From the NCBI GenBank assembly GCA_005110385.1, contig DUDT01000009.1, positions 1,660-65,659 of the forward strand: a stretch of DNA of 64,000 nt, given 5' to 3'. How positions within the stretch are numbered: position 1 is the stretch's first letter; every line of letters begins with the position of its first letter. Both the position numbers and the translations under genes were made by a program. The notes under the pieces are model-generated. The model did not search any database. It worked only from the letters and a program-made list of their open reading frames with translations, and had not been told where the DNA came from. Source of the stretch: Candidatus Melainabacteria bacterium (GTDB taxonomy: Bacteria; Cyanobacteriota; Vampirovibrionia; LMEP-6097). This document shows, piece after piece, positions 1 through 64,000 of the stretch.

Positions 1-2
1 CG

Positions 3-240
3 GGAATTAGCACTCAAACTATTTCACGTTTTGAACAAGCTGAGGAGAATATACAGTTTTCTACTGTACTTCAACTTGCAGATGCCTTAGGCTTGCATCT
101 TGAAATTGCTTCACCAAGAGGTTTTCAATTGCTAGTTAAAAGACTTTTGCGATATGCTTTAGAGAAAAATATCCCTGAAGTGGCTGATTTAATGTTTGAT
201 GAAGAGATTAGAGCTATTGCAGAGAGAGTGATTCGGTAAT
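3..240 (+). CDS. XRE-family helix-turn-helix protein, C-terminal fragment (5' end lies outside the window)
   Basis: Frame 3 is open from the window edge to TAA at 238-240. The translation GISTQTISRFEQAEENIQFSTVLQLADALGLHLEI looks like an HTH_3/XRE DNA-binding region. Confidence 0.55.
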
Positions 241-265
241 TTTAAGAAACTAGGGTTATATTTAT

Positions 266-1195
266 TTAAATTAAAGACCATTTATTTAAATAGCTTTCGT
301 ACAAATTTAATCCTTGCATATGCTCATCCGTGAAATCATAATTTAAAGTCTGAAAATAATCATTTAGGATCTCTTTCTTTAAGCCAGTTTTTGATGAGAC
401 TCTATTTATAATTTCATCTATGTCTTGATTAAGACCCATAGTCTTTGCTGCAAGGAGAAGGCTTTGTAAAAATTTCTCTTTCTTGGAATCTAATTTATGA
501 GCCCATACCCCGAAGACCATTGGTAATCCATTAGATAAATCAAACCATTCTTCACCAAGATCATAAATATATTCGCAAGGCGAACTCAAAATTTCTTCAT
601 TCGGAGTGCTGAACTCAGATATTTGGTTCGCTTCGAGTAAAGCTTTATCACCTATTAATAATTTATTAGGCAAACCTTCTCCCCTGCCAGAAAATTTAAT
701 AAATTCGATATTCTTAATATCTAGATTATATTTTTCAGCTAATAGTATTTTTAATAAGCCTACCGAGCTAGCACTTTCTTCGCTTACGTTTATTTTAGGT
801 TTTAAGCCATTCTCTTGTAAACTTTTTAGTTCTTTTAAATTTTGACTAGATAAGAATAATACGCTTTTAACTTTACCAAAGGCACTGATAGAAATTCGTT
901 TAAGTAATTTACAATGTTCTTTTATCTTGAGGTAGGCAAAGCTAGAAATAGGAGCTGCGTCTATTAGACCTTCTTCAAATAGTTTATTTAAATCATTTGG
1001 TACGCCTGTGTTAATCTCTATTTTAAAATCATCCTCTTTAGTTTCAGTGCTTTCATCTTTTAAATACTGAGATTGAATAATTTTATTTAAAGGGTAATTA
1101 AAAATTTCGCAATTAATATATGAAATTTCACCAAGTTTAATTAAGCCCGAGGCGTCGTGAAAATCTCTGCTCATCTGTGTTTCAGTAATGCTCAT
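266..1195 (-). CDS. mqnA: MqnA-type chorismate dehydratase (futalosine menaquinone pathway, VitK2_biosynth family)
   Basis: 309-aa ORF. Motifs LGEISYINCEIF, GLIDAAPISSFAY and GLPMVFGVWAH match the MqnA/MqnD periplasmic-binding-like fold family. Confidence 0.55.
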   Translation of the reverse strand: MSITETQMSRDFHDASGLIKLGEISYINCEIFNYPLNKIIQSQYLKDESTETKEDDFKIEINTGVPNDLNKLFEEGLIDAAPISSFAYLKIKEHCKLLKRISISAFGKVKSVLFLSSQNLKELKSLQENGLKPKINVSEESASSVGLLKILLAEKYNLDIKNIEFIKFSGRGEGLPNKLLIGDKALLEANQISEFSTPNEEILSSPCEYIYDLGEEWFDLSNGLPMVFGVWAHKLDSKKEKFLQSLLLAAKTMGLNQDIDEIINRVSSKTGLKKEILNDYFQTLNYDFTDEHMQGLNLYESYLNKWSLI

Positions 1196-2885
1196 ATTTA
1201 GCTGCTATTGGCATCTTTCTACCATATCCGAAGGTTAGTTCTTTAACTTTAATAATAGGTGGGTACTGTTGCCTTTTATATTCATTCCTGTCTATCATGC
1301 CTAAGATGCTGAGTACAGTTGGTTCATAGAAGCCCATTTCGACTATTTCTGAAAGTGATTTTCGCTTTTCAACGTAGTTCATAATAATTGCATCGAGTTT
1401 AGGATAAGGTGGCAGGCTATCTTCATCTTTTTGATTTTCTCTTAATTCAGCTGTTGGAGCTTTTTTGCAGATATTGTCAGGGATAGTAAGGCCCACATCT
1501 AATGAAACAGTGTTTTGGTTTATGTAATCTACTAGAGCATAGACTTCTGTTTTTAATAGATCACCTATAGGAGCTATGCTGCCACAGGTATCACCATAAA
1601 TAGTGGCATAACCTACAGCTAGCTCAGATTTATTACTAGTCGCTAATAATAGTGAACCTTCTGTATTAGAAATAGCTAAGAGGATATTTGCTCTGAGTCT
1701 TGCTTGAACATTTTCATTTGCAAGGTTACTTATTTTGGGCACAGTCTCCAGCATTGTTTCATGAAGTTCTTTTATACTGATGCTACGGTAGTCTATACCA
1801 AGATTTTTTGCTAGCTGTTGAGCGTCTTTCAAGCTCTCATTGCTGGTAAATTTAGAAGCCAACATTATGCCACTGACATTCTCTTTACCGAGGGCTTGAA
1901 CTGCTAAATAGGCGACTAAAGCTGAGTCTATTCCGCCAGAGAGACCTAGTATCGCTTTTTTAAAACCACATTTTTTAAAATAATCTTGTATGCCGAGCTT
2001 GAGAGCAGAGAGTATTTCGCCATAGGCTTTTATATCGCTGATAAAGAGTTCAGTATTGTTTTCTTCATCTATATTTAAATCTGGATTATCGTGAAATGCT
2101 TTTTCGTCATTCTTCAGAAGAGCTTCTAAATCTATCTCCATAAGATCTTCAATAAAAGAACGTCCCTGCCTAGTTACATAGCCATGTTTATTTACCACGA
2201 GCGAAGCACCGTCAAAGACTAAGTGGTCATTAGAACCTACTTGGTTACAGTAGAGTATAGGTACATGATGTTTTTCAGCTGCATGGGTAATCAGGCTTTG
2301 TCTAAGTTTAATTTTATTAATGTAATAAGGAGAGGCAGAGCAGTTAATAATCAATTTAGCCCCAAGGTTAGTTAATTTAGCGATGGGGTCTATATCGTAG
2401 AGATTTTTAAGTTCATCTGCCCATAGATCTTCACAGATGCTGATTCCTAGCTTATATCCACCGAAATCTAAAGTTTTAAATTCTTTATTAGATTCGAAAT
2501 ATCTTGTCTCATCAAACACATCATAATTAGGGAGTAAAGTTTTTCTAAATACGTCAGCTACTTTGTTCCAAGTTATAAAGAACACTGAATTAAAAAGCTC
2601 CTTACCAGTGGTGTCGTTAGAACTTACTCCGCCCACTAATATACCTAAATTCGCAGGGCAGAGTTCGGAGAGCTGTTTTAAATAGTCACCTTGCCTGATT
2701 AATAATTCTTTTTTAAATAGTAAGTCTCTTGCAGGGTAGCCGATTAGGCTCAGCTCTGGAAATATGATTAACTTAGGATTAGAATCTTTTTTACTATTAA
2801 CTATATTAATAATATCTACGTGCTTCTCGAAATTAGTTCTAAGATCGCCGACTATAGGGTTAATTTGTGCTAAAAAGGCTTTCAT
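1182..2885 (-). CDS. nadE: Glutamine-dependent NAD+ synthetase (CN-hydrolase domain plus NAD synthase domain)
   Basis: 567 aa. N-terminal nitrilase-like domain (FPELSLIGYP, ICEDLW) and C-terminal PP-loop SGGIDSALVAYLA. Confidence 0.9.
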   Translation of the reverse strand: MKAFLAQINPIVGDLRTNFEKHVDIINIVNSKKDSNPKLIIFPELSLIGYPARDLLFKKELLIRQGDYLKQLSELCPANLGILVGGVSSNDTTGKELFNSVFFITWNKVADVFRKTLLPNYDVFDETRYFESNKEFKTLDFGGYKLGISICEDLWADELKNLYDIDPIAKLTNLGAKLIINCSASPYYINKIKLRQSLITHAAEKHHVPILYCNQVGSNDHLVFDGASLVVNKHGYVTRQGRSFIEDLMEIDLEALLKNDEKAFHDNPDLNIDEENNTELFISDIKAYGEILSALKLGIQDYFKKCGFKKAILGLSGGIDSALVAYLAVQALGKENVSGIMLASKFTSNESLKDAQQLAKNLGIDYRSISIKELHETMLETVPKISNLANENVQARLRANILLAISNTEGSLLLATSNKSELAVGYATIYGDTCGSIAPIGDLLKTEVYALVDYINQNTVSLDVGLTIPDNICKKAPTAELRENQKDEDSLPPYPKLDAIIMNYVEKRKSLSEIVEMGFYEPTVLSILGMIDRNEYKRQQYPPIIKVKELTFGYGRKMPIAAKYEHY

Positions 2886-2888
2886 TTT

Positions 2889-4289
2889 ATGCTAGTATCG
2901 TGTCCTATGATAGCTCAAGGTGCTTCTCTTAGTTCTAAATTAGACCAAATTTCTAGCCACTTGAAACCGCTTAGTTATGCGGTCGATGCAAACAATAATA
3001 TTACAATAGCCGGACTTAAAGTAAAAGATTTACTTACTAAATATGGTAGCCCCTTATATATTCTCTGCGAAGAAACTATTCGTACTCGTGCAAGGCTCTA
3101 TGTAAATGCTTTTAAGAAATTTTATTCAGGCGAAAGCTTAGTTATTTATGCAAGTAAGGCACTTAACTGTAAAGCTGTCTGTAAGATTATAGATTCTGAG
3201 GGCTTAGGCATAGATGTGGTTAGTGGTGGAGAACTGTTTACTGCATTATCAGTAGGCTTTCCGAAAGAAAAAATTATTTTTCATGGTAATAATAAGGCTA
3301 AAGATGAACTGAAGATGGCGATAGAGAACCAAATCGGCTCTATTATGCTGGATAATTTTTATGAACTAGGGCTTATAAAAGAGCTTTTAGAGGAAGAATT
3401 TTCTGTAGATACGGCAGTGAACCTCTCTATTAGAGTCACTCCGGGCATAGAGTGCCATACGCATGAATATATTAAGACTGGCAGAATTGATAGTAAGTTT
3501 GGTTTTGATCTCTCTCAGGTTGATGAACTTATTTCTAAAATACTTACTTTAAAAGAGAAGTATAAAAACATAAATATTAAAGGTCTGCATGCTCATATAG
3601 GTTCACAGATATTTGAAACTATGCCGCATAACGATGTCGCGGGAGTTTTACTAAATCAATACAGGAGCCTTAAAGATAAATATGGCATTAGCTTACAGGA
3701 TATTAATGTCGGTGGTGGTTTAGGTATTAAATATCATGAACACGATGATCCCCCAGAGATTAATGACTGGGTGAAAGTTGTGGCTGATTCTATAGTTGCT
3801 AACTGTAAAACACTAAATTTAGAGTTACCGAGAGTAATAGTGGAGCCTGGTAGAAGTATAGTAGGACCCGCTGGTGTAACTGCTTATAAAGTTGGCAATA
3901 TTAAAAATATTCCAAATCTGCGTAAATATGTGGCTGTTGATGGTGGTATGGCAGATAATGTTAGGCACATTATGTATCAGGCTCGTTACTATGCTGAGGT
4001 AGATGGAAAGATTAGTGATGCTAAGACTGAAAAAGTTACTATTGCTGGTAAATTCTGTGAGTCTGGGGATATACTGATCCGTGATATCGATCTTCCAGAG
4101 CTAGATCATGATGATGTAATAGTGGTCTATTCGACTGGTGCTTATAACTATAGTATGGCGAGTAACTATAATCGAGTGCGAAGGCCTGCTATGCTACTTG
4201 TAAATAACGGCAGAGCCGATATTATTATAAGAAGAGAGACTTATGAGGACGTCCTACAATGGGATGAACTACCTCAGAACTTATCTTAG
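2889..4289 (+). CDS. lysA: Diaminopimelate decarboxylase
   Basis: 466 aa. Orn/DAP/Arg decarboxylase motifs (YASKALNC, HAHIGSQ, EPGRSIVG, CESGD). The start could instead be the ATG at 2907. Confidence 0.9.
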   Translation: MLVSCPMIAQGASLSSKLDQISSHLKPLSYAVDANNNITIAGLKVKDLLTKYGSPLYILCEETIRTRARLYVNAFKKFYSGESLVIYASKALNCKAVCKIIDSEGLGIDVVSGGELFTALSVGFPKEKIIFHGNNKAKDELKMAIENQIGSIMLDNFYELGLIKELLEEEFSVDTAVNLSIRVTPGIECHTHEYIKTGRIDSKFGFDLSQVDELISKILTLKEKYKNINIKGLHAHIGSQIFETMPHNDVAGVLLNQYRSLKDKYGISLQDINVGGGLGIKYHEHDDPPEINDWVKVVADSIVANCKTLNLELPRVIVEPGRSIVGPAGVTAYKVGNIKNIPNLRKYVAVDGGMADNVRHIMYQARYYAEVDGKISDAKTEKVTIAGKFCESGDILIRDIDLPELDHDDVIVVYSTGAYNYSMASNYNRVRRPAMLLVNNGRADIIIRRETYEDVLQWDELPQNLS

Positions 4290-4524
4290 AGAACTAGCAG
4301 AAAGCCTTTAAGGAGGTTGTACCACTATCCCAGCTGATAACACTAGTCTAGAGCTGAACTATTTAGATGTAGGAGAGCTTTTATATAAGTTTTTAGATAT
4401 AGAGTTTAATACTATAAGTCTTTTTACAGTAGCGATACAGCTTGCGATTTTAGCTTGGTTAGTATATCAGGCTTATGATCGTTTTAAAGGCACGCAGGCA
4501 GAGAGAATCTTAAGGGGTTTAATT

Positions 4525-5259
4525 ATGCTTCTGCCAGTAATGATGCTTTGTTATATTTTGAAACTAAGTATACTTACTAAAATTTTTGAAATATTTTCAC
4601 AGACTTTTATTGTGGGCTTGATAGTTATATTTGCTCCTGAATTTCGCAGAGTATTAATTCAGTTAGGCGGTGAGTTTAATCTTTTAAATTATATAGAGGG
4701 CCATAAATCTTTAGATCAGTTGGAGAAGGCGAATAAAAATATTGTCGCTTCTTTGGAGATGCTACAGAAAAAGCGAGTAGGGGCTTTGATTATCGTAGAA
4801 AAGTCTCAGGCAGAGCGTTATTATATTAATGCAGGTTTCCCTATTAATGCAGATATCTCTAAGGAGCTGATGATGACTATCTTTGATAATAAATCTCCTT
4901 TGCATGATGGTGCTGTTATTATTCGTGGAACTCAGCTTGCTCTAGCTAGTGTTATATTGCCAATGACAGAGAACCCTAAGTTAGATTGGCAGTATGGAAC
5001 TAGGCATAGGGCTGCTATCGGTTTTAGTGAAGTTACAGATGCTTTGTGTTTCGTAGTTTCAGAGGAGACTGGTGATATTTCTATGGCAAAGCAGGGGAAA
5101 TTAAAGCGATATGAGAGCATCGCAGCTTTAGAGCAAGAGCTGAGTGATTTTTATAAGCATATTGATCATAATCGCAGTAAAAGAACGCAGATATTTACTA
5201 CTTTAGGTAAGGTTTTAAGGAAAAGAAAAAAAATAATAGCTAGTGATGACGGTGTTTGA
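4525..5259 (+). CDS. cdaA: Diadenylate cyclase CdaA (DAC domain); the true start is probably upstream at a non-ATG codon
   Basis: DAC motifs PLHDGAVIIRG, GTRHRAAIG and VVSEETGDIS. The frame stays open back to 4312 and encodes a CdaA-like N-terminus (AILAWLVYQAYDRFKGTQAERILRGL). Confidence 0.85.
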   Translation: MLLPVMMLCYILKLSILTKIFEIFSQTFIVGLIVIFAPEFRRVLIQLGGEFNLLNYIEGHKSLDQLEKANKNIVASLEMLQKKRVGALIIVEKSQAERYYINAGFPINADISKELMMTIFDNKSPLHDGAVIIRGTQLALASVILPMTENPKLDWQYGTRHRAAIGFSEVTDALCFVVSEETGDISMAKQGKLKRYESIAALEQELSDFYKHIDHNRSKRTQIFTTLGKVLRKRKKIIASDDGV

Positions 5260-5275
5260 TAGAATGTTATGAGCT

Positions 5276-6013
5276 ATGAATCAGGAACTAAAAAAAGATA
5301 TTCTCGTCATTGATGATGATCCAGCTATACTTGAACTTGTAAGTTTTAATCTAGAATTGCAGGGTTATAATGTTGAGTCTTGTGATAATGCTATAGATGG
5401 CTTGGCGATGGCTTTTCAGAAGCCGCCACATTTAATTATTCTTGATTTGATGATGCCTAATATGGATGGTTTTACAGCCTGTCAGCGCATTAGGCAGAAT
5501 GATGTAACGAAAGAAACACCAGTACTAATGCTTACAGCTCTTAATCGCACTAATGATAAAGTGACTGGCTTTGATTCTGGCGCTGATGATTATTTAACTA
5601 AGCCTTTTGAGCTTCCTGAGCTTTTTGTGCGTGTTAAAGCACTTCTCAGAAGATCTGGTGCTATTACTTTAGCTCAGTCGATCCCGGAGGTTCTTCATTC
5701 TGGGGATATTACTTTAATGCCAGAATCTAGAGAAGTTAAAATTGAAGATAAAATTTTAAGACTTACTCCTATTGAGTTTGAAGTTCTGCATTGCTTAATG
5801 CAGAATCATGGTCAGACAGTATCACCAGGTCTTATTCTTAAAGAAGTCTGGGGTTATTCACCGGAAGATGATATAGATACCATCAGAGTACATATCCGTC
5901 ATTTAAGGTCTAGAATAGAAGCTGGGGCTAAGAAGTATATCAAGACTGTCTATGGTGGTGGTTATCAGTTAATTCCAGAGGGGTTTTTAAAAAGTCATTC
6001 TGGGGCAGTTTAG
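5276..6013 (+). CDS. OmpR-family response regulator (receiver plus winged helix), RpaB-like
   Basis: 245 aa. Motifs ILVIDDDP, LDLMMPNMDG, KPF and a C-terminal trans_reg_C (LTPIEFEVL ... YIKTVYGGGYQL). Confidence 0.9.
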   Translation: MNQELKKDILVIDDDPAILELVSFNLELQGYNVESCDNAIDGLAMAFQKPPHLIILDLMMPNMDGFTACQRIRQNDVTKETPVLMLTALNRTNDKVTGFDSGADDYLTKPFELPELFVRVKALLRRSGAITLAQSIPEVLHSGDITLMPESREVKIEDKILRLTPIEFEVLHCLMQNHGQTVSPGLILKEVWGYSPEDDIDTIRVHIRHLRSRIEAGAKKYIKTVYGGGYQLIPEGFLKSHSGAV

Positions 6014-6065
6014 ATTTCTTAAAGACTGATGTATAAGCTGCATCGGTCTCTGTTAGAATGTTCTT

Positions 6066-6467
6066 ATGACTTTTCTTAAAAGATTATCTTTTTTGGTTCT
6101 TGCCTTAAGTTTATTTTTAGGTGCAAGTCCCGTCTATAGCTCTCATGGAGCTGTTTCTAAGGTCACTTCATCATTAATTTCTGCTCCTTTGGGTGGCTTT
6201 TTCGGTCTTGCACGTGGGGCTGTTTCTAAGTCTTCGCAGTATGCTTCCTCATTTTCTACAGAATTTGGCGAAGGACTTCTTCCAAGATTAGTCGGTGTAC
6301 CATCTGGTTTTCTTATTGGTGGTGTCGCTGGTGGTGCGACAGGTCTTTTGCGTGGTGTGATTAACGGTGTAAGAATTAGTCAGGATAGTCCTTTCTCCGC
6401 AGCGGCTATGAGCTTGGATGGTGATTTTATTGATTTTGATCCTTATGATTTTAATGCTACATATTAA
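6066..6467 (+). CDS. Hypothetical secreted Gly/Ser-rich protein
   Basis: 133-aa ORF with a signal-peptide-like N-terminus (LSFLVLALSLFLGASPVYS). No recognisable domain. Confidence 0.45.
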   Translation: MTFLKRLSFLVLALSLFLGASPVYSSHGAVSKVTSSLISAPLGGFFGLARGAVSKSSQYASSFSTEFGEGLLPRLVGVPSGFLIGGVAGGATGLLRGVINGVRISQDSPFSAAAMSLDGDFIDFDPYDFNATY

Positions 6468-6473
6468 AGACGA

Positions 6474-6505
6474 AAACGCAGGAATTGGAGATTGGCAATA
6501 GTGCC
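6474..6505 (+). repeat. AAACGCAGAA-type dispersed repeat, copy A (intergenic, abuts the cimA ATG)
   Basis: aaacgcaggaattggagattggcaatagtgcc aligns along its whole length with copies at 46598, 36742 and 56371(rc). Confidence 0.8.
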
Positions 6506-8134
6506 ATGCGAGCAATAGAGATTTACGATACTACACTTAGAGATGGCGCGCAGATGCGTGGCATCTCTTTTAGCGTCAATGATAAACTCAAAGTACTAAG
6601 GCTATTAGATGATATTGGTGTGGCTTTCGTAGAGGGCGGTTGGCCTGGGGCGAATCCGAAGGATGTAGATTTTTTTACTGAAGCAAAAAAGATTAAGCTG
6701 AAAAACACTCAGCTAGTAGCTTTTGGCAGTACTCGTAAAGCGAATACTAAGGTGGAGTCAGATCCTATATTAGCTGCTCTTTTGCGAGCGGAGACACAGG
6801 TGATCTGCATAGTTGGGAAAAGCTCTGCCCCGCAGGTTACCAATACTTTAAAGATTTCCCTAGCAAAGAATTTAGATATGCTCGCTGAAAGTATATCTTT
6901 TCTGAAATCAGAAGGCCGCCGAGTGATAATAGATGCTGAACATTTCTTTGATGGTTACGTGGCTGATTCTGCTTACTCGCTTAAGTTTGCTAAAATTGCG
7001 GTGGAAGCTGGGGCTGAAACCTTGGTTCTCTGTGATACTAATGGTGGCAGTTTACCCGAGCAGGTTTTTAAAATCACTAAAGAGATTACAGATGCTTATA
7101 AAGAGAAGCTTAAAATTGGTATTCATGCACATAATGACTGTGAGCTTGCGGTAGCTAACAGTATTAGAGCGGTGAGAGCTGGTGCTACTCAAGTGCAGGG
7201 AACCATTAATGGCTATGGAGAACGCTGTGGTAATGCGAATCTGATTTCTATAATTCCTAATCTGGAGCTTAAGTATACTGAAGAGAAATTAAAGTGCTTA
7301 CCTAAGGATAAGTTAAAACATTTGAGCAGTCTTTCTCATTCTGTCGCTGAAATAGCTAATCAGCACCACAGTGCCCATCAGCCTTTCGTCGGAGCTAGCT
7401 CCTTCGCTCATAAAGCTGGCTTGCATGCAAGTGCAATGAAGAAGCAGGACTTTAGTTATGAGCATATAGACCCTCTTTTAGTAGGTAATGCTACGAAGAT
7501 TATTATTTCAGAGCAGTCTGGCGTGAGTAATATACTAGATTGGCTACAGAAGAAAAAGCTTTCTCCTAAAGCGAATGATGAGATTATTGGAGAATTCGCT
7601 AAAACTGTTTTAGAGAGAGTGAAGAAGCTAGAGCATAAGGGATATAGCTTTGAGAATGCTGATGCGAGTTTAGAGTTAATGGTGCGTAAATTAATAGATG
7701 TAGAAGGCTCTGCTGAAACTAAACTCAAGGCTTATAAGCCTTACTTTAAGCTAGTGGAGCACAATGTATATATTTCAAATGGCGAGAAGACAGAGGCTAC
7801 GGTACGAATCGAAATAGCAGGTGAGGAAATCCACTCTGCGAGTGTGGGTAATGGTCCGGCTAATGCCTTAGATAAAGCTCTTAGAAAAGCTTTAGTAAGT
7901 TTTTATCCTAAGATAGAAGAGTTTCAGCTATTAGATTACAAGGTAAGGATTCAGGATAGTTCACTTGGAACGGCAGCTCTGACTAAGGTTCAGGTTAATA
8001 CTGGAAATTTAGCTGAGGATTGGGATACTATCGGCGTTAGCACTAATATTATAAAAGCTTCTTGGGATGCGATTGTTGATAGTATTGAATATGGTTTGAT
8101 CAAGTATGGTGTTAAACCGGTTGAATTCGCTTAG
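6506..8134 (+). CDS. cimA: Citramalate synthase / 2-isopropylmalate synthase family (with LeuA-type C-terminal regulatory domain)
   Basis: MRAIEIYDTTLRDGAQ start, HAHND and the LeuA_dimer-like tail. The track ORF starts at TTG 6485, but that extension is encoded by repeat copy A. Confidence 0.85.
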   Translation: MRAIEIYDTTLRDGAQMRGISFSVNDKLKVLRLLDDIGVAFVEGGWPGANPKDVDFFTEAKKIKLKNTQLVAFGSTRKANTKVESDPILAALLRAETQVICIVGKSSAPQVTNTLKISLAKNLDMLAESISFLKSEGRRVIIDAEHFFDGYVADSAYSLKFAKIAVEAGAETLVLCDTNGGSLPEQVFKITKEITDAYKEKLKIGIHAHNDCELAVANSIRAVRAGATQVQGTINGYGERCGNANLISIIPNLELKYTEEKLKCLPKDKLKHLSSLSHSVAEIANQHHSAHQPFVGASSFAHKAGLHASAMKKQDFSYEHIDPLLVGNATKIIISEQSGVSNILDWLQKKKLSPKANDEIIGEFAKTVLERVKKLEHKGYSFENADASLELMVRKLIDVEGSAETKLKAYKPYFKLVEHNVYISNGEKTEATVRIEIAGEEIHSASVGNGPANALDKALRKALVSFYPKIEEFQLLDYKVRIQDSSLGTAALTKVQVNTGNLAEDWDTIGVSTNIIKASWDAIVDSIEYGLIKYGVKPVEFA

Positions 8135-8154
8135 GGGCTGCTCGCAATTTTTAA

Positions 8155-8186
8155 GGCACTTGTTGCCGAATTTTAAGTTCTGCGTT
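8155..8186 (-). repeat. AAACGCAGAA-type dispersed repeat, copy B (inverted, 21 nt after the cimA stop)
   Basis: ggcacttgttgccgaattttaagttctgcgtt is the reverse complement of aacgcagaacttaaaattcggcaacaagtgcc. Confidence 0.75.
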
Positions 8187-8323
8187 CCTTAAAAAATTTT
8201 CATAAAAGATAATATCGTATGAAGGACTTTTAACTTTGCATTTATTAAAATTAGCTTATACTAGTTCGTGTAAGCGTTTGATTGATTTAAAAAAAAATTA
8301 ACTGAGCGTGGTCTTTCTCACAC

Positions 8324-8392
8324 ATTTCCAAGTTTATGTATTAAATTTGGTTGGCAAGTCCTTAAAACACCTGAAATATTTTGAGGTGTTCA
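8324..8392 (+). promoter_or_regulatory. Conserved structured leader, copy 1 (hairpin, TTGGCAAGTCCTTAAAAC box and an SD-sequestering hairpin)
   Basis: Hairpin ccaagttt/aaatttgg (8328-8350). The box is shared with copies at 8824 and 9045. aacacct (8366-8372) pairs with aggtgtt (8384-8390), covering the GAGG Shine-Dalgarno sequence. Confidence 0.45.
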
Positions 8393-8572
8393 ATGAATTT
8401 AGCTATTCCTTTTATGACAGCTGCTGCTTTAGCTGTTCTTGGAGCCTTGCCGAAGGTTGGGCATAGTGGTTCTGATTCGGGGGCATTAAATCCTAGTCCA
8501 CGGCAAGCTTCTGCTACTTTGGAATCTTCTAATGATCGCTCACGAGCTGCATCTATGTTGCAGCCAGCTTAA
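8393..8572 (+). CDS. Small peptide (59 aa) with hydrophobic N-terminus, paralog of 9169..9336
   Basis: ATG 5 nt after GAGGTG. Translation is MNLAIPFMTAAALAVLGALPKVGHSGSDSG...NDRSRAASMLQPA. G+C is higher than in the surroundings, and a strong terminator follows. Confidence 0.5.
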   Translation: MNLAIPFMTAAALAVLGALPKVGHSGSDSGALNPSPRQASATLESSNDRSRAASMLQPA

Positions 8573-8598
8573 ACCCAAATAAACTAAACACAATTAAC

Positions 8599-8632
8599 AA
8601 AAGCAAGAATTTTCATTCTTGCTTTTGTTTTT
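8599..8632 (+). terminator. Rho-independent terminator
   Basis: Perfect 12-bp stem aaaagcaagaat/attcttgctttt with loop tttc, followed by gttttt. Confidence 0.8.
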
Positions 8633-8781
8633 AGAGGCTGATTTACAGTGAGGCTGCTTGCAAATGTACAAGTTCAAGACATTCTTGTTGAGCATGCAAG
8701 CTCAAGGCGGGGGAGGGCAAATGACCGCAAAATGTAGTCGAATATCTGCTTCGTTAAAAGATTAAATTATCCTAAGCCTAC

Positions 8782-8810
8782 TTGCCGGACTGCGTTAAAG
8801 GCTGTATAAT
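8782..8810 (+). promoter_or_regulatory. Sigma70-like promoter of leader copy 2
   Basis: TTGCCG, a 17-nt spacer, then TATAAT. The conserved leader hairpin begins 18 nt after the -10 box. Confidence 0.45.
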
Positions 8811-8823
8811 GATTCTTCTATAA

Positions 8824-8869
8824 CTTTCCATGTTTCTGTACCAAACATGGTTGACGCAAGTCTTAAAAC
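8824..8869 (+). promoter_or_regulatory. Conserved structured leader, copy 2 (its downstream ORF has decayed)
   Basis: ctttcc, then hairpin ccatgttt-ctgtacc-aaacatgg, then ttgacgcaagtcttaaaac. The downstream homologous SD+ATG reads ATG TTG CTT TAG only. Confidence 0.45.
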
Positions 8870-9044
8870 GTTTAATTTTAAACAGTAATTAAATAGAAAT
8901 CTTCAAATGTGTGAGGAGAAGCTTTTTATTTTTATTGTTTTCTTTTGAGGTTGATTTATGTTGCTTTAGGGAATCTTAAATAATTATAAACAATATAGTA
9001 ATTATAAAGTCTCTGTAGTATTATAATAAAAACCAAATTGATAA

Positions 9045-9090
9045 CTTTCCGTGTTTCTGTACCAAATCCGGTTGGCGAGAGTCGTAAAAC
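9045..9090 (+). promoter_or_regulatory. Conserved structured leader, copy 3
   Basis: ctttcc, then hairpin ccgtgttt-ctgtacc-aaatccgg, then ttggcgagagtcgtaaaac. A TATAAT box lies at 9022-9027, upstream. Confidence 0.45.
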
Positions 9091-9142
9091 TTAAAACAAA
9101 TTTAAAAACTATAAATCTTATTTACTGTGTGAGGAGGGATTT

Positions 9143-9172
9143 ATGTTTATATTTAGGGAGGTTCGTTTATGA
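9143..9172 (+). CDS. Possible 9-codon leader ORF (MFIFREVRL) overlapping the downstream start codon
   Basis: GAGGAGG SD 5 nt upstream. Its TGA (9170-9172) overlaps the ATG (9169-9171) of the peptide gene in the sequence TTATGA. Confidence 0.3.
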   Translation: MFIFREVRL

Positions 9173-9336
9173 ACCTTGTTTCTGCTCTTACTCTGCCAGC
9201 TTTGGCTTTTGCGATCTTTTCTTTTGTTGGTCGCGGCAATACTGCTTCTGTGTCACTTAAGGGAGATTCTGGTAAATCTTCAGTGGCTTTTAGTGCTGGT
9301 GCTCGCGATCGAGCGGCAAAATTGTGTGCGGCTTAA
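9169..9336 (+). CDS. Small peptide (55 aa) with hydrophobic N-terminus, paralog of 8393..8572
   Basis: AGGGAGG SD. Translation is MNLVSALTLPALAFAIFSFVGRGNTASVSLKGDSGKSSVAFSAGARDRAAKLCAA. It has the same MNL start, hydrophobic segment, S/G-rich middle and DR..RAA..L tail as the first copy. Confidence 0.5.
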   Translation: MNLVSALTLPALAFAIFSFVGRGNTASVSLKGDSGKSSVAFSAGARDRAAKLCAA

Positions 9337-9344
9337 TTCTTCAT

Positions 9345-11345
9345 TTAGCTAAAAGCTTGAGCTAATTGCTTTTCCTGAGGCGTGTTTCTCAGTTGGGTTG
9401 TTGGTGCGATATTGTTAGCGGTGCTAGTCTGAATTTTCTCTTTGAGCGTATTCTTAAGATTAGCTGCTGATGCGATATTGCTCGTGAGATTAGAGTAAAT
9501 AGTATTAGCTTCTCGGGATTTTATTAACCAGTCTGTAACATTCAGTGGGGTTTTGAGAATACTCTTGACGGCTAGGAGGGCGGTTTTGCCGATGCCTGTA
9601 TCTTTATAACTTGCTAAGTGATCTGGTAATTCTTTCGCGAAAACTTCTTCTTCCTTCTCTTTAAATAATCCAGGTATGTCTTTTGGAGTGCGTCCTGTTA
9701 ATTTACTTGTGATTTTTTGAATGAGCCAGAAAGGACTCGAGACTGGGTTTAATTTTATTACAGCAGGATAAGTACCCACTGCGGCGTGGAAGTTTTTACC
9801 CCACCACATCCAGCCTTTTTTAAGGACGTTTATAAGTTCAGATAATGGAGGTTTTATTAGTGAATGAGAAACGAATTGGGTGTCATTATCAATAGCTCTC
9901 TTCTCTGCTTTTGGCATAAAGCTCTGTACGAAAGGTGGAGCGATGAATTCTACGAGCATATTCAATAGTATAGACTTGGTGGCAGGGTTGAGTATTTCCC
10001 CAGGTAGTAGATTTGATAAGCCTTTCATGAAATTTTGACACATAGGCATTAGTAGTTTTTTCGGAATAATATTATGGAAAGTTCCCATAAAAGATTCGCC
10101 TTTGCGAACTGATGCGTGTGCGTAGCTGGTCATAGCAGAGTCTATGCGATTTGCGTTACTAAGTATCATTGAGCCGAAGGCTTTTAGTGGAGTATTTGCA
10201 TCTTGGAAGCCAGTCGCTTGAGCTTTTTTATCTAATGTGAGTGCTGTTAAACCAAGGCTGGCCAGGGATGTTATGCCGAAATGAATAGGGTTGAATTTTG
10301 CTAGTGATTTCAGTTCTTCTTTGTCACCGTAAGAGTTTGTAGTATAGAGGGTTTTACCTTGCGCGTCTTTTAGTGTTTCACCAGGTGTAATGCCAAGAAG
10401 GTATTTATTTACATTATTAACAAATGGATCAAGGACTTTTTTAAGATTAAAGCCAGCTTCTTCTCTGACTAATTCACCATTGCCTTTATTTTTGAGCTTA
10501 AATTTTTTCTCGCCCTTTTCATTTTCTCCTCTTATCCATCCGATTAGCTTAGCTACACCAGTATCTTTCATGGCTTCGATTATGATCTGCTGTTCGGGAC
10601 TTGCTTCGCCTCCATGGTTGGAAGAGTTCGTAAGTATATTATTTTCTGCGGTAATAGTTCTTAAAATAAAAGTTAATGGTCTTGCGACCATGTCACCGAT
10701 AAGTGTATTCACTATTGGATTTTTTTTAGCAAATTCAGGGAAAGCTCGACGAAAAGCTGCTATGGATTGGTCTACGCCGATGTCGGTAACAAGGCGTGAT
10801 AGAAATGAATCTGAGAAAGTCTTTTCAATATTATTGTTTAAAGCATTATATTCTATACTATTTGGATCAATTTTCGCTGCTTCAAGTTTCTTAATCTGCT
10901 GAAGAGTAGTTTCTTTTTCTGTCTCCGAGAGGCTATCGGTTTCAAGAAGATTCTTCAACTCTTTACAGTACTCATCTAAATTGTTTGATAGTTTGGTTGC
11001 ATCACCTTCTTTGATGATTGCATTTACTACTGCTTCTGCAGACGAGCTGGTTAATAGAGCATTGGTCCAGGATTTTAGAACACTTTCCCAAAGAGAATAA
11101 GCAAAGCCTCGTGAATGTTCTTTTTCTTGGTGCTGAGTGTTTTTTTGTTTGGATTTTTCGGATTTACTAGCTCTGGAAAAGGCTTTGATATTGTTTTCGG
11201 CTGCAGGCTCTGCTTGTTTTAAACCTTGATTAAAAGCTTTAGCCGCGTTAAAAATCGTCCCAGTTGGCTCTGGGCTTGTTGCAGTATTTGGATTTATTCC
11301 TTGTTCTAGAAAGCTCTTGTTCGTACCTATAGAAGTACTAACCAA
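9345..11345 (-). CDS. Hypothetical 666-aa protein (orphan; polar disordered N-terminus)
   Basis: Long uninterrupted ORF with a TTG start 6 nt after GAGGGAGGG. I recognise no motif in it. Confidence 0.7.
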   Translation of the reverse strand: MVSTSIGTNKSFLEQGINPNTATSPEPTGTIFNAAKAFNQGLKQAEPAAENNIKAFSRASKSEKSKQKNTQHQEKEHSRGFAYSLWESVLKSWTNALLTSSSAEAVVNAIIKEGDATKLSNNLDEYCKELKNLLETDSLSETEKETTLQQIKKLEAAKIDPNSIEYNALNNNIEKTFSDSFLSRLVTDIGVDQSIAAFRRAFPEFAKKNPIVNTLIGDMVARPLTFILRTITAENNILTNSSNHGGEASPEQQIIIEAMKDTGVAKLIGWIRGENEKGEKKFKLKNKGNGELVREEAGFNLKKVLDPFVNNVNKYLLGITPGETLKDAQGKTLYTTNSYGDKEELKSLAKFNPIHFGITSLASLGLTALTLDKKAQATGFQDANTPLKAFGSMILSNANRIDSAMTSYAHASVRKGESFMGTFHNIIPKKLLMPMCQNFMKGLSNLLPGEILNPATKSILLNMLVEFIAPPFVQSFMPKAEKRAIDNDTQFVSHSLIKPPLSELINVLKKGWMWWGKNFHAAVGTYPAVIKLNPVSSPFWLIQKITSKLTGRTPKDIPGLFKEKEEEVFAKELPDHLASYKDTGIGKTALLAVKSILKTPLNVTDWLIKSREANTIYSNLTSNIASAANLKNTLKEKIQTSTANNIAPTTQLRNTPQEKQLAQAFS

Positions 11346-11600
11346 TTAGAGCCCTCCCTCGGAATGTTGGCGCTGACTTGTCTTTGTGAGGACAGTGAGG
11401 CCCAGTTATGCAATTTAGCTTGAAAGAAGTCATGTGAGGAGCTTAGTCAAGTATTACGTAATATATTATATACAAGTACAGAGGAATTTACTGGAAAATG
11501 TAATACGGAATATAAACAAATATTAATTAAATTAATGTCAAATGAAAAAAATTCTAATATCAGGTAATTTAGTTTTACATAAGAGCTTAAAGGTAATAAG

Positions 11601-12128
11601 ATGAAATTAATGCCTGCTAAAAAAGCCCTTTATCCAGGAAGTTTTGATCCTTTTACTTTAGGGCATTTAGATGTGCTTGTAAGAGCGGTGGAACTTTTTG
11701 ACTGTGTTGAAATCGCGATAGCAAGTAATTCTAGAAAGAAATCTATTTTAAATGCTAAGGAAAGAGAGTCTTTAGTTAAGATAGCTACGGCTGATTTACC
11801 CAATGTAAAAGTTTCTATAGTTGAGGGCTTGGTTATAGATTATGCAAGAGCGAATGATTATAGATTATTACTGAGAGGAATTCGTGCGGCTAATGACTTT
11901 GAACAAGAATTGGAAATGTCACAGATAAATAGATCTCTATCTCTAAAAGGATATAAGGATTCTATTGAGACTGTTTTCTTGATGACTAGTCCAGAATATT
12001 CTTTTATAAGGGCAAGCAGGGTGTGGGAATTGCTAGAATTGGGGGGAGATGTAAGCACTCTCGTTCCAGATTGTGTGAGTAAATATTTGGAGGGAAGAAA
12101 TATTGGATATTTTCAGCAAACTAGATGA
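11601..12128 (+). CDS. coaD: Phosphopantetheine adenylyltransferase
   Basis: YPGSFDPFTLGHLDV nucleotidyltransferase signature and RGIRAANDFEQE. Confidence 0.9.
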   Translation: MKLMPAKKALYPGSFDPFTLGHLDVLVRAVELFDCVEIAIASNSRKKSILNAKERESLVKIATADLPNVKVSIVEGLVIDYARANDYRLLLRGIRAANDFEQELEMSQINRSLSLKGYKDSIETVFLMTSPEYSFIRASRVWELLELGGDVSTLVPDCVSKYLEGRNIGYFQQTR

Positions 12129-12705
12129 AATCGGCGAATATATAGAGCAGGCTAAGAACATACCGATGATTAATCAGAAAATGATTGATCCCGAGTACTT
12201 GATGAGAGCTTTTGAAGATCTTTACGCGACTATCCCAGAGGAAATAAAAGAGGCTAGGCAGCTGATTGAGAAGAGAGATAAGGAACTTACTGAAGCTAGG
12301 AAGCAGGCTGATGATCTTCTCACTAGGACTAAGCAAGAATGCGAAACTATGCTCATCAGAGCTAAAGACCAAGCGGAAAAGCTTTTAGATGAAAGCCAGA
12401 TAAAAAGATCGGCTGAACATGAAGCTAAAAGCCTGTTCAATGAGTGTAGTGAACATGCTAAAAGACTAACTAAAGACGCTGAATCAGATGCTGAGGCTAT
12501 TAGAATGCAAGCCATAGAAAAGGCTCAGAGATTTGAAGAGCAGGCGTTACTAAAAGCTAGAAGAATTAAAGAAGATGCTGATAATTACGCACAGCAGATT
12601 CTTAGCTATATAGAAAGTGATGTAGTTAGAAAAATAGATGAGCTGAACGCTAAGGGTAAAAGCTTTTTTTCAGATTTAAAAGAGAAAGATTTACACCTGT
12701 CATAA
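12103..12705 (+). CDS. Hypothetical coiled-coil protein (ATP-synthase-b-like charged heptads)
   Basis: 200-aa E/K/A-rich ORF overlapping the coaD end by 26 nt. No catalytic motif. Confidence 0.55.
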   Translation: MDIFSKLDEIGEYIEQAKNIPMINQKMIDPEYLMRAFEDLYATIPEEIKEARQLIEKRDKELTEARKQADDLLTRTKQECETMLIRAKDQAEKLLDESQIKRSAEHEAKSLFNECSEHAKRLTKDAESDAEAIRMQAIEKAQRFEEQALLKARRIKEDADNYAQQILSYIESDVVRKIDELNAKGKSFFSDLKEKDLHLS

Positions 12706-12810
12706 GAAGGGCGTGCAGTCAAACGAATAAGTTCAAGGCTGAATGCCCAAAAAATTTAATCATTATCCTAGAAAATAGACGGGATAATTTGCTAATATAA
12801 TAGTCTGCCT

Positions 12811-12885
12811 GCGGAAGTGGCTCAGTGGTAGAGCAATTCCTTGCCAAGGAATAGGTCGCGAGTTCGAATCTCGTCTTCCGCTCCA
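12811..12885 (+). tRNA. tRNA-Gly (anticodon GCC), CCA encoded
   Basis: The cloverleaf folds by hand: acceptor gcggaag/cttccgc, D arm gctc-agtggta-gagc, anticodon arm attcc-ttGCCaa-ggaat, T arm gcgag-ttcgaat-ctcgt, discriminator U, then CCA. Confidence 0.92.
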
Positions 12886-12904
12886 TCTGTAATTAGGACT
12901 GATA

Positions 12905-14014
12905 ATGAACAAAAATCTAGAATTGATACCTGAAGAAATGATATTTGAGGATCTCGCTGTTGAGTTTGATTCTTTGCTTGATAAGAACTCATATAAGTTT
13001 GACTTTAAGGCGGGCGATATTATTAGAGGTTTTGTCTCTAGATTTGATAAAGATGGCGCACTTGTTGATGTGGGTTATAAGAGTGAAGGCTTCCTTCCTA
13101 ATAAAGAAGTGGCTAATAAAGAAGATGAATTAAGCCCTAAAGATGTGCTTGAACTCGCTAAAGAATATGATTTTTATGTAATTAGAGAAGAGAGTGATAA
13201 AGGTCCTCTTCTACTTTCTTATAAGAGAGTAGCTCAAGCTAGAGGCTGGGCTAAGCTTGAAGAGATTAAGAATAAAGATGAAATCGTCGAAGGTGAAGTT
13301 GTTGCTGTTGTTAAGGGCGGTATCATTATTGAGATTTACGGTGTTAGAGGTTTCGTTCCAGCAAGCCAGTTACGTGCTGCTTCTGAAATTGAGAATGAGA
13401 AAGGTGCTCTACTGAAGATGAAAATCATTGAGCTTAATAAGAATAGCCGTAAGCTTATCTGTTCTCGTAAAGTAGTTATAGAAGCGGAGAAAGCTAATCT
13501 TAGAGAGAAAGCTCTTGTTGAGCTTGAAGTAGGACAGGTTATTTCAGGTACTGTCGTTAGAGTAGCTGAGTTTGGTGCTTTTATCGACATCGGTGGTATC
13601 GATGGTTTACTTCCAGTCTCTGAGATTTCATGGCAGAGAATTAATCACCCTAAAGAAAGACTTTCAGTCGGTGATAATATTTCTGTTAAAGTTCTTAAAA
13701 TAGATGAAGCTGGTAAAATCAGTCTTTCATTGAAGCGTTTAGAGCAAGATCCATGGACTGAGATCGAAGATAAATTCGTCGAAGGTCAGATCGTTTCTGG
13801 TGCTGTAGTTAAGATCACAGCTTTCGGTGCTTTTGTGGAAGTTTATCCAGGAGTAGAAGGTTTACTTCCATCTAATGAAATTACTGATGATGAAGATGCT
13901 AGTCCAGATAAGTATTTAGAAGTTGGTCAGCAGGTAGAAGTTATTCTTAAAAAGCTTTCTCCTTATGAAAGAAGAATACTTCTTTCCATGAGAGATATAG
14001 CTTCGGCTAGTTAA
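12905..14014 (+). CDS. rpsA: 30S ribosomal protein S1 (four S1 domains)
   Basis: 369 aa with repeated S1 motifs (G.V..V...GA.VD.G..GLLP.SE). Confidence 0.9.
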   Translation: MNKNLELIPEEMIFEDLAVEFDSLLDKNSYKFDFKAGDIIRGFVSRFDKDGALVDVGYKSEGFLPNKEVANKEDELSPKDVLELAKEYDFYVIREESDKGPLLLSYKRVAQARGWAKLEEIKNKDEIVEGEVVAVVKGGIIIEIYGVRGFVPASQLRAASEIENEKGALLKMKIIELNKNSRKLICSRKVVIEAEKANLREKALVELEVGQVISGTVVRVAEFGAFIDIGGIDGLLPVSEISWQRINHPKERLSVGDNISVKVLKIDEAGKISLSLKRLEQDPWTEIEDKFVEGQIVSGAVVKITAFGAFVEVYPGVEGLLPSNEITDDEDASPDKYLEVGQQVEVILKKLSPYERRILLSMRDIASAS

Positions 14015-14046
14015 TTAATATCTAGAATTTAGTTTATAGATATTAA
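14015..14046. terminator. AT-rich hairpin between convergent rpsA and ftsW
   Basis: ttaatatcta/tagatattaa forms a 10-bp stem with a 12-nt loop. It is all A/T, so it is a weak terminator candidate. Confidence 0.3.
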
Positions 14047-14066
14047 TATTTTAAGCTCTAAAAATA

Positions 14067-15137
14067 TCACCACTCTTTAAACCGAGAAACATTCAGTAAA
14101 ATCCCCGCAATAATACAGGAGCTAATCAGACTACTACCACCATAACTAACGAATGGTAGTGTGACGCCAGTAATGGGCAGTAAGCCCGTCGCTACGCCTA
14201 TATTAGTAATGATCTGTACAGCCATGAGTCCTATTAATCCAATCCCCATCATGCGGGCGAAATTATCTGGCATAGAATGACAAATCTGTAAAGCTCTTAA
14301 AATCCATAAGAAAAAAAGTAATAATACCGCAGTGGAGCCAAGGAAGCCCATTTCTTCACAGATGATAGAGAATATAAAATCGGCGTGGGAAACGGGAAGA
14401 GCACCGAGTTTCTGTAGTGAACCACCTAAACCCTGTCCCCAGAGCTGCCCTGCACCAATCGCATACTGTGACTGGATTAGGTTATAACCCGAGCCAAGTG
14501 GGTCAGAGTGAGGATCTAACCAGTATTTTATTCTTGCGAGTTGGTAAGGTGTATTTAAAATATGAATAATCACTACACTCGCTCCAGCACCTACTCCTAG
14601 CCCTATGAACCATAGATTTACATTGGCTGCCAGTATTACAAAAAATATACCAGTTGCGATAATTAAACAGCTCCCCAGATCTGGCTGTTTTAAAGTTAGT
14701 ATCATCATAGCTAAGGACATTAGACCTGCTAAAAAAAAACCACGCTTTTCAAAAAAAGCTTTAGTGAAAAGTAATACTGATGATATTTTCGCGAATTCAG
14801 AGACTTGAAGATTTATAAAACCAAAAATATTTAGCCAGCGGCGTGCTCCGCCAACAACAACTCCATATTTAGCGTTAATTATCAGTAGTGCTAACACTAC
14901 GATGGCGATAGGTAGAGTGTATTTTTGCCACCATTTAAAATGTGAAAAACTCATAGTTAGCATTACAGGAATGCCAATTAAGACATAGAATCCTTGTTTC
15001 CAGATGAAAGTCCACGCAGATTCAGTGTAATGATAGGATTCACTCCAAGAAGCACTGGAAACGAAAACAAAACCTAGCAGAATAATGGCTATGCTTAAAG
15101 TCATTAAAGGCTGATCAACTTTAGAAATATTCTTCAC
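14067..15137 (-). CDS. ftsW: SEDS-family peptidoglycan glycosyltransferase, FtsW-like (adjacent to murD)
   Basis: 356-aa polytopic protein. Motifs QPSEFAKI-like (QVSEFAKIS), HADFIFS and TGVTLPFVSYGGSS. Confidence 0.8.
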   Translation of the reverse strand: MKNISKVDQPLMTLSIAIILLGFVFVSSASWSESYHYTESAWTFIWKQGFYVLIGIPVMLTMSFSHFKWWQKYTLPIAIVVLALLIINAKYGVVVGGARRWLNIFGFINLQVSEFAKISSVLLFTKAFFEKRGFFLAGLMSLAMMILTLKQPDLGSCLIIATGIFFVILAANVNLWFIGLGVGAGASVVIIHILNTPYQLARIKYWLDPHSDPLGSGYNLIQSQYAIGAGQLWGQGLGGSLQKLGALPVSHADFIFSIICEEMGFLGSTAVLLLFFLWILRALQICHSMPDNFARMMGIGLIGLMAVQIITNIGVATGLLPITGVTLPFVSYGGSSLISSCIIAGILLNVSRFKEW

Positions 15138-15138
15138 T

Positions 15139-16644
15139 TTAACAATGATAATTCATTTTTTGAAGAACGAGGTCTTTAAAGATATTTCCTCTTTCTTCAA
15201 AATTTTTAAACATATCAAAGCTAGAACTAGCAGGGCTTAGTATTACTGGAATTTCTTGTGGAGATGCGAGAGCAGCATCAATAGCTTTTTCTAAATTTTT
15301 AACTTTAATAAAGTTACGGTAATTTTGGGCTTTTAGTGCATCAGCGATTTTATCGCTGATTTCCCCTATTATAAATACAGCTTCAGCTCTTTCTGTAAGC
15401 ACTTTAATAAGTTCATGAAGATCTAAACCTTTATCTTTACCGCCGACTATTGCGATACATTTGTCAAAGGCTGTTAATGACTTAATCGCAGATTCTGGAT
15501 TGGTCGCTTTACTATCATTATAGAAATCTTTACCATTAATCTTTGCGACGAATTCTAGTCTGTGTTCTACGGGCTTGAAAGATTGAAGCTTTGTTATAAA
15601 TTCAGCGTTTGCTACATCTGTAAAATCTGAACAGGCAAGTAGGGAGGATAAAACATTTGAATAATTATGATTACCTTTGAGCTGTATAGAATCTACATGG
15701 CAGATTTTTTTAATTCCTCCTTTTAATCTTAAATGAAAAAAATCATCGTGTAAAAATGCGACGTCGAATTCATTTAACTCAGGCTTTTCACTTAAATTAA
15801 CTGTAGAGGAAAAGAATTTAATTCTAGAGAGAATTTCCTTAGAAGCAGTTTCTTCGCCTTTATCACTAAGCTCATTTAGGGGAGCTTGGTTAAGAATATT
15901 TTTTTCAGCATTAAATTCATGAGCGAGTCCTAATAAATAAGGATCGTCATAATTAAAAATAAGGCTATTTTCATAATCACTAGATAGATTAAATAGTTTT
16001 TTCTTACTAGTCTTATATTCATCCATACTGCGGTGCCAGTCTAGGTGATCCTCTGTGAGGTTTAAGTAAATGGCAGCCTGTGCTGGAAATCTTTCGAGGA
16101 TAGACCGTTTCGAATAGAATAGCTGAAAAGAACTTACCTCTAGAACTGCGACATTAGCTCTGCTATAGCCCCAGAAATCTAAGAAAGGCGTACCATTGTT
16201 CCCGACAGCTTTAGTCCCAAGTAGATGAGCAGTAAGCTCACTAGTAGTGGTTTTCCCGTTAGTGCCAGTGACTGCGATGTATCTCACAGCGTTTACAGTG
16301 GTTTCTAAATCTTGTAATTTAGTAACAAATAAATCTAAATCGGTCAGGTAATTAATTCGGTCTTGTTCTACTAGCTTACAGATATACTGAATGATTTCAG
16401 TGTCGGGCTGAAAACCTGGACTAATAGCGACTATGCTTACATCGTCTAGGAGACTGGTGTCTTGAGTGCCGAAATGAAATTTAACTCCTTCTTGAGTTAA
16501 AAAGTCAATCTGTGACATTAATTCTTTGAAATTATTTCTCTCTTTCTGCTCTATCACTGTGATGTCATAGAGTTCATCATCTAGCGCATGTCTGATTAAA
16601 GAGAATGCTGTTTTTCCTAAGCCGAGTATCGCTATTTTATCCAT
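15139..16644 (-). CDS. murD: UDP-N-acetylmuramoylalanine--D-glutamate ligase
   Basis: MDKIAILGLGKT start, GTNGKTTT P-loop and the Mur ligase C-terminal domain. The longer track ORF (to 16767) would overlap the upstream gene. Confidence 0.9.
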   Translation of the reverse strand: MDKIAILGLGKTAFSLIRHALDDELYDITVIEQKERNNFKELMSQIDFLTQEGVKFHFGTQDTSLLDDVSIVAISPGFQPDTEIIQYICKLVEQDRINYLTDLDLFVTKLQDLETTVNAVRYIAVTGTNGKTTTSELTAHLLGTKAVGNNGTPFLDFWGYSRANVAVLEVSSFQLFYSKRSILERFPAQAAIYLNLTEDHLDWHRSMDEYKTSKKKLFNLSSDYENSLIFNYDDPYLLGLAHEFNAEKNILNQAPLNELSDKGEETASKEILSRIKFFSSTVNLSEKPELNEFDVAFLHDDFFHLRLKGGIKKICHVDSIQLKGNHNYSNVLSSLLACSDFTDVANAEFITKLQSFKPVEHRLEFVAKINGKDFYNDSKATNPESAIKSLTAFDKCIAIVGGKDKGLDLHELIKVLTERAEAVFIIGEISDKIADALKAQNYRNFIKVKNLEKAIDAALASPQEIPVILSPASSSFDMFKNFEERGNIFKDLVLQKMNYHC

Positions 16645-16651
16645 GAAATTA

Positions 16652-19063
16652 CTACCAGTAAAAAAAGAGACCCATGTGGTTACCGAGGTAATTCCATGTA
16701 ATTTTATCAAAAATTTCTTTAAGAAGCGGAATTCCTCTGCCACCTTCACTTTCTGTGCTAACTTCATCGATACTCATATGTTTATGTCTTTGCCAATTAA
16801 ACCCTTTCCCTGGGTCTATCATAACGATTTTCAGTGAACCATCTTTAATTTCATAGCCGACTTGAACATGAGCTTCTCCAGAGTTTTTAACGCCGTATTG
16901 GGCTACATTAGCGAAAGCTTCTGTGAGACCGAGTCTTAAGATTAATCCGCTTTGTTCTGAAAGTCCATGCCTTCTGCAGTCATCGATTAAGACTTTTATA
17001 TAATTGTCACAGTTTTGATAATTGGTCATATCGACTGCTTCTAATTTAAATTCTTTTTGTTCTATGCAGAGTAAAAGTCTGTCATCGGTGACTTCACTGT
17101 CCCCGACTCTTTTGTTTAATTGTTGATTTAATCCTTCAGTGATTTGCTTAACGCTTTTATCAGTCATAGACTGTAGAGCATTTAGCATCCAGTCCTCATT
17201 GTTATTACTTGGGCTGATAAGAGTCTGCTCCATAAAGCCATCTGTGAAAAGTATAAGCTTATCTTTCGGTGATAATTGAATAGTCTGCCTCTGGTAATAA
17301 GCTTCTAGGTCTCTGGGGTCTATTAATCCGAGCGGTACGCCAGTGGGTTCATCGGCAGAGAGCATGATGGCTTTGCCATCTTTAATGACATAGGGTTTAA
17401 GGTGCCCAGCATTGGTGTAAGCTAGTTCTCCAGTGTGTAAATTAAAAACTCCATACCAAGCAGTCGCGTAAAAATCAGAATTATTACTTTGGGCTAACAG
17501 TGAGTCACATAAAAAAGATATAACTTTTTCAGGAGCCCAAGCGAGCGAAGAGTTTTCGATAATCGCGTTAAACTGTCCGAGAATATAACCAGTAAGTAGG
17601 GCAGCAGCAGGGCCTTTACCTGATACATCGCCGATTAATACGCCGACTACATCGGGGGAAAGTTCTGAAACCCAGTAGAAATCACCAGATACATTGCTGT
17701 GCGGCTTATATAGTACAGAAATATTCATGGAGGTATTTAAAATGTCACCACCAATAAGTGAGCTTTGTACTCTTGCTGCTTGCTTTAATTCACGTGAAAG
17801 CCTGCCTTGATAAGCATTTAACTGTTCATATATTTCAGACTGTGTCATCGCCACTATAACTTGACTAGCAGCTGATTCTACGAATGTCACTTCATCTTCA
17901 GTCCATGTTCGAGGAAATAGAGACTGAAATACTATCCAACCTCTTAATTCACCTTGGGCGAAAAGTGGCGTAGCCAGTGCCGATCTCGCTCCGGAATTTA
18001 TAAGCTCTTGTTTTTCTTCATCATTTAATTTTTGTAGATTTTCGGTCGAAATCAGGTTTTCGATTATTATTGTTGCGTAGATATCTTTAGTATTTAATTT
18101 ATCGAGAATTAAATGTTTGCATTGCCCTGCGATATTCGGAACACCAGTAGCGCAGAATTCTTCTGAAATATGATCATTCATGAAAAGGAAGCAGCGAGAG
18201 ACTTTTACGGCAAAGCCCAACTCATTAACTGTTCTTGAGAGTATCTCCTTGAGGTTTAAGCTTGAGCGAATTTGGCTGGTCAGGCTATTTAAGAGTTCTG
18301 CTTGTTTAGTTCTTTCATGTGATTTTTTAAAGAGGCGTGCTCTTTCTATGGCTGTCATTAATGGATAAGAGATCGCTTGTAATAACTGAATATCATTGTC
18401 TTGCCAATCAGTATGCTGTGAACAGTCTTGTAAATAAATTAAGCCTAAGACCTCGTTTCTGAGCAGTAAAGGTACGGAGAGAAATGAAAAAACATCATCT
18501 AAAAAATGATTAGAATATTCACTATTTATTTCCTCAAATTGCAGAGGTCTTTTACATCTGAGTATCCGAAAGAAAAATTCATCTCGTTTCAGTAAATTAT
18601 ATTCAAGGTTACGTCCATGCTCATCTTCACAAAATTCTACAACTTGAAATTTATTGCCTTGTAAAAAAACTATCCCGCAGCGACTAACTTTAAAGAATTT
18701 AGCCATTTGTTTAGTTAAATATTTAAGTATATGAGTGATGTTCAGTGAACTATTGACTTTCTCTACCCACTGATTTAAAAGCCTTTCTCTTTCAGCAAGA
18801 GCATGCGCAGACTGTCTTTCTTGCATTAAAGCGAAGGTGGTGTTCTGTAAATATAGGGATAGCCTTTCAGTTTCAGCTAAGGTTTTTTCCATCATTGCAG
18901 TTTTTTCTGCATTCAATAATCTCTCTTCTTCAAGCTGTTTAGCGAGGCTTTCAAGCTGTGCCTGCAATTCATCTAGAGACCCATGCACAACTCCGTTCTC
19001 TGCGTTTTTGTAATCGGTCTCTTTTGTATTATCTGCGTCAGTGGTTTTAGAATTATCTCTCAC
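16652..19063 (-). CDS. Multidomain partner-switching protein: coiled coil, two GAF domains, PP2C/SpoIIE phosphatase and RsbW-like HATPase_c kinase
   Basis: 803 aa. SpoIIE-type motifs (SGDFYW, GDVSGKG, LFTDG) and a C-terminal GHKL ATPase (NVAQYG ... GGRGIPL). Confidence 0.85.
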   Translation of the reverse strand: MRDNSKTTDADNTKETDYKNAENGVVHGSLDELQAQLESLAKQLEEERLLNAEKTAMMEKTLAETERLSLYLQNTTFALMQERQSAHALAERERLLNQWVEKVNSSLNITHILKYLTKQMAKFFKVSRCGIVFLQGNKFQVVEFCEDEHGRNLEYNLLKRDEFFFRILRCKRPLQFEEINSEYSNHFLDDVFSFLSVPLLLRNEVLGLIYLQDCSQHTDWQDNDIQLLQAISYPLMTAIERARLFKKSHERTKQAELLNSLTSQIRSSLNLKEILSRTVNELGFAVKVSRCFLFMNDHISEEFCATGVPNIAGQCKHLILDKLNTKDIYATIIIENLISTENLQKLNDEEKQELINSGARSALATPLFAQGELRGWIVFQSLFPRTWTEDEVTFVESAASQVIVAMTQSEIYEQLNAYQGRLSRELKQAARVQSSLIGGDILNTSMNISVLYKPHSNVSGDFYWVSELSPDVVGVLIGDVSGKGPAAALLTGYILGQFNAIIENSSLAWAPEKVISFLCDSLLAQSNNSDFYATAWYGVFNLHTGELAYTNAGHLKPYVIKDGKAIMLSADEPTGVPLGLIDPRDLEAYYQRQTIQLSPKDKLILFTDGFMEQTLISPSNNNEDWMLNALQSMTDKSVKQITEGLNQQLNKRVGDSEVTDDRLLLCIEQKEFKLEAVDMTNYQNCDNYIKVLIDDCRRHGLSEQSGLILRLGLTEAFANVAQYGVKNSGEAHVQVGYEIKDGSLKIVMIDPGKGFNWQRHKHMSIDEVSTESEGGRGIPLLKEIFDKITWNYLGNHMGLFFYW
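18978..19008 (-). repeat. AAACGCAGAA-type repeat embedded in an ORF (encodes KNAENGVVHGS)
   Basis: The reverse complement aaaacgcagagaacggagttgtgcatgggtc aligns with the intergenic consensus. Confidence 0.55.
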
Positions 19064-19064
19064 T

Positions 19065-19394
19065 TTAGCTAGTTTGCGAACTGATACTTGTTAATTGATG
19101 TAACCTTGCGATTTTTAAAAGGTTTTGAACGTGATCTACTACGTTCTGAAATTCAAGGTCCGCTCCAATGATTTTACACTCTTTCCAAAGTCTTACGAAA
19201 GAACCCATGCCCGCACTATCAATAAAATCTAATCTTTTACAATCTATGGTTACCTTACTCTGTTCTTTTAAATAGGGTAAAATAGTGTCCTTAAATTTTT
19301 CAGCTTCACTGTAAAGTAATTGCCCGCCCACCTCAATTTCAAGATGTTTTTCTTCATTCCGGACAATTTCTAATTCAAGCATAAGATCGTACAT
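19065..19394 (-). CDS. STAS-domain anti-sigma-factor antagonist
   Basis: 109 aa. DFIDSAGMGSF contains the phosphorylatable serine motif. Lies directly upstream of the phosphatase/kinase gene. Confidence 0.85.
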   Translation of the reverse strand: MYDLMLELEIVRNEEKHLEIEVGGQLLYSEAEKFKDTILPYLKEQSKVTIDCKRLDFIDSAGMGSFVRLWKECKIIGADLEFQNVVDHVQNLLKIARLHQLTSISSQTS

Positions 19395-19420
19395 TTTTTG
19401 TTGGTGTTAAGCTAAAAGCT

Positions 19421-20893
19421 ATGGTACTAGATCAATATACCCAGAATATAATCATAAGGAACTCAAAAGAACTAGTCAAAAATGCTAAAATCAACTCGGA
19501 AAATGGTTATATAGCTGATGTATCAGCTTTATCTCAAATAAATACAACAGATAACCTAGTCAAAAAACAGATAATTTCACCAGGTTTTATAAATTTACAC
19601 TCGCATCTTGCATATACGCATTTGGATTTAGAACCTAAAAATCTCTTCGCTTGGCTGAAAGATTTAATGCATAAAGTTCAAAATGAATCTTTTAATCCTA
19701 TGGAGGCAAGCCTTGCTGGAGCAAGGCTTGCACTCAGTACAGGTACGACATTTTTAGTAGATAATACTTCGCATTTAGCTGCAAGCGTAAAGGCTTTTCA
19801 GAAAACTGGTTTAAGAGGAATTATTGGGCTTGAGCTATTTGGGTCTGATCCACAGCAAGCTAAAACTATTTTAAATAAGGCGCTAGAAGAATTAAGGTTG
19901 ATGACACTTAGCCTAAAAGCTCAGCGGTTCGATGAAGTGCCTGAGCAGTGCCATAAAATTCAATTCGCTCTTTCACCACACTCTTTGTATAGTGTTTCTA
20001 GTGAATTAATGCAAGAGGCACAAGTATTCTTGTCTAATTTATCTAAAGAGTCTACTGTTTCTGATTTACTTCCTATTTTATTAATGCACTTTGCAGAAGA
20101 TGAGCTCGAAGAGAAATATTTTAGCGGTGTGGATTTTAGGCGTAATCACCTTATTGGTGATGGTTTTGAAGGTTCTTTATTACATGATGAACAGGAGCTT
20201 ACACTGATGTATGATTTCTGGGAGTCTCTTGGAGTTTTGGATTTAAAGAAGAGATATAGAAAGCAGGCTAGGTCATCGTGGGATTATTTTAAAAAATATG
20301 TACTTAGTGCAGAAAATGGGGTGAAGTATCAGTCTATTAAATATTTACTAACCCATGCTATAAATCTTTCAGAGACCGAGATTAAAGAACTCGCCAATTA
20401 TCCTGAAATTTCTTTAGTAAGCTGCCCTCGCAGTAATCAGTTTTTAAAACACAATAATGCTCAAATCGCTCTATGGGAGAAATATGGTACCTACGAGCCT
20501 AGCAAAAACGTAGAAGATAGAGTTGAGCATCGGTCTTATAATTATGGTTTGGGGACTGATAGTAAGGCTTCTAATTATGATTTAGATTTAAGGTCAGAGC
20601 TGAAGGTGCTGTTAGAGACTGTTAGAAATGCAGGAATTGGAGTCTCTCAACAGTACCTTGAATTAACTTCTCAGAGACAGTTTGAGCTATTAACTAGTTC
20701 TGCTGCTAAAGCTATAGGGATGGAGGATAAGATTGGTAGCCTAGAAGAAGCTAAGTATGCTGATTATGTAGTTTTTGAGGTTATGGATGATAATTTAGAT
20801 TTAGATTTAGTAGATCCTTATGCTTTAGTTTTAGATGGAGAGAAGACTCGGGTTAAAGAGGTTTATGTTGGGGGCGATCTAATCTCTATTTAA
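19421..20893 (+). CDS. Amidohydrolase-family metal-dependent hydrolase/deaminase
   Basis: PGFINLHSHLAY (HxH metal motif) and a C-terminal ADYVVF...V.V.G. It could be an (amino)futalosine- or MTA-type deaminase, but the substrate cannot be resolved. Confidence 0.7.
   Translation: MVLDQYTQNIIIRNSKELVKNAKINSENGYIADVSALSQINTTDNLVKKQIISPGFINLHSHLAYTHLDLEPKNLFAWLKDLMHKVQNESFNPMEASLAGARLALSTGTTFLVDNTSHLAASVKAFQKTGLRGIIGLELFGSDPQQAKTILNKALEELRLMTLSLKAQRFDEVPEQCHKIQFALSPHSLYSVSSELMQEAQVFLSNLSKESTVSDLLPILLMHFAEDELEEKYFSGVDFRRNHLIGDGFEGSLLHDEQELTLMYDFWESLGVLDLKKRYRKQARSSWDYFKKYVLSAENGVKYQSIKYLLTHAINLSETEIKELANYPEISLVSCPRSNQFLKHNNAQIALWEKYGTYEPSKNVEDRVEHRSYNYGLGTDSKASNYDLDLRSELKVLLETVRNAGIGVSQQYLELTSQRQFELLTSSAAKAIGMEDKIGSLEEAKYADYVVFEVMDDNLDLDLVDPYALVLDGEKTRVKEVYVGGDLISI
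20506..20535 (+). repeat. AAACGCAGAA-type repeat embedded in an ORF (encodes KNVEDRVEHRS), diverged
   Basis: aaacgtagaagatagagttgagcatcggtc aligns with copy C (aaacgcagaaataggagcttccgctacatgccc). Confidence 0.45.
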
Positions 20894-22193
20894 CAGCTTG
20901 CAACAACTGCAATAATTCCTCATAACTAGTATAATCTTCAGTTTTTTGTTTAAGAATATTATTGATTTTATCTATCGCGGCTACCGCCTTATCTATGGTG
21001 GGGTTATTACCTCGCTGATAAGCCCCAATGTTAATAAGATCTTTAGCGTCTTCATAGCTTGCCATATAGGTACGAAGAAGGCTGGCTGCTTCTTTATGCT
21101 CTGGGGTGACTATACTGCCCATAACCCTGCTCACTGATTGAAGTATATCTATGGCCGGAAAATGATTTTTATGAGCTAATTTGCGTGAAAGTACTATGTG
21201 ACCATCGAGGACGCCTCTAGCAAGGTCACTGATAGGCTCATTCATATCATCACCTTCGACTAGGACGGTGTAGAGGGCTGTGATACTGCCTTTTTCACCA
21301 GTGCCGCTTCTTTCTAATAGTCTTGGAATTAATGAAAAGACACTAGGTGTATAGCCTCTAGTCGCAGGTGGCTCGCCTACTGCTAGTCCTATTTCTCGTT
21401 GGGCTAATGCTACACGTGTAACGCTGTCTAGCATTAATAAAACATTTTTACCCTCTACATCTCTAAAATATTCTGCTATAGAATGAGCGAATAGAGCTGC
21501 TTTTACTCTGATTAGGCTAGGCTGGTCTCCTGTAGCTACTACTACTACTGATTTCTTTAAACCTTCCTCTCCTAAGCTTTCTTCGATAAATTCTCTTACT
21601 TCTCTGCCTCGCTCACCAATAAGGGCGATGACGTTAATATCGGCATCTGCGTTTTTTGCGATCATGCCCATAAGGGTACTCTTACCTACGCCTGAGCCAG
21701 CAAAGATCCCCATACGCTGACCTTTACCACAGGATAAGAAACCATCTAATGCCCTAACCCCAAAAAACATCTGCTCCTCTATACGACTCTTTTTCAGAGG
21801 ATTTAAAGTCTTAGCTGGCCATTGCGTAGCGGTGTGTTCAGCTCTAAGTTTAATTCCTTCGTCGAGTGGTTCACCGAAAGCATCTAAAATTCTGCCTTTT
21901 AGCCGAGGTCCTACTTTAATGGAAACTTGTTTTCCAGTAGGCACTACTTCTGCTCCCATTTTAAGTTCTTGAACTTCACCAAGTGGCATTAATAGTGTGT
22001 AATTGTCTCTGAAGCCTACTACCTCGGTTTTCAGGTAATTATTTCTTGATTTAATTAGGCATAATTCGCCGAGTTCCACTATTAAACCATCTGCTTCGAT
22101 AGTTAAACCGATAATTTTAGAAACCCTCCCTAGTGTGCGGACTTGAGAGCAGTCTTTTAAATCATTTTTTAATTCAGGGAAATTTAGTTTCAT
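20886..22193 (-). CDS. fliI: Flagellum-specific export ATPase FliI
   Basis: Walker A GSGVGKST, LIGERGREV and LLMLDSVTR, typical of the FliI/YscN family. Confidence 0.95.
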   Translation of the reverse strand: MKLNFPELKNDLKDCSQVRTLGRVSKIIGLTIEADGLIVELGELCLIKSRNNYLKTEVVGFRDNYTLLMPLGEVQELKMGAEVVPTGKQVSIKVGPRLKGRILDAFGEPLDEGIKLRAEHTATQWPAKTLNPLKKSRIEEQMFFGVRALDGFLSCGKGQRMGIFAGSGVGKSTLMGMIAKNADADINVIALIGERGREVREFIEESLGEEGLKKSVVVVATGDQPSLIRVKAALFAHSIAEYFRDVEGKNVLLMLDSVTRVALAQREIGLAVGEPPATRGYTPSVFSLIPRLLERSGTGEKGSITALYTVLVEGDDMNEPISDLARGVLDGHIVLSRKLAHKNHFPAIDILQSVSRVMGSIVTPEHKEAASLLRTYMASYEDAKDLINIGAYQRGNNPTIDKAVAAIDKINNILKQKTEDYTSYEELLQLLQAVK

Positions 22194-22228
22194 ATGCTTA
22201 TCCTCTTCTTTACTTAAGGCTTTTAAGC

Positions 22229-23014
22229 TTAGAAGTCCTCTGTTTCTGTTTTAAGTTTTATTTCTTCAGCTTTAAAGATACGCTTCTGTTTTAAATTCTC
22301 AGCGAGAGCGTTTATTTGGGCTGCTAATCTGAAATCTAACCTTTCTTTTTTACTTTCGACGATTAAATCCCCATCTTTAAGAGCAGAGTCTGCCACAATA
22401 ACTAAATTTTCTAAGTCTGGAAATTCGCTCAGAATAGTTTTTTTTACTTTGTTTAAATGTAGAGCAGTTTCTGGGGGGAGGAATAGGCTGACATCTTGCT
22501 TGTAGTTCAATTCTGAGATAGCAGTTTTTACCATACCGAGCATAGACTCTTTATCTAGAGAGAGTTCTTTGCCAATAATTTTCTCGGCTAAAATGAAAAT
22601 AAAATCTAATACACTGTTTTCTTCGTCTTCTAAGGCTTCACGTTTTTCTTGTTCAAGAGAGTTTAGAATGTTTGCACTGTTTGAGAGTATAGTGCTAAAT
22701 TTTTCATGTATTGTGTTAGTTGCATCCTGCTCACCTTTTTCAAAACCTTCATTGTAGGCGGTATCTCGTATAAATTGCTCTTCTTCTCTTGCACGAGTAA
22801 TGATTGCTTCAGCTTCAGCTTCAGCTTTTGCTTCAGCTTGTTGTAAATATCTTCTAGCTTTAATCTCCGCTTCAGTGATTCTTTCTCTTAAAATTTGCTC
22901 TTTGGTCGGTAGGTCTTTTATCTCATCATCACTTACGCCACCTATAACGACTGGTCTTGACTGAGATTCCAGCTTATTAGAAAAGACCTTTTTTCTTTTA
23001 TCATTTAAGTTCAA
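22229..23014 (-). CDS. fliH: Flagellar assembly protein FliH
   Basis: 261 aa. Charged E/A/K coiled region followed by a FliH/NtpE-like C-terminus. Positioned directly upstream of fliI. Confidence 0.7.
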   Translation of the reverse strand: MNLNDKRKKVFSNKLESQSRPVVIGGVSDDEIKDLPTKEQILRERITEAEIKARRYLQQAEAKAEAEAEAIITRAREEEQFIRDTAYNEGFEKGEQDATNTIHEKFSTILSNSANILNSLEQEKREALEDEENSVLDFIFILAEKIIGKELSLDKESMLGMVKTAISELNYKQDVSLFLPPETALHLNKVKKTILSEFPDLENLVIVADSALKDGDLIVESKKERLDFRLAAQINALAENLKQKRIFKAEEIKLKTETEDF

Positions 23015-23019
23015 TTAGT

Positions 23020-24681
23020 TTAAGTTCCTACTTCATTTATGTAACTTTCTAAGCTTTTCGCTACGGCTTTAGGATTCTCTTCGATGGTTTTCTGTAATTC
23101 ATCTTTCATCTTAGTAATCGTTTTATTACCATCTAAGCTAATCTTTTTGCTATAAGCTAATTCAGCTTCTTCGATCTTATCATCAATATCACTCAAAATA
23201 GCCACCTCATCTTCATCTAATAATTTATCTAATTCTTCTGTGTTATCAGAGTTAATACTTTGTTTCATCAGTGCTAACATTATCATCGTCATTATTCCAC
23301 CAACAATCAGGGTTCCAAGCAAGAATGCGAATTTTTTGATAGTTGCTTTGCGTTTTAGGTCTTGTTCACTCTTCTCTCTTTCTATTGATTCAAGATCCAC
23401 GTATCTTGATGTAGAGAATTTAATACCAGTAATTATGACTTGATCACCCCTTTCTGTATCTATACCAGAGGCTACAGTTACAGTCTGTCTAAGTACGGCT
23501 CTCTCTTGTGGTGATAAATCCTTATTAACTACTACGGCAACAGAAATTTTTCTAATAACACCAGTGGCTTTTTTAACTTTTTCCACCATGCGGCTGACTT
23601 CATAGTTAATGGTTTTATCTTCTTTAACGTAATCTTTTCTAGGACCTATGTCTTGAATGCCTTCTACGTCTACTCCAGTAAATGTTGGGACATTATTTTT
23701 GCTTCCTGGAATACCACGCACTACTTCATTAGAGTTCTTCTCATATTTTTCAGTTACCAATTTTTCACTTCTGACGACTGGATCATGCTTAGTGCCGGCT
23801 TCATCTGTAGGAGCGTAGGTCTCAATATTCATTTCTTTTTCATCGAAATTTAATTCAGCTTTTACATTGACCAGTACATTACCCTCACCTAGAATAGGAC
23901 TTAAAAGACCTTGAAGATCTTTTTCTAAGCGTTTTTCAAAATCTCTTTGCCTTTGTTCATTCATTTCTAACTTATTTGCAAAAAGAGCTTGCTCGGTAGT
24001 AAATGTGACTAGAGATTTTCCAGTATGATCTGTGATTTGTACTTTATCTGGCTGTAAGCCTTGTATAGAGCTGGCAACTAAATGTTGAATACCTTTAACT
24101 TGATCTTGGCTTAGGTCTTTACCGTACATAGTCGTTATAACGACAGAAGCACTAGCGGGCTCTTCTTTATTTGCAAAGACACTTTTCTTTGGTAATACCA
24201 AGTGCACTCTTGCTATTTTTACAGTTTCCAGCGAAGAGATAGTTCTAGCGAGTTCACCTTCAAGTGCACGGTGATATTTTAATTTCTCACCAAAATCAGT
24301 TACAGTAAGGTCTTTTTTGTCAAAAAGCTCAAAGCCAACTCCAGTTCCCTTAGGCATACCTTTCCCAGCGACATCTAATCGTAATTTAGGTACAGATGTT
24401 CCAGCTACGAGGATCGTATCTCCATCGCCCTCGATTTTAAATTTAATATTTTCTTTTTTTAGATAAGAGCTTATAGCAGCAGCATCTGAGGTGTCGAGTC
24501 CTGAGAAAAGTACTGTATATTTAGGTTTGAAAATAAAATAAGCAGCTATCCCTGTCGCTATAACAAGAATGGATATACTAATAATAAGGACTAAATTCGG
24601 TCCTTTCTTTTTTGATCCGGGGGAAGTATCATCCAATCCATCCTCGACTACGTCACCTTGTCTTTCTTCTACTTCAGCCAT
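23020..24681 (-). CDS. fliF: Flagellar M-ring protein FliF
   Basis: 553 aa. N-terminal TM segment, YscJ/FliF domain (LFSGLD...AAAISSYL, LELFDK-like) and a C-terminal TM segment. Confidence 0.9.
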   Translation of the reverse strand: MAEVEERQGDVVEDGLDDTSPGSKKKGPNLVLIISISILVIATGIAAYFIFKPKYTVLFSGLDTSDAAAISSYLKKENIKFKIEGDGDTILVAGTSVPKLRLDVAGKGMPKGTGVGFELFDKKDLTVTDFGEKLKYHRALEGELARTISSLETVKIARVHLVLPKKSVFANKEEPASASVVITTMYGKDLSQDQVKGIQHLVASSIQGLQPDKVQITDHTGKSLVTFTTEQALFANKLEMNEQRQRDFEKRLEKDLQGLLSPILGEGNVLVNVKAELNFDEKEMNIETYAPTDEAGTKHDPVVRSEKLVTEKYEKNSNEVVRGIPGSKNNVPTFTGVDVEGIQDIGPRKDYVKEDKTINYEVSRMVEKVKKATGVIRKISVAVVVNKDLSPQERAVLRQTVTVASGIDTERGDQVIITGIKFSTSRYVDLESIEREKSEQDLKRKATIKKFAFLLGTLIVGGIMTMIMLALMKQSINSDNTEELDKLLDEDEVAILSDIDDKIEEAELAYSKKISLDGNKTITKMKDELQKTIEENPKAVAKSLESYINEVGT

Positions 24682-24721
24682 TTAATTCCAATCACCCTTT
24701 TATTTAAAACTTTTTTCTTAA

Positions 24722-25042
24722 TTACACTTGAATACTGTTAAGTTCTCTGTACCCTTCTATTAATCTATTTCTTACTTGAATCGCAAGATTAGTCGCCATC
24801 CCAGATTTTTCCATAAGAAGCATTACAGAGCTTGCATCCACATTCTTGCCAGATATATAATCTTCCATCGCATTTCCAGACTTAGTAGATAAATCTTTAA
24901 GTGCACCGATAGATTTTTCTAAAGTCTCTTGAAAAGTCTCTACTGAACCGCTTTTAAGCTGATCATAATAGGCAGTACTCGCCTGTAAAAGAGGTGTCTC
25001 CACGGAAGTATTAAAAAGCTTTAAGTTAGTTATTGCATCCAT
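24722..25042 (-). CDS. fliE: Flagellar hook-basal body complex protein FliE
   Basis: 106 aa with C-terminal LAIQVRNRLIEGYRELNSIQV, typical of FliE. Confidence 0.85.
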   Translation of the reverse strand: MDAITNLKLFNTSVETPLLQASTAYYDQLKSGSVETFQETLEKSIGALKDLSTKSGNAMEDYISGKNVDASSVMLLMEKSGMATNLAIQVRNRLIEGYRELNSIQV

Positions 25043-25061
25043 AATTTATTTCCTCTGAGTT

Positions 25062-25469
25062 TTAAATCTCTAATCCTGCACTGAACATCTCTTTGAAGGT
25101 TTGAATAGTTGTGATATTTGCTTGATAAGCTGATTTAGAAGTAATTAAATCTGTCATCTCTTCTTCTATAGAGATATTTGGATAATAGACATAACCTTTA
25201 TTATCAGCATCAGGATGGCTAGGATCGTAGACTGTGTTTAAAGCTTCTACGTCATTTATAATGCTGTCTGCTGCGACTCCTTGTACTATGCCTGTTTGTT
25301 CATCCATAATGGTTTTAAAAGATACTAGTTTTCTTAAATATGGTTGAACGGTACCATCTGCGGCATGCGTAGTATTCATGTTAGCGATATTACCTGCGAT
25401 AACATCCATTCTCAGTCTTTCAGCTCTGAGCGCACTACCTGCGATATCCATTAAGTCATAGCTCTGCAT
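25062..25469 (-). CDS. flgC: Flagellar basal-body rod protein FlgC
   Basis: Motifs AGSALRAERLRMDVIAGNIANMNTT and SYQANITTIQT. Confidence 0.9.
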   Translation of the reverse strand: MQSYDLMDIAGSALRAERLRMDVIAGNIANMNTTHAADGTVQPYLRKLVSFKTIMDEQTGIVQGVAADSIINDVEALNTVYDPSHPDADNKGYVYYPNISIEEEMTDLITSKSAYQANITTIQTFKEMFSAGLEI

Positions 25470-25477
25470 AGTTTAAG

Positions 25478-25894
25478 TTATCCTTTGATTATATTGGTTA
25501 AGCCATCGAAAAATTTTCTACCCATAGTGGCTACAGCACGGTATTTCATGGCTGTTTTCCCCAGTGTTAGCATCTCTCTTTCAAGATCTACGGTATTATT
25601 CAAGGTTATAAAATCTCGATTAGGCTCTGTAACTTCTACTTTAGCTTCGTAGGCACTGTTTGCGGTAATATGAAAATGATCCTCATTGGTTTTAGTTAGT
25701 TCAGGTTCTGTGTTATAACGTAATTTATTCTGTATTCTTCTCAGATCATCTTCAAAGCTAACTTCTTTAGCTAAAAAATTAGGAGTACCAGCATTAGCAA
25801 TATTTCCAGCTGTGGCATTATATCTCTCCATCAATGCATTAATGCCGACTTCGATACTAGCTATAGATGAGTGTTTAGCGAATGCGTCTAACAT
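25478..25894 (-). CDS. flgB: Flagellar basal-body rod protein FlgB
   Basis: 138 aa. ATAGNIANAGTPNF rod N-terminal motif; lies upstream of flgC. Confidence 0.85.
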   Translation of the reverse strand: MLDAFAKHSSIASIEVGINALMERYNATAGNIANAGTPNFLAKEVSFEDDLRRIQNKLRYNTEPELTKTNEDHFHITANSAYEAKVEVTEPNRDFITLNNTVDLEREMLTLGKTAMKYRAVATMGRKFFDGLTNIIKG

Positions 25895-25978
25895 GATTAA
25901 AAGAGCAACGAGAAAACTTAGTTTCTTACATTGCAGCTAGAATCATATATTCACGTGGTCTAGTTAATTCTGCATAGT

Positions 25979-26968
25979 TCAGCTAGATGATTTTCTAGCA
26001 AAGGCTACAGCATTATGTGCATGAAGACTCTCTAAATGCTGTACTTTAATACTAAAATCGGAGAGATTTTCTAAGCTTTCACAGAAAAACTTTAACCTTC
26101 TTGCAGCATCCTCACTAAACATAAAGTTTCTACCATTAAGCCTTGCGAATTCTTGCTCATCTTCCCTTTTCACCGCTGCTTGGACGGGTGTTGATATAGC
26201 CTTTTCTAGACCATCTATTATCTCATCTAGATTAAGAGACTGATCACAATTTTCTATTTCTGTGTTTTCGTCGTTATCATTAATCTTAGGCTCCCCTGTA
26301 TGCATAAAATCTATATCAGCATAGCTTCTTTGACTATGAGGAGTAGCAACTTGACTTTCTTCTTTACCCAACCAATTATATATATCTGTAATACTAGGAG
26401 TTTGATCCCCAAATGTTTTTAAAAACTCTTCTTGTATAAGCTGCCGAGATAAGGCTGCGGAGCAAGGGCAGGTACTAGAGTAGGTTATTCGAATACTGGT
26501 CGTGAATGATATTTCATCTGCATGGTTTATCTCAGCTTTTAAAACCACCGGATAGGATCTCCAAGCATTGTTATCACTCACGAGAGCTGGTCTACGCAAC
26601 ATATAATCAAACTGGATTTCAACAAAGGCATTTAAACTCATATCTATATGAGACTCTTTTAATTTTTTAACTAAATCTCCAAGAGATTTATAGCTTAAAG
26701 GCTTCTCATCAAAAGTCTTATGTGCTTGCAATAGCAACCTCGACATATGTATCCCTTTTTTATGAGGAGCATCTAAACTAACATAAAGATTAGCGAAAGC
26801 TGGGATTAGGGTGACTTCCCCTTCGCTAGATTGAAGCTTAAGGGCAAGTTCAACCTTTTCCATCCCAACTTTTTCTAAAGTACCAGTAATTTGTGCTTTA
26901 GTTTCGATGGCAATATCTGGAAATGTGGGCGGTTTGTTCTTTTTTGTAGTGAAAAGTTCTACTTTCAT
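25979..26968 (-). CDS. folE2: GTP cyclohydrolase I type 2 (FolE2/MptA family) with a lineage-specific insertion
   Basis: KGIHMSRL and SSTCPCSAALS motifs of the DUF198/FolE2 family. Confidence 0.6.
   Translation of the reverse strand: MKVELFTTKKNKPPTFPDIAIETKAQITGTLEKVGMEKVELALKLQSSEGEVTLIPAFANLYVSLDAPHKKGIHMSRLLLQAHKTFDEKPLSYKSLGDLVKKLKESHIDMSLNAFVEIQFDYMLRRPALVSDNNAWRSYPVVLKAEINHADEISFTTSIRITYSSTCPCSAALSRQLIQEEFLKTFGDQTPSITDIYNWLGKEESQVATPHSQRSYADIDFMHTGEPKINDNDENTEIENCDQSLNLDEIIDGLEKAISTPVQAAVKREDEQEFARLNGRNFMFSEDAARRLKFFCESLENLSDFSIKVQHLESLHAHNAVAFARKSSS
26236..26268 (-). repeat. AAACGCAGAA-type repeat embedded in an ORF (encodes ENTEIENCDQSL), diverged
   Basis: gagactgatcacaattttctatttctgtgtttt aligns with the inverted consensus GGCACTnTTnCCGAACTTCAAnTTCTGCGTTT. 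Confidence 0.45.
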
Positions 26969-27040
26969 ATATATACTTATTTGTTTAATTTTAGCATTTC
27001 AAGTACAGCGTAATTTTAAATCTTGAGTTTTCCCTAAAGA

Positions 27041-28309
27041 TTAACTGTTGAAGATTTTAACACCATTTTCTGTAATTATTTCACTAATTAATGAATTTGG
27101 CGTTATGTCGAATCCTGGGTTAAGGAACTTGACCTTAGTGACAGAATTTAGGTCTTGGCATTGTTCCCGAGCTTCAATTTCTGCATTTTCGTCGTCCTCA
27201 TGATCCTCATGTATGCTGTTATTCTTAATAAAAGTGCAGGCTTTGCCATTTATATGGCTAACCTCCTCTGTATTTCGATATTCTATTTCGATTTCATGAC
27301 CAGTCTTTAGATTTAAATCTATAGTGCTTTCTGGGGCGAGGACATAGAAAGGTATGCGGTGATGTTTTGCAAGAATGGCTACCTGGTAAGTACCTATTTT
27401 ATTTGCGACGTCGCCATTCAAGGTAATACGGTCACTGCCTACTACTACTAAATCGATCAGACCTTTATCCATAATAAAACCAGCCATGTTATCGCAGATC
27501 ATAGTAACGGGAATGTCCTCCTGTGCTAATTCCCAAGCAGTGAGACGAGAGCCTTGCTGGCGAGGGCGAGTTTCATCAGAATAAACCATGTTAAGTAAAC
27601 CTGCACGATGTAAACTTCTTATTAGACCTAGAGCAGTACCATAGCCACCTGTAGCTAAAGCACCAGCATTACAGTGAGTGAGAACGTTTAATTTACCTGT
27701 TTCTTTAATCTTTAGGGCTAAATCTTTCTTAACTAATTTTAGAGCATGTTCGGACATTGCCTTACAGCGATTATAATCATCTTCTTGAATCCAAATAGCT
27801 TTGTTTAAAAGTATCTGGTGTAGTTTTTCTAAGTCAGTATTTTGTTCAAGTGATATCTGTAACGCTTTATTTTCTATATTGCTGTTATGTTCTTGAATAG
27901 TGGCAGCCATTTCTCCTAATGCCCATGCTAGATTCACAGCAGTCGGACGCGTGGATAGTAGTCGGCTTGAGGCTTGGTTTAGAAAATTAATTAATTTATC
28001 TTTTGAAGATGGGTTTAGAGCAGCATTTTTTGTATTTTCATTGTTTTCATGATTTTTCTCTAAACATTGATAATTAGGGTTAGTCTGTATAAATTCCTGT
28101 AAAGCAAGCACCATGCCGTAAGCAGCAGCAATACCGATTAAAGGTGCCCCACGTAAAAGCATTTTCTCAATGGCAAGAGCCATATCTTCATGATTCTTTA
28201 TTTCAACCCACTTTAATTCATAGGGTAGAAGAGTTTGGTCAATAATAAACACAGATTGGCTTTCATGATTCCAGTAAATAGGAATAGTCTCAGTCTTCAG
28301 CGCTTGCAT
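27041..28309 (-). CDS. mtnA: S-methyl-5-thioribose-1-phosphate isomerase
   Basis: eIF-2B-related fold. Motifs RGAPLIGIAAAYG, TRPRQQGSRLTAWEL and VGSDRITLNGDVANKIGTY, plus two acidic insertions. Confidence 0.9.
   Translation of the reverse strand: MQALKTETIPIYWNHESQSVFIIDQTLLPYELKWVEIKNHEDMALAIEKMLLRGAPLIGIAAAYGMVLALQEFIQTNPNYQCLEKNHENNENTKNAALNPSSKDKLINFLNQASSRLLSTRPTAVNLAWALGEMAATIQEHNSNIENKALQISLEQNTDLEKLHQILLNKAIWIQEDDYNRCKAMSEHALKLVKKDLALKIKETGKLNVLTHCNAGALATGGYGTALGLIRSLHRAGLLNMVYSDETRPRQQGSRLTAWELAQEDIPVTMICDNMAGFIMDKGLIDLVVVGSDRITLNGDVANKIGTYQVAILAKHHRIPFYVLAPESTIDLNLKTGHEIEIEYRNTEEVSHINGKACTFIKNNSIHEDHEDDENAEIEAREQCQDLNSVTKVKFLNPGFDITPNSLISEIITENGVKIFNS
27157..27189 (-). repeat. AAACGCAGAA-type repeat embedded in an ORF (encodes ENAEIEAREQCQ)
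   Basis: ggcattgttcccgagcttcaatttctgcatttt is nearly identical to the copy inside the methyltransferase gene at 56795. Confidence 0.75.
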
Positions 28310-28346
28310 TTAGCTTATTTTAGCGTAATGTATAATACTTTTATTC

Positions 28347-28874
28347 ATGAACAAGTCATTAAGGCTAAATTTGAACAGACAGTCTCTGTTAAAGACCACT
28401 GAGAAGCTAGGCGATGTGAGTGTGTTACGCCCTCTTTGCTGGAAGTATCTGCCTTATTTTTTTATAGTTTTTACTTTAAATATTTTTTCGATGCCTCTTT
28501 ATGCTGAAACTTTAAAAACTTATGATATAAATTTTTACAATGTCGCAGTGAAAGGCATTGAGCCGCAGGAGCTGAATCTTAAATGGAAATTCTTTTTATT
28601 AGATAATGATCAGATTCTTTTTAACAAGCCTGCAGATAAGCATAGAAATGATCAGTTTTGTAGTTATACTTTTGATATAGATGAGACTGGTAGAGTGATA
28701 GAATCCTCTATAAAATTAGTTGAACATCGTAAAAATTATGCATATAATTTAAAAGCTTTTGAGTTTTTGAAGGATTTTGACTTTGAGCTTAAGACGGTGA
28801 AATCTGAGAAAACTAAAAAACAGAAAAATACGGGAACTAATCCTAGAGCTGATTTTATCTATCTAGCATATTAA
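28347..28874 (+). CDS. Hypothetical membrane-anchored or secreted protein
   Basis: 175-aa ORF with one N-terminal hydrophobic segment. No recognisable motif. Confidence 0.45.
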   Translation: MNKSLRLNLNRQSLLKTTEKLGDVSVLRPLCWKYLPYFFIVFTLNIFSMPLYAETLKTYDINFYNVAVKGIEPQELNLKWKFFLLDNDQILFNKPADKHRNDQFCSYTFDIDETGRVIESSIKLVEHRKNYAYNLKAFEFLKDFDFELKTVKSEKTKKQKNTGTNPRADFIYLAY

Positions 28875-28920
28875 GCCCTTAGTAAGATTCCATCTTTGGA
28901 GCTGCTCCATAATCGCATTT

Positions 28921-30006
28921 TCAATTTTGATTAATTTTCTTTATAGCTTTATAATGCTGTAATTCTTCAAATGTATAATGATCTTTAATTTTAATTGCAG
29001 TATGCACAAAGTGATCGCCGGGTACTTTAGTTTTAGTATTCATAAGCCCGCGTCCTCTTAGCCGAAGTATTTTCCCGTGATTCGTCTGAGGTGGAATTAC
29101 TATCTCTACTTTAGAGCCTAGTGTTAGAACTTCTTTCTCCGCACCTAGGATAGCCTCATACGGCTCTAATTCTAGAGTGCTGTGTATATCATCACCATCT
29201 ATTTTAAACAGAGGGTGTTCTTTGATTTTTACCTTTAGATATAAATCGCCATTCCCGCCGCCATTTTTCCCGACTTTACCTTCACCAGTGACTTTTATTT
29301 TATTGCCTTCACGAACACCAGGTGGAATAAGAACCTCTAGCCTTCTCTGTCCTTGACCAGTACTGGTTATTTCAAGTTTGCGAGTGCTGCCATTATAAGC
29401 GTCTTCTAGATCTAACTCGATGTTCATCTCATAGTCAGCACCTTTAAGACCCTTAGCTTTTTCTTTACTTTCTCCGAAAAACATTTGAAAAAAATCACTA
29501 AAGGATTCATTCGGAGCGTTAGATTTAGTGTTTGAGCTTCTCTCTTTACTCGGAGAATTAGTATTGGCGTTTTTGTATTTTACGTCATTATATTGTTTTT
29601 GCTGATAGCTTTGTTGAGTGTTGTTTGCGCTAGAAGCATTATTCTCATTATTCTTAGTATTAGTTTGTGAATTAGCGTTAGCTTGATTATTTGTTGTATT
29701 AGAATTGTTGCTGCTTGCATTCGTATAGGAATAGCTTGAAGATTTACTTTGATAGGTATTGTTTTTAGAGGAAAAATTAGTTTGACTATTATGCATTGAG
29801 TCATACTTATCTTTTTTAGCTTTGTCTTTTAAAACTTCATAAGCTTCTTGTATTTCTTTAAATTTTTCTTCAGAGCCGCCATCACTATCTGGATGATATT
29901 TTTTAGCTAACTGTTTGTAAGATTTCTTAATTTCTTCGTCACTAGCTCCGAAACTTATGTTTAAAGTTTTATAGTAATCTTTAAATTCCATATCAAGATT
30001 GATCAT
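28921..30006 (-). CDS. DnaJ/CbpA-like co-chaperone (J domain, N/S/T/Q-rich linker, DnaJ C-terminal domains, no zinc finger)
   Basis: KKYHPD J-domain motif and a C-terminal GEGKVGKNGGGNGDLYLKVKIKEHP. Its ATG overlaps the rlmB TGA (ATGA). Confidence 0.8.
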   Translation of the reverse strand: MINLDMEFKDYYKTLNISFGASDEEIKKSYKQLAKKYHPDSDGGSEEKFKEIQEAYEVLKDKAKKDKYDSMHNSQTNFSSKNNTYQSKSSSYSYTNASSNNSNTTNNQANANSQTNTKNNENNASSANNTQQSYQQKQYNDVKYKNANTNSPSKERSSNTKSNAPNESFSDFFQMFFGESKEKAKGLKGADYEMNIELDLEDAYNGSTRKLEITSTGQGQRRLEVLIPPGVREGNKIKVTGEGKVGKNGGGNGDLYLKVKIKEHPLFKIDGDDIHSTLELEPYEAILGAEKEVLTLGSKVEIVIPPQTNHGKILRLRGRGLMNTKTKVPGDHFVHTAIKIKDHYTFEELQHYKAIKKINQN

Positions 30007-30731
30007 TGATCTTTTCTTTGTTCGTAGACGCTACTTAATATTATGCCCGTTGCAACGGAAACATTTAAACTATTAAATGCACAGGGGATATGAATTATAA
30101 AATCACAGGCTTTTTTAAGAATTGGGCTCAGACCTTTTCCCTCATTACCGAGTAAAATGACTGATCTCTTATCGAATTTTACCTTCTGGATTTCTTCACT
30201 GTTTTCTGATTTAACGTCAGTACCATAAACCCAATACTGATTTTCTTTAAGTTTCTTTAGTGTATTACTAATATTTCCTACTCTGATAACTTTAGTATTA
30301 AATATCGCACCAGCACTAGCTCTAATAACTGAATCAGTTATAGTCGTAGTATTACGATTACTAACTATTAGGCCGTCAGCAGAAAAGGCATGAACTGAGC
30401 GCAGCATAGCCCCTAAATTTTGCGGGTCTTCTATATTTACTGCGAAAATATAAGTTCTATCGCCCCCTTGCTCCAATAAAAACTTTTCATCATAAAGAGT
30501 AATAGGTGAAACTTCTGCGATTACGGACTTCCCTTTATACTCGTCAGATATTTTATCTAATTCTTTTCTTTCAACTTTATTTACAGGGATTTTATGCTTT
30601 CTAGCTAACTCTTCGATTTCTTGAGTTAAAGCATTTAGACTTTTAGCGAGCCATATTTTAGAAATAGAACCACCGGATTTTATGTATTCTAAAATCAGCT
30701 TAGCTCCGTATATTCGATTTTTTTTATCCAT
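30003..30731 (-). CDS. rlmB: SpoU/TrmH-family rRNA 2'-O-methyltransferase (RlmB-like)
   Basis: 242 aa. Motifs DPQNLGAMLRS, LLGNEGKGLS and SLNVSVATGI. Confidence 0.85.
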   Translation of the reverse strand: MDKKNRIYGAKLILEYIKSGGSISKIWLAKSLNALTQEIEELARKHKIPVNKVERKELDKISDEYKGKSVIAEVSPITLYDEKFLLEQGGDRTYIFAVNIEDPQNLGAMLRSVHAFSADGLIVSNRNTTTITDSVIRASAGAIFNTKVIRVGNISNTLKKLKENQYWVYGTDVKSENSEEIQKVKFDKRSVILLGNEGKGLSPILKKACDFIIHIPCAFNSLNVSVATGIILSSVYEQRKDQ

Positions 30732-32920
30732 TATTGATACTCGCTAAATGTCGCAGTAGGCTTAGTTTTAGGATCGCTAGCAGCTTTTTTCGCTTCAGGC
30801 TTTTTAGCTTTTTCTGATTCATTAATTTTTTTAAGCATCTGAATTTTCTCATCTTCTTCAGACATTTTACGATCATTAATATTCGTAAAATTTTCATCTT
30901 CTGCTTCATCGGATCTAGATTTAATATCACTAGTGTCTGGAACAGGCGCATAACGTTTAGGTTCTGTGCCTGGCGTAAACCTCATCTCCACCGGATTAGG
31001 AGTGTATTCAGTAGCCAGAAGACCAGTAAGGGGATCTATCTTCGCTGATACGTAATTATTATTAAATTTAAAATCGGTAGCTGCTCTAGGATTATTTTCA
31101 TAATACTTAAGCATAAATTCACGCCATATCCAAGCTGGAGTACTACCGCCAGTCGCGTAGCTAGAAAGCACTTCTCGGTTTCTTTCGTTACCAGCCCAGA
31201 CGACGGTAACTGTATCTGGAGTGAATCCAGTAAACCATATATCTCTACTACCATCTGCAGTACCAGTCTTGCCAGCGACGACTCGTCCTTCGATTTTAGC
31301 TAAAGCACCAGTTCCATAATTAACTACATCTTTTAAAATTTCGACTAATAACGATACATGTCTCTGAGGAAGCGCATCTACAGCTACAGGATCATTTTTT
31401 TCTATTACGTTTCCCTTATTATCTAAAATTTTTCTGATAAGCACGGGTTCTACCCTAACTCCACCACGAGCAAAGGTAGAATAAGCAGTCGCTACTTCTA
31501 GTGGAGTAAATGCCCCAGATCCTAATGCTAGTGATAAGTTCGGCTGCATATCTGATTTAATACCTGCTTTGTGTGCAGTGTCTATAACGTTGTTAAGACC
31601 AGCCTGCATAGCGACTTTAATGGCTGGAATATTACGTGAGAAAATTAAAGCTGCTCTTGCCGTGGTAGGTCCATGAAATTCCAAGTCGAAATTCTGTGGT
31701 GACCACACCATGCTTTCTGTAGAGGCATCATCGAAGACTATAGGCTCGTCTTTGATGATAGTGTTCTGATCTATGACGCCATTCATAAAAGCAGTTAAAT
31801 ATACAAAGGGCTTAAAAGCACTACCAATGGTATGTACGTTAGTTGCTCTATTGTATTGATTCTGCCAAAAATTACCGACTCCTCCCACTAAAGCTCTTAC
31901 TTGAGCGGTTTCTACGTCAATAGTAACTAAAGCTGCTTGATTAATTCCAGAGGCAGCATTCTTAATACCAGTTTCCATAATTTCAGCAGCAGCCATCTCT
32001 GCTTTAGGATCGAGGCCAGTATAGACTTTAAGTCCCATAGTTTTTAACTGATTCCTGGTAAACCTCTTATTAAGCTCTTGTTCTACGTAGCTAAAGTAAT
32101 AGGGATATTGAGCTAAGTTTCCCTGTGATTTTCTAAACTGCATTTTATGAATATCTGCTTTAGCGTATTCTTCTTTAGTGATATAGCCAAGCTCTAACAT
32201 TCTGTCTAAAACATACTGCTGGCGGACTTGCGCTTCTTTTAAATTTTTAGAAAGATGGCTAGGAGCCGTTAATAATCCAGCTAAATAGGTGGATTCTAAT
32301 AAATCCAGTTTACTTGCATGCTTACTAAAGTATCTTTGAGCAGCTCTTTCTATACCATAGGCTAAGTTACCGAAATAGACTTGGTTTAGATATATCTCAA
32401 GTATTCTTTCTTTAGAGTATTTACTTTCTACTTCAAGAGCGATAAGAAGCTCTATAACTTTTCTTCTTAAAGTTCTCTGGTATCTTTCATCTTCACGGAT
32501 AAAAAGATTTTTTACCATCTGCTGGGTAAGAGTGCTACCGCCCTGAACTACTCTTCCGGCTTTAATATTCGTTATAACAGCTCTAAGTAAGCTAGTTAAG
32601 CTGAAACCAGAGTGTTTAAAAAACTGGCTGTCTTCAGCAGCTAGAATGGATTTTTTAGCTAAGTCTGAGACTTGGTCTAACTGTATAACCTGCCTATCTT
32701 CCTCTCCCTGAAGCACTCCAGCTAATTTATCTTTATAGTCATAGACTTCTATACTACCTATAGGCTGGTAATTCTCTAAAATATCTAGAGAAGGAGCGCC
32801 TAATATCCTATTTAATATAGGTACTGAGAGACGGAATAAAAACGGTAAAGCTAAAAGCCCAATTAATACGGCTATTACTACTTTGTTTTTAAGAATTCTT
32901 AAAATCTTTCGTTGCATCAA
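30731..32920 (-). CDS. Class A penicillin-binding protein (glycosyltransferase plus transpeptidase) with a charged C-terminal tail
   Basis: GT51 motifs EDSQFFKHSGF and GGSTLTQQ. Transpeptidase motifs SAFKP and KTGT. Confidence 0.9.
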   Translation of the reverse strand: MMQRKILRILKNKVVIAVLIGLLALPFLFRLSVPILNRILGAPSLDILENYQPIGSIEVYDYKDKLAGVLQGEEDRQVIQLDQVSDLAKKSILAAEDSQFFKHSGFSLTSLLRAVITNIKAGRVVQGGSTLTQQMVKNLFIREDERYQRTLRRKVIELLIALEVESKYSKERILEIYLNQVYFGNLAYGIERAAQRYFSKHASKLDLLESTYLAGLLTAPSHLSKNLKEAQVRQQYVLDRMLELGYITKEEYAKADIHKMQFRKSQGNLAQYPYYFSYVEQELNKRFTRNQLKTMGLKVYTGLDPKAEMAAAEIMETGIKNAASGINQAALVTIDVETAQVRALVGGVGNFWQNQYNRATNVHTIGSAFKPFVYLTAFMNGVIDQNTIIKDEPIVFDDASTESMVWSPQNFDLEFHGPTTARAALIFSRNIPAIKVAMQAGLNNVIDTAHKAGIKSDMQPNLSLALGSGAFTPLEVATAYSTFARGGVRVEPVLIRKILDNKGNVIEKNDPVAVDALPQRHVSLLVEILKDVVNYGTGALAKIEGRVVAGKTGTADGSRDIWFTGFTPDTVTVVWAGNERNREVLSSYATGGSTPAWIWREFMLKYYENNPRAATDFKFNNNYVSAKIDPLTGLLATEYTPNPVEMRFTPGTEPKRYAPVPDTSDIKSRSDEAEDENFTNINDRKMSEEDEKIQMLKKINESEKAKKPEAKKAASDPKTKPTATFSEYQ

Positions 32921-33646
32921 TCAATAGTATAAATTATCTATCAGCTTGAACTCACCTTCATTCAGTGATAATTCGTATAAATTTAATTTTACGATGCGAA
33001 AACGCAGTAAATCTACTACTTCATAGCCTAAAACTTTACAGGATTGACGGATTTGTCTTTTATAACCCTGCTTTAGAATGATTTTAAATGAAGTTTCTGA
33101 TTCTTGATTCACTAGGCATGGTAGAGTTCTCGCTTTAATGCCATTTTTTTTAATTATAATCTCAACTCCAGCACTTAAATCTTTTAAAAACTTCTTGGTG
33201 ATTGGTTTATCTACTGTAACTAAATATTCTTTTTCATGCTCGAATTTAGGATGGCTGAGTTTATGGGTGATATCACCATCGTTAGTAAGAATTATTAAGC
33301 CCCGTGAGTTTTTATCTAGTCTGCCGATGGGGTAGAGGCGAAGTTTTTTTAATTCTTGAAATTTAGGATTTTTTTCCAAAAAATGAATTAAATTCCCTTC
33401 TATCTCTTCATTACAAGTGCATTCTACGCCAGCTGGTTTATTTAAAGCTAGATAAATTAATCTCTGTGAGCTTTCTGGGTTATAGATATATTCTTTACCT
33501 GCGTAATTAACCCTGTCACCGCTTTCTAGGCAGTAGCCTAGGCTTACGGTAACAGCGTTTACGGATACTAGTCCTTGACTGATTTTTAGGTCAGCTTGTC
33601 TACGAGAGCAGAGTCCTTGGTCGGCTAGGAATTTATTTAGGCGCAT
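32921..33646 (-). CDS. RsuA/RluB/RluF-family pseudouridine synthase (S4 domain plus catalytic domain)
   Basis: MRLNKFLADQGLCSRRQAD (S4 domain) and the catalytic GRLDKNSRGLIILTNDG. Confidence 0.85.
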   Translation of the reverse strand: MRLNKFLADQGLCSRRQADLKISQGLVSVNAVTVSLGYCLESGDRVNYAGKEYIYNPESSQRLIYLALNKPAGVECTCNEEIEGNLIHFLEKNPKFQELKKLRLYPIGRLDKNSRGLIILTNDGDITHKLSHPKFEHEKEYLVTVDKPITKKFLKDLSAGVEIIIKKNGIKARTLPCLVNQESETSFKIILKQGYKRQIRQSCKVLGYEVVDLLRFRIVKLNLYELSLNEGEFKLIDNLYY

Positions 33647-33694
33647 GGAGCTGAAGTTATAAAAAGTTAGCTTTTATAGTTTATCGGTCTCTTG

Positions 33695-35476
33695 TTATTG
33701 TAAATTAAAATTAGCATCCAGGAATTCACCGCTTTTTAATATTTCTACGGTTTCCTCAATGCTATAGATCTGATCTTTTGAGAGAGCCTGCTTGAACCAT
33801 GCTTTTTTTTCTGGAAATTTTCTATAAATCATCGTCAGCATCTTAAGTAACACTTGATTTTCTGCTTGATTTTTTTTAATTACTTCATCAAGAAAGGCTT
33901 TCATTTGATTTCTAGAGTTTACGTGATCTTCTAGCAATTTTTCTAATAAATCATCAAAATCCTTACTAAAAGAATCCCTCGTAAGGTCTATAGTGAACTT
34001 AAATAAATCAATATTTTTGGAGTTTAGCTTCTTGATAAGATTTAAACCTTGGTCAAAACTGTTTATTTGATACTGATTTAGGTAATAACGGTGATAAGGA
34101 TTATTCTCTAAATCGATTACAATTGCCTTATCGAATAGATCTTGAATATAAGCTTGTTTTTTTTTCTCAAATTCTGTCATTAAATTAACGGGAATGACAT
34201 CGTTTAAGGGCATTTTTATAATTTTTATGCCAAAGTATTGCTCAAGGTATTTACCAAGGTTACCTTCCCGTAAAGCAGGGCCGTAATTATGAGCAGAGCA
34301 AAGTTTTTTTAATAGAAGAGACTCTTTAATTAGAGTGTGATCTGTTAATGAATCAGGATTCAGATAGAAAGCTAATTCATTTGGTTGTAGTTCTTTATCA
34401 AGAAAGAATGCATTCATAATTTTAATTACATTTTTGAGTGCAGTAATAATTTTTTGCTTTATTGTTCCATTATCTTGTGATTCATAAGCATTTTTAAATA
34501 TTTGAGCTGCTATTGGCTGTTTTTGAATCTCCTCAAGAATCATCTTTAGGTTCCTTTTACTGCTGGCTCCAAGCGTTGAAGCGGGTGTTTCTATTTCTTC
34601 CAGTAAATTATTTATAAACTCAGGAGCTTGAGTGTTTTTACGGTCTATAGCACTAGAGGCATGCCTGAATATTGATTTTTCATCGTAAGTATAATTAGGT
34701 CCCTCACACCTAATACTATGACTTTTTCGGCAATTTTTTAAGGGCGCTGTTGAGTGAGGTCTATCTGGAAATAAGATAATGTAAAGATGATTTCTAGTCA
34801 TTACTATTGAAAGATCATCTGGATGCGTACCTGCCCCTAGTATGTCAGGAAATGATGGTCGACAATCGTCTGGGTGTATGTGTAAATTATCTACTGGTCT
34901 TGCAGCATGATGCTCTGGGGAATCATCTAATCGCAGGTACCCATACATCGTAAGTACGTGCCGAAGGAGGGTTCTGTGGCATTCTCCGTCAAATTCATTT
35001 ACCTCTTTTTTATCTTTTTTTCGTTCTTCTTCAGTCATTGCCCGACTTTGACTAACATTCACTCTATCTGGAACAAAATAAACTGCTCCTGGGATACCCG
35101 GAATTAGTACTGTTTCTCCACTCGGCACACCCCTGAACATTAAGTATTCTTGGGTCTTACCGACAGTACCTTGAGGGGCCATAAGGTTTTTTATTCCAAC
35201 CCTGCCATCTAGTATTTCTTGCATAAAAGATTTAGTTATTTCTTCTAATCGTTGAAGTTGAATTTGATTTTCTGAGAGTAAGCCTCGGAGCTGCTCTTGA
35301 GTGATATAAGGGATGTGATCGCGCGCTGCTTGATCTACTTGGCTTCGGGGGCTTGCTAGATTTTTTCCTTGAGCTCTAGGAGCGCGGGCGTCAGCTTTCC
35401 TTGTAGCTAATAGCGCGGGCTTTACATCTACATCTACAGGTAAGGAGTTAGCAGAAATCGAATTTATAGTATTCAT
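33695..35476 (-). CDS. Hypothetical 593-aa protein (orphan; G+C-rich 5' half, AT-rich 3' half)
   Basis: Long ORF with an ATG start. I recognise no motif. Composition shifts strongly within the gene. Confidence 0.7.
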   Translation of the reverse strand: MNTINSISANSLPVDVDVKPALLATRKADARAPRAQGKNLASPRSQVDQAARDHIPYITQEQLRGLLSENQIQLQRLEEITKSFMQEILDGRVGIKNLMAPQGTVGKTQEYLMFRGVPSGETVLIPGIPGAVYFVPDRVNVSQSRAMTEEERKKDKKEVNEFDGECHRTLLRHVLTMYGYLRLDDSPEHHAARPVDNLHIHPDDCRPSFPDILGAGTHPDDLSIVMTRNHLYIILFPDRPHSTAPLKNCRKSHSIRCEGPNYTYDEKSIFRHASSAIDRKNTQAPEFINNLLEEIETPASTLGASSKRNLKMILEEIQKQPIAAQIFKNAYESQDNGTIKQKIITALKNVIKIMNAFFLDKELQPNELAFYLNPDSLTDHTLIKESLLLKKLCSAHNYGPALREGNLGKYLEQYFGIKIIKMPLNDVIPVNLMTEFEKKKQAYIQDLFDKAIVIDLENNPYHRYYLNQYQINSFDQGLNLIKKLNSKNIDLFKFTIDLTRDSFSKDFDDLLEKLLEDHVNSRNQMKAFLDEVIKKNQAENQVLLKMLTMIYRKFPEKKAWFKQALSKDQIYSIEETVEILKSGEFLDANFNLQ

Positions 35477-35600
35477 TTAACTAATTCGTGATACGAGTTA
35501 TTGGTCAAAATAATATCATACCCTGGCGAGAGGTTTCTCGTTAATTTTGATCGATATCATTTTTATAAGACTTATTTTAATTTGCTAAAATAAGCCCTCT

Positions 35601-36732
35601 ATGCCAGAAGATCTTCAAATAGCTATAGATTCAGAGATAATCTCTAGTAAATATAATTCAATCAAGGAGTGTCTTTGATCTTAATGAGCTCAAAGAAGAA
35701 TTAAAGATTTTAGAGGGGAAGACTTTAGTAGAGGGCTTCTGGAATGATGTCAGCGAGGCTCAGGCTATATCTAAAGAGATTAGTTTTAAAAAAGAGCAGA
35801 TAGATAAAATAGATTCTTGGGCAAGGCGCCTAGAGGATTTTTTAGCTATGCAGGAGATGCTAGCTGAGACAGAGGAAGAACTCGAAAAACAAGATTTAGA
35901 TGAATTAATTCGTGAAGAATATTTTAAATTATTAACAGAATTAGAGGACTATGAATTTCTCTTGATGATGTCTGGAGATTATGATAAATCATCTGCGATT
36001 ATAAATATCAATGCTGGAGCTGGTGGTACTGATGCTCAGGATTGGGCGGAAATTCTTTTAAGGATGTATACACGCTGGGCGGAGATAACGAAAGGCTTTA
36101 CAGTAGAGCTTTTAGATAAATCTGATGGCGAGGAAGCTGGGATTAAATCAGCATCTTTAAAAATTTCTGGTCCTTATGCTTATGGTTATCTTTCGGCGGA
36201 GAAAGGCGTTCACAGGTTAGTGCGCAAATCTCCATTCAAATCTTCTGCTGACAGCAGGCAGACCAGTTTTGCGGGGGTCGAAGTTTGCCCTTTAATAGAT
36301 AGTTCTACTGAACTAAAAGGTTTTAAAGAATCTGATTTAGAAATTACTACTATGCGCTCTGGTGGAGCGGGCGGGCAGAATGTAAATAAAGTTGAGACAG
36401 CTGTCAGGGTAAGGCATATACCTACTGGCTTTGCTGTAAAATGTACTCAGGAACGGAGTCAGGCTCAAAATAAAGATAGAGCGATAGAGCAGATTAAATC
36501 TAAGCTGCTTGCTTTACAGGAAGAGGAAGAGCAGAAGAAGCTCGCTGAGCTTAAAGGAGAAGTTCTAAATGCTTCTTGGGGAAACGCTATTCGCTCTTAC
36601 GTCTTTGATGAAGGCAGGGTTAAGGATCATAGAACTAAGTATGAGACCCGTGATGTTGATGCTGTGATCAATGGTACAGAAGTTCTAGATGAATTTATAA
36701 GAGAGTTTTTAAAGTTTAAAACTGGGTCATAA
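35601..36732 (+). CDS. prfB: Peptide chain release factor 2, with programmed +1 frameshift (35601..35675 joined to 35677..36732)
   Basis: The frame-0 ORF MPEDLQ...KECL ends at CTT TGA (35673-35678) after the SD-like AAGGAG. The +1 frame continues DLNELKEEL... and carries SPF and GGQ motifs. Confidence 0.92.
35664..35679 (+). promoter_or_regulatory. RF2 autoregulatory +1 frameshift site
   Basis: AAGGAG TGT CTT TGA T contains an internal SD, the slippery CTT and an in-frame TGA. Confidence 0.9.
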
Positions 36733-36741
36733 GACCGGCAA

Positions 36742-36774
36742 AAACGCAGAAATAGGAGCTTCCGCTACATGCCC
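36742..36774 (+). repeat. AAACGCAGAA-type dispersed repeat, copy C (fills the gap between convergent prfB and purH)
   Basis: aaacgcagaaataggagcttccgctacatgccc starts 10 nt after the prfB stop and abuts the purH stop codon. Confidence 0.8.
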
Positions 36775-38373
36775 TTAATGCTTAAAATGCCTTATCTGAG
36801 TAAACGCCATAGCAATGCCTAAATCATCACAAGCTTTAATAACCTCTTCATCACGAATAGAACCACCTGGCTGAATAATCGCAGCTATATGGTTTTGGGC
36901 AGCGAGGTGCACATTATCAGCGAATGGGAAAAAACCATCAGAAGCCATTACGGCTCCCCTTGTATCTAAATCAAAATTACGCAGAGCATCCTCTACTGAC
37001 TTGACTCTGTTCGTCTGACCGACACCGATTCCTAGTGTCCTGCCGCCTTGAGTCGTCACTATCGCATTAGATTTAACATGCTTCACTACTTTTAAAGCTA
37101 GTATGAGATCCACCCATAGGCTTTCGTCTATAGTGGTCTTAGTAACGGTTTTTAATAAAGTCTGGTCTATAAGCTGATGATTAGCTGTTTGTATAAGGAA
37201 ACCACCATCAATTTTTTTAATATCTAAAAGATTCTGAGAATTTTTAAAATTAGGATGCTCTATTAATCTGATGTTCTTTTTCTGGGTGAGTATCGCAAAC
37301 GCTTCAGGGGTGAAGCTTGGAGCGATAACTGCTTCTAGGAAAATCTGACTTAATTCATTTGCTAGAGCTATGTCTACTGGATTATTTAGAGCTACCACTC
37401 CACCAAAAGCACTTACAGAGTCGGCTGCAAGGGCTTCTATAAAGGCTAAAGTGATATTAGGAGCTATTGCTACGCCACAAGGATTATTGTGTTTAACGAT
37501 AGCTGCACAAGGAATCTCTGGACCATACTCTTGGACTATATTATAGGCAGCGGAAAGATCAAGTAAATTATTAAAACTCAGATCTTTTCCATGTAATTTA
37601 TTTGCATCAGCAAGTCCACGATATTTTGAATTAGATTCAATATAAAGACCAGCCTGCTGATGAGGGTTTTCACCATAACTTAGCGTCCTCACTCTCTCTA
37701 AATTTAAAGTAAGTTTTTCAGGTAGTAAATTTTCATCTGTGGAGCTGCTTTCAGCAGTCGTTTTAAAAGAATCAGTGTTCGCTTGAGCTAAAAATCTTTC
37801 GATTACAGTATCATAGGCACTAGTCATCCTAAAAGTCTCAGCAGCTAGCTGTTTTCTATAATTTAGATCTAGAGATTTACTTTTATATCTCTCAGTAAAA
37901 GCATCATATTGATCAGGATTAGACAGTGTTATAACGTGCCTGAAATTCTTAGAAGCAGCTCTTAAAAGGCTGGGTCCACCTATATCTATATTTTCTATAG
38001 CTATATCTAGGGACTGCTCCCTATCTTCAATTTCTGCGTTAAGGTTTTTAGTAACTTCAGCGAAAGGATAGAGATTAACTATAACAAGGTCTATAGATAA
38101 TATATTTTCTCTTTCTATTTCTTCTAAATGCTGGTGATTATTTCTGTCATAAAGAATGGCTCCAAAAATTTTCGGATGTAGCGTTTTCACTCTGCCTGAA
38201 AGTATCTCTGGGAAATTACTGAGATCCCGAACCTCAGTTACTTTATAACCAGCAGCCTTGATAAAAGCCGCTGTACCAGAACTGCTGATAAAGTCATACT
38301 CAGCATCAAGAACTTCTAAAAGTTCTTCTAACTTAGATTTATCGGAAACAGAGATTAGAGCCTTTTTTTTCAT
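36775..38373 (-). CDS. purH: Bifunctional AICAR transformylase / IMP cyclohydrolase
   Basis: 532 aa. Motifs ALISVSDK, NLYPF, ENIDIGGPSLLRAASKN and a C-terminal FTQIRHFKH. Confidence 0.95.
   Translation of the reverse strand: MKKKALISVSDKSKLEELLEVLDAEYDFISSSGTAAFIKAAGYKVTEVRDLSNFPEILSGRVKTLHPKIFGAILYDRNNHQHLEEIERENILSIDLVIVNLYPFAEVTKNLNAEIEDREQSLDIAIENIDIGGPSLLRAASKNFRHVITLSNPDQYDAFTERYKSKSLDLNYRKQLAAETFRMTSAYDTVIERFLAQANTDSFKTTAESSSTDENLLPEKLTLNLERVRTLSYGENPHQQAGLYIESNSKYRGLADANKLHGKDLSFNNLLDLSAAYNIVQEYGPEIPCAAIVKHNNPCGVAIAPNITLAFIEALAADSVSAFGGVVALNNPVDIALANELSQIFLEAVIAPSFTPEAFAILTQKKNIRLIEHPNFKNSQNLLDIKKIDGGFLIQTANHQLIDQTLLKTVTKTTIDESLWVDLILALKVVKHVKSNAIVTTQGGRTLGIGVGQTNRVKSVEDALRNFDLDTRGAVMASDGFFPFADNVHLAAQNHIAAIIQPGGSIRDEEVIKACDDLGIAMAFTQIRHFKH
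38011..38040 (-). repeat. AAACGCAGAA-type repeat embedded in an ORF (encodes LNAEIEDREQSL)
   Basis: ggactgctccctatcttcaatttctgcgtt. It lies in a loop between NLYPF and ENIDIGG that is longer than in the E. coli PurH sequence as I recall it. Confidence 0.7.
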
Positions 38374-38397
38374 AGGTGAGGATGGATAATTTTATCA

Positions 38398-39471
38398 TTA
38401 AACAGAAATAGCTTTTTCTTTAAAATCCAACTCGTGTAATAGTTCATCTACATTCGTCGTCGCAGTGCCATATTTTCTCACCACTATACTAGCTGCGATA
38501 TTTCCTAAAAGAGTAGCCTCTAAATTAGTCGCACCGACCGCTAGAGCTAGTGAAAAGCAAGCTGAAACAGTATCTCCAGCGCCACTCACATCAAAAACTT
38601 CACTTACATTAAAAGCTGGGATTAATTCAGCTTTTACGCCATCCTCTGATTTAGTAAATAAAACCATGCCCTTCGCACCTCTAGTAATAAGCATTTGCTC
38701 GGTGCCAATTAAATTCAATAACTCTAGACCCGCCTTAAATAGATCTTCTTCTGTTTTAATCTTCCACCCGAGTGTAGCTTCTACATCTGGTTGATTCGGA
38801 GTAAGGCAGTAAACACCAGCATATTTAGAGAATTTACCATTACTATCTACTATGACTTTTTTTTGATGATATTTCGCTAAGTCTACAATCTCTTTTACAT
38901 TTTCCTCATGAAGTACACCACTGCCATAATCCGAGAGTAAAATTAAATCATAGTCTTGAATAGTATCTTTAAAGGACTCTAGAAGCTTTTTACTGAGCGC
39001 ATCATTGAGCTTATCTTTTATTTGGTGATCTATTCTTAATACTTGCTGTTTTAAGACTGTTCCAGTATCTGGATCAGAGCTAGAACTGGAGATGACTCTA
39101 GTCTTAAGTGTAGTAGGACGACTAGGGTCTATGCAGTAATAAAGCTCTATATCTCTTTCTTTGCAGAGATTTCTTAAGCGTTCTGCTGTTTTATCTTCCC
39201 CTACTACACCCATTAAACTAGTTTTAGCAGAAAGGCTAGCAAGGTTACTAGCAGCATTGGCAGAGCCTCCTAGAGTAAAGCGAGAATTTATATATTGAAG
39301 AATAATTACTGGAGCCTCTCTAGATATTCTTTCAGGAATTCCTCTGAGATATTCATCGACGATTAAATCGCCAACGACCAGTATGCGAGCTTGTTTAAAG
39401 CGTGAAACTATATTTTTTAAAGCAGGAAAATCGATCTGGTCTTTTTCGATGTTTGATTTTGTAACGTTCAT
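38398..39471 (-). CDS. PfkB-family sugar kinase, RfaE domain I-like (D-glycero-beta-D-manno-heptose-7-phosphate kinase)
   Basis: Motifs ARILVVGDLIVDEY...ISREAPV and the C-terminal SGAGDTV. Confidence 0.7.
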   Translation of the reverse strand: MNVTKSNIEKDQIDFPALKNIVSRFKQARILVVGDLIVDEYLRGIPERISREAPVIILQYINSRFTLGGSANAASNLASLSAKTSLMGVVGEDKTAERLRNLCKERDIELYYCIDPSRPTTLKTRVISSSSSDPDTGTVLKQQVLRIDHQIKDKLNDALSKKLLESFKDTIQDYDLILLSDYGSGVLHEENVKEIVDLAKYHQKKVIVDSNGKFSKYAGVYCLTPNQPDVEATLGWKIKTEEDLFKAGLELLNLIGTEQMLITRGAKGMVLFTKSEDGVKAELIPAFNVSEVFDVSGAGDTVSACFSLALAVGATNLEATLLGNIAASIVVRKYGTATTNVDELLHELDFKEKAISV

Positions 39472-39523
39472 TATGCAAAACTTAAGTATAGCAATTTGAA
39501 AAGTCTATAAAAGGCAGTCATTT

Positions 39524-39928
39524 ATGATTAAATTTGAAGTAGTCGCTGGAATAATTCAAGAAGGGAATAAAGTCCTAATGTGCCGTTCACGTGGCCGTGA
39601 GCATTACTATCTTCCAGGTGGCAAGATAAATCCAGGTGAGAGTCTAGAAGAAGCTTTAATTAGAGAATGTAAAGAAGAAATAATGATAGATATCATACCT
39701 TCGTCTATAAAGCTTTTTACTCGCTTTGAGGCAGAAGCCTACGGCTTTCAAGAGCCTAGAATAGTGATAATGAACTGCTTTAGCTTTAATTATTTGGGTG
39801 AAATACAGGCGGCAGCAGAGATAGATGATATTTTTTGGGCTGGGATGGAAGATTTAGAAAAGCTTGCACCAGCAGGGAAAGTATTAATGAAAAAGAGATT
39901 TATGCTTGATGAGCAGGCTCAATCCTAG
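39524..39928 (+). CDS. NUDIX hydrolase
   Basis: Nudix box GGKINPGESLEEALIRECKEEI. Confidence 0.85.
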   Translation: MIKFEVVAGIIQEGNKVLMCRSRGREHYYLPGGKINPGESLEEALIRECKEEIMIDIIPSSIKLFTRFEAEAYGFQEPRIVIMNCFSFNYLGEIQAAAEIDDIFWAGMEDLEKLAPAGKVLMKKRFMLDEQAQS

Positions 39929-40563
39929 TGCTCTAGAACGCTTAAATAACCAAGATTATCAAGCTCAGTCATAGTATCTATGCATTTAATCGCTCTTTCT
40001 GCTAACTCTAGACGCCCTTCTCTGACTAGCATAGTACGAAGAGTCCTATAAATTTCAGGCAGAAAATAAACATCATTTGCAGCGTAATTAAGCTGATCTT
40101 TATTTAGGTAAGAGCCACCCCAGTCACTACTTTGCTGAGCTTTACTAATATCTTTGCCGATAACCTCTTTGCAGAGATCTTTTAAGCCGTGTTTGTCAGT
40201 ATAAGTTCTAGCAATTTTACTAGCTATCTTCGTACAGAAGTAATTTTTAACTCTGATATTCAGCCAGAATTTTAACCAAGCCACATCAGTTCGTGCAAAG
40301 TGAAAGAGCTTTAGTACCTTTTCATTTTCAAATAGTTTCTGTAGATTAGGTGCTAAATCTTGCCCTTGCTCAATTTTAACTAATCTTACATTACGATCAT
40401 CATCAGAGATCTGCACTAGACACAGTCTGTCACGATAAACATTTAGACCCATCATCTCGCAGTCTACGGAGATAAGTTCCTGTTTTAAATAAAATTCTAA
40501 ATCTGTATCAGTTAGGTCTTTTTCTAAGAGCTTAAGTTTTTTATCATCCATGCTCTTAAACAC
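39925..40563 (-). CDS. rnd: 3'-5' exonuclease, RNase D-like (DEDDy)
   Basis: Exo motifs VDCEMMGL, FHFARTDVAWL and YAANDVYFL. Confidence 0.8.
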   Translation of the reverse strand: MFKSMDDKKLKLLEKDLTDTDLEFYLKQELISVDCEMMGLNVYRDRLCLVQISDDDRNVRLVKIEQGQDLAPNLQKLFENEKVLKLFHFARTDVAWLKFWLNIRVKNYFCTKIASKIARTYTDKHGLKDLCKEVIGKDISKAQQSSDWGGSYLNKDQLNYAANDVYFLPEIYRTLRTMLVREGRLELAERAIKCIDTMTELDNLGYLSVLEH

Positions 40564-42079
40564 CTATCTTATAGATAGCCATCTCTGAAAGGCCTTGAAG
40601 GTAATCCATTCCAAAAATACTTACTATAATTAATACACCCACCGACAGCATCGCTGTAAGTCTTGCTGGATCATAAGAGTATGTAGATTTACTTGCCCCA
40701 TCTTCTGTTACAGCTACTACCTCTACGGTCTCTAACTGCTTTAAAGCGAAGGAAGGTTCGTCTACTATCATTAATTTAGCTAAATATAGATAGTAGAAAA
40801 GAGCTATAACTGAACCAATTAAAGCAATGATAACTAAATATGGTGCATAAATCAGTCCAGAACTAAATGATGTGGAGAAGAGGAAGAATTTAGCGATAAA
40901 ACCAGCTGGAATAAATGGTAAGCCTGCTAGGTTAAAGAGGGCGATAGAGAAAATAATGGCAAGTATAGGCTTTTTCTGAATCCAACCCGCAAAGTCAAAA
41001 ACACTGTCACTGCCAGTCTCCTGCTCAAAATATATTACGCAAGCGAAAGCACAGGTATTCATAATCGCATAGATGGTGATATATAGAAGTAAAGAGCCAA
41101 CGCTCTCTAATCTCAGACAAGCAAGAGCGACTAATAAATAACCAGACTGAGCTATAGAAGAATAGGCTAAAAGTTTTTTCACTGAACCTCTACTGATGAT
41201 CTGAATGATACCTACATAATTACCAACGATGATCGAAAGTACAGCGATGATAGAAAGCATCGGTAAAAGGAATTCATTATGAAAGACTGTTCCGAAGACT
41301 CTTATCGCTACCGCAAAACCAGCTATTTTAGAAATGACTGATAAGAAAAGAGTGCTAGATGTTGGTGCACCATAATAAACATCTGGCGTCCAATTATGAA
41401 AAGGAGCTGCTGCGAGCTTAAAGGCTATCGCCGCTACTAGCAAACCTGATATTAATATTTTTAAAGGTACTGAAAGTAGAGAAATAGATTCTAACTGTAC
41501 TACTCTACTAGCTACTTGAGCGAAATTAGTAGAAGCTGTTATTCCATAGAGTAGGGAAATTGCAAAAAGTAACATGCCTGTAGCTACTGCCGCAGTTAAA
41601 AGATATTTAATCGCAGATTCATTAGATTTTTGAAGTTTTCTAGAGTAGGAAACTAAGAGAATAGCACTTAGTCCAAGTGTTTCAAGCCCAATAAACAAAG
41701 TAAGAAAATCATTTACGCCAGCAAGGAAACCCGCTCCTAGTGTCGCCGTTAAGAATATTGGGAAATACTCGGCTGGGCTTTCAAATTTTTCTATATATTT
41801 AGTCGCAGCTAAGGCGATAAGAGCAGCTATACCGTATATAAGAACTCTTAAGTATCTAGAAAGTGAGTCAGAGATAAAGGCTGAGTTTAGGATTTTGGTA
41901 ACTTCCTCGCCCTGAGTGCTAATCGCTGCCACTAAAGCTGCTAGAAGTAGTGCGAAGGTCGCTACTAATCCAGTGTATTTTTTAGTCTTGTCCATGAGAC
42001 TGAGTAAAAGGGTTATAAGTACTGCACTAAGAATAATAAATTCAGGCAGCAGAATTTTAGATACTAGATTCCAATCCAT
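40556..42079 (-). CDS. ndhB: NAD(P)H-quinone oxidoreductase chain 2 (NdhB / NuoN family)
   Basis: 507-aa polytopic Proton_antipo_M protein. Motifs KLAAAPFHNWTPDVYYGAPT and LLAYSSIAQSGY. Confidence 0.9.
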   Translation of the reverse strand: MDWNLVSKILLPEFIILSAVLITLLLSLMDKTKKYTGLVATFALLLAALVAAISTQGEEVTKILNSAFISDSLSRYLRVLIYGIAALIALAATKYIEKFESPAEYFPIFLTATLGAGFLAGVNDFLTLFIGLETLGLSAILLVSYSRKLQKSNESAIKYLLTAAVATGMLLFAISLLYGITASTNFAQVASRVVQLESISLLSVPLKILISGLLVAAIAFKLAAAPFHNWTPDVYYGAPTSSTLFLSVISKIAGFAVAIRVFGTVFHNEFLLPMLSIIAVLSIIVGNYVGIIQIISRGSVKKLLAYSSIAQSGYLLVALACLRLESVGSLLLYITIYAIMNTCAFACVIYFEQETGSDSVFDFAGWIQKKPILAIIFSIALFNLAGLPFIPAGFIAKFFLFSTSFSSGLIYAPYLVIIALIGSVIALFYYLYLAKLMIVDEPSFALKQLETVEVVAVTEDGASKSTYSYDPARLTAMLSVGVLIIVSIFGMDYLQGLSEMAIYKIGV

Positions 42080-42189
42080 AATCGTATTTAATTGTATGAT
42101 ATTGCTGTTAAGCCCGCAACTTAAGGATTCATCGAAAAAGACTAAATATCGTATTTTTCAAGCCCTACTGAGATACAAAAGCTAGTGCA

Positions 42190-43404
42190 ATGCCTAATAA
42201 TGATGCCAAAAATTTAATTGAATTTATTGATATCTTAAATGTTAAAAATTTTGTAGAACTTGCAAATAAGACCTGTAAATTATTGGTAGAGAAATTTTCT
42301 AAGCAAAATGCTGACTTCGCTTATTTCTATCTTTCTGGTTACGAAGGGAAAATATATTATTCACTGAAAGATGATAAAAAAGCCGCTAAATTTTCCATTA
42401 CTGAATCTGACACTAGTGAATTTAAAAAGATTTATTACATACACAAAGAAACAGAAGGTCATATTAGTTCTGCCTTCACTGTTTTTAGCCGAACTAAATC
42501 AGCTAATAATTTAGCTAAGAACGCAGAATTTGAAAATCACGAGCAGCCCCCTAGCACTCTCCCAGAGAAGGATTTAGAGCTTTTAAATAGAATGGTGAGC
42601 GCTATATTAGATCAAATTTCTTTATTATCAGCTTTAGAGAATATTCAGTTAAACAATGAAAGATTAGTGAAACTTAACGAAAATAAGACCCAGATATTAG
42701 GCACCGTCTCGCACGAATTAAGGACTCCGATGTCTGCGATATTAGGTTTTAGTGAGCTTTTGTTAAATGCTTCGTACAGCCCCGAGCTTACAAAAAAATA
42801 TTTAGAAGAAATCTATCAAGCTTCTAAAAAACTTGCTGGTTTAATAGATGATTTCCTCGATTTATCACGCTTAGAATCAAATGATGAATTATTTCTAAGT
42901 GATTTTGAAGCAGTTGAGATATCGACTCTTGCAAGAAAAGCATGGGATGAGATTCAGGATCAACATAAACCATATTCGGTTAAGTGGGCTGTGAATTCTG
43001 AGATGCCCTATATACTCTGTGACGTAGTAGCTGTCGAGAGGGTATTTCATAATTTATTCTCGAATGCCATAAAGTATTCACCGATAGAGGTTTCTAAGCC
43101 AGATAGAAAAGTGATTAACTGTAGAATAGATATAGTCACGGCAGCAAGTCCAGAGAATTTTTTTGATGAAATTTCTGTATCTATTAGTGACAACGGAATG
43201 GGTATCGCTAAAGAGAATGTAGGACAGGTTTTTGAGCGTTTTATGCGAGTAGATAATAGTGATACACGTAAAATCGGTGGCACGGGGCTCGGTTTATGGA
43301 TCTGCAAGCAGATTATCGAAGCTCATGGTGGTAAGATCTGGTGTGAGAGTGAGCTTGGACAGGGTAGTGTGTTTAAGTTTATTTTGCCGATTTATCGGGG
43401 GTGA
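42190..43404 (+). CDS. Cytoplasmic sensor histidine kinase (HisKA plus HATPase_c)
   Basis: H-box [15 protein letters not shown]-box [10 protein letters not shown], and G-boxes DNGMGI and [11 protein letters not shown]. Confidence 0.85.
42520..42550 (+). repeat. AAACGCAGAA-type repeat embedded in an ORF (encodes [12 protein letters not shown])
   Basis: aacgcagaatttgaaaatcacgagcagcccc aligns with the intergenic consensus from the AACGCAGAA core to the terminal GCCCC. Confidence 0.6.
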
Positions 43405-43406
43405 GA

Positions 43407-43437
43407 GGCTGCTCATCAGCTCCAGTTTCTGCGTTTT
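43407..43437 (-). repeat. AAACGCAGAA-type dispersed repeat, copy D (inverted, partly diverged; right after the kinase stop)
   Basis: ggctgctcatcagctccagtttctgcgtttt. Its TTTCTGCGTTTTAA end supplies the stop codon of the 596-aa gene. Confidence 0.65.
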
Positions 43438-45226
43438 AAAAATTCATTAATTCATTAAATGCCTTATCATAATAACTATTCGAGTTCTCAATATCAGTAT
43501 CTAGGCTAAGTGTGTCTGTATCTTTGCTTTCATCGTAATTAAAGAATACAGTTCTAGAATGACTTTTATAACAGGCATCTTCTAGGCTCATTTCATTATT
43601 TTTTAAACGATTAAAATTTCCTTCTAAAAATCTTAACGGCAATATATAGAAATTAAAATCGAGGGACTCCTGTGCAATTCCATTTCCTGCATTTTTCTCG
43701 TTCTTTTTTTTATCTGGATTTAAAAGATTATGTTTAATAGCAAGCCTAGTTATTTTTTCTTTTAAGATACTGTTTCCTTCACTATTTGCAGTGTTAATTA
43801 AACTAAAAGTTTGATCTGAAATGACTAATATCGGTATAATTTCAGCTTCCTTTTTAGTTTTAGTGGCTCCCTTTGCGCCATCTTCAGTGTTGCACTGTTT
43901 ACAACCTGGATTCTCACTATAAAGCTGAATAACACCCTCTGCGAGCTTTTCTATATTCTTTTCTATTTTATCTTCATCATAAATATCCTTAAGTGCGAAG
44001 TGATAGTTTAGTTTCAGTGATTTGATTTCAATAATATAAATTTTTTCATCCGTGATGATTTTTAAATCTGAGACTTTTTCTTGACCATAGATATTAATAA
44101 ATAGATCTTTAATAAACTGCTCGAATAAATCTCCATAAAAGCTTCTAAAGGGCTGAGCAGCTCTGAGACCTTCGCTCTTAAATTCTTCTCTATAAATATC
44201 ATCTAGAGCATTAAATAACGCGTCCTCTAAAATTATATTTCTCAAATATGGATATACGGGACTAAGAAAAAAAGGATATCGATTTTTATATTTTCTATCA
44301 GGTCTTATCAATGGATAGATCATCAGAGGGTTTATCGGGTTTAATTCTTTAGCTTTTTCTTGAAATTCTTTATAGGAGAGGGAGAAGGGCATTAGGGTTT
44401 TAATGATTGAATCTTTTTCTATTGACTCATTTACCTCAAGCAAGCGAGCTTGTATTTTTGGAAGATCCTCTTCTTCCCATTTGATGCTCTGATAATCTAT
44501 ACACCCACTAAAATTATACTTGCCTTGCTTCCAGCCCAATTCTTTATCGTGTAAGACTCCGAGGGAACCAAATATCAGAAAAGCCTTCATGGATAAAGAA
44601 AATTTTTCTTTAAATTTAGTTTCTGGGTTAATACTCTCAGTCTTTGCCTCAGTGGCAATATTACTAAATAGTTTTTTATGACGTTTTTTAAATTCTTCTT
44701 TCTTCGCATCTTTCTCTGTGAGATGCTTATAGGCTTTAATAAAAATTAAATACTGCCTAGCAAGTAAGTGCCTGCGATTAGACTGTCTCTGAATTTGATA
44801 CTTAGCTTGCATTTCCCATAAATGCAGCCAAAATTGAGCATTCCACATATCTGAATCTCTAATTCTTATTTCTTCCCCATTTTCAGTTTTCAAGTCTGGA
44901 GATTTATGAACTACGTGATACCAAAGATATCCACTGACATTGAAAAAATACTCAAGCTTCTCAACTTTATCCTTTCTAGCACTGAGATATAAAGCCTTTG
45001 TATCATTTGCACCGCTGATGATAAGTAACTGAACTAAATATCCGAGGCTTTCTTGAGTGAACATCACATCCTTATTTTTATAAGCAAAGCCATTACTAAT
45101 TTCACTTGAGGCATCTGGATTAGCATAGAGATATTCAGAGACCTTTCCTATTTCGAGTAGAGCATCCTGAAGGTTATATTTGCCTAGCTCGCGTATTAAA
45201 TCATGTTCAGTAATTTTGCGTTGCAT
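43436..45226 (-). CDS. Hypothetical 596-aa protein with a candidate PD-(D/E)xK nuclease core
   Basis: I recognise no family. The segment GDLFEQFIKDLF...VSDLKIITDEKIYIIEIKS fits helix-E, then D, then a beta hairpin, then ExK of restriction-endonuclease-like folds. Confidence 0.65.
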   Translation of the reverse strand: MQRKITEHDLIRELGKYNLQDALLEIGKVSEYLYANPDASSEISNGFAYKNKDVMFTQESLGYLVQLLIISGANDTKALYLSARKDKVEKLEYFFNVSGYLWYHVVHKSPDLKTENGEEIRIRDSDMWNAQFWLHLWEMQAKYQIQRQSNRRHLLARQYLIFIKAYKHLTEKDAKKEEFKKRHKKLFSNIATEAKTESINPETKFKEKFSLSMKAFLIFGSLGVLHDKELGWKQGKYNFSGCIDYQSIKWEEEDLPKIQARLLEVNESIEKDSIIKTLMPFSLSYKEFQEKAKELNPINPLMIYPLIRPDRKYKNRYPFFLSPVYPYLRNIILEDALFNALDDIYREEFKSEGLRAAQPFRSFYGDLFEQFIKDLFINIYGQEKVSDLKIITDEKIYIIEIKSLKLNYHFALKDIYDEDKIEKNIEKLAEGVIQLYSENPGCKQCNTEDGAKGATKTKKEAEIIPILVISDQTFSLINTANSEGNSILKEKITRLAIKHNLLNPDKKKNEKNAGNGIAQESLDFNFYILPLRFLEGNFNRLKNNEMSLEDACYKSHSRTVFFNYDESKDTDTLSLDTDIENSNSYYDKAFNELMNF

Positions 45227-45238
45227 GAAATCTCCTCC

Positions 45239-46447
45239 CTACACGTTTTCTAAAAACTCATAAAAATTACTGCGATTAATAACATTGAAATTCGCTAGAG
45301 GAAAGTCTTTCTCCCATTGGCTGGGGATTTTAATCTTAGTTTCTTCTTTACTGTATTTAAGCTCATAAGCATAGAGATGATTTAATTTACCGTCGCCAAG
45401 TTCTTCGATTAGGTCTATCTCCTGATCTCCTAGATTCGCTTTCACTCGCCAGAAATATGTTTTAAGAGAATTTCCATGAATATATTTATTTAGTTTTCTT
45501 TTCTCTGCGATTATAAAATTCTCCCATAAAGCCCCGATATCACTTCTGAAGGCTAATCCAGAAAAGTCATTAATTAAAGCATTTCTAATTCCATTATCGT
45601 AAAAATAATATTTTTTTTGTTTTTTAATTGCATTGCTCGGATTCTGTTTTTTAAGTGAAGTAGCAGCCTCTTTAGAAAAGCTATCTAGCTTAAACACCAG
45701 AAATGATTTTTCCATTAATTCTAAATATTTCTCTACAGTAGCTCGATTAAGCTGTAATTCATTTGCTAAATCATTTAGGTTTAATATCTGCCCTGCTCTG
45801 TAAGCCACTAGCATAGCGAGGTGTTCTATCTTACTTGCATTTTTAAGACCGTCTAAAGTGAAAATATCTTTAAAAAGGTAATCATTAATTATGCTTCTGA
45901 GTAAATCGATTCTCTCATCTCTATGTAAAGGCTTATCACTTAAAGATATTTCAGGGTAAGAGCCGAAGATTAAACGGTCTTCAAGATTGGTCTTCGCTGT
46001 TTTTTCATCTTTATATATTTCAAATATAGCTGGTGGATATATCTCTATTTCTCGCTTTCTGCCAGCATTAGATTCTTTGATTTGATTCTTGATCTCTATA
46101 CTAGACGATCCAGTCAGGATTAGGCGACTTTCTGTTTTCACGTAATCGGCGAAGTTTTTTATAAAGAGATCCATCTCTTCTAATTTCTGAGCTTCATCGA
46201 TAGCGAGATAGTCGTATTGGCTAAGTTCATTAATCAAAGTTATTTTATCGGTATTATTAAAATAGGCTCTGTCGTAATAGTTATCAGCATTTATAAGTTT
46301 ATAGGTTTTCTTTTTTTTCTCCTGCTCGTTTAAAAACTGTTTTAATAATGTGCTTTTACCTACCTGTCTAGCTCCGAATAATAGAGTAACCTTTTTAGAG
46401 GTGCAGGCATTATATATAAGGTCACTAAGGAATTTTCTATCTATCAT
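45239..46447 (-). CDS. AAA+ ATPase of the AAA_14/DUF4143 (COG1373) family
   Basis: Walker A GARQVGKST, Walker B YLAIDEAQKLEE, a wHTH (NRATVEKYLELMEKSFLV) and a DUF4143-like tail (FFWR...EIDLIEE...YELKYS). Confidence 0.85.
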   Translation of the reverse strand: MIDRKFLSDLIYNACTSKKVTLLFGARQVGKSTLLKQFLNEQEKKKKTYKLINADNYYDRAYFNNTDKITLINELSQYDYLAIDEAQKLEEMDLFIKNFADYVKTESRLILTGSSSIEIKNQIKESNAGRKREIEIYPPAIFEIYKDEKTAKTNLEDRLIFGSYPEISLSDKPLHRDERIDLLRSIINDYLFKDIFTLDGLKNASKIEHLAMLVAYRAGQILNLNDLANELQLNRATVEKYLELMEKSFLVFKLDSFSKEAATSLKKQNPSNAIKKQKKYYFYDNGIRNALINDFSGLAFRSDIGALWENFIIAEKRKLNKYIHGNSLKTYFWRVKANLGDQEIDLIEELGDGKLNHLYAYELKYSKEETKIKIPSQWEKDFPLANFNVINRSNFYEFLENV

Positions 46448-46508
46448 ATATCTAAAATATTATACCCAAATAGTTAAATATATCTATAAAAATATATTAT
46501 GATTGATT

Positions 46509-46553
46509 AAATTAGATAATTTAGTTTAGCTTGTTATATAAAATTAGATAATT
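46509..46553. repeat. 13-nt direct repeat AAATTAGATAATT, two copies, in the promoter region of the ATPase operon
   Basis: Identical 13-mers at 46509-46521 and 46541-46553, 60-105 nt upstream of the minus-strand start at 46447. Confidence 0.6.
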
Positions 46554-46597
46554 GAAGGGGCTTGAAATTATTAGTTTAAGGTTAGTTTTACGATTTT

Positions 46598-46630
46598 AAA
46601 CGCAGAACTTGGAGTTCGGCAATAGTGCCC
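46598..46630 (+). repeat. AAACGCAGAA-type dispersed repeat, copy E (19 nt upstream of the trmFO GTG)
   Basis: aaacgcagaacttggagttcggcaatagtgccc is the best consensus-like copy. Confidence 0.85.
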
Positions 46631-46649
46631 TCTGCTAAAATAAAACTCT

Positions 46650-48110
46650 GTGCACGAAATAACCATAGTAGGAGCTGGGCTAGCTGGTACTGAGACTGCT
46701 TTTCAGCTCGCTAAATTTGCTAAAGCTTATGATCTAAATATTAGGATAAAACTCTATGAAATGCGCCCTAAAGTTAAAACACCAGCTCATCATACGGATA
46801 ATTTCGCTGAACTCGTTTGTAGTAACAGCTTAGGTTCAGAGTTTTTAACCACTGCTCGTGGAGTCTTAATTCAGGAGATGAAGCTTTTCGATAGCCTTAT
46901 AATAAATTCTGCTCTGAAAAGTAAAGTGCCAGCAGGACAGGCTTTAGCCGTGGATAGAGATAAGTTTGCGGAGATTATCTCTGAGGTGATATCTGTAAAT
47001 CCTTATATAGAGGTTATTCGAGAAGAATTTATAAATATACCTGTTGATTTTTTAGAAGCTAATTCTGAATATAATAAAAATAAATTTCTTATCATCGCCT
47101 CAGGCCCCCTCACTAGCCCTAATTTATCTGAGGAGATACAGAAACTCACTCAAGGAAAGGATTTTCTGAATTTTTTTGATGCTGCAAGTCCAATACTTAC
47201 AGCTGAAAGTATAAATATGGATATCGCTTTTAAAGCCTCTCGTTATGGAAAAGGTGAAACTGATGATTACATAAACTGTCCATTTTACAGTGCTGATGAA
47301 TATTATAGATTTCAAGAAGCTTTATTAAGCGCTGAGAGAGCTGAGCTTAAAGATTTTGAGAAAGAAAATATGCGTTATTTTGAGGGCTGTATGCCAGTTG
47401 AGGCGATAGCTGAAAGAGGAAAGGATACACTTAGATTCGGTCCTTTAAAACCTGTCGGCTTAACAGATCCACGCCGCCATAATGAGAAACCCTATGCAGT
47501 AGTGCAGCTTAGACAGGATAATGTTTTAGGCTCACTTTATAACATAGTCGGTTTTCAGACGAATCTTAAATGGGGAGAGCAAAAGCGAGTTTTTTCAATG
47601 ATTCCTGGTTTAGAGAACATAGATATAGTACGTTACGGCGTTATGCACCAAAATATATTTTTAAATAGCCCCACTCTGCTTTCAGAAAATCTTTCTTTAA
47701 AGACACACCCTAATATTTATTTCGCAGGTCAAATTACTGGCGTAGAAGGTTATACGGAATCTGCGGGAACGGGGATCGTTGTGGCTAGAAGTATTATTAT
47801 GAAAATTCTAAGTAGAATTAAACTGAACACGGCAATAGATCTTGAAAATGACAACGGTGCAAAAAATGGAATTGCACCACTCTCACGATTAACCATGCTT
47901 GGAGCATTAGCGAATTATGTTACTAGTGCTGATCCTAAACGCTTTCAGCCGATTAACTCTAACTGGGCATTAATAAACCCCAATCCAGAGGAACTGGAAA
48001 AAAAACTTAGAAAAGATAAAAGGCTTAAAAATGAATTTCTTGCAGAAAGGGCATTAGCTCTGATTAGAGAGGATGCTTTCACAAAAACTGCGACGATGAT
48101 AAATGCTTAG
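46650..48110 (+). CDS. trmFO: Methylenetetrahydrofolate--tRNA-(uracil-5-)-methyltransferase TrmFO
   Basis: GTG start. Motifs ITIVGAGLAGTE, LVCSNSLGS, GFQTNLKWGEQKRVF and FAGQITGVEGYTESAGTG. Confidence 0.9.
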   Translation: MHEITIVGAGLAGTETAFQLAKFAKAYDLNIRIKLYEMRPKVKTPAHHTDNFAELVCSNSLGSEFLTTARGVLIQEMKLFDSLIINSALKSKVPAGQALAVDRDKFAEIISEVISVNPYIEVIREEFINIPVDFLEANSEYNKNKFLIIASGPLTSPNLSEEIQKLTQGKDFLNFFDAASPILTAESINMDIAFKASRYGKGETDDYINCPFYSADEYYRFQEALLSAERAELKDFEKENMRYFEGCMPVEAIAERGKDTLRFGPLKPVGLTDPRRHNEKPYAVVQLRQDNVLGSLYNIVGFQTNLKWGEQKRVFSMIPGLENIDIVRYGVMHQNIFLNSPTLLSENLSLKTHPNIYFAGQITGVEGYTESAGTGIVVARSIIMKILSRIKLNTAIDLENDNGAKNGIAPLSRLTMLGALANYVTSADPKRFQPINSNWALINPNPEELEKKLRKDKRLKNEFLAERALALIREDAFTKTATMINA

Positions 48111-48890
48111 ATGGTGTTTTTGAATAGCCCTACAGTGAGCTAAAGAACCGTAGCCGACATTAGTTTGCCAACCGTAGATCGAAAGCTGGGGTTCATTTTT
48201 AATAATATTCTTCATTAATTTATCGCGAAAATCTTTCGCTATATTGCTTGCTGCTGCAATTGCGGCACTTAGGCTATCGCCTTTTTTTATAGCTATCTGC
48301 TTGATGACTATTTTAGGGGCTGAATTTGATTTATCCATTTCAAGGGAACTCTTTTCACTATTAGCTTTAGAAAATAAATATTCCTCTATATATTCTTCTA
48401 GAGCTGGAATCGATTTAGGTCCATCAACTAAAACTAAAATGTTTTTAGGATAATACTGATTAACTTCATAAAACTGATTAATGATTTTAGCGATAGCTTC
48501 GCTCATGGCGCTAAAAATAGCTTTTACTATACCCTGCTCATCTATATACTCAGCTGATTTTTCTGCTAATGCATAGAATGTGCTGTAAAGCTGGTCTTTT
48601 AGGGAATTTACTAATAATTCTCGGTCTTGGGTTTTTACTTTTTTACTATCATCTAATTTTTTTAAAATAGGCTTGCTTTTTAAAACACTTTCTATAAAGA
48701 CTTTTTCGGCTTTTTTACTCTTTTTTTTATCCTGAAACTCAATACAGCAAAGCTGTTCAGAGGAGAAAGCTGCACAGACCACTGGTCCAGCTAGAGAACC
48801 CCTACCCACCTCATCGACACCAATTAACAAGTCATATTCTTCTTGAAGAAAATTGCTCGCATCGAATTTAATTAATTCTAAGAGTTTCAT
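48054..48890 (-). CDS. rnhB: Ribonuclease HII (with internal Lys-rich insertion)
   Basis: Motifs GVDEVGRGSLAGPVV, DSKK and HRRSF. Confidence 0.85.
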   Translation of the reverse strand: MKLLELIKFDASNFLQEEYDLLIGVDEVGRGSLAGPVVCAAFSSEQLCCIEFQDKKKSKKAEKVFIESVLKSKPILKKLDDSKKVKTQDRELLVNSLKDQLYSTFYALAEKSAEYIDEQGIVKAIFSAMSEAIAKIINQFYEVNQYYPKNILVLVDGPKSIPALEEYIEEYLFSKANSEKSSLEMDKSNSAPKIVIKQIAIKKGDSLSAAIAAASNIAKDFRDKLMKNIIKNEPQLSIYGWQTNVGYGSLAHCRAIQKHHLSIYHRRSFCESILSNQS

Positions 48891-48936
48891 TTATTTGTTA
48901 ATACTGGAAGTTACTAATAAGTATAATTTATAAACG

Positions 48937-49611
48937 ATGAATGTGCTTAATCTCGATTCAATAAAACAAGATCTAATTAAAGTCGCTCATTTTTGTGCTA
49001 CAAAAGGTCTGGTACCAGCAACTTCTGGTAATTTTTCTGCTCGCATAGCAAGTCGAGAAATTTTAATAACCGTTTCTGGCAAAGATAAAGCTGGCTTAAC
49101 GGAAGCTGATTTAATGCTAATAGATTCTCTAGGTAGGGCTAAAGAGTCGAGTCTTAAGCCCTCTGCTGAAAGCCTTTTGCATACACAGATATACAGAGTT
49201 TTTTCTAATGCTCAGTTCATAGCTCATTTTCATTCATCATCTAGCGCTGTTCTATCTAAAGTTCTTTTAAAAAGGGGAATTAAGTTAGTTAAGTTAGAGG
49301 GTTTTGAGCTTTTAAAAGCTCTTTCAGGTGTTGATACTCATGACCATACAGAAATTTTGCCGATTTTTCCTAATAATCAAGATATAGAAGAATTGGCTAA
49401 TTTAATTCAACCTGTTCTTTATAAGCTTGCTAATTCAGATAAACCTTTACATGCTTATCTATTAGCAGGACATGGTTTATATACTTGGGGAAGCACAGTA
49501 AGTGAAACTATTAGGCATGTAGATGCTCTGAATACTTTAATCGAGTCTTATCTACTTGAGATGCAATTAAATAAAATCGTTTATGAGAAGGAAGAAACTG
49601 TAAGAACATGA
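48937..49611 (+). CDS. mtnB: Methylthioribulose-1-phosphate dehydratase (class II aldolase/adducin fold)
   Basis: Motifs ATSGNFSAR, KPSAESLLH and HGLYTWG. Translationally coupled to mtnD. Confidence 0.8.
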   Translation: MNVLNLDSIKQDLIKVAHFCATKGLVPATSGNFSARIASREILITVSGKDKAGLTEADLMLIDSLGRAKESSLKPSAESLLHTQIYRVFSNAQFIAHFHSSSSAVLSKVLLKRGIKLVKLEGFELLKALSGVDTHDHTEILPIFPNNQDIEELANLIQPVLYKLANSDKPLHAYLLAGHGLYTWGSTVSETIRHVDALNTLIESYLLEMQLNKIVYEKEETVRT

Positions 49612-50114
49612 CATTATTGAAAATTTTTGATGAAGCTGCAAATTTAATCTCTGAGTCAGAAGATTTAAAATTCATTCAGGATTCTTTAGCGCCTTCGGGC
49701 GTTTCCATAGAACGCTGGAACCCCCTTTTGGTAGAGTCTTCTAGTGATAATGAGCTACTTGAATTTTACGAATCTGATATAGAGAAGATTAAAGCAGCCT
49801 ATGGTTTTAAAGCAGTGGACTTAATGTCTGTTGATCCAGAATTAGCTCAGAGGGAAGATTTCCCCTCGATAAGGAATAAATTTTTAAAAGAGCATACGCA
49901 TGCAGATGATGAAGTCAGGTATTTTATTTCTGGTTCTGGTCTTTTTACTATTCATCATTTAGATAGGGTGTATAGCATATCGTGCTCTGCTGGTGACTTC
50001 ATTAGAGTTCCAGCTAATACTTGGCATTGGTTCGATATGGGTCCCTGCCCAGAGTTTAAATGCTTAAGATTTTTTAGTGATGAAAGTGGTTGGGTGCCTT
50101 ATTACCGTGAATAA
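49608..50114 (+). CDS. mtnD: Acireductone dioxygenase (ARD cupin)
   Basis: EHTHADDEVRYFISGSGLF and VPANTWHWF cupin motifs. ATGA overlap with mtnB. Confidence 0.85.
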   Translation: MTLLKIFDEAANLISESEDLKFIQDSLAPSGVSIERWNPLLVESSSDNELLEFYESDIEKIKAAYGFKAVDLMSVDPELAQREDFPSIRNKFLKEHTHADDEVRYFISGSGLFTIHHLDRVYSISCSAGDFIRVPANTWHWFDMGPCPEFKCLRFFSDESGWVPYYRE

Positions 50115-50208
50115 TAACTCTACACCGTTCAACGTAGAATTCGGAGAATGCTCATAAAATTTACAATCCATTTTGACTGATTCGCAGTGCTTAGCGTAAA
50201 ATGCTAAT

Positions 50209-50613
50209 ATGTCAACTGAAGTAAAAAGCACTTATACTGGTGATCTTAGAGTTAAGAATATACATTCTGGCTCTGGTTCCGAGATAGAGACAGATGCCCC
50301 GCTTGATAACATGGGGAAGGGTTTAAAGTTTTCTCCCACTGACCTTTTAGTTACAGCATTAGCTAGCTGTATTATGACGACTATGGCGATAGTAGCTGAG
50401 AGAGACGGTATTAGTTTAGAGGGGTTAAGCTGTAGAACTGAAAAGCATATGTCGGATACTAAACCAAGAATGGTCTCTAAGATAGTCTTAGAGTTCACTA
50501 TGCCAAAATCTCTCACAACTGAACAGAGAGAGAAACTAGAGCGATTCGCTACTAACTGTCCGGTACATCACAGCCTAGCTTCTGAAGTGGAAAGGGAGAT
50601 TAGTTTCCTTTAA
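50209..50613 (+). CDS. OsmC/Ohr-family peroxiredoxin-like protein
   Basis: 134 aa. Motifs SPTDLLVTALASC and CPVHHSL. Confidence 0.85.
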   Translation: MSTEVKSTYTGDLRVKNIHSGSGSEIETDAPLDNMGKGLKFSPTDLLVTALASCIMTTMAIVAERDGISLEGLSCRTEKHMSDTKPRMVSKIVLEFTMPKSLTTEQREKLERFATNCPVHHSLASEVEREISFL

Positions 50614-50634
50614 AAACCTGATAAACTTAGATAT

Positions 50635-50868
50635 ATGGAAGAGCTCTTGATAAGTGGAGTTATAGGCTTTATTGTGGGTGCTATTTTTTGTGCCCTGTTT
50701 ACGCTTTACGGTAAATATTTCGGCATTAAAGGCATTACTCCTAAAGGATTTATTAATCAGAAAGATAGTAAGACTATAAAGCTTCAGTACGATCTTCTTA
50801 AAACAGAAAACGATCAGCTTAAAGCTAAAATTAAAACCCTCGAAAAAGCTTTAGAACTCTGTAGTTGA
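50635..50868 (+). CDS. Hypothetical small membrane-anchored coiled-coil protein
   Basis: 77 aa with one N-terminal TM segment followed by a heptad-like LKTENDQLKAKIKTLEKALE. Confidence 0.45.
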   Translation: MEELLISGVIGFIVGAIFCALFTLYGKYFGIKGITPKGFINQKDSKTIKLQYDLLKTENDQLKAKIKTLEKALELCS

Positions 50869-50890
50869 GAAGATCATGGCAATGGTGCCA

Positions 50891-51763
50891 TCAAGCTCGG
50901 GGATGAAACTCTTTAAAAGCCTTCAATAGTTTATAGTCTTTAGTCTCTTTAGCTAATGATAAGTAGTGCGCTGGAACTTTAATACCTAAATTATTTTCTA
51001 AAGCTTGAATAGTTAAACCATCTTCAAGTAAATGTACTATGCGACTGCGTTTTAATTTCTTAGCCTGAATATCATACTTCTTTAATAACTTCGCTATTTT
51101 CACCTCCGAATCTAATTCAGAGATTCCAGTAAAAATGCATGCATCTAAACTCAGTCCTTCTTTAATTTTTAAAAACTGTTTTAGTCTTAAGGCTAAGTTA
51201 TCTGATAATTTTATTTCTGCAAACCGTGACTGCTCACGACTAGGAAGTTTTGCATTTTCGGCAACAGTGCCAAATCGCAATCTAAAAGAGGCTGTCGCAA
51301 AATTAAAATCTAAAACTTTTATGTTCAAAAGCTCAGAAGGAGATAAGCATAATTCAAACAAAAGTTCACAAAAAAGTAATTCAATTGGATCTTTAATCTT
51401 AGATAATTTTTCTAATAATTCTGATTTCGTATAAAAATCCTCAGCAGGCTCATTTGGAGTGTTTTTCACAGTTAGATTTTCATTAAAAGGATCATTTTCC
51501 AAATTTAACCATTTAGTAAACTGTCTTAAACTCGACAGTTTAACTTTATAAGTACTTAAATTATAGGTTTCCTGAAGATAAACTAAATAGACTCTAATAG
51601 AATCAGCGTTCAGTTCTAGCTTATTTATAGATAAATATTCAATAAACTTCTCTAAATCACGGCTAATAGAAGATATGGCATCTAAAGACTTTCTAGATTT
51701 AGTTTTTAGAAAATCCAGAAAAAATTCTAAAAGCTCAAGATTAGTTTCTGAATTACCTGTCAT
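50891..51763 (-). CDS. XerD-like tyrosine-recombinase homolog with substituted catalytic residues
   Basis: SAM-like N-domain and a C-terminal ...FHPRA, like the E. coli XerD tail HHPRA. Box I reads CLSPSEL (Arg to Ser), box II reads KKLKRS (HxxR lost) and LGI replaces LGH. Confidence 0.7.
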   Translation of the reverse strand: MTGNSETNLELLEFFLDFLKTKSRKSLDAISSISRDLEKFIEYLSINKLELNADSIRVYLVYLQETYNLSTYKVKLSSLRQFTKWLNLENDPFNENLTVKNTPNEPAEDFYTKSELLEKLSKIKDPIELLFCELLFELCLSPSELLNIKVLDFNFATASFRLRFGTVAENAKLPSREQSRFAEIKLSDNLALRLKQFLKIKEGLSLDACIFTGISELDSEVKIAKLLKKYDIQAKKLKRSRIVHLLEDGLTIQALENNLGIKVPAHYLSLAKETKDYKLLKAFKEFHPRA

Positions 51764-51929
51764 CCAAGATTTGCTTTAATTCTCTTTCTAAACCATATTT
51801 TATAATAAAGGACTGTATCAGTGGGCTTTTAGCCTCCCAGCCGATTTTGAGTAAATGCCTTAAATGATCTATAGGACCTAGATTTTTATTTAATGTACTA
51901 GACTCAGCATCAAGAATCTCATCTGACAT
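51753..51929 (-). CDS. Possible 58-aa ORF overlapping the xerD-like start
   Basis: ATG at 51929. Translation is MSDEILDAESSTLNKNLGPIDHLRHLLKIGWEAKSPLIQSF.... It is below the ORF-track cutoff and has no motif. Confidence 0.25.
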   Translation of the reverse strand: MSDEILDAESSTLNKNLGPIDHLRHLLKIGWEAKSPLIQSFIIKYGLERELKQILDDR

Positions 51930-51949
51930 GGTGAATACTTAACTGTTTT

Positions 51950-52438
51950 TTATTTTCCAGCATTTCCTTGAGGTTTAATTATACCGTTATCAGCAGACCA
52001 GACGGTTCCATCCTCAAATAGAACTTCTTCTACTGCAATAATATATAAAGTCTCTAAATGAAAATTAATCATACGTTCTTGATAAGCTTTATCAGTTTTA
52101 CGCGGTTTAATTTTTTTAGTAGAAGTGATTATAATTTCTTTTACAGAATCATCCTGAAACGGAGTGTATTCTTTTACTCTTAATTTATATGCAAGAATAT
52201 CTCTTTGTGACTGGTTTTTAACTTTTACATAGAATTGATTCGCTACATCCTTAAGACCAAGTTTATTAATACCTTTATCTTGAATTTTAAATTCAGAAAT
52301 CTTCAGTGGATTTTTCAAAGAATTTCTAATAACAAACTCAAAACGTTTTTTATCTGTTATCGATTTAGCCAAAAGCTCTAGAGGAGCTAAAAGAAAGCAT
52401 AAAATCATTATTAAACACAATCTAGAAAAAGTTTTCAT
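51950..52438 (-). CDS. Hypothetical secreted protein downstream of the secretin gene
   Basis: The internal ATG at 52438 gives MKTFSRLCLIMILCFLLAPLELLA (signal peptide). The longer track ORF would overlap the secretin gene. Confidence 0.5.
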   Translation of the reverse strand: MKTFSRLCLIMILCFLLAPLELLAKSITDKKRFEFVIRNSLKNPLKISEFKIQDKGINKLGLKDVANQFYVKVKNQSQRDILAYKLRVKEYTPFQDDSVKEIIITSTKKIKPRKTDKAYQERMINFHLETLYIIAVEEVLFEDGTVWSADNGIIKPQGNAGK

Positions 52439-52448
52439 CTTTAGACCT

Positions 52449-54035
52449 TTATGTAGTTGGGAAATACTGCTGTATCTGTTCTTTATCTGCATTCTTAACA
52501 TGAGGAGTGATTAATATCATTAATTCAGTTTGATTTTTCGATTTAGAACTATTACCAAAAAGCTGACCAATAATAGGAATCTTACTCAGCACGGGTACTT
52601 GATTATTAGCTGAACGTGTTTTCTGATCATCAAATATTCCACCAATAACTATAGTTCTATGATTAGGTATCTGAACCTCTGACTTAATCTTACGCCTCGT
52701 AGTACTAACTGGAATACCCGTTGTTGGGTTGATATCACCATTAGCTGAAACTTCAACTTCGACTTGAACCGTAATAATACCACCATGACCGACTATTGGA
52801 GTGATGTTTAAAGAATTACCAGCCGTAACTCTTTGAATCTGCTGTGTCTGAACGGCAATACTAGTACCACCACCCGTACCACTAGCGGCATTTAATAATA
52901 CATTTACGTCTTGATCGAAATTAATCTGTGCACTTTTCCCACTAGTGACGAGAAGCCTCTGGCTGACTTTAATCTGAGCATTAGATGAATTCTGATTTAG
53001 AGTAGGCTTAGCATTAAATATCTGAAATTCATTTGCTCCTAAATTTAAATTAAAACCACTGCTAATAACATCATCCACGGCAGAAGTAGACAAGTCTGGA
53101 GCAAATCTGCCGATTCTACCTAAGCCAAAAGTTTTTTGATATGGATTTATACTTCGCCCAAACCTTTCAGAAAGCTCTACTAGTTTAACATCTAGTTCTA
53201 CTTGGGGGATAGGCTGATCTACGGCAAAAATAAATGCTTTTAATTTTTTTATATCTTCCACTGAACCATCAGCTACTAGAGCATTTTGCTTTTCACTAGA
53301 TTTAGCTAGCTTCTTAAGCTCATCTGGTAATAACTTAATTACCTCTGCGGCATCAAGGAAATTTAAAGGAATAAAAGCAGTGTCATTATAAAGACTAAAG
53401 TTTTTATTAGCACTGTTATAAATCACATAAGCATCACCCGATTTCGTAAATTTAAACTGGCTGCCAGAAAGCACTAGAGTTAAAGCGTCATTTAAAGTAG
53501 CCTTCTTTAATTTAACTGTAACTCTTTCAGTTGGTTGTGCAGTAAGAATAATATCTACACCATAGCGATTAGCGACATCTTTTAAAATATTAGAAACATC
53601 TTCATTATCGTAAGTAAGATCTGCAGATCTTTCCTCTAAAGGCTTAGTTAAATCTATATCACTAGACTCCAGACTAGAAAAGAGTTTAACATCAGATCTA
53701 CTATTAGCTCTAAGAATAGTAAAGTTATTATCACCCCTAACTATATAATCTACGCCAGCAGCTCTGACTAGGCTCATAAAAGCTTCATTAAATGGCTGCT
53801 CTTTAATTTCCACCACTGAAATAAGCTGCCTGTCTTGAATCTCACCACTAACCGTGATGCTTTTACCAGATATACGCGCTAAAGTGGCGAAAGCATCTCT
53901 AACTGGAACATTGCGAGCAGAGAAACTCACTAGGGCAGCAGCATTCACTCCTATGAAGGTAGCTGTAATTAAAAGAATTATTAAACAGAAGTTAATTACT
54001 CTCTTCAATTTATCCCCTTCTCGTTTTATGTTCAA
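52449..54035 (-). CDS. Secretin (GspD/PilQ family outer-membrane channel)
   Basis: C-terminal secretin domain ending in VPVLSKIPIIGQLFG...TELMILITPHV, plus N-terminal STN/secretin-N-like repeats. Confidence 0.85.
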   Translation of the reverse strand: MNIKREGDKLKRVINFCLIILLITATFIGVNAAALVSFSARNVPVRDAFATLARISGKSITVSGEIQDRQLISVVEIKEQPFNEAFMSLVRAAGVDYIVRGDNNFTILRANSRSDVKLFSSLESSDIDLTKPLEERSADLTYDNEDVSNILKDVANRYGVDIILTAQPTERVTVKLKKATLNDALTLVLSGSQFKFTKSGDAYVIYNSANKNFSLYNDTAFIPLNFLDAAEVIKLLPDELKKLAKSSEKQNALVADGSVEDIKKLKAFIFAVDQPIPQVELDVKLVELSERFGRSINPYQKTFGLGRIGRFAPDLSTSAVDDVISSGFNLNLGANEFQIFNAKPTLNQNSSNAQIKVSQRLLVTSGKSAQINFDQDVNVLLNAASGTGGGTSIAVQTQQIQRVTAGNSLNITPIVGHGGIITVQVEVEVSANGDINPTTGIPVSTTRRKIKSEVQIPNHRTIVIGGIFDDQKTRSANNQVPVLSKIPIIGQLFGNSSKSKNQTELMILITPHVKNADKEQIQQYFPTT

Positions 54036-54936
54036 GACGAATCTTCTCGATTATATTTTTAATCTCTTCAGGACTAGGTCCCTTAGCCTCATCTTGATCC
54101 TCAGCACCATGCTCCACGAATGAACCATCAACTATCTTGAAACTAGAACTCTCCCAAGGTGTATTGGAAGGAGCTCTAAGTAAATCTTCCTCGGTTAAAT
54201 TTTTACCTAGAGCAAAAACGGAGCTTACATCTTCTGACTGAGAATCACTATTTAAGCTAGAAACATTTTTAGACTTAACTGAAGGTAGCTTACCTAAACG
54301 TCTTTTCTTGACTTTAATCTTCGCAGCTTCCTTTATGTAACTAGGTATAACGATAGGAGCTGAACCTGATTTAGCTTTTACGACTACTGGGGTTTCAACA
54401 GTTTCAATGTCTGAATCCTCTATCAACCCACTTTCATCAATATCCTCATCTTTAACACCTTTCGCTGTCTTTTTCTTAGCCGTTAAAGATTCTGCTTTAG
54501 TAATGGCTACAACCTTAGTTGATGAATTAGTTGGTTTCTTCTTAGCAGTAACCTTTTTCTCTAATTTGACCGTCTTTGCTTTTGGCTCTATTACTACTGG
54601 TTGCTGTATTTTTTTATTTTTAGTTTCTGGAGTTTTTTTCGCTTTCGTAGATTTAGATTCTTCTACCTTGGTTACTTTGGGCTTAAGTGCCACTTCTTTT
54701 GCAGCTTTACTAGCAGGTTTCGCTACCTTAGATGTTGGCTTCACAGCTTTAACAGAAGCTTTACTAGCAGGCTTTACAGCCTTAGAAGCTTTTTCTTCCA
54801 ATTCATTTTGGATCTTTCTTTTTAAAGAATATAATCTCTTTCTTTCAAGCTCGCAATCACGGCAAGAACTAGGTCTATAGGAGATTTTATTTTTTGCGGT
54901 CAACTTGACACCACAGACTGTACAGTAATTAGGCAT
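54010..54936 (-). CDS. Hypothetical Lys/Ala-rich protein with an N-terminal zinc ribbon
   Basis: CTVCG...CRDCE forms a four-Cys motif. It is followed by histone-H1-like repeats ASKA(V)KP-ASKASVKAVKPTSKVAKPASKAAK. Confidence 0.55.
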   Translation of the reverse strand: MPNYCTVCGVKLTAKNKISYRPSSCRDCELERKRLYSLKRKIQNELEEKASKAVKPASKASVKAVKPTSKVAKPASKAAKEVALKPKVTKVEESKSTKAKKTPETKNKKIQQPVVIEPKAKTVKLEKKVTAKKKPTNSSTKVVAITKAESLTAKKKTAKGVKDEDIDESGLIEDSDIETVETPVVVKAKSGSAPIVIPSYIKEAAKIKVKKRRLGKLPSVKSKNVSSLNSDSQSEDVSSVFALGKNLTEEDLLRAPSNTPWESSSFKIVDGSFVEHGAEDQDEAKGPSPEEIKNIIEKIRLEHKTRRG

Positions 54937-54996
54937 ACGATTTTATATTACAAGTAAATGGCCCAATGGCCAAGCTTATGAGGAATAATATATTAT

Positions 54997-56370
54997 ATGG
55001 AGTCACTTGATCTCATCAAAGCAGAAAGTTCTGGATGTCAAAGTTTCGATAGGAGTAAGTTTAAAGACTATTATCAGATCTGTATTGAGGAAGATAAAAA
55101 ATACAGGCAGCAGTATACCTCAGGATTCAGAAGTTTTTTACAATTACTTGCTTTTGAAAAATTTGAAGAGTTTGAATTGAAAATTCAAGAAAGACCAGAC
55201 CTGCTTGCAGAGAAAGAAATTAAAGCTTTGCAGTCTTTCGTATTACTTCTATCAGATAAACCACTTACAGAGAATCATTTCTTCTCTAAATCTGCTAGTA
55301 ATTTTACTAAAAAACGCCTCTCTCACGGCATGGCCAAAGTAATCATAAGCATTCTCATCCTACTTAAAAATATACGTTTTTCTGAAAAGATACAAAGAAA
55401 ACTAGAATCTATAAATCTATTTTCACTAAAAGAGTTAATACCAGACATAGTTTTCTACTATGCTGAATATATACTAAAAGAAAATATTGAAGAGAGATTT
55501 GATCTCACTGAACAGGAGTTATTAAATTTTAAATTTGTAGATTTTTGCGAAGGCATAGAGAATATTGAAGAAAGACAAGACGCTGAAAAGATAAGGCTGC
55601 TCGCTTTCTTCTACAGAAAGAAAAAGAATGAAGCCCTTGCAGAACAATACCTGCTCGAATATAGAAAAGCTATGCCCGCAGACATAGTTACCACACTGCC
55701 TCCAGAAATTCGCACAGTAAAGAATGCAAGAACCTTTCCATCTGACCTAGTTTTAGAAAATTGGAATGAAATTTTAAATGACTGTGATGCAGCACAGGAT
55801 AAGGTAATTGAATATACAGGCATTTATAAAAACACTTGTGGATATTATAAATGTGAAGATTGCTGTAATTATACTTCGCCACACATGAGTTTAACCGAGT
55901 ATAAATTTATGCTTAACTGGATTAAAGAGAATAACTATCCGATAGCTGGAGTGATAGAAAAAGCAAAAGCCATTCAGCAAGAACATAAAAAACTCTTTGG
56001 TGAAGTAATGCCCATCATAGACACGACTATTTCTGAAAACAAAGAGAAGGGATTAGAAAATCCTTTTAATTATAAATATTCCTGTCCTTTCCTTGTCGAA
56101 GGTAGGTGTTCTATTTATCATGCTAGGCCTCTTTTATGTAGAGGGTTTGGGCTTTCTAGTGATGATGCAGTTGCAGTTAAAACCTGTAATTTTTACCTAA
56201 GCCAGTATACCCATAACTGTTCTCGTGATAATGATCGTTATGTCTATGACTTAAGACCAGTTCAAGCCATGGCTAAAGCTAGTGACAGAAAGCTAAGTCA
56301 AGAAATATTTAACACGGAGCAAGAGCTCAAGGGGACTATAGTTGCTTGGCTAGCCTCAGACCAACTCTAG
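54997..56370 (+). CDS. Hypothetical protein with a C-terminal YkgJ-type CxxCxxCC Zn/Fe-binding domain
   Basis: CGYYKCEDCCNY and CPFLVEGRCSIYHARPLLCRGFG resemble the UPF0153/YkgJ family. Confidence 0.55.
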   Translation: MESLDLIKAESSGCQSFDRSKFKDYYQICIEEDKKYRQQYTSGFRSFLQLLAFEKFEEFELKIQERPDLLAEKEIKALQSFVLLLSDKPLTENHFFSKSASNFTKKRLSHGMAKVIISILILLKNIRFSEKIQRKLESINLFSLKELIPDIVFYYAEYILKENIEERFDLTEQELLNFKFVDFCEGIENIEERQDAEKIRLLAFFYRKKKNEALAEQYLLEYRKAMPADIVTTLPPEIRTVKNARTFPSDLVLENWNEILNDCDAAQDKVIEYTGIYKNTCGYYKCEDCCNYTSPHMSLTEYKFMLNWIKENNYPIAGVIEKAKAIQQEHKKLFGEVMPIIDTTISENKEKGLENPFNYKYSCPFLVEGRCSIYHARPLLCRGFGLSSDDAVAVKTCNFYLSQYTHNCSRDNDRYVYDLRPVQAMAKASDRKLSQEIFNTEQELKGTIVAWLASDQL

Positions 56371-56401
56371 GGGCGTGTAGCCGAACTCCTATTTCTGCGT
56401 T
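56371..56401 (-). repeat. AAACGCAGAA-type dispersed repeat, copy F (fills the gap between convergent genes)
   Basis: gggcgtgtagccgaactcctatttctgcgtt starts right after the TAG at 56368-56370 and overlaps the TAA of the methyltransferase gene. Confidence 0.8.
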
Positions 56402-57089
56402 ACTGCACGCTGTGCAGCGATCTTTCCAGAATGAGTACTCGACTACCATTATCCACTGTCGTATAACTAAGCTGCTTAAAACCTGCTTCTGTAAATAATC
56501 TTGTTAAGTCCTCATCTGAATAGTTCCTGAGATACATACCTTTTCGCATAGGGTCTAAATATTGACGCGTACCATCATCGAAGCATATAAACTCACCCTT
56601 ATTACTAGTCGCCACCACATCAAAAACACCATAAATATATGCTTGAGGCTTTAAATGCTTTTTTAAATTAGCTAACAATTGAGCAGCACTAGCTAAATCA
56701 AAATGCTCAAGGCAAGCGTTCATGATTACACAATCAAAATCCTTCTCTGTTAGCTGCATGTCTAAGATATCCGCACAATAAAATTCTACATCTAGGCACT
56801 GTTCCCGAACTTCAATTTCAGCGTTTCCCTTCTTCGCAAGATTAATCGCCGCCTCTGAAGTATCCACACCACGCACTTTAAAACCAGCCTTCGCTAACAT
56901 AAAAGATAACCAACCAGAGCCACAAGCTAAATCAAGAATTTTTGTTATGGGATATTTTTTTAAATCTGGAATTATATTCTTTATATACTCAAGATTAGGA
57001 GGAGTGTATACAGCCTTAGTAACTCTTTGCCATGCAGCCTCCCAAAATTTGAGGTTCATTTTATAATTTTCTAAATTAACTTGAAGCAT
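56400..57089 (-). CDS. Class I SAM-dependent methyltransferase
   Basis: Motif I ILDLACGSGWLS and the acidic VDTSE post-I motif. Confidence 0.85.
   Translation of the reverse strand: MLQVNLENYKMNLKFWEAAWQRVTKAVYTPPNLEYIKNIIPDLKKYPITKILDLACGSGWLSFMLAKAGFKVRGVDTSEAAINLAKKGNAEIEVREQCLDVEFYCADILDMQLTEKDFDCVIMNACLEHFDLASAAQLLANLKKHLKPQAYIYGVFDVVATSNKGEFICFDDGTRQYLDPMRKGMYLRNYSDEDLTRLFTEAGFKQLSYTTVDNGSRVLILERSLHSVQ
56795..56826 (-). repeat. AAACGCAGAA-type repeat embedded in an ORF (encodes GNAEIEVREQCL)
   Basis: ggcactgttcccgaacttcaatttcagcgttt matches both the mtnA-internal copy and the intergenic consensus. Confidence 0.75.
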
Positions 57090-57133
57090 GATGGAACTAT
57101 ATCTGAATAATGCTAGATTGTAATAATTAGACC

Positions 57134-58387
57134 TTGAGACTCATCGATAGACTATTAATTATAAACGTAAGCTTAATCCTTGTATTCGGCTTAACTGCCC
57201 TTTCTAGCTCTGCTGGAGGTAAATTTTTCTTAAAACAGTTAATTTATATTCCGATTAGTTTAATCTTAGTTTATTTTACCTATAACTTTTGCTCTCTTGA
57301 ATTTTATAAACGCAGTGCAAATCTGATTTATTGGCTTAATATAGGTCTTTTGATCATACTTAAATTTTTTGGAACTACTCAGCTTGGCTCACAGAGATGG
57401 TTGATGATAGGCCCAGTCAGTGTTCAACCAAGTGAACTTGCGAAAATTTGTCTCATTGTCTTCTTAGCAAAAATCCTTTCACTGAAAGAGATTCGTACTT
57501 ATTTCGACATAGTGAAAGTCTTTGCTTATATTGCTTTGCCGTCACTATTGGTATTAATTCAGCCCGATCTCGGCACTACACTCGTTTACATAGCTATAAC
57601 TTTTGGTATGCTTTTTTGGGCTGGAGCTAAATTAATTCAGCTTTTAACTATCTGCTCACCCATGATATGTGCCATATGCTCATCAATTGGCTATAAAATT
57701 ATCGATTATCATAATACTTACATCGATCTGGTCATAACAGTTCCAGCTTTAATTTTTCTGATATTTTTTACAGTCTTAATAATTTTCCACTATAAAGTTT
57801 GGTCATCACCCTCTAAAACTTTAGTAACTATGATGTTACTCTTCGTTGAATTTATGGCGATTTTATACAGACCTTCAATTTGGGGATTGTTAAAGGATTA
57901 TCAACAGAAAAGATTAACTATATTTCTTGACCCTTACTCAGACCCGCTTGGCGCAGGTTATCATATTATTCAAAGTCTTTATGCTATTGGTAATGGCGGA
58001 TTTATCGGTACTGGACTTAGATCTGGAGATTTATCTCAAGGTAGTTTCGTCCCAGAACAGCATACTGACTTTATATTTTCACTAGTCGGTGAGGAACTTG
58101 GTTTTATCGGTACTGGCTGTGTAATTTTTCTTTACGCTCTACTCTGTATTCAAATTATTATAAGAGCTAGAAATTCTGATAATAAATTCCACTCGCTATT
58201 AGGCATCGGCATTTTTTCGATGTTTATTTTCCATATCTTTGTTAACATCGGCATGAATTTAAGTCTTATGCCAATTACTGGTGTACCACTGCCTTTTCTT
58301 AGTTATGGTGGGACATCACTTCTGGTGAATACTTTTCTTATGTCGCTGGTGGCTAAGGTTTATTCTGAAAACCAAAAAGGGGTTTAG
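57134..58387 (+). CDS. rodA: SEDS-family peptidoglycan glycosyltransferase, RodA-like
   Basis: TTG start, 417 aa. Motifs QPSELAKI, HTDFIFS and TGVPLPFLSYGGTS. Confidence 0.8.
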   Translation: MRLIDRLLIINVSLILVFGLTALSSSAGGKFFLKQLIYIPISLILVYFTYNFCSLEFYKRSANLIYWLNIGLLIILKFFGTTQLGSQRWLMIGPVSVQPSELAKICLIVFLAKILSLKEIRTYFDIVKVFAYIALPSLLVLIQPDLGTTLVYIAITFGMLFWAGAKLIQLLTICSPMICAICSSIGYKIIDYHNTYIDLVITVPALIFLIFFTVLIIFHYKVWSSPSKTLVTMMLLFVEFMAILYRPSIWGLLKDYQQKRLTIFLDPYSDPLGAGYHIIQSLYAIGNGGFIGTGLRSGDLSQGSFVPEQHTDFIFSLVGEELGFIGTGCVIFLYALLCIQIIIRARNSDNKFHSLLGIGIFSMFIFHIFVNIGMNLSLMPITGVPLPFLSYGGTSLLVNTFLMSLVAKVYSENQKGV

Positions 58388-58474
58388 CAGGGTGGTTTAG
58401 GTAGCTTCTCTCACTCGCCCCACACTGCGTGCGGGTCCCCATGCTCGTTCCCTAAGCTACCTAAACCACCCTGC
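58387..58474. repeat. GC-rich long-stem element X1 (perfect 21-bp inverted repeat, 46-nt loop)
   Basis: gcagggtggtttaggtagctt (58387-58407) pairs with aagctacctaaaccaccctgc (58454-58474). The loop shares GGGGACCC/GGGTCCCC and a covarying 7-bp hairpin with X2. Confidence 0.7.
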
Positions 58475-58562
58475 GTCCGTTGGGGGAGGAAAGAAGGAGG
58501 GATGTGATATCTGAGTGTGTGCGGGGATGATCCAAGGGGTGTTGCTGATTAATTAGCTTGGG

Positions 58563-60314
58563 GTGGTAGAATTTTTAGGCGTGAGGATAAAGTCTTTAAA
58601 ATTACAAGATCATCCTGTGCTTGGGGACTTGGAGCTGGATTTTACTATCGGGGACAGGGTTGCTGACAATATTATTATTGCTGGGGAGAATGGTTGCGGG
58701 AAGACTACTTTACTGAATGTGATTAATGATTTTTTTGAATTTATGAGAGCCTATTTTGAATCTAAATCTACGATTATGCCTAATTATGGCATTGAAATTC
58801 AACTAATTAAGCTCCCAAATTATATAGAACAAGACTTTGGTAAAAGTAGTATTCAGATCAAAATCGAAAATAAGGGAATAGTAATTAATCATGAATTACA
58901 AAAACAAGAAACAATAAATAGGCATTTTGTTTTATCTTTATTCCGAACAATTTTTTTGAAATCTAATTTTAATATTAATACTCAAGTATTTAAAACACTC
59001 CCTAATCGCCAATCCTATATATCCCATAACGATAAAGATAATCAAACTACAGAAGCACAAAAAATCAAAGAGTTAATTATGACATCTTACATTATTGATG
59101 CTCTATGTTTAAAACAGTTGGATAAATCACTTACCCTGGGAGAAGCCCTTAAAGTTAATCAATCTTCACTGCTAAATAGATTAGAAAAAACATTTTCTTT
59201 AACTCTGTCACTTTTTCCATTCAATTCTAGCGAGTGGGAAGTATATGTTGGATTAAATAAAAAATTTGTAAAATTAGAAGAACTTAGTTCTGGAGAAAAG
59301 CAGATGATTTTTAGAGGAGTCTATTTTTTACAAGCACTAGATTCTCATAAATCACTTGATGGCGAAAATAAAGATACATCTATAGATAATGTGATATGCC
59401 TAATAGATGAACCTGAAAATAGTTTACACCCTAGATGGCAAAAAGAAATATTAAAGTCACATAAATCTTTAGCTTCCAACTCATTCAATATACAAGAAGT
59501 TCAGATCTTGTTTTCTACCCACTCTCCATTTATAATCCATGAGGCAAATCCTCAAACGGATAAAGTTATAGTTCTTCAAAAAGATCAAGATGGGAAGATC
59601 ATAGTAGCTCAAGATCCTTTATTTGAGAGCTGTGATGGAGAGAAGCTTGTAGAAGCTGCTTTTTATATTAATTTTAGAAAAACCAATAAACCTCTAGTTA
59701 TTACAGAAGGTAAAACGGATAAACAAATTATAGAAACGGCTTGGAGTAAGCTTTACCCAAATGCAGAGATGCCTTTTGAGATTCATGATGCGGGTATTTA
59801 TCCAGATAAAATAAATGTTACAGATGGTAAGCAAGAAAGAAAAGGAGGAGCTAATCATATTACTTCATTACTTAGCTACTCTTTAAGATTTAATGAGGAT
59901 CGTATTATTGGTCTATTTGACAATGATCATGAGGGCAATAATGTCGAAATGCCTAAGCTTAAGAATAATAAATTTGAGTTGAAGAAAACTTCTAATTTTT
60001 CCTACTGTAAATACCCTGATAAAGATGTTTTTGGCTTATTATTGCCATGCCCAGATCATAGAAAAAATTATGTTTGCGAAGGTGCAAAAGCTAAAAAAAA
60101 GTTAGTAATAGAACACTATTTTAACGACATAATTCTGGAAAAACATAAGCTAAAGGGAGAAGCGTACGATGAAAATATATTTTTTATTAATGATGGAAAC
60201 AAAACAAAATTTGCAGAAGAAATAATTCAAACCCTCCCACCAGAAGACTTTTCTTCATTTAAAATATTATTTGATGCCTTAAAGCATTTACTGGAGCCAA
60301 GTGGTGAACAATAA
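58563..60314 (+). CDS. Fused ABC-type ATPase and Toprim/DUF4435-like nuclease (OLD-family or fused PARIS-like)
   Basis: Walker A GENGCGKTT, signature LSSGEKQ, Walker B CLIDEPENSLH and H-loop STHSP. The C-terminal half has ITEGKTDKQ and LFDNDHEG (Toprim E ... DxD). Confidence 0.7.
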   Translation: MVEFLGVRIKSLKLQDHPVLGDLELDFTIGDRVADNIIIAGENGCGKTTLLNVINDFFEFMRAYFESKSTIMPNYGIEIQLIKLPNYIEQDFGKSSIQIKIENKGIVINHELQKQETINRHFVLSLFRTIFLKSNFNINTQVFKTLPNRQSYISHNDKDNQTTEAQKIKELIMTSYIIDALCLKQLDKSLTLGEALKVNQSSLLNRLEKTFSLTLSLFPFNSSEWEVYVGLNKKFVKLEELSSGEKQMIFRGVYFLQALDSHKSLDGENKDTSIDNVICLIDEPENSLHPRWQKEILKSHKSLASNSFNIQEVQILFSTHSPFIIHEANPQTDKVIVLQKDQDGKIIVAQDPLFESCDGEKLVEAAFYINFRKTNKPLVITEGKTDKQIIETAWSKLYPNAEMPFEIHDAGIYPDKINVTDGKQERKGGANHITSLLSYSLRFNEDRIIGLFDNDHEGNNVEMPKLKNNKFELKKTSNFSYCKYPDKDVFGLLLPCPDHRKNYVCEGAKAKKKLVIEHYFNDIILEKHKLKGEAYDENIFFINDGNKTKFAEEIIQTLPPEDFSSFKILFDALKHLLEPSGEQ

Positions 60315-60396
60315 ATCAGAGAATTGGCTTAAAATAGCTAGATATTTCTGAGGACAAAACTACTCTTATATTAAAAGAAACAAGGAGAATATTTTC

Positions 60397-60747
60397 ATGG
60401 TTAGAAAAAAAACTGAACTAGAGTTAAAAGAACTCATTGATAAAGTCATCTCCTCTGTGACTGAGGGTTTTAATGTTGATGAAATTATTCTTTTTGGTTC
60501 TTACGCTAAAGGAACAGAGAATGAACTCAGCGACGTTGATATAGCAGTTATTTCTCCAGACCTTGAAATTAATAAATCGGTTTGCTCGAACGCTTTAAGA
60601 ATCAAGAAACAAGTTAAACTTTTTGAACCTTACTTACAGCTTTTGGCTTTTCCGTCGCAAACTTACTATTCAGAAGATTTTATAGATCCAGACTTCATTC
60701 GAGAGATAAAGAGAACGGGTAAGACTGTTTACCCAATGACAAGTTAG
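60397..60747 (+). CDS. Minimal nucleotidyltransferase (MNT/MntA-type)
   Basis: LFGSYAKGTENELSDVDIAV (GS-x10-DxD). AAGGAG SD upstream. Confidence 0.8.
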   Translation: MVRKKTELELKELIDKVISSVTEGFNVDEIILFGSYAKGTENELSDVDIAVISPDLEINKSVCSNALRIKKQVKLFEPYLQLLAFPSQTYYSEDFIDPDFIREIKRTGKTVYPMTS

Positions 60748-60851
60748 TATAGCTAAAATAATCTTTTTCTTCCTAGATAATTCAGTTTAAATAGATGGTA
60801 AAATAACCATATATTAGTATGGCTTATCTTGCATTCAATATAATTTATTGA

Positions 60852-61133
60852 ATGTAATTTGAATGGGATGATTTAAAAGATAAGGCAAATCAAATAAGCC
60901 ATAACGTTTCTTTTTGTGAATCACAGAGAGCGTTTTTGGATGTCAATCGTGTAATAGCTGAAGATATTAGTCATAGTAACGAAAATGAAAAAAGATATTT
61001 TTGTTTTGGTAAAGTAGATCATGGAATATTAACCGTTAGATTCACTATTAGAGATAACTCCATTCGTATAATTGGTGCTGGATTTTGGAGAAAAGGCAAA
61101 AAAATTTATGAAAAAGAAAACAGAAAAAATTAA
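60852..61133 (+). pseudogene. brnT: BrnT-family (DUF497) toxin gene with TAA at codon 2
   Basis: Reads ATG TAA TTT GAA TGG GAT GAT..., translating after the stop to FEWDDLKDKANQISHNVSFCESQRAF...RIIGAGFWRKG. The only downstream in-frame start is TTG at 60936. Confidence 0.6.
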
Positions 61134-61344
61134 ATATTCTAACGAAATAATTAATGCAAAAGTAATTAAGGACTTCCTCCCAAGACCAGAGGATTTAGTT
61201 TTAAAAGAAGATAATGTAAAAGTAACTCTAACGTTAAGTAAAAAAAGTGTAGATTTTTTCAAGCATGAAGCCAAAAAGCTTGATACACCTTATCAGCTAA
61301 TGATCCGCTCTTTATTAGACAAGTACGCTGAGAGTTTTGGGTAA
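61108..61344 (+). CDS. brnA: BrnA-type antitoxin (RHH/CopG-like)
   Basis: MKKKTEKIKYSNEI...VTLTLSKKSVDFFKHEAKKLDTPYQLMIRSLLDKYA, typical of BrnA. Overlaps the brnT 3' end by 26 nt. Confidence 0.7.
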   Translation: MKKKTEKIKYSNEIINAKVIKDFLPRPEDLVLKEDNVKVTLTLSKKSVDFFKHEAKKLDTPYQLMIRSLLDKYAESFG

Positions 61345-61427
61345 AAGAGACCTCGGTCATTCGTCCTCCTCGGGCTTGAAACTGCACGTTGTGCAGAGCG
61401 GTCTCTAAAAACTCCGACTTACTCAAC

Positions 61428-61511
61428 GGAGGCTATTAAATCATGAAGAGCGAAACTCGGGGACCCAAGCTATAGGCTTGGGGTGTAGCGAAGCATGGTT
61501 TAATAGCCTCC
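61428..61511. repeat. GC-rich long-stem element X2 (13-bp inverted repeat, 58-nt loop)
   Basis: ggaggctattaaa (61428-61440) pairs with tttaatagcctcc (61499-61511). The loop contains cggggaccc and the hairpin cccaagc-tatag-gcttggg. It is preceded by the stem agagacc/ggtctct (61347-61406). Confidence 0.7.
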
Positions 61512-61515
61512 CTAT

Positions 61516-62475
61516 TTATTTAACAAAAAGCTCCGGATCAACACTAGTCCCATAGAGATAAGTACCCCAGTGCAAATGAGGACCTGTCGAAATGCCAGTA
61601 TGACCCACCTCGCCAATCTTCTGTCCCTTCGTTACCATGTCACCTTTCTTTACGTCTATCTTACTTAAATGAAGATAGATGGAACTCAGTGCATGACCGT
61701 GGTCTATCAAAATAGTGTTGCCGTGAACTTGAAAACCATCTTTCTCTAAACCAGTTAAAGCGACCTTGCCATCAGCTGGAGCGAAGACTGGACTTCCCAT
61801 TTTACCAGCAAAGTCTAAACCTTTGTGATAGCTATCTATGGGACCTTTATTGTAAGATCGTTTCACGCCAAATGGACTTGATTTAACTGCTGTAGAAGGA
61901 TAAGAAAATTTACCCTGTGCATATTTCTCTTCTGTCTTCAATCTCAAAGCACTGCTGATTTCATTAATTTCTTTATTAGTAGCTTCTAGGGAGCTTTTAT
62001 CGGGATCTAAATAAATATACTGTATAGGCTTGCGATTATCTAAAACCTTTACTGGGATTTTTTCTTCCCAGCCTCCAGTCCTTGCAAGAATAACATAGTT
62101 ACCAGGCTTAGTTAAATTCTCGACCGGAATTAAAGCCTTGTAAGCTTTATCTCCTACTTGAAAAGCGAGAAAAGACTCTGAATTAAACCACACAAGAGGG
62201 TTTTTCTCAGCACCTATAATATCTACTTCAAAATACTGTCCCTGTTGCACAGTTGGTTTTTTAAGAGTCATAGATAGCGGTGTAGCATTTATGTTTACAG
62301 CTACTGCTTTAGGCTGTATCTGAGCAATCTCTGGTTTCACTGCTGGAGCTTGCTTAACATCGAAAGCGAAGGCATTATTGTAAAAACTTAAAACCGTTAA
62401 TATAGACAGAGAAGTGAAAAGAATAATCTTAAAAGAAAAAGTTTTCTTAATTACATAGTTTTTAGATGGCTGCAT
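61516..62475 (-). CDS. M23-family metallopeptidase
   Basis: Motifs HKGLDFAG and GHTGISTGPHLHWG, with an N-terminal signal anchor. Confidence 0.9.
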   Translation of the reverse strand: MQPSKNYVIKKTFSFKIILFTSLSILTVLSFYNNAFAFDVKQAPAVKPEIAQIQPKAVAVNINATPLSMTLKKPTVQQGQYFEVDIIGAEKNPLVWFNSESFLAFQVGDKAYKALIPVENLTKPGNYVILARTGGWEEKIPVKVLDNRKPIQYIYLDPDKSSLEATNKEINEISSALRLKTEEKYAQGKFSYPSTAVKSSPFGVKRSYNKGPIDSYHKGLDFAGKMGSPVFAPADGKVALTGLEKDGFQVHGNTILIDHGHALSSIYLHLSKIDVKKGDMVTKGQKIGEVGHTGISTGPHLHWGTYLYGTSVDPELFVK

Positions 62476-62549
62476 ATTAGTTTTTTACCACATTCAACTA
62501 AGAAAGGGAAATAATATCGCTACGCGCTCACAATGCGCAGCTACCTTTG

Positions 62550-63731
62550 TTAATCAAGAACTGATAAATCCTTATCGCCACGTCCCGAAAGATTTAATAT
62601 AAGGATCTCTTCTGGAGAGGTATTAGGCATCAATGTTTCTAAATAAGCAAAAGCATGAGCGGTTTCAAGAGCTGGAATAATACCCTCTAGTTTAGCTATG
62701 AGCCGGAAAGCCTTTAAAGCTTCGTCATCGGTAACGGCGACATAATTCACTAAATTTTCATCTTTAAAGTAAGCATGTTCTGGCCCAACTCCTGGATAAT
62801 CTAATCCAGCAGAGACACTGTGAGCTTCTTGGATCTGCCCGAATTCATCCTGCAATAAATAGCTTAAAGAACCATGTAAGACACCTGGTTTGCCTTGAAC
62901 CATAGTCGCAGAGTGCAAAGGCGTATTTATACCTTTCCCAGCAGCTTCTACACCGATTAAAGAAATTTTCTTGCCTTTAAGCTTCTCCTCAACAAAAGGA
63001 TAAAAAATACCAATCGCATTAGAACCGCCTCCCACGCAAGCTAAAACATAGTCTGGTAGGCGATTTTCTTTTTCTAGTATCTGTGCTTTCGCTTCATCGC
63101 CGATTATACGCTGGAAATTTCTAACTATAGTCGGGTAAGGATGAGGGCCTACTGCACTCCCTATAATATAATGTGTATCAGAAACATTCGTGACCCAGTA
63201 CCTAATTGCTTCAGAGGTCGCATCCTTAAGTGTCGAAGTGCCAGCTGTTACCGGAATCACTTCAGCACCAAGTAGCTTCATTCGCTTCACATTTGGTGCT
63301 TGGCGTTTTATATCCTCAGCTCCCATAAAGACTTTACACTCAAGTCCAAGCAGAGCACAAGCCGTCGCCGTTGCTACTCCGTGCTGCCCAGCACCTGTTT
63401 CTGCGATAATCTTAGTCTTACCAATCCTTTTGGCTAAAAGAGCTTGAGCGATAGCATTATTAATCTTATGTGCTCCAGTATGGTTTAAATCTTCTCGCTT
63501 TAAATAGATTTTTGCCTTCCCGTAGTAGTGAGTTAATCTAGCTGCAAAATACAGTGGTGTAGCCCTACCTACATAATCAGTTAAATAAAAGCTAAGCTCA
63601 GATTTGAATTCGTCAGCATCAGCATACTTTAAGAAAGTTGCCTCAAATTCCTCCAAAGCTGGCATTAAAGTCTCTGGAACGAACTGTCCCCCAAATTTGC
63701 CAAAGTATTTAGGTAATTGAGTTGTCATCAT
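62550..63731 (-). CDS. trpB: Tryptophan synthase beta chain
   Basis: Motifs [22 protein letters not shown] and GGGSNAIG. Confidence 0.95.
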
Positions 63732-63763
63732 AAATTTTATGAAAAGAAAAATCCTGAGATAAT

Positions 63764-64000
<237 letters not shown>

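Follow-up and report, generated by a model that had tools for sequence, protein, structure and literature searches.

The window, a 64,000-nt stretch of contig DUDT01000009.1 from a Candidatus Melainabacteria bacterium, contains a dispersed repeat with 15 clear copies by nhmmer seed profile (E 7e-9 to 3.5e-5). Six are intergenic (A to F) and nine lie inside ORFs, at 19006(-), 20507(+), 20627(+), 26266(-), 27187(-), 38040(-), 42520(+), 43693(-) and 56825(-). The original prediction had described the six intergenic copies, and they are present where and on the strands reported, far above chance by both shuffles and nhmmer. Their over-representation is likewise borne out: the 32-mer with three or fewer mismatches matches twice versus 0 in 100 shuffles, and AAACGCAGAA matches three times versus 0.21 expected in the window. 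Including weaker and partial copies, the following features were annotated.

1035..1066, minus: weak degenerate remnant in ORF 266..1195 (repeat family D8; below profile significance)
6469..6505, plus: intergenic right-end remnant (A), abutting the cimA ATG at 6506 (seed profile E=3.6e-8; full-length profile positions 85-121)
8130..8189, minus: right-end remnant (B, 8152-8189) nested in an older right arm (8130-8154), just past the cimA stop
8652..8730, plus: two neighbouring left-end fragments within 1.2 kb of non-coding DNA, 8652-8680 (full-length profile positions 3-31, E=0.1) and 8682-8730 (positions 5-53, E=8e-7)
12710..12742, plus: left-end fragment 5' of tRNA-Gly (profile positions 2-34; aligned to the intact orthologous copy in L022)
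18970..19015, minus: right-end remnant in ORF 16652..19063, sense strand, frame NAENGVVHGSLD
20496..20542, plus: right-end remnant in amidohydrolase ORF 19421..20893 (named from Pfam), sense, frame NVEDRVEHRS
20623..20664, plus: second right-end remnant in the amidohydrolase ORF, frame NAGIGVSQQYL (repeat family D4, seed profile)
26228..26288, minus: right-end remnant in GTP cyclohydrolase (GCHY-1 family, Pfam) ORF 25979..26968, frame DNDENTEIENCDQSL
27150..27215, minus: longest window copy, in MtnA ORF 27041..28309 (profile positions 63-120, E=9.7e-14), encoding HEDHEDDENAEIEAREQCQ
28002..28053, minus: weak degenerate copy within another insertion of MtnA, NHENNENTKNAALNPSS (repeat family D1; below profile significance)
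36724..36778, plus: right-end remnant (C), of which 36738-36778 fills the convergent gap from the prfB stop (36732) to the purH stop (36775-36777)
38003..38042, minus: right-end remnant inside PurH, NAEIEDREQSLD (seed profile; orthologue series)
42516..42554, plus: right-end remnant in histidine-kinase ORF 42190..43404 (Pfam), 11 residues
43403..43439, minus: right-end remnant (D), filling the entire 31-nt gap between convergent stop codons
43656..43700, minus: right-end remnant in 596-aa ORF 43436..45226, NAGNGIAQESLD (repeat family I2, seed profile)
46597..46632, plus: right-end remnant (E), 5' of trmFO (E=6.6e-9), kept at the orthologous site in L068 and L087, two other species
56364..56425, minus: right end (F) joined to part of an older copy's left arm (profile match; alignment to L072)
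56788..56842, minus: right-end remnant in methyltransferase ORF 56400..57089, NAEIEVREQCLD; the L072 orthologous copy is 30 nt longer
61344..61410, minus: internally deleted copy (profile positions 8-54, E=5.5e-9)

The repeat had been proposed to sit exactly at gene boundaries. This is accurate for the intergenic copies, since A, C, D and F do fill gaps, abut the cimA ATG (A) or supply a stop (F; 56364-56405 supplies that of methyltransferase ORF 56400..57089, and 56364..56425 encodes the last codons of this ORF as well), but it does not describe the family, given the nine copies within ORFs. Each of these nine lies on the coding strand and reads in one common frame, N-A-E-I-E-x-R-E-Q-S/C-L-D. 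Two further degenerate copies had been suggested. The one at 12709-12741 is real, although it is a left end (full-length profile positions 2-34, E=0.0025), and the other, at 50875-50893, is merely a 12-nt resemblance (GGCAATGGTGCC) that was undetected by any profile. In total, the window holds 15 right ends and four left ends, all of them deletion remnants, with no intact element. Immediately upstream of the remnant at 18970..19015 there may be a decayed left arm.

The 31-mer is not a self-contained unit, as had been supposed, but forms the right-hand end of a palindromic element of 121 nt found in five related Caenarcaniphilales (Melainabacteria) MAGs of ~36% GC, in which the matches are concentrated; no matches were found in plasmids, phages or viral contigs. 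In these MAGs, the repeat has a conserved upstream extension in 85 copies. The intact element consists of GGCACTGTTGCCGAAC, an 89-nt core and GTTCGGCAACAGTGCC, with 16-nt covarying terminal inverted repeats at its ends and a covarying inner hairpin within a near-invariant core. Longer variants of 130, 190, 202 and 205 nt carry additional hairpins. In a gap-free alignment of 57 distinct full-length copies, each of the 16 pairs of the terminal helix varies at both positions, and pairing holds in 92.5% of cells, compared with 30-42% in slid controls; the covariation score is 0.265 versus 0.112 for shuffled alignments and was reached by none of 500 shuffles. Folding of the complete element gives a long hairpin (-53.5 kcal/mol, z=-6.9). 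The earlier statement that no long palindrome is present thus holds for the window copies only, which lack one because they are truncated. The termini keep pairing rather than sequence, a pattern that is atypical of DDE-transposase-driven MITEs and is reminiscent of REPIN stems. The core is near-invariant among paralogues, third codon positions included, and orthologous core copies are 90-100% identical. Decay of selfish DNA does not by itself explain such a core, and continuing constraint or gene conversion must therefore act on it.

The element has moved, as orthologous sites are filled in some genomes and empty in others. Clean pairs are L034 versus L065 (target ATTTA) and L025/L055 versus L095, and comparison with empty sites revealed target duplications for a 36-nt solo end and a 37-nt mini-hairpin as well. 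A perfect 5-bp flank repeat borders nine of 57 full-length copies (0.45 expected), and a 3-bp repeat borders 21 of 57 (3.5 expected). Neither the window nor ~0.6 Mb of related loci yielded a transposase or another gene that could mobilise the element, and a search for a RAYT/TnpA(REP) gene, a proposed check, found none in the sampled DNA.

Each intact size class (121, 130, 190, 202 and 205 nt) gives a multiple of three when 5 bp are added to its length, and translates open. Only frames +0 and -0 of the element are open, the stop-free +0 frame reading GTVAERASSRLRRTNDRSVLRVHEDHEDDENAEIGVRQQC. As a result, about half of the copies lie in-frame (+0) within ORFs (123 of 231 profile matches; 30 of 62 intact copies). 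Copies in coding sequence number 126 sense versus four antisense. Since the -0 frame is also open, this one-strand bias requires either selection at the peptide level or a bias in insertion orientation. Host genes encode unrelated enzymes, and the insert position is variable. The inserts correspond to gaps in alignments to solved PurH and MtnA structures: the copy at 27150..27215 falls in a ~30-aa MtnA insertion (query residues 356-393 versus residues 299-306 of PDB 1t9k), and the second MtnA insertion, NHENNENTKNAALNPSS, adds ~28 aa relative to 1t9k. In the AlphaFold model of the PurH orthologue P0049, insert residues 113-155 have pLDDT <50 between well-folded flanks. Outside genes, convergent gaps are favored over divergent ones (38 versus 14, p=0.001), and co-directional gaps show a mild orientation bias (26 same versus 12 opposite, p=0.03). 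Most copies are found within genes and not at their edges. Closeness to coding sequence reflects where a compact genome tolerates insertion, with stop codons sometimes donated by decaying remnants, and not a function at gene ends.

Orthologue comparisons document how copies decay. PurH orthologues that are 81-97% identical share one insertion site, which is empty in P0061, P0063 and P0064, carries the full 42-aa insert in P0049, P0050, P0053 and P0054 or a long variant in P0048, has internal deletions in P0052, P0058, P0046 and P0047, and is tandem in P0059. The window PurH has only the 31-mer at this site (38003..38042), which is what finally remains of the full-length insertion still present in close orthologues. 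Three window fragments can be aligned to intact orthologous copies. The fragment at 12710..12742 is a deletion derivative of a 190-nt-class element that is complete in L022, where the nested arrangement of copy B is also present; the site of copy F holds a complete long-variant element in L072, and that of the 1035..1066 remnant a full-length in-frame copy in L058 and L096. The copy at 61344..61410 is reduced to the left arm, 34 core nt and the final 7 nt of the right arm, and its intergenic site in L072 is occupied by a different full copy in the opposite orientation. Solo ends are far commoner than intact units, and right-end copies have a fixed 3' end and heterogeneous 5' starts. Left-only remnants are depleted in coding sequence (5 of 26, versus 74 of 132 right-only remnants, p=0.001). 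The related loci were chosen for containing the right-end motif, so their copy densities and their excess of right over left ends are biased.

We conclude that the 31-mer is probably the conserved right terminus of small, non-autonomous, MITE-like mobile elements that behave like Rickettsia palindromic elements (RPEs). The suggestion of a REP/MITE-like miniature mobile element was therefore sound as to class, considering the terminal inverted repeats, 5-bp target-site duplication and filled and empty sites, but the 31-mer itself is only a right-terminal remnant. RPEs are small palindromic repeats inserted in-frame in unrelated housekeeping genes, where the conserved peptide is tolerated by the host protein (PMC10969869). 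Shared with RPEs are a palindromic repeat of ~100-150 nt, the lack of a transposase, tens to hundreds of copies and a large in-frame fraction in genes, with a disordered loop in the PurH model. This likeness is one of description; RPEs belong to Alphaproteobacteria, and the present hosts are Melainabacteria. The present family also differs in its documented 5-bp duplication with every size class plus 5 bp a multiple of three, in covarying termini of several arm types that flank an invariant core, and in that most copies are short right-end remnants. Among MITEs (class traits after the review PMC10969869), the Correia element of Neisseria, Nezha of cyanobacteria and QMITE1 of Coxiella share terminal inverted repeats, target-site duplication, a length of <300 nt, high copy number, occasional in-frame ORF fusion and nested or tandem insertions. 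Here, however, no insertion sequence was identified whose ends match and that could be the parent, the sequence of the terminal repeat is variable and covarying rather than fixed, and in-gene occupancy is far above the MITE norm.

An unlikely alternative is a REPIN-like element whose single-stranded DNA hairpin would be moved by a RAYT or an IS200/IS605-type HUH tyrosine transposase, with the 31-mers equivalent to REP singlets. REPINs are non-autonomous long-hairpin units, and singlets are what is left when the replicative unit decays (PMC3116915, PMC3337134), and the long fold, compensatory changes preserving stem pairing, vertical inheritance within a lineage and excess of solo ends over intact units are all similar here (PMC3116915; PMC3337134). 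The mild intergenic orientation bias also fits this reading. REPINs, however, are extragenic (PMC3116915), lack a target duplication and go together with a RAYT gene, whereas half of the present copies are in genes, the 5-bp duplication at filled and empty sites is constant, the sampled DNA contains no RAYT or repeat-flanked Y1 transposase gene, and a GTAG-type REP head motif is not evident. IS200/IS605-type transposition is known to generate no target-site duplication.

It is very unlikely that the family is a structured RNA, either spreading through an RNA intermediate (a retro-mobile, SINE-like parasite of reverse transcriptase) or functioning in the mRNAs that carry it. Two helices supported by covariation, optional hairpins inserted in a loop, the core's invariance at third codon positions, the fixed 3' and heterogeneous 5' ends of right-end copies, the 36-nt solo's own target duplication and the sense-only orientation in genes would suit an RNA. 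Yet fragments arise in place by deletion of full copies, perfect terminal inverted repeats with a fixed 5-bp duplication are traits of DNA transposons, no Rfam family or ribozyme matched at E up to 10, and no reverse transcriptase was seen nearby; the sense bias is also much weaker outside genes, as expected if it is caused by selection at the level of translation.

Uptake sequences (Neisseria DUS, Pasteurellaceae USS) are 10-12 nt (or ~30 nt) long, evolve in place and have no target duplication. They too are short over-represented motifs, common close to the ends of genes and as terminator-like inverted pairs, but membership was rejected, as the present motif is the end of a 121-nt structured, inserted unit with filled/empty polymorphism and a strand and frame bias in genes unlike that of uptake sequences. 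More broadly, that the motif is primarily a host-functional signal spread by selection (uptake sequence, protein-binding site, terminator or mRNA stabiliser, useful peptide module) is very improbable: convergent-gap enrichment, some copies kept at orthologous sites in three species, a slowly evolving core and a secretin gene noted earlier in the window speak for it, but against it stand insertion rather than evolution in place, insert-free orthologues, a unit far from a 10-30-nt signal, a stem with no trailing T run, unrelated carrier enzymes with variable insert positions, and a peptide that is predicted to be disordered and has no Pfam match. The element may still serve as a recognition site for a host protein or RNA, the third role suggested earlier; no Rfam family matched it.

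For the MITE-like element, the following course is proposed. An enzyme making 5-bp staggered cuts would mobilise it in trans, presumably recognising the folded or paired termini together with the conserved subterminal core, and insertion duplicates a 5-bp target. In the sense strand and right phase, an insertion leaves the gene unbroken and adds a hydrophilic, disordered loop of ~42 aa, tolerated because a whole number of codons is always added. Insertions in genes in other phases or on the other strand would be purged by selection, which would produce the one-strand, one-frame pattern, and intergenic copies survive mainly in 3'-3' gaps. Copies later decay through deletions; in genes, it is mostly the arginine-rich left part that disappears and the acidic right end (..DDENAEIExREQS..) that stays, and some window remnants now supply C-terminal codons or stop codons. 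The carriers are freshwater Caenarcaniphilales (Melainabacteria/Vampirovibrionia) that belong to a single genus-level group and are related to cyanobacteria but do not photosynthesise. The family is new, while its kind, MITE/RPE-like selfish DNA, is already known though rare.

The repeat followed here is real. A 32-mer of it, allowing up to three mismatches, had two matches in the window against none in shuffled sequence, and AAACGCAGAA had three against 0.21 expected. Profiling with nhmmer, as suggested in the original prediction, found 15 copies in the window with E-values from 7e-9 to 3.5e-5, followed by a sharp fall to E>2. The six intergenic copies first described (A to F) were all recovered in place, and repeat finding, with a scan for the 9-mer core that allowed one mismatch, brought out additional copies that had not been listed. 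Nine of the 15 profile copies lie inside long ORFs, namely an 803-aa ORF, an amidohydrolase (two copies), a GCHY-1-family cyclohydrolase, MtnA, PurH, a histidine kinase, a 596-aa ORF and a methyltransferase. All nine follow the coding strand in one shared frame, reading N-A-E-I-E-x-R-E-Q-S/C-L-D. A position exactly at gene boundaries is thus true of the minority of copies originally listed, but not of these nine. The unit was also underestimated at ~31 nt, as the motif is only the last 31-32 nt of a 121-nt consensus. The 64-kb window has 15 right-end and four left-end copies. There is about one copy or remnant per 3-4 kb, half of them within genes.

A scan for AACGCAGAANTNGRAGNTCGG using one genome per species found matches concentrated in five MAGs of ~36% GC, labeled as follows:
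Cyanobacteria bacterium REEB446
Ca. Caenarcaniphilales RE-15aug16-7
Vampirovibrionia Deming_bin.154
"bacterium" samp_4445_VAMB_679
"Proteobacteria" WB4_1_1465
Single matches scattered over unrelated high-GC genomes were in line with chance. The five MAGs are JAGWWP, JBJTTW, CANHDW, JBMOEX and RFQS; overlapping parts share 85-96% DNA identity with the window, which therefore represents a sixth, related species. Freshwater metagenome contigs, JGI 3300002306 among them, also carry the gene for the window PurH protein, and the population of the window is present in metagenome time series from Lake Mendota and elsewhere. The MAG material analyzed comprised 8-kb stretches around motif matches, about 0.6 Mb of loci, in which the selected loci carry 2.5-6.2 copies per 10 kb, a figure that is ascertained because the loci were picked by the motif. 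An origin from plasmids, phages or viruses was discarded because nothing similar to the element was present in the plasmid, phage and viral collections searched. In the literature, we found no paper tying Caenarcaniphilales or Melainabacteria to such repeats.

In the MAG loci, conservation extends far upstream of the 31-mer, and a gapless alignment of 57 distinct copies yielded the 121-nt consensus GGCACTGTTGCCGAAC GTGCAAGTTCAAGGCTGAGGAGGACGAATGACCGCAGTGTACTGCGGGTACATGAGGATCATGAGGACGACGAAAACGCAGAAATTGGA GTTCGGCAACAGTGCC, which is predicted to fold as one long hairpin (-53.5 kcal/mol, z=-6.9). The terminal 16-nt arms are inverted repeats of at least five types (e.g. GGGCGTGTAGCCGAAC/GTTCGGCTACACGCCC and GAGACCGCTGCACAAC/GTTGTGCAGCGGTCTC). 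Across 53 copies, each of the 16 pairs of the terminal helix has changes in both of its positions, and pairing is kept in 92.5% of cells, against 30-42% in slid controls. The covariation score of this helix was 0.265 versus 0.112 in shuffled alignments, a value reached by none of 500 shuffles, and the compensated changes include ones private to single copies. The inner hairpin, GTGYAY-N5-RTRCAT, has compensatory changes at two pairs, and the core outside it is almost invariant. Intact copies fall into size classes of 121, 130, 190, 202 and 205 nt. The 130-nt class has one additional CATGAGGAT unit, and the three longest contain extra self-folding hairpins within the inner loop. Rfam 15 recognized only a tRNA-Gly in the window at the gathering score, and a full-length copy gave chance-level matches (E >=0.9) when E-values up to 10 were allowed. 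A hammerhead core (CUGANGA...GAAA) was inspected by eye and dropped, since the stems do not fit.

Several features indicate transposition with a staggered cut of 5 bp. A perfect 5-bp direct repeat flanks nine of the 57 copies (0.45 expected from permuted pairings), and the last 3 bp of the flank repeat match in 21 of 57 (3.5 expected). The presence/absence comparison suggested at the outset found both filled and empty orthologous sites: L034 (...ATTTA, element, ATTTA...) against L065 (...ATTTA...), and L025 and L055 against L095 ([A/G]TGTA), these and other L-numbers being loci of the related MAGs. Two short forms, a 36-nt solo right end and a 37-nt mini-hairpin, each have a 5-bp duplication of their own and an empty orthologous site, and nested and tandem copies are present. 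The motif is therefore the end of an inserted 121-nt unit that duplicates its target, and not a short motif evolving in place; it is not the DNA uptake signal (DUS/USS) that had been put forward.

Tandems of two or three complete elements, with arms shared head to tail, occur at L043 (5558-5814), L032 (1734-2121), L006 and L098, and certain tandem sites have both a solo and a full copy in one species and the solo alone in another. These arrays suggest insertion beside existing right ends or recombination of neighboring copies. A separate 1.6-kb insertion with two ORFs (178 and 211 aa, function unassigned) is located at L082 3857-5471 (MAG JBMOEX), where the window has 36 nt (14016-14052); no ends of the element were seen at either border of this insertion.

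A full-length profile found no intact copy in the window. It detected right ends, one longer right part (in MtnA) and four left-end fragments, all intergenic:
8652-8680, left-end fragment
8682-8730, left-end fragment
12710-12742, left-end fragment
61350-61396, left-end fragment
Three window fragments align with intact orthologous copies (L022, L072), from which they differ by clean deletions. The PurH gene provides a series of states at a single insertion site.

States of the PurH insertion site in orthologues 81-97% identical to the window protein
Empty: P0061, P0063, P0064
Full 42-aa insert: P0049, P0050, P0053, P0054
Long variant: P0048
In-frame internal deletions: P0052, P0058
Both ends only: P0046, P0047
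Tandem of solo and full copy: P0059
NAEIEDREQS only: window, P0045

This series indicates that the 31-mers are the final stage of decay. In-place deletions in orthologous series led us to reject 5'-truncated insertion as a general source of solo right ends; it may still be a minor route, given one solo with its own duplication. The same deletions argue against an RNA intermediate as the main route, which is otherwise suggested by the structural covariation of the element and by the spread of the 5' start points of solos.

In the MAG loci we counted 62 intact, 26 left-only and 132 right-only copies, an excess of right ends that is partly ascertainment because the loci were chosen by a right-end motif. 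Left-only remnants are depleted in coding sequence (5/26 versus 74/132 for right-only, p=0.001). This depletion, with the intergenic position of all window left ends, fits a process in which the arginine-rich left half (..RASSRLRRTNDRS..) would be preferentially lost within proteins and the acidic right end tolerated. In the methyltransferase ORF, the final eight codons and the stop are supplied by element sequence, and remnants at gene ends can be co-opted.

The left-end fragments at 8652-8730 lie in a stretch with features of its own. Between 8190 and 9345 there is 1.2 kb without a long ORF, containing three copies of a ~50-nt repeat (consensus ATAACTTTCCRTGTTTCTGTACCAAA..GGTTG..) and two small ORFs with signal-peptide-like starts:
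8320-8369, first ~50-nt repeat
8394-8573, small ORF after the first repeat, MNLAIPFMTAAALAVLG..
8820-8869, second ~50-nt repeat, after which no small ORF was identified
9041-9090, third ~50-nt repeat
9170-9337, small ORF after the third repeat, MNLVSALTLPALAFAIF..
No Rfam family matches this region. A possible role of the ~50-nt repeat is that of regulatory leader or promoter module in the expression of small secreted peptides.

The element appears well suited to residence in genes. Of six frames, the consensus is stop-free only in +0 (the sense open frame) and -0, and every size class is open in +0. All intact lengths are 1 mod 3, so that element plus 5-bp duplication adds whole codons (126, 135, 195, 207 or 210 nt). 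In the window and five MAGs together, 130 of 231 profile hits are inside ORFs, 123 of 231 are in frame +0, and orientation within ORFs is 126 sense to 4 antisense (p=2e-32). Between co-directional genes the bias is only 26 to 12 (p=0.03), and the extreme strand bias in genes therefore mostly reflects a filter at the level of translation and not a preference of insertion itself. Among intergenic copies, convergent gaps are favored over divergent ones (38 versus 14, p=0.001), as protection of promoter regions would predict.

The PurH and MtnA inserts of the window are gaps in alignment with the solved structures 4ehi, 3zzm and 1t9k. In the AlphaFold model of PurH P0049, an orthologue with a complete copy, pLDDT is <50 over the insert (residues 113-155) and 79-95 in its flanks; as modeled, the insert occupies a loop position compatible with the fold. 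The open frame encodes a 40-aa peptide (an in-gene example is HEDHEDDENAEIG). Neither this peptide nor its antisense counterpart matched Pfam, and a protein database search with the peptide listed only "hypothetical proteins" of 42-71 aa and none of the host proteins. These entries (P0001-P0044, from Vampirovibrionia/Melainabacteria MAGs) are intergenic element copies in public annotation and are probably spurious gene calls. A Shine-Dalgarno role for the GGAG of the motif was dismissed, as it lies too far (~17 nt) upstream of the ATG in copy A. The release factor 2 gene of the window (35602-36732) has a classical programmed +1 frameshift site, with ATG at 35602, a Shine-Dalgarno-like AAGGAG, CTT TGA at ~35674-35679 and a long ORF continuing in the +1 frame; the listed 294-aa ORF is therefore its downstream part only.

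Mobilization in trans by a DDE-type enzyme is suggested by the constant 5-bp duplication and the inverted ends. No transposase between paired ends or beside copies, and no parent insertion sequence with matching ends, was seen in the window and about 0.6 Mb of related loci. Left/right-end pairs 0.9-4.4 kb apart and inverted copies bracket only ordinary genes (a kinase, a glycosyltransferase, a PALP enzyme, CoaE, CrcB, GcvH and AAA_14-DUF4143), and no Y1 transposase was found among genes flanked by inverted copies in the 8-kb stretches around motif matches.

The covarying arms, invariant core and abundant singlets resemble those of REPINs and could point to REPIN-like mobilization (cf. PMC3116915). 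However, half of the element copies are in genes, whereas REPINs are extragenic. The 5-bp duplication is a further obstacle, since IS200/IS605-type transposition is not known to leave one. The element therefore departs from REPIN/RAYT systems in both respects compared, extragenic restriction and insertion without target-site duplication.

Orthologous copies are 90-100% identical in the core against 86-100% in the flanks, and some constraint or gene conversion therefore acts on the core. A more radical reading, which we consider improbable, is that the element is a structure-guided replicator with a folded single-stranded (DNA or RNA) intermediate and a hitherto unrecognized mobilizing enzyme, and not an ordinary DDE-type MITE (miniature inverted-repeat transposable element). 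It draws on the pairing-conserved termini, a near-invariant core across species, the tolerance of hairpins in one loop and sizes of 1 mod 3. If true, ends that depend on a hairpin, a staggered-cut duplication of fixed length and an evolved neutrality in coding sequence would in combination set the element apart as a new class of mobile DNA in bacteria. Finally, AAA_14-DUF4143 recurs near copies, yet is not proposed as the transposase because its many paralogues are only 23-39% identical and it matches a candidate defense family.

That gene and a second locus are of interest in themselves:
45239-46447, AAA_14-DUF4143 ATPase gene, PADLOC candidate defense family PDC-S01 (E=1e-107)
43403-46632, the same gene and the adjacent 596-aa ORF (family unassigned) between two outward-facing right-end remnants
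58563-60747, 583-aa PtuA-like (Septu-type) AAA_21/AAA_15 ATPase and a 116-aa ORF matching PDC-S09
At least 10 divergent AAA_14-DUF4143 paralogues occur in related MAG loci, some also bracketed by copies, an association that could be chance. The PtuA-like ATPase and PDC-S09 ORF are missing from L072, an otherwise collinear orthologous region, and form a small accessory island, probably one of defense.

The element can be compared with known systems. It is small (<~300 nt) and without its own transposase gene, has terminal inverted repeats, a target-site duplication and filled and empty sites, and reaches high copy number per genome as judged from window counts, the MAG density being ascertained. 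In structure it is a MITE, save for a known parent insertion sequence. The miniature mobile element (REP/MITE-like) initially considered is thus supported, a REPIN-like form being improbable. Rickettsia palindromic elements (RPEs) are palindromic, about 100-150 nt long, without transposase and often in-frame in unrelated genes (PMC10969869). The element likewise enters unrelated genes in-frame with a conserved peptide, and its insert is tolerated in a loop of the fold, the latter by prediction only (AlphaFold PurH). By this comparison it is closest to RPEs in behavior; membership of an RPE family is not claimed, and its hosts are Melainabacteria MAGs. We regard it as a new family within a kind of element already known, unusual for its structure-conserving ends and for size classes tuned to 1 mod 3.

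In-frame selfish palindromic DNA in housekeeping genes has mostly been regarded as a peculiarity of Rickettsia. The element extends RPE-type behavior, at high density, to free-living freshwater Melainabacteria, with a visible decay series and a clear rule, by which the element and its target duplication together span a multiple of three nucleotides. Many small lineage-specific loops in these proteins are transposon scars and not adaptations, gene callers turn intergenic copies into tiny hypothetical proteins, and new C-termini and stop codons can arise from remnants. As a natural data set, the family lends itself to the study of how disordered insertions are absorbed by proteins, and may be useful for finding the enzyme behind the movement of hairpin-ended elements.

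Follow-up and report, generated by a model that had tools for sequence, protein, structure and literature searches.

What is a short, three times repeated leader, two copies of which contain words of a cyanobacterial small RNA, doing in front of small and fast-changing reading frames in a bacterium that does not photosynthesize? The DNA analyzed here (the window, 64,000 nucleotides) was assigned to a genome of the Caenarcanales (Melainabacteria/Vampirovibrionia), which are non-photosynthetic relatives of cyanobacteria. The units have cimA, p666 and coaD as neighbors, and the cassette was found at one syntenic locus, in the order cimA-[units]-<p666-coaD, in about ten related metagenome-assembled genomes (MAGs), in which both the leaders and the architecture of the open reading frames (ORFs) are kept. 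An earlier note on this DNA had described three tandem units with a common block of about 45 nt. The repeat is real: three direct copies of a 50-nt block lie on the + strand (Table 1), the first 60% and the third 84% identical to the second, and the degenerate pattern TTTCCNNGTTTNTGTANNAAANNNGGTTGRC has exactly three matches in the 64 kb, while shuffles expect 0.00. The reading we favor, with about even confidence in it as a whole, is that paralogous genes for small single-pass membrane proteins stand here in a tandem array specific to this lineage, and that their mRNAs would be translationally locked and controlled through two invariant Yfr2-related words.

Table 1. Features of the locus, in window coordinates.
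Feature	Position	Strand	Remarks
Unit 1 promoter-like site, TTTGCA-16-TATACT	8235..8262	+	Promoter scan; TATACT invariant in relatives (L008-L013 and L010)
Unit 1 upstream hairpin	8274..8309	+	Followed by pyrimidine-rich single-stranded CUUUCUCACAC, 8309-8321
Unit 1 leader block	8320..8369	+	P1 8328-8335/8343-8350 (loop AUGUAUU); P2 GG/CC 8353-8354/8360-8361; tail UAAAAC 8363-8368
Unit 1 hairpin predicted to sequester the SD	8366..8390	+	AACACCU pairs with AGGUGUU; SD GAGGUG 8383-8388; 5' arm overlaps block tail
Unit 1 ORF, 59 aa, putative small membrane-type protein	8393..8572	+	ORF list; kept open in relatives
Unit 1 3' UTR	8577..8636	+	Invariant AAATAAACTAAACACAATTAAC 8577-8598, then intrinsic terminator, arms 8596-8610/8615-8629 and T run
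Unit 2 sigma-70 promoter, TTGCCG-17-TATAAT	8782..8810	+	Scan; 14 nt upstream of TTTCC; conserved in six species
Unit 2 leader block	8820..8869	+	P1 8828-8835/8843-8850; P2 GAC[GCAA]GUC 8853-8862; tail 8864-8869
Unit 2 P3 hairpin with GUGUGAGGAG (8909-8918)	8893..8929	+	Alignment and MFE folds; weak Cyano-1 match, 16.7 bits
Unit 2 ORF remnant	8947..8969	+	SD GAGG, then ATG TTG CTT TAG (8958-8969); ORF intact (49-54 aa) in L008, L011 and L021
Unit 3 -10 box, TATAAT	9022..9027	+	Lies 18 nt before TTTCC; relatives have TATAGT or TATGAT; read from sequence and alignment
Unit 3 leader block	9041..9090	+	P1 9049-9056/9064-9071; P2 GGC[GAGA]GUC 9074-9083; tail 9085-9090
Unit 3 P3 hairpin, AUAAAUCUU pairs with GGGAUUUAU	9111..9144	+	Loop and 3' arm hold GUGUGAGGAG (9127-9136); predicted to occlude uORF start codon
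Unit 3 uORF, 9 codons, MFIFREVRL	9143..9172	+	Read from sequence; stop TGA overlaps main ATG (ATGA)
Unit 3 P4 hairpin	9158..9177	+	Predicted to sequester SD (GGAGG) and AUG of main ORF; scan also flags it as terminator-like
Unit 3 ORF, 55 aa, putative small membrane-type protein	9169..9336	+	ORF list; kept open in relatives
p666, orphan, mostly alpha-helical, hypervariable	9345..11345	-	Convergent with unit 3; stop codons 8 nt apart

Each leader runs from a short single-stranded stretch through a stem (P1) and a mini-hairpin of 2-3 bp (P2), whose loop is usually a GNRA tetraloop (loops seen are GCAA, GCGA, GAGA, GGAA and GAAA), to a UAAAAC tail. The 8-bp hairpin of the earlier note is present in all three copies (CCAAGTTT/AAATTTGG, CCATGTTT/AAACATGG and CCGTGTTT/AAATCCGG, the last pair with one mismatch), as is the tail TTGRC..AGTC.TAAAAC, one base shorter in unit 1; the proposed CTTTCC start holds for units 2 and 3, whereas unit 1 begins ATTTCC. 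Covariance model R1 scores unit 1 at 40.1 bits (E 5e-7), unit 2 at 74.6 and unit 3 at 76.9. Leaders are 91-99% identical among close species, in which neutral divergence at cimA 4-fold sites is 0.20-0.25 (0.53-0.65 in comparison with L010, L014 and L015). In the alignment of relatives P1 and P2 are 96% paired with four pairs changed on both sides, a covariation score reached by 0 of 500 shuffles while slid controls pair at 30-56%; these figures come from about ten genomes of modest diversity and an alignment (A5) that had itself been fitted to the model. At the center of P1, 14 of the 23 distinct sequences have a G-U pair; the opposite strand would have A-C at this place, which supports a + strand RNA. 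Together with conserved promoters upstream, these G-U pairs and compensatory changes bear out the conserved structured 5' leader proposed earlier, and support a + strand transcript as the probable form in which the block acts.

Folding energies are unremarkable (z = -0.4, -1.6 and -2.1), so thermodynamic stability is weak support, and a long-range pairing of P2 with the coding region in the minimum free energy (MFE) folds was dismissed because the ORFs are not conserved. Searches of the region and of the whole window against Rfam, at gathering and E-value thresholds, returned only tRNA above threshold and otherwise sub-threshold noise. The leader pattern had 0 matches in IMG/VR viral contigs, BLAST matches of the leader to plasmids were confined to the A/T-rich linker, and a P1-like hairpin with matching flanks was found in the 5' UTR of a Clostridia MAG. 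The leader is thus a candidate RNA motif absent from Rfam, in a poorly studied phylum, and the locus is an example of a non-coding leader that is constrained far more than the protein downstream of it.

Conserved TTGnnn-17-TATAAT promoters or -10 boxes stand 14-20 nt upstream of the blocks. The unit 2 promoter that the earlier note pointed out is present, with an invariant AAAGATTAAATTATCCTAA (8757-8776), kept in six species, directly upstream. The -10 box of unit 3 was not reported by the promoter scan and has no good -35, so that read-through from unit 2 is possible. Unit 1 does close with the strong terminator described before, its 15-bp arms followed by a T run; the terminator stem covaries and AAATAAACTAAACACAATTAAC is invariant in six species. 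The stem upstream of unit 1 covaries as well (GCGUUUG/UGAGCGU here, GCGUUUG/UAAACGU in L013 and GCGUUUA/UAAACGC in L010). We considered CUUUCUCACAC as a Yfr1-like anti-word and rejected it, since close species differ in it and L010 does not have it. We also discarded an internal promoter immediately ahead of GUGUGAGGAG, its -10 being poor and the segment being an arm of the covarying helix P3. The spacer between units 1 and 2 is conserved, absent in L009 and without a separate small RNA gene inside; it resembles a decayed former unit. Taken together, these signals suggest where transcription of the units would start, on which strand it would run and how the transcripts may be processed.

Among the small RNAs of cyanobacteria, Yfr1 and Yfr2 show the widest conservation and, to our knowledge, what the invariant Yfr2 loop recognizes is not known. 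In a full-text literature search neither RNA was reported outside the photosynthetic lineage. Units 2 and 3 contain the exact 11-nt UGUGUGAGGAG, the 5' word of Yfr2 (Cyano-1), with two occurrences where 0.05 are expected; the 10-nt core (U)GUGUGAGGAG is exact at 8909-8918 and 9127-9136 and absent from unit 1. The Yfr2 5' word has been shown experimentally to pair with Yfr1/Yfr10 (PMC6778093), and GUGUGAGGAG is the perfect 10-nt complement of the Yfr1/Yfr10 word CUCCUCACAC. In unit 3 it overlaps the Shine-Dalgarno sequence (SD) of an upstream ORF (uORF), and in L014, L015 and L018 the SD of the main ORF. At the 5' end of both units, 13 nt (CUUUCC(A/G)UGUUUC) match exactly, as reverse complement, the 12-nt Yfr2 loop and its closing G (0.00 expected): CUUUCCAUGUUUC in unit 2 (8824-8836) matches the loop variant GAAACAUGGAAAG, and CUUUCCGUGUUUC in unit 3 (9045-9057) the commonest loop word, GAAACACGGAAAG. 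In close species unit 1 is two positions off the loop complement and lacks GUGUGAGGAG. With the 13/13 loop complement and the 10/10 5' word in the same RNA, an incidental match is hard to argue. Half of the 13-nt word sits inside P1, so pairing in trans would need that helix opened.

The leaders thus contain both Yfr2 words, one in sense and one as reverse complement, but they are not members of Cyano-1 by the Rfam model, which scores 16.7 bits (8905-8928) and 14.6 bits (9123-9180) against a gathering threshold of 41. A metagenome scan gave 118 DNA stretches, and all seven loci checked with Rfam contain Cyano-1 (nine hits, 48-63 bits). In these genuine Yfr2 genes a -10 box lies 6-9 nt before the word and the loop reads GAAACA(N)GGAAA, whereas good -10 boxes in the Caenarcanales units lie about 90-100 nt upstream of GUGUGAGGAG, a spacing at which the word would not form the 5' end of the RNA. 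The loop word itself was not found on the + strand downstream of either copy of GUGUGAGGAG; only its reverse complement occurs, upstream. In 1.6 Mb of cyanobacterial sequence (both strands), five of six loop words outside pattern matches belong to Yfr2-like genes with variant 5' words. We also looked for independent 'anti-loop' target sites and found none in 0.8 Mb of cyanobacterial contigs, where the occurrences are the Yfr2 genes themselves. About 250 kb of Caenarcanales DNA held no Yfr1- or Yfr2-type gene or other carrier of CUCCUCACAC or GAAACANGGAAA. CsrA and Hfq had no tblastn match in the DNA searched, which covers parts of genomes and is uninformative for whole genomes.

Downstream of the block, units 2 and 3 share a second conserved module, missed by the earlier note, which contains GTGTGAGGAG at 8909 and 9127. 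It is separated from the block by a poorly conserved A/U linker of variable length (about 20-30 nt) and includes hairpin P3, in which 95% of cells are paired and two pairs are compensatory (U-A to C-G in L015, C-G to U-A in L007). In L010 and L014 the SD hairpin of unit 1 persists, a G-C pair having become G-U. The uORF design recurs in L005-L020, and the uORF of L007, 23 codons long, likewise overlaps the main start. Occlusion of the ribosome binding site (RBS) is seen in MFE and alignment folds alike, through weak helices rich in A-U and G-U pairs, and these folds suggest that the leader mRNAs would be translationally locked by default. With P3 hiding the uORF start and P4 the main SD and AUG, the main ORF of unit 3 would be translatable only by coupling to the uORF.

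The paralogous ORFs of 59 and 55 aa that the earlier note reported are confirmed (33% identical), and they do share an MNL start and a tail design (DRSRAASMLQPA in the 59-aa ORF, ARDRAAKLCAA in the 55-aa ORF). The hydrophobic N-terminus without positive charge proved to be part of one architecture common to 22 diverged alleles of 49-65 aa, every one open from the same SD and ATG. Residues 2-19 are hydrophobic (Kyte-Doolittle 0.8-2.1), the first charge comes near position 20, the polar tail is net positive in 20 of the 22, R..A(A/S)..L..A motifs recur at the C-terminus, and the long tails are rich in Ser, Asn and Gln. The ORFs are indeed richer in G+C (0.43-0.48) than the spacers (0.25-0.33), but this is nothing special in a genome with coding DNA at about 0.40. 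What was overlooked is that unit 2 has lost its ORF; this holds for the window as well as for L009, L012 and L013, with differing remnants and a leader that is still 91-95% identical. Among close species ORFs are 38-67% identical in nucleotides and 22-52% in amino acids (71% for the near-identical allele L005), with dN/dS from about 1 to above 1. Since dN/dS near 1 is also expected for untranslated sequence, the case for coding is made by the open frame being maintained and by the common architecture; by our estimate the chance of one open frame of about 50 codons at this composition is about 0.07. These features support the view that the ORFs probably encode real small proteins, which would keep their architecture while the sequence diverges more quickly than neutral sites do.

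A two-sequence peptide profile found only itself and one close allele among 5.8 billion proteins, and neither the peptides nor p666 matched Pfam, NCBIfam or PADLOC above any curated cutoff. The statement that no known family is recognizable here thus stands for the peptides, but the leaders do contain both invariant Yfr2/Cyano-1 words, though outside Rfam's model. The conserved partner of the units, p666, is a protein of 600-670 aa without a sequence match in the PDB; its AlphaFold model is poor (pLDDT 59, pTM 0.57), and with Foldseek it had no PDB match below E = 0.1. Transcripts of the convergent p666 gene could reach across the 3' end of the small ORF. The peptides, along with p666, outpace neutral sites in their evolution; we infer that peptide and p666 may be a functional pair under diversifying selection, and the locus is an example of a conserved pairing of small membrane-protein genes with a large orphan protein.

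These observations can be combined into a mechanism. Each small-ORF gene would be expressed from its own sigma-70-type promoter with a structured 5' leader. In unit 1 the block tail plus ACCU would pair with the SD; in unit 3, P3 would conceal the start of the 9-codon uORF and P4 the main SD and AUG, and uORF coupling would be needed. The likely control points are GUGUGAGGAG, in the P3 loop and 3' arm, and CUUUCC(A/G)UGUUUC at the 5' end. Yfr1-/Yfr2-type RNAs acting in trans, or another factor reading the words, could pair there and close or open the RBS, and pairing at the two words may also alter P1 and mRNA stability. The words themselves suggest that such partner RNAs exist; candidates would carry CUCCUCACAC or a GAAACAYGGAAA loop. 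The ORF-less unit 2 probably serves either as a decoy for the same factor, in the form of an RNA consisting of the leader alone, or as an additional promoter of unit 3. A bolder version, which we consider rather unlikely, is that the leaders are natural pairing partners of Yfr2-/Yfr1-type small RNAs, with the 13-nt word as target of the Yfr2 loop, the GUGUGAGGAG hairpin as a Yfr1 site and unit 2 as a sponge. The rest of the block (P1 loop YUGUAYY, P2 and UAAAAC) is conserved as strongly as the 13-nt word, and the small-RNA target idea, in either form, leaves that conservation unexplained. If the bolder version is true, the Yfr1/Yfr2 network would predate the split of photosynthetic cyanobacteria and Vampirovibrionia, and would first have controlled a hypervariable small-membrane-protein/p666 module. 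A sister-lineage leader with both a loop complement and a copy of the 5' word offers a concrete, testable pairing hypothesis and may also serve as an evolutionary anchor for the network.

Another possibility, which we see as a serious though minority one, is a system resembling type I toxin-antitoxin pairs, in which hydrophobic membrane toxins are made from mRNAs locked by 5' structure and uORF coupling and an RNA antitoxin acts at GUGUGAGGAG or at the 3' overlap. It overlaps the favored reading, and the main difference is what the peptides do. Size and transmembrane-like N-terminal segment, tandem paralogues, a long structured leader that would hide the RBS, and a uORF stop overlapping the main AUG would all be expected, as would conserved architecture with poorly conserved sequence and a convergent neighbor with a 3' end that adjoins or overlaps the ORF, as in Bacillus subtilis txpA/RatA. 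However, no antitoxin RNA gene was found, the locus shows no minus-strand promoter or terminator and no separate small RNA gene, and the convergent partner is a gene for a 600-670-aa protein, not a small RNA. Long Ser/Asn/Gln-rich tails and hypervariability coupled to p666 are atypical, and the repeated loss of the unit 2 ORF with its leader kept argues for a leader function independent of any toxin; 'type I toxin' describes these peptides by resemblance only. Alternatively, P1, P2 and UAAAAC could form a small aptamer (a riboswitch or RNA-binding-protein site) that controls the RBS hairpins, the match to the Yfr2 loop being incidental. Conservation far above neutral, compact covarying helices with GNRA-type P2 loops, the P1-like hairpin in a Clostridia 5' UTR and the unit 1 block tail, which doubles as 5' arm of the SD-sequestering helix like an expression platform, speak for this. 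We nevertheless think it unlikely, as the motif is confined to a single locus in each genome, ahead of hypervariable small ORFs and without a coherent metabolic or transport regulon; variable linkers separate block and RBS hairpins in units 2 and 3, no Rfam riboswitch matches, and the agreement with two Yfr2 words is hard to call incidental.

That the units are essentially non-coding Yfr2-like small RNAs, with downstream ORFs that are incidental or not functionally translated, is improbable in our judgment: 22 diverged alleles share the SD and ATG and have kept 49-65 codons open behind them, with a common hydrophobic-then-basic architecture, C-terminal motifs and a G+C content that matches coding DNA. 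It would account for the persistence of unit 2 without an ORF, for dN/dS near 1, for the Yfr2 5' word and for P4 being flagged as terminator-like, which would yield a leader RNA of about 150 nt; Synechocystis Yfr2b and Yfr2c lie directly upstream of genes with which they share start sites (PMC2662882). Somewhat less probable still is a functional minus strand, an antisense RNA acting in cis and trans, on which both words read as canonical small RNA words, with CUCCUCACAC in the P3-complement loop and, beyond it, the Yfr2 loop word GAAACAYGGAAAG. The seven Watson-Crick pairs of P3 are possible there too and would expose CUCCUCACAC in a loop, the arrangement described for Yfr10 (PMC6778093). Scan and alignment showed no conserved promoter or terminator on that strand, however, G-U pairs of P1, P2 and P3 turn into A-C mismatches, and half of the loop word is hidden in the P1 complement, without the closing stem of real Yfr2. 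We give a shade less credence again to the block acting as DNA, a palindromic operator or promoter element with transcription starting just before GUGUGAGGAG. The model would be CGRE1, a palindrome to which the GntR regulator PMM1637 binds ahead of yfr2 genes and which occupies -55 to -57 of their promoters (PMC6191309); here the P1 inverted repeat lies 73-81 nt upstream of GUGUGAGGAG, and a TATAAA-like stretch precedes the word. That stretch does not combine -11A with -7T and belongs to the covarying P3 as one of its arms, strong canonical promoters stand upstream of the block at fixed spacing, the distance from block to word varies by 8 nt, and variable stem positions compensate and use G-U, unlike operators. 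Least probable of all, and hardly credible, are precursors of secreted or modified peptides (bacteriocins or RiPPs), an idea raised in the earlier note. Small size, hypervariability and tandem copies would suit them, but the locus has no modification, protease or export genes, the peptides have no conserved leader peptide or cleavage motif, and the conserved part is RNA rather than the peptide N-terminus.

Among known systems, Yfr2 (Cyano-1, RF01701) shares with units 2 and 3 the exact 11-nt UGUGUGAGGAG and the presence of several paralogues per genome, and Synechocystis Yfr2b and Yfr2c likewise share a start site with the downstream gene (PMC2662882). In the Caenarcanales, in contrast, what is found of the loop word is its reverse complement alone, which precedes the 5' word and is half paired in P1; the 5' word would lie in a hairpin about 85 nt inside the transcript rather than at its 5' end, and no long stem-loop with a GAAACA(N)GGAAA loop or U-run terminator follows it. 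The host lineage is non-photosynthetic and the units stand ahead of small ORFs. Yfr1 represses its targets by pairing of its CUCCUCACAC word with SD-containing 5' UTR sequence; the predicted pairing here is alike, GUGUGAGGAG being a perfect 10-nt complement that overlaps an SD, but no Yfr1/Yfr10 gene was seen in about 250 kb of DNA from this lineage. The enterobacterial hok/mok/sok and tisB/istR-1 systems have several chromosomal copies of a small hydrophobic protein gene with a structured 5' UTR that hides the RBS and an overlapping upstream frame, whose RBS is the regulatory target. Hydrophobic peptide, RBS-hiding leader, predicted uORF coupling and multiple copies recur here; no antisense antitoxin was found, and the peptides are longer, hypervariable, with basic polar tails, and paired with a large orphan. 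In picocyanobacteria, the downstream-peptide motif/glutamine-II riboswitch (RF01704) is a small structured leader that controls the RBS of very short ORFs. Our leader is similarly small, conserved and structured, in a cyanobacterial lineage and before very short ORFs, but its helices differ, Rfam gave no match up to E = 10 over 8100-9400, and there is no sign of a ligand. The txpA/RatA and bsrG/SR4 loci of B. subtilis are convergent, 3'-overlapping toxin/antitoxin pairs; the convergent partner here encodes a 600-670-aa protein, but as in those pairs the 3' end of a small membrane-protein gene borders on or overlaps a convergent unit, and no terminator separates the two.

The earlier note on this DNA had proposed a block occurring three times in tandem, with small ORFs after its first and third copies. 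A repeat search returned this block as a 50-nt repeat family of three members, and a degenerate pattern derived from its members gave 3 exact matches in the 64-kb window and 0 in 100 shuffles. The 8-bp hairpin followed by TTGRC..AGTC.TAAAAC is present in each copy; the block of unit 1 deviates in being one base shorter and in having ATTTCC at its start. Both small ORFs were recovered, and their paralogy holds at 33% identity with a common MNL start and R..AA..L..A tail, as do the terminator downstream of unit 1 and the TTGCCG-17-TATAAT promoter of unit 2. The G+C enrichment of the ORFs (0.43-0.48) over the A/T-rich spacers corresponds to the normal coding level of the genome.

Coordinates of the leader units, their neighbors and related elements (L005-L022 are loci carrying leader-type sequences)
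Feature	Location	Strand	Description
Unit 1 block	window 8320-8369
Unit 1 ORF	window 8393-8572		59 aa
AAATAAACTAAACACAATTAAC	window 8577-8598		22 nt, between unit 1 stop and terminator
Spacer	window 8630-8756		unit 1 terminator to unit 2 promoter
AAAGATTAAATTATCCTAA(G/A)	window 8757-8776		abuts unit 2 -35 on its upstream side
Unit 2 block	window 8820-8869
Loop complement, unit 2	window 8824-8836		exact reverse complement of GAAACATGGAAAG
Unit 3 block	window 9041-9090
Loop complement, unit 3	window 9045-9057		CTTTCCGTGTTTC, exact reverse complement of GAAACACGGAAAG
Unit 3 uORF	window 9143-9172		9 codons
Hairpin P4	window 9158-9177
Unit 3 ORF	window 9169-9336		55 aa
p666	window 9345-11345	minus	orphan, mostly helical
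fliF	window 23020-24681		flagellar MS-ring
NDH-1 subunit N	window 40556-42079		cyanobacterial type
PilQ-type secretin	window 52449-54035
L008 unit 3	~5750	minus
L016 p666-type gene	2455-4275		600-670 aa
L019 element	292-349	minus	Clostridia MAG (Candidatus Scatosoma)
L021 p666-type genes	1392-3404, 4001-5878		600-670 aa

A scan of one genome per species across 185,579 species with the pattern TTTCCNNGTTTNTGTANNAAANNNGGTTG returned 15 loci. Eleven of these are in MAGs labelled Caenarcanales, Caenarcaniphilales, Vampirovibrionia or Melainabacteria, or with other labels and the same synteny; Caenarcanales is an order within Melainabacteria, the non-photosynthetic sister group of cyanobacteria. 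Each genome has a single locus, and all 11 MAGs have in common the gene order lysA-cdaA-response regulator-p133-cimA-[units]-<p666-coaD-p200-rpsA. IMG/VR viral contigs gave zero matches to the leader pattern. Unit types are orthologous between species, with the order U1-U2-U3 in L008, L009, L011, L012, L013, L021 and L022, while the distant L014, L015 and L018 have one U1-type and one U3-type unit flanked by two p666 paralogues. Three loci, L016 (CAZFCF010000003.1), L011 and L020 (RFQS01), belong to MAGs named 'uncultured Gammaproteobacteria' or 'Proteobacteria bacterium' yet carry the leader and part of the Caenarcanales neighborhood (coaD, p200 and a remote p666 homologue in L016); these taxonomic labels are probably wrong. 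The combination in the window of FliF, a PilQ-type secretin and an NDH-1 subunit N matched best by the cyanobacterial model fits a motile, non-photosynthetic melainabacterium.

Alignment of the blocks points to a structured RNA. Helix P1 has 8 bp and the loop YUGUAYY, and helix P2 has 2-3 bp capped by GCAA, GCGA, GAGA, GGAA, GAAA, AAAA, AUAA or UAAG. Pairing is present in 96% of cells, compared with 30-56% in slid controls, and four pairs are altered on both sides (12 and 23 distinct sequences); the covariation score was reached in 0 of 500 shuffles. Fourteen of 23 sequences have G-U as the central P1 pair, and P2 pairs switch among G-C, A-U and G-U. Since such G-U pairs would be mismatches on the opposite strand, these patterns indicate that the block is read as plus-strand RNA. 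A covariance model of P1 and P2, R1, recovered every unit (about 40 bits for the unit 1 type) and matched the distant L016 at 47 bits, where the leader precedes an ORF of 59 aa that shares the design of the others and converges with the gene of the 606-aa remote p666 homologue (E = 2e-15). R1 also gave 44 bits for a Clostridia element, L019, reading TTTCC-CCGCGTTT-CTGTATC-AAACGCGG-TTGG, with a perfect P1, compensatory pairs, and loop and flanks as in the leaders. It has no matching Rfam family. The element, 15 nt downstream of a TTGATT-17-TATAAT promoter, is part of the 5' UTR of a gene with a product that, judged by eye, is deoxyribonucleotidase-like; homology, transfer or chance could each account for the resemblance.

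Promoter placement differs among unit types. In unit 2 and L007 the canonical TTGnnn-17-TATAAT is kept, 14 nt before TTTCC; U3-type units have a -10 box 18-20 nt before it, and in unit 1 an invariant TATACT lies 57 nt before it, with an extra intervening hairpin whose stem covaries. The sequence AAAGATTAAATTATCCTAA(G/A) next to the unit 2 promoter does not vary across species and may serve as an UP element or as the site of a regulator; unit 3 has a related TTAAATAATTAT on its upstream side. The opening sequence of the spacer before unit 2, GAGGCTGATTTA, is similar to the SD and start of the unit 2 ORF (repeat D2). Conservation of this spacer is moderate; it is partially duplicated in L008 and L012, missing in L009, and probably a relic of a former unit.

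Leaders and ORFs have diverged very differently. Between the window and five close species, 20-25% of cimA 4-fold sites differ (53-65% against L010, L014 and L015), whereas leaders from TTTCC to ATG are 91-99% identical, promoter regions 72-97%, and ORFs 38-67% in nucleotides and 22-52% in amino acids. The ORF ranges leave out L005, the closest allele, with 82% nucleotide and 71% amino acid identity. Against L010, the unit 1 leader retains 82% identity, with only 3 differences in the core block of about 48 nt. ORF dN/dS is about 1 and exceeds 1 in the closest allele pairs (0.19/0.09, 0.11/0.03 and 0.47/0.25), a pattern that could reflect either diversifying selection or replacement by recombination among old alleles with the leaders as conserved anchors. 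All 22 diverged alleles nonetheless retain an uninterrupted frame of 49-65 codons starting from the same SD and ATG, with hydrophobic residues 2-19 and a first charge at about position 20; the polar tail is net positive in 20 of them, and the C-terminal motif, such as ASSMLQPA or AAQLCA, is specific to each unit type. Because frame and architecture are kept in these alleles, we conclude from sequence comparison that the ORFs encode translated small membrane proteins, probably oriented N-out/C-in by the positive-inside rule. Although the ORF upstream of it is hypervariable, the 22-nt AAATAAACTAAACACAATTAAC is invariant in six species.

In units 2 and 3, the block is followed by an A/U-rich linker of variable length and then by helix P3, formed by AUAAAUCUU and GGGAUUUAU. 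P3 is 95% paired, with U-A changed to C-G in L015 and C-G to U-A in L007, and its loop and 3' arm contain GUGUGAGGAG. This word serves in unit 3 as the SD of the uORF, whose AUG has its A and U paired within P3 and whose stop overlaps the main start (ATGA); hairpin P4 is predicted to enclose the main SD and AUG. The uORF of L007 is longer, at 23 codons, and likewise overlaps the main start, and in L014, L015 and L018 the GUGUGAGGAG word directly provides the SD of the main ORF. In unit 1, the block tail runs on as AACACCU, pairing with AGGUGUU over the SD, an arrangement kept in L010 and L014. The predicted structures thus hide the ribosome-binding site in a weak local helix in every unit; folding energies are unexceptional on their own (z = -0.4, -1.6 and -2.1). 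P4 is followed by GUUUCUGCUC and was flagged as terminator-like by a promoter/terminator scan, and it could attenuate transcription, releasing a leader-only RNA of about 150 nt. Unit 3 of L008 is the one exception to the invariance of the GUGUGAGGAG word: it has GTGTGAAGAG, with one G replaced by A within the SD part of an otherwise unchanged leader.

The gene convergent with unit 3, p666, has no relative in Pfam, NCBIfam, PADLOC or PDB, and its 26 database relatives are all from this lineage. It is duplicated in some genomes and only 41-93% identical among genomes with 94-99% identical housekeeping proteins. An AlphaFold model from 19 homologues is mostly helical and of low confidence (pLDDT 59), and gave no fold match. 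p666 always lies tail-to-tail with a small-ORF unit, the stop codons being 8-10 nt apart or overlapping by about 13-14 nt, with a 64-nt gap once (L021); no terminator separates the two in the window. The pairing is still present in the distant L016. A functional link between peptide and p666 is plausible, as is antisense interference between their transcripts.

Rfam returned two sub-threshold matches only, both to Cyano-1, the cyanobacterial sRNA Yfr2, and both stemming from an exact uugUGUGUGAGGAG, the first 14 positions of the model. The 10-mer Yfr2 word has 2 copies in the window against 0.05 expected. The Yfr2 primer sequences available in PMC2662882 and the loop, described as a 'GGAAACA repeat' (PMC1242208), together led us to suspect that the 5' half of the block is antisense to the Yfr2 loop. 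A metagenome scan for Yfr2 genes with the pattern GTGTGAGGAGN{5,35}GAAACANGGAAA yielded 118 DNA stretches, and Rfam confirmed Cyano-1 in 7 of 7 loci checked (nine matches, 48-63 bits). In these genes a -10 box precedes the word by 6-9 nt, and they have a long stem and the loop GUC-GAAACA(C/A/U/G)GGAAA-GAC, with a U run after the stem in most of the matches listed. Six cyanobacterial metagenome contigs (L040, L067, L072, L079, L124 and L130) each carry two Yfr2 genes close by, the second copies having variant 5' words (GGTGAGGAG, GTGTGAGAGAG, GTGTGAGAAG) and an unchanged loop.

The commonest loop word with its closing G, and the variant loop, have exact reverse complements in units 3 and 2, respectively, where none is expected by chance. 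The perfect complement also occurs in U1-type units of L014, L015 and L018; unit 1 of the window and its close relatives show two deviations. The loop word is almost confined to Yfr2 genes in 0.8 Mb of cyanobacterial contigs and, in the Caenarcanales DNA examined, occurs only in the leaders. The leader thus reads as a sense copy of one invariant Yfr2 word joined to the antisense of the other, and the complementarity ends exactly at the loop ends. Since the 3' arm of P1 (AAACAUGG) partly copies the Yfr2 loop in the sense orientation, P1 looks like a cis version of a loop-target duplex.

In the best-supported reading of these sequence patterns, the units would be translationally locked mRNAs for small membrane proteins with a conserved 5' module, whose two conserved words would serve as docking sites, for Yfr2-type RNAs via their loop (GAAACAYGGAAA) and for Yfr1/Yfr10-type RNAs via CUCCUCACAC; unit 2, which has no ORF, would act as a leader-only RNA. 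The G-U pairs, the compensatory changes and the placement of the promoters conflict with reading the block from the minus strand or as a DNA operator. A type I toxin is compatible with the mRNA design, but no antitoxin was found at the locus, and this reading leaves the hypervariability unexplained. An aptamer is a live rival, since the P1 loop, P2 and UAAAAC, which are as conserved as the two words, may bind a protein or ligand.

No Yfr1- or Yfr2-type partner RNAs were found within the window or the fetched Caenarcanales loci, and a full-text literature search found no paper joining Caenarcaniphilales with small RNAs or Melainabacteria with Yfr1. Pairing of the Yfr2 5' word with Yfr1/Yfr10 is experimental (PMC6778093), and Yfr2 copies of Synechocystis are reported to be able to share start sites with downstream genes (PMC2662882). 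The leader fails the Cyano-1 model and has no Rfam entry of its own, yet two exact words clearly relate it to Yfr2.

Follow-up and report, generated by a model that had tools for sequence, protein, structure and literature searches.

A probable 121-nt non-autonomous mobile element lies in a single reading frame of unrelated genes in a non-photosynthetic relative of cyanobacteria

Introduction

Rickettsia palindromic elements (RPEs) are palindromic repeats of ~100-150 nt that are found in frame in unrelated metabolic genes and also in intergenic DNA (PMC10969869). The conserved peptide that they encode has been regarded as one that the fold of the host protein can accommodate, and 44 integrations have been reported in R. 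conorii (PMC10969869). Bacterial MITEs, such as QMITE1/2 of Coxiella, Correia and ERIC, are small and dispersed, carry terminal inverted repeats and flanking direct repeats, and favour gene 3' ends and intergenic DNA, with occasional in-frame fusions or C-terminal extensions (PMC5896051). REP and REPIN sequences are hairpin repeats of convergent intergenic regions, and the pairing of their stems is kept by compensatory changes (PMC3116915, PMC3733652).

A first-pass annotation of a 64,000-nucleotide stretch of Candidatus Melainabacteria DNA (the window) had described a 31-nt repeat that recurs across unrelated genes, with the same frame and orientation in each, and had named RPEs as the precedent, which is the right one. 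Most probably, the 31-nt repeat represents the right terminus of a larger mobile element of the MITE/RPE type, which is 121 nt long, non-autonomous and able to form hairpins. The lineage and the family are new, while the phenomenon is already known from Rickettsia; literature searches found no description of this 121-nt family.

Copies in the window and in related genomes

Allowing up to 3 mismatches, the 31-nt pattern matches 3 sites in the window (0.00 expected), and its 15-nt head matches 14 sites (0.41 expected). A profile built from window copies recovers 13 copies at E<=3e-5 (nhmmer), including those at 27157, 38011, 56795, 42520 and 26236. The copies at 18978 and 20506 are marginal with this profile (E 1.4 and 4.3) and clear with that of a sister subfamily ('d') from related genomes (18976..19006, - strand, E 8.5e-8; 20507..20537, + strand, E 1.7e-6). 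All seven intragenic copies named at first are thus real, but a suspected copy at the fliF N-terminus has no profile match, and genic copies at 20627 and 43693 as well as six intergenic ones had been missed. The window contains 15 right-end copies, nine within eight genes and six intergenic (6475, 8186, 36743, 43435, 46599 and 56401); four further fragments are left-end or internally deleted, and most window copies are deletion remnants.

The two 'd' copies are solo right ends in frame 0 and read KNAENGVVHGS in a GAF-PP2C protein (16652..19063), the identity of which is supported by Pfam, and NVEDRVEHRS in an amidohydrolase (19421..20893). The latter carries a second solo right end at 20627..20657 (+ strand, E 4.7e-7, frame 0, NAGIGVSQQY). 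Diverged solo right ends are located in FolE2 (26236..26272, - strand, E 1.8e-5, frame 0, DENTEIENCDQS) and in a 596-aa ORF at 43436..45226 (43663..43693, - strand, E 2.9e-5, frame 0, NAGNGIAQES). The solo right end of PurH (38010..38040, - strand, pattern and profile) reads NAEIEDREQS in frame and is followed by TAGAT, and that of a histidine kinase (42520..42550, + strand, E 4.2e-6) has an orthologous copy at L004:5854. Longer portions are retained in MtnA, with the right 59 nt (27157..27215, - strand, full-model positions 63-120, E 7.6e-13, IHEDHEDDENAEIEAREQC), and in a SAM methyltransferase, with the right 48 nt (56795..56842, - strand, full-model positions 74-121, E 2.4e-8, frame 0, GNAEIEVREQC). 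A second MtnA segment, at 28002..28053 (- strand, HENNENTKNAALNP; 63% match, repeat family D1), is a tentative candidate for an old decayed copy.

Several intergenic copies abut genes. The solo right end at 6469..6505 (+ strand; GACGAA plus the 31 nt; nhmmer E 6.9e-8, full-model positions 85-121) begins 2 nt past the stop of ORF 6066..6467 and adjoins the ATG of a LeuA-like gene at 6506; its assignment to frame F1 was rejected as artefactual, being due to a TTG ORF extended upstream. The segment 8134..8186 (- strand, window profile), a solo right end (8155-8186) followed by an orphan second right arm (8134-8148), begins at the stop codon of the LeuA-like gene. The right ~50 nt of an element at 36724..36773 (+ strand, window profile and full-model match; orthologous copies at L001:5363 and L004:11744) occupies the whole interval between a release-factor gene and purH, whose stop codons converge, and a solo right end at 43405..43435 (- strand, E 3e-6) fits exactly between convergent stop codons at 43404 and 43436. 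The best match (46599..46629, + strand, E 8e-9; orthologous copy at L004:1701) is a solo right end that lies between divergently oriented genes, upstream of a GidA-family gene (Pfam GIDA). An internally deleted element at 56371..56422 (- strand, E 6.6e-7), composed of a left-arm remnant and a right end, provides the methyltransferase gene with its 3' end and its stop codon. Two degenerate left halves are found in a long intergenic region at 8640..8729 (+ strand, full-model positions 4-52, E 9.2e-6). A mini-element of left arm, 19 nt of core and right-arm tip at 12709..12748 (+ strand, full-model positions 2-34) begins 4 nt past a stop codon, and an internally deleted intergenic copy at 61346..61406 (- strand, full-model positions 9-54, E 7.7e-7) joins a 'd'-type left arm and the first 35 nt of the core to a right-arm tip.

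In five related MAGs, labelled Vampirovibrionia, Caenarcaniphilales or Cyanobacteria, the density is 1.7-4.6 (about 2-5) copies per 10 kb in loci chosen for holding one right-end match, compared with 0.10 in control loci. The census comprises 109 copies in about 460 kb, some of which are orthologous between MAGs and not independent. Counting as genic any open stretch of at least 600 nt rather than gene calls, 62 are in long open stretches and 47 are intergenic, so the repeat is not confined to ORFs.

Anatomy of the element

The larger unit was defined from 96 copies with flanks, and 25 full copies were aligned. From left to right, a left arm of 15 nt is followed by 35 nt of conserved purine-rich sequence, then by a central stem-loop, then by GAGGACGACGAA-AACGCAGAAATTGGAG, and finally by a right arm of 15 nt whose sequence complements that of the left one; the supposed 31-nt element is only its right end. 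The arms, which begin GG[GC]AC or GAGAC, are terminal inverted repeats that differ in sequence among copies while keeping their complementarity: pairwise identity is 0.61-0.63 in the arms and 0.90 in the core. In each of the 15 pairs of the terminal stem, both partners vary among the 25 full copies, and about 94-95.8% of its cells are paired, compared with 79.1% in shuffles and 26-55% with the partner slid. An imperfect inner extension pairs CAAGTTC with GAAATTG. Compensatory changes are present in the terminal stem, the lower central helix (pairs 44-79 and 46-77) and the upper hairpin, and folding z-scores range from -4.4 to -6.5. The open frames of the 121-nt unit are only 40-aa read-throughs, with no transposase gene inside.

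High density together with strand and frame bias in genes would also be expected of a DNA uptake sequence or another protein-binding genomic signal, an analogy raised in the first-pass annotation. However, the unit is 121 nt long with inverted arms and target duplications, it occurs in nested and tandem copies, deletion derivatives and presence/absence polymorphisms, and its outer 15 nt vary among copies, which fits poorly with a sequence-specific uptake signal. This explanation is extremely improbable.

Insertion states in host proteins

Ortholog series at 75-97% identity reveal several states of the same loop. The PurH loop is empty in L002, P0017, P0019 and P0020, holds a full element in L004, a solo right end plus a full element in L001, and a solo right end in the window. 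Alignment of PurH with PDB 4ehi leaves a gap of 8 aa at precisely the NAEIEDRE segment. In its AlphaFold model, the window PurH reaches only moderate confidence (pLDDT 70.8), falling to 66 over residues 111-120. The MtnA site measures 54 nt when empty and is longer by 45 nt with a solo right end, by 69 nt in the window and by 171 nt (45 + 126) with a solo right end plus a full element. Compared with 1t9k, MtnA has about 30 extra residues at 27157..27215, and the candidate segment 28002..28053, which is absent from P0143, P0144 and P0147, falls within an insert of ~28 aa. The FolE2 copy falls in an excess of ~50 aa over PDB FolE2 chains.

The recurrence of the peptide at nine positions in eight window proteins might suggest that N-A-E-I-E-x-R-E-Q is an ancestral or convergent protein motif, the nucleotide similarity being secondary. 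However, there is hardly any chance of this. Because empty, full, partial and solo states occur at the same loop of PurH and of MtnA, the peptide is an insertion and not ancestral; close orthologs without the repeat also lack the peptide, and homologs in the PDB show gaps exactly where it lies. The three codon positions are equally conserved (0.947, 0.940 and 0.959), the third no less than the first and second, which indicates conservation at the DNA rather than the protein level, and 47 of the 109 copies are intergenic. The view that these segments are lineage-specific loop insertions is thus supported, as seen in PurH and MtnA.

Target duplication and decay

Flanking 5-bp sequences give 74 matches compared with 41.5±5.1 expected, and only at register 0 and length 5. 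The 11 copies that lack an upstream right end give 35 matches (19.2±3.4 expected, p=2e-5). Statistically, therefore, insertion duplicates 5 bp of an A/T-rich target. Around solo and truncated copies, target duplication is at chance level only, and a model of 5'-truncated insertion was dropped in favour of deletions because truncated copies have no target duplication. Truncation points coincide with the internal direct repeats ACGAA and TGAGGA, which points to deletions; copies would decay through deletion between such short repeats.

In 14 of the 25 full copies, another right end lies 5 nt before the element. Recombination between these right ends, 126 nt apart, would remove the body and leave an in-frame solo right end. 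The solo copy of L117 combines the left junction of the upstream right end of L116 with the arm of the downstream element of L116. Solo formation by right-end recombination is thus established for MtnA and may well be the general route.

The compensatory changes in the terminal stem, lower central helix and upper hairpin could also be read as those of a structured RNA, or of an element that moves via one rather than as a cut-or-copy DNA transposon, either retro-mobile with variable 5' truncation or acting as a functional module inside many mRNAs. A G·U pair at 53-70 is kept in 23 of 25 copies, and G·T outnumbers A·C by 16 to 7 in the terminal stem, which is suggestive only of the RNA strand and is not significant. 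Full-model coverage is higher at right ends (~98) than at left ends (~45), although this excess is in part an ascertainment effect. RNA intermediates were reportedly proposed by Elhai et al. in 2008 for small dispersed repeats of Nostoc. Nevertheless, the 5-bp duplications flank full copies and not truncated ones, truncation at ACGAA and TGAGGA indicates deletion, and the strict stop-free frame argues that the sequence is translated and not spliced out. Nor does it match an Rfam family: Rfam 15 at the gathering score yields only a tRNA in the window and six loci (119 kb), and a permissive scan of one full copy gives at best a chance-level 23.6 bits against a gathering score of 75. An RNA nature is thus quite improbable compared with a DNA element of the MITE/RPE type.

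Reading frame and orientation

All nine genic copies of the window lie on the sense strand of the host in the same frame, with AAY as an Asn codon; a single frame and orientation had been described in the first-pass annotation. In the census, the N-A-E frame (F0) is used by 53 of 62 genic copies (p≈2e-32), far from equal use of all frames. Since 121 + 5 = 126 nt equals 42 codons, insertion cannot shift the frame. Among the 25 full copies, F0 is stop-free in 21, R0 in 16 and each other frame in at most 2. The F0 peptide is very hydrophilic (GRAVY -1.42, 45% charged residues) compared with that of R0 (GRAVY -0.56); its consensus begins G-T-A-x-x-R-x-S-S-R-L-R-R-T-N-D-R-S-V-L-x-V-H and continues E-D-H-E-D-D-E-N-A-E-I-G-V-x-x-Q-x. 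Only this sense frame would be tolerated in protein loops, and such tolerance probably causes its persistence in genes. Purifying selection rather than targeting would then leave genic copies in one orientation and frame.

Alternatively, the single frame and orientation might be set by the mode of insertion, for example by a target motif with a codon-phase preference or by coupling to the direction of transcription or replication. Flanking 5-mers are non-random (ATGAT, TAGAT, AAGAT, CTAAT and similar), the genic sense-to-antisense ratio of 53:4 exceeds both the 21:16 seen for stop-free frames among full copies and what stop codons alone account for, and the landing of 14 of 25 full copies beside existing right ends implies that some targeting exists. 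However, intergenic copies between co-directional genes number 7 sense and 3 antisense, a sample (n=10) too small to show or exclude a bias; stops occupy four of six frames in nearly all full copies, so that selection must act; and in PurH two distinct 5-mers, separated by 13 nt, each carry an insertion in frame. The limits on stop-free frames and the intergenic copies without clear strand bias point to selection rather than targeting, and an origin in the insertion mode is unlikely.

Mobilisation

A transposase acting in trans and cutting with a 5-bp stagger presumably mobilises the element. An autonomous partner or transposase was not found in the window or in ~400 kb of related loci, so the enzyme is deduced only from the 5-bp duplication. 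No left and right ends were found 0.5-5 kb apart, split matches being nested insertions of 62-129 nt. Apart from the N-domain of a Xer-like recombinase, Pfam detects nothing of this kind, neither transposase nor reverse transcriptase, among ~48 window ORFs. Viral contigs contain no exact match to the conserved core, and blastn of the consensus against plasmids and phages gives no match.

Sequence-specific binding by a transposase would not ordinarily go with arms that differ from copy to copy within one genome, and such co-varying, sequence-variable termini raise a testable question about substrate recognition by the presumed transposase. It is conceivable, though doubtful, that the element is specifically adapted to life in genes and recognised by shape instead of sequence. 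The adaptation part rests on the 126-nt increment, the single stop-free charged sense frame and the frame-preserving decay steps, and the shape part on the outer 15 bp of the ends, which vary among copies and stay complementary. If so, a structure-dependent (single-strand hairpin) transposition chemistry would still leave a 5-bp duplication. At a genome-wide density equal to that of the sample, hundreds of proteins of the lineage would carry the same 13-42-aa module, amounting to an extensive natural test of loop insertion and perhaps offering the host a shared peptide- or mRNA-level handle.

Comparison with known systems

With this element, translated mobile repeats of the Rickettsia type are extended to a sister lineage of cyanobacteria that is free-living or predatory, with roughly ten times the density of the Rickettsia case. 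The allelic series of empty, full, partial and solo states in PurH and MtnA illustrates the path from an insertion to a short loop peptide specific to the lineage. In these MAGs, the 'motifs' that housekeeping proteins share and the variation in their length are transposon scars, a warning for annotation and phylogenomics.

Like RPEs, the element is palindromic, lies in frame in unrelated genes and encodes a conserved peptide; it works like an RPE, by analogy and with no claim of membership in the RPE families. Unlike the alphaproteobacterium Rickettsia, the present host is a non-photosynthetic relative of cyanobacteria, in a different phylum. Further differences are the 5-bp target duplication, which yields a 126-nt (42-codon) increment, arms that vary among copies yet co-vary within each copy, the recurrent arrangement of a right end plus a full element, and the density of ~2-5 per 10 kb.

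With MITEs the element shares shortness, the lack of its own transposase gene, 15-bp terminal inverted repeats, a fixed 5-bp target duplication and many dispersed copies with presence/absence between close genomes. It departs from MITEs in that genes harbour over half of its copies, in one frame, in that the sequence of the terminal 15 nt is not conserved, and in that no parent insertion sequence is known.

Dispersed hairpins with compensatory stem changes recall the RAYT-mobilised REP and REPIN sequences. However, REPs are 20-40 nt long and extragenic with a GTAG/CGTC head, whereas the present element is 121 nt long and 62 of 109 copies are in long open frames. Y1/RAYT transposases act without the target duplication seen here, and a conserved core with variable arms is the opposite of REPINs.

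The small dispersed repeats of Nostoc attributed to Elhai et al. (2008) are said to be 21-27 nt long and to show shared secondary structure, compensatory mutations and nested insertions; to our knowledge, occupation of genes in a single frame has not been reported for them. Compared by description only, they and the present element are both structured repeats of the cyanobacterial lineage. Finally, the decay resembles solo-LTR formation, in which direct terminal repeats recombine, the body is lost and one repeat stays. The analogy applies to decay alone: the repeats here are right ends of ~40 nt, 126 nt apart, and no retroelement is involved.

Anatomy and folding of the element

The repeat is a 121-nt element in which a defined anatomy, a co-varying stem, 5-bp duplications, a single frame within genes, polymorphism among orthologs and deletion derivatives have been observed. 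The first-pass annotation proposed a 31-nt unit, but the sequence around 96 copies shows this 31-mer to be the right-hand terminus of a longer unit, and 25 full copies align readily over 121 nt. The element consists of a 15-nt left arm, CGWRCAAGTTCAAGGCTGAGGAGGACGAATGACCG, a hairpin (CAGTGTAC-loop-GTACATG), AGGATCATGAGGACGACGAA, AACGCAGAAATTGGAG and a 15-nt right arm, in that order. Identity between copies is only 61-63% in the arms and 90% in the core. Nevertheless, the two arms are complementary within each copy, and all 15 of the 15 pairs have changed on both sides. The arms pair in 95.8% of cells; shuffling lowers this to 79% and sliding the partner to 26-55%. Compensatory changes are also found in the central hairpin and its lower helix (44-49 with 73-79). 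Single strands fold much better than their shuffled versions (z from -4.4 to -6.5), and no Rfam family matches the element.

The loop of the central hairpin contains a second, nested small repeat (…GGTAATTTCYAGCGATGCCGAGSATGCGAG-hairpin-CTCATATSCGAGCAAGCRGAAATACAAGCTTGATTYATCAAGCT; about 60-130 nt) at L066:3258-3448, L007:834-1032, L092:2924-3122, L077:4477-4672 and L061:1050-1239, all loci of related MAGs. Its inner hairpin varies with compensatory changes, and the composite is still in-frame in genes (…AEDASHVSGSYPSKQKYKLDLSSLHEDHEDDENAEIG…).

Copies in the window

The 31-nt pattern AACGCAGAAATTGAAGnnCGGGAACAGTGCC occurs at 3 sites in the window with at most 3 mismatches (0.00 expected) and its 15-nt head at 14 sites (0.41 expected), and a profile made from the window copies detects 13 sites at E<=3e-5. 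In total there are 15 right-end copies in the window, nine genic and six intergenic, and the intergenic copies at 36743, 43435 and 56401 fit exactly between convergent stop codons. The nine genic right ends lie wholly within eight ORFs, each Pfam-confirmed or long: GAF-PP2C, amidohydrolase (2 copies), FolE2, MtnA, PurH, histidine kinase, a 596-aa ORF and SAM methyltransferase. All nine are on the sense strand and read AAY as Asn, which bears out the earlier claim that the same repeat lies in one frame within unrelated genes. The copies proposed at 18978 and 20506 are marginal with the window profile and reach E 8.5e-8 and 1.7e-6 with a sister-subfamily profile from related genomes; a further copy suggested in fliF is unsupported.

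Target duplication and reading frame

The 5 nt flanking the full copies give 74 matches, compared with 41.5±5.1 in permuted pairs, and the signal is limited to that one register and to length 5. It is also present in the 11 copies with ordinary genomic DNA at the left (35 vs 19.2±3.4, p=2e-5). With this duplication, each insertion of the 121-nt element therefore adds 126 nt, or 42 codons. Only two frames are stop-free among the 25 full copies: the sense frame reading N-A-E, termed F0, in 21 of them and one antisense frame in 16. The F0 peptide is very hydrophilic (GRAVY -1.42, 45% charged residues), and the antisense frame is more hydrophobic and basic. If translated, genic copies would give peptides across the RTSSRLRRTNDRSV or HEDHEDDENAEI junctions.

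In a census of the window and related loci, 62 of 109 right-end copies lie within open stretches of at least 600 nt, from which coding status was inferred. The loci were picked for holding one match, and some copies are orthologous between MAGs. F0 accounts for 53 of these copies, other sense frames for five and antisense frames for four (binomial p=2e-32); among the F0 copies are at least 14 full inserts of 42 aa as well as nested composites. Intergenic copies favour convergent gene ends (16/33), and those between co-directional genes are sense in seven cases and antisense in three; strong targeting of one orientation is not apparent. All three codon positions are equally conserved (0.947, 0.940 and 0.959), indicating that the similarity is at the DNA level. 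Purifying selection is probably the source of the single frame in genes.

Insertion states among orthologs

PurH orthologs that are 81-97% identical elsewhere diverge at the loop between NLYPFAEVTKNL and LD.AIENIDIGG. The loop is empty in the ortholog proteins P0017 (L002), P0019 and P0020, which have only a six-residue linker, e.g. SQSDND. In L004 it holds a full element between ATGGT and ATGAT. In L001 the full element sits 13 nt from that site, between TAAAT and TAGAT, and is accompanied by a solo right end; P0002 has a left arm and a right end, and the window has a solo right end. Aligned with PDB 4ehi, the window PurH shows an 8-residue gap exactly at NAEIEDRE. MtnA shows the same pattern of states: the site is empty in L115 (54 nt), solo in L117 (+45 nt), +69 nt in the window and solo plus full in L116 (+171 nt = 45+126). 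The MtnA protein has about 30 extra residues relative to 1t9k, and FolE2 has about 50 around its right-end copy. Thus, the first-pass reading of the repeat as an insertion withstands this comparison, as neither orthologs with the peptide and no repeat nor equal use of frames was found.

Further presence/absence differences of 44-46 nt, unrelated in sequence to the element, separate the window from relatives at 90-94% identity (window 28877-28920; L001:3410-3455; L001:10215-10259 / L004:16623-16667). They could be additional small mobile repeats, and the one at window 28877-28920 (AAATGCGATTATGGAGCAGCTCC…) may be a highly diverged copy of the element.

Decay and the origin of solo right ends

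Many truncation junctions fall at short internal direct repeats, e.g. ACGAA, TGAGGA and GAGGAC, and no flanking duplication was found around truncated copies. Another same-strand right end lies 5 nt upstream of 14 of the 25 full copies (chance expectation about 1%). The MtnA solo of L117 joins the left junction of the upstream right end of L116 to the arm of its downstream element, as expected for recombination between two right ends that removes exactly 126 nt. Such recombination keeps the frame and accounts for the right end being the commonest remnant. At L081:2515-2830, three units follow one another head-to-tail every 126 nt within a single open reading frame, so the element is able to build in-frame tandem protein repeats.

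Distribution and other features of the loci

When species-representative genomes were scanned for GAAAAYGCAGRAATTGRAG, multiple matches occurred in five MAGs only, every other genome having a single chance match. These MAGs were deposited as Vampirovibrionia, Ca. Caenarcaniphilales, Cyanobacteria, 'bacterium' and, in one case, 'Proteobacteria'. The five MAGs and the window have 1.7-4.6 copies per 10 kb, compared with 0.10 per 10 kb in control loci, and the element is absent from the viral, plasmid and phage collections searched.

L007:1312-2112 and L085:1608-2408, from MAGs labelled Vampirovibrionia and 'Proteobacteria', are about 100% identical over 400 nt upstream of an orthologous genic copy and about 96% downstream, and 8 of about 22 positions differ in the element arm. 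This pattern points to a recombination boundary or to ectopic conversion among copies of the repeat, and the sequences also suggest that the 'Proteobacteria' label of RFQS01 is wrong. A flagellar export/basal-body cluster (window 20886-25894; FliI-type ATPase, FliH, FliF, FliE, rod proteins) adjoins folE2 and mtnA; together with the homolog sources (Melainabacteria, Caenarcaniphilales), it assigns the window to a sister lineage of cyanobacteria that is flagellated and non-photosynthetic.

Between the release-factor and pseudouridine synthase genes, relatives carry a defence-type island (L001:6639-9905, L004:13049-16312; Eco57I-like methylase/restriction enzyme, GmrSD, HEPN), in place of which the window has a 593-aa ORF with no Pfam match (33695-35476). 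The release factor ORF of the window (35848-36732) begins at position 50 of Pfam PCRF and falls short of the 335-359 aa of its L004 and L001 orthologs, consistent with either a wrongly placed start or the programmed +1 frameshifting of RF2 genes. The unusually long intergenic stretch at 8135-9344 contains three copies of a ~50-nt motif (ATAACTTTCCRTGTTTCTGTACCAAA…GGTTGRCG…) at 8320, 8820 and 9041, each upstream of a GGAGG-type site. Two of them precede short ORFs (about 55-60 aa; about 8394-8572 and 9170-9337) that begin MNL…. A small-peptide or leader-RNA cassette is a possibility here; at the gathering threshold the stretch has no Rfam match.

Mobilisation and relation to known systems

A transposase that makes 5-bp staggered cuts presumably mobilises the element in trans, possibly with a preference for insertion next to ends already present. 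Neither the window nor the sampled related loci yielded a transposase. Nothing in the literature searched links Melainabacteria or Caenarcaniphilales to such repeats. The element differs from REP/REPIN in size, location and target duplication, which rules out membership. Among known systems, the Rickettsia palindromic elements (PMC10969869) are the closest, and in-frame MITE insertions are known in Coxiella and others (PMC10969869, PMC5896051). What is notable in the present element is its density, its 126-nt arithmetic and its termini, which are variable in sequence yet complementary.
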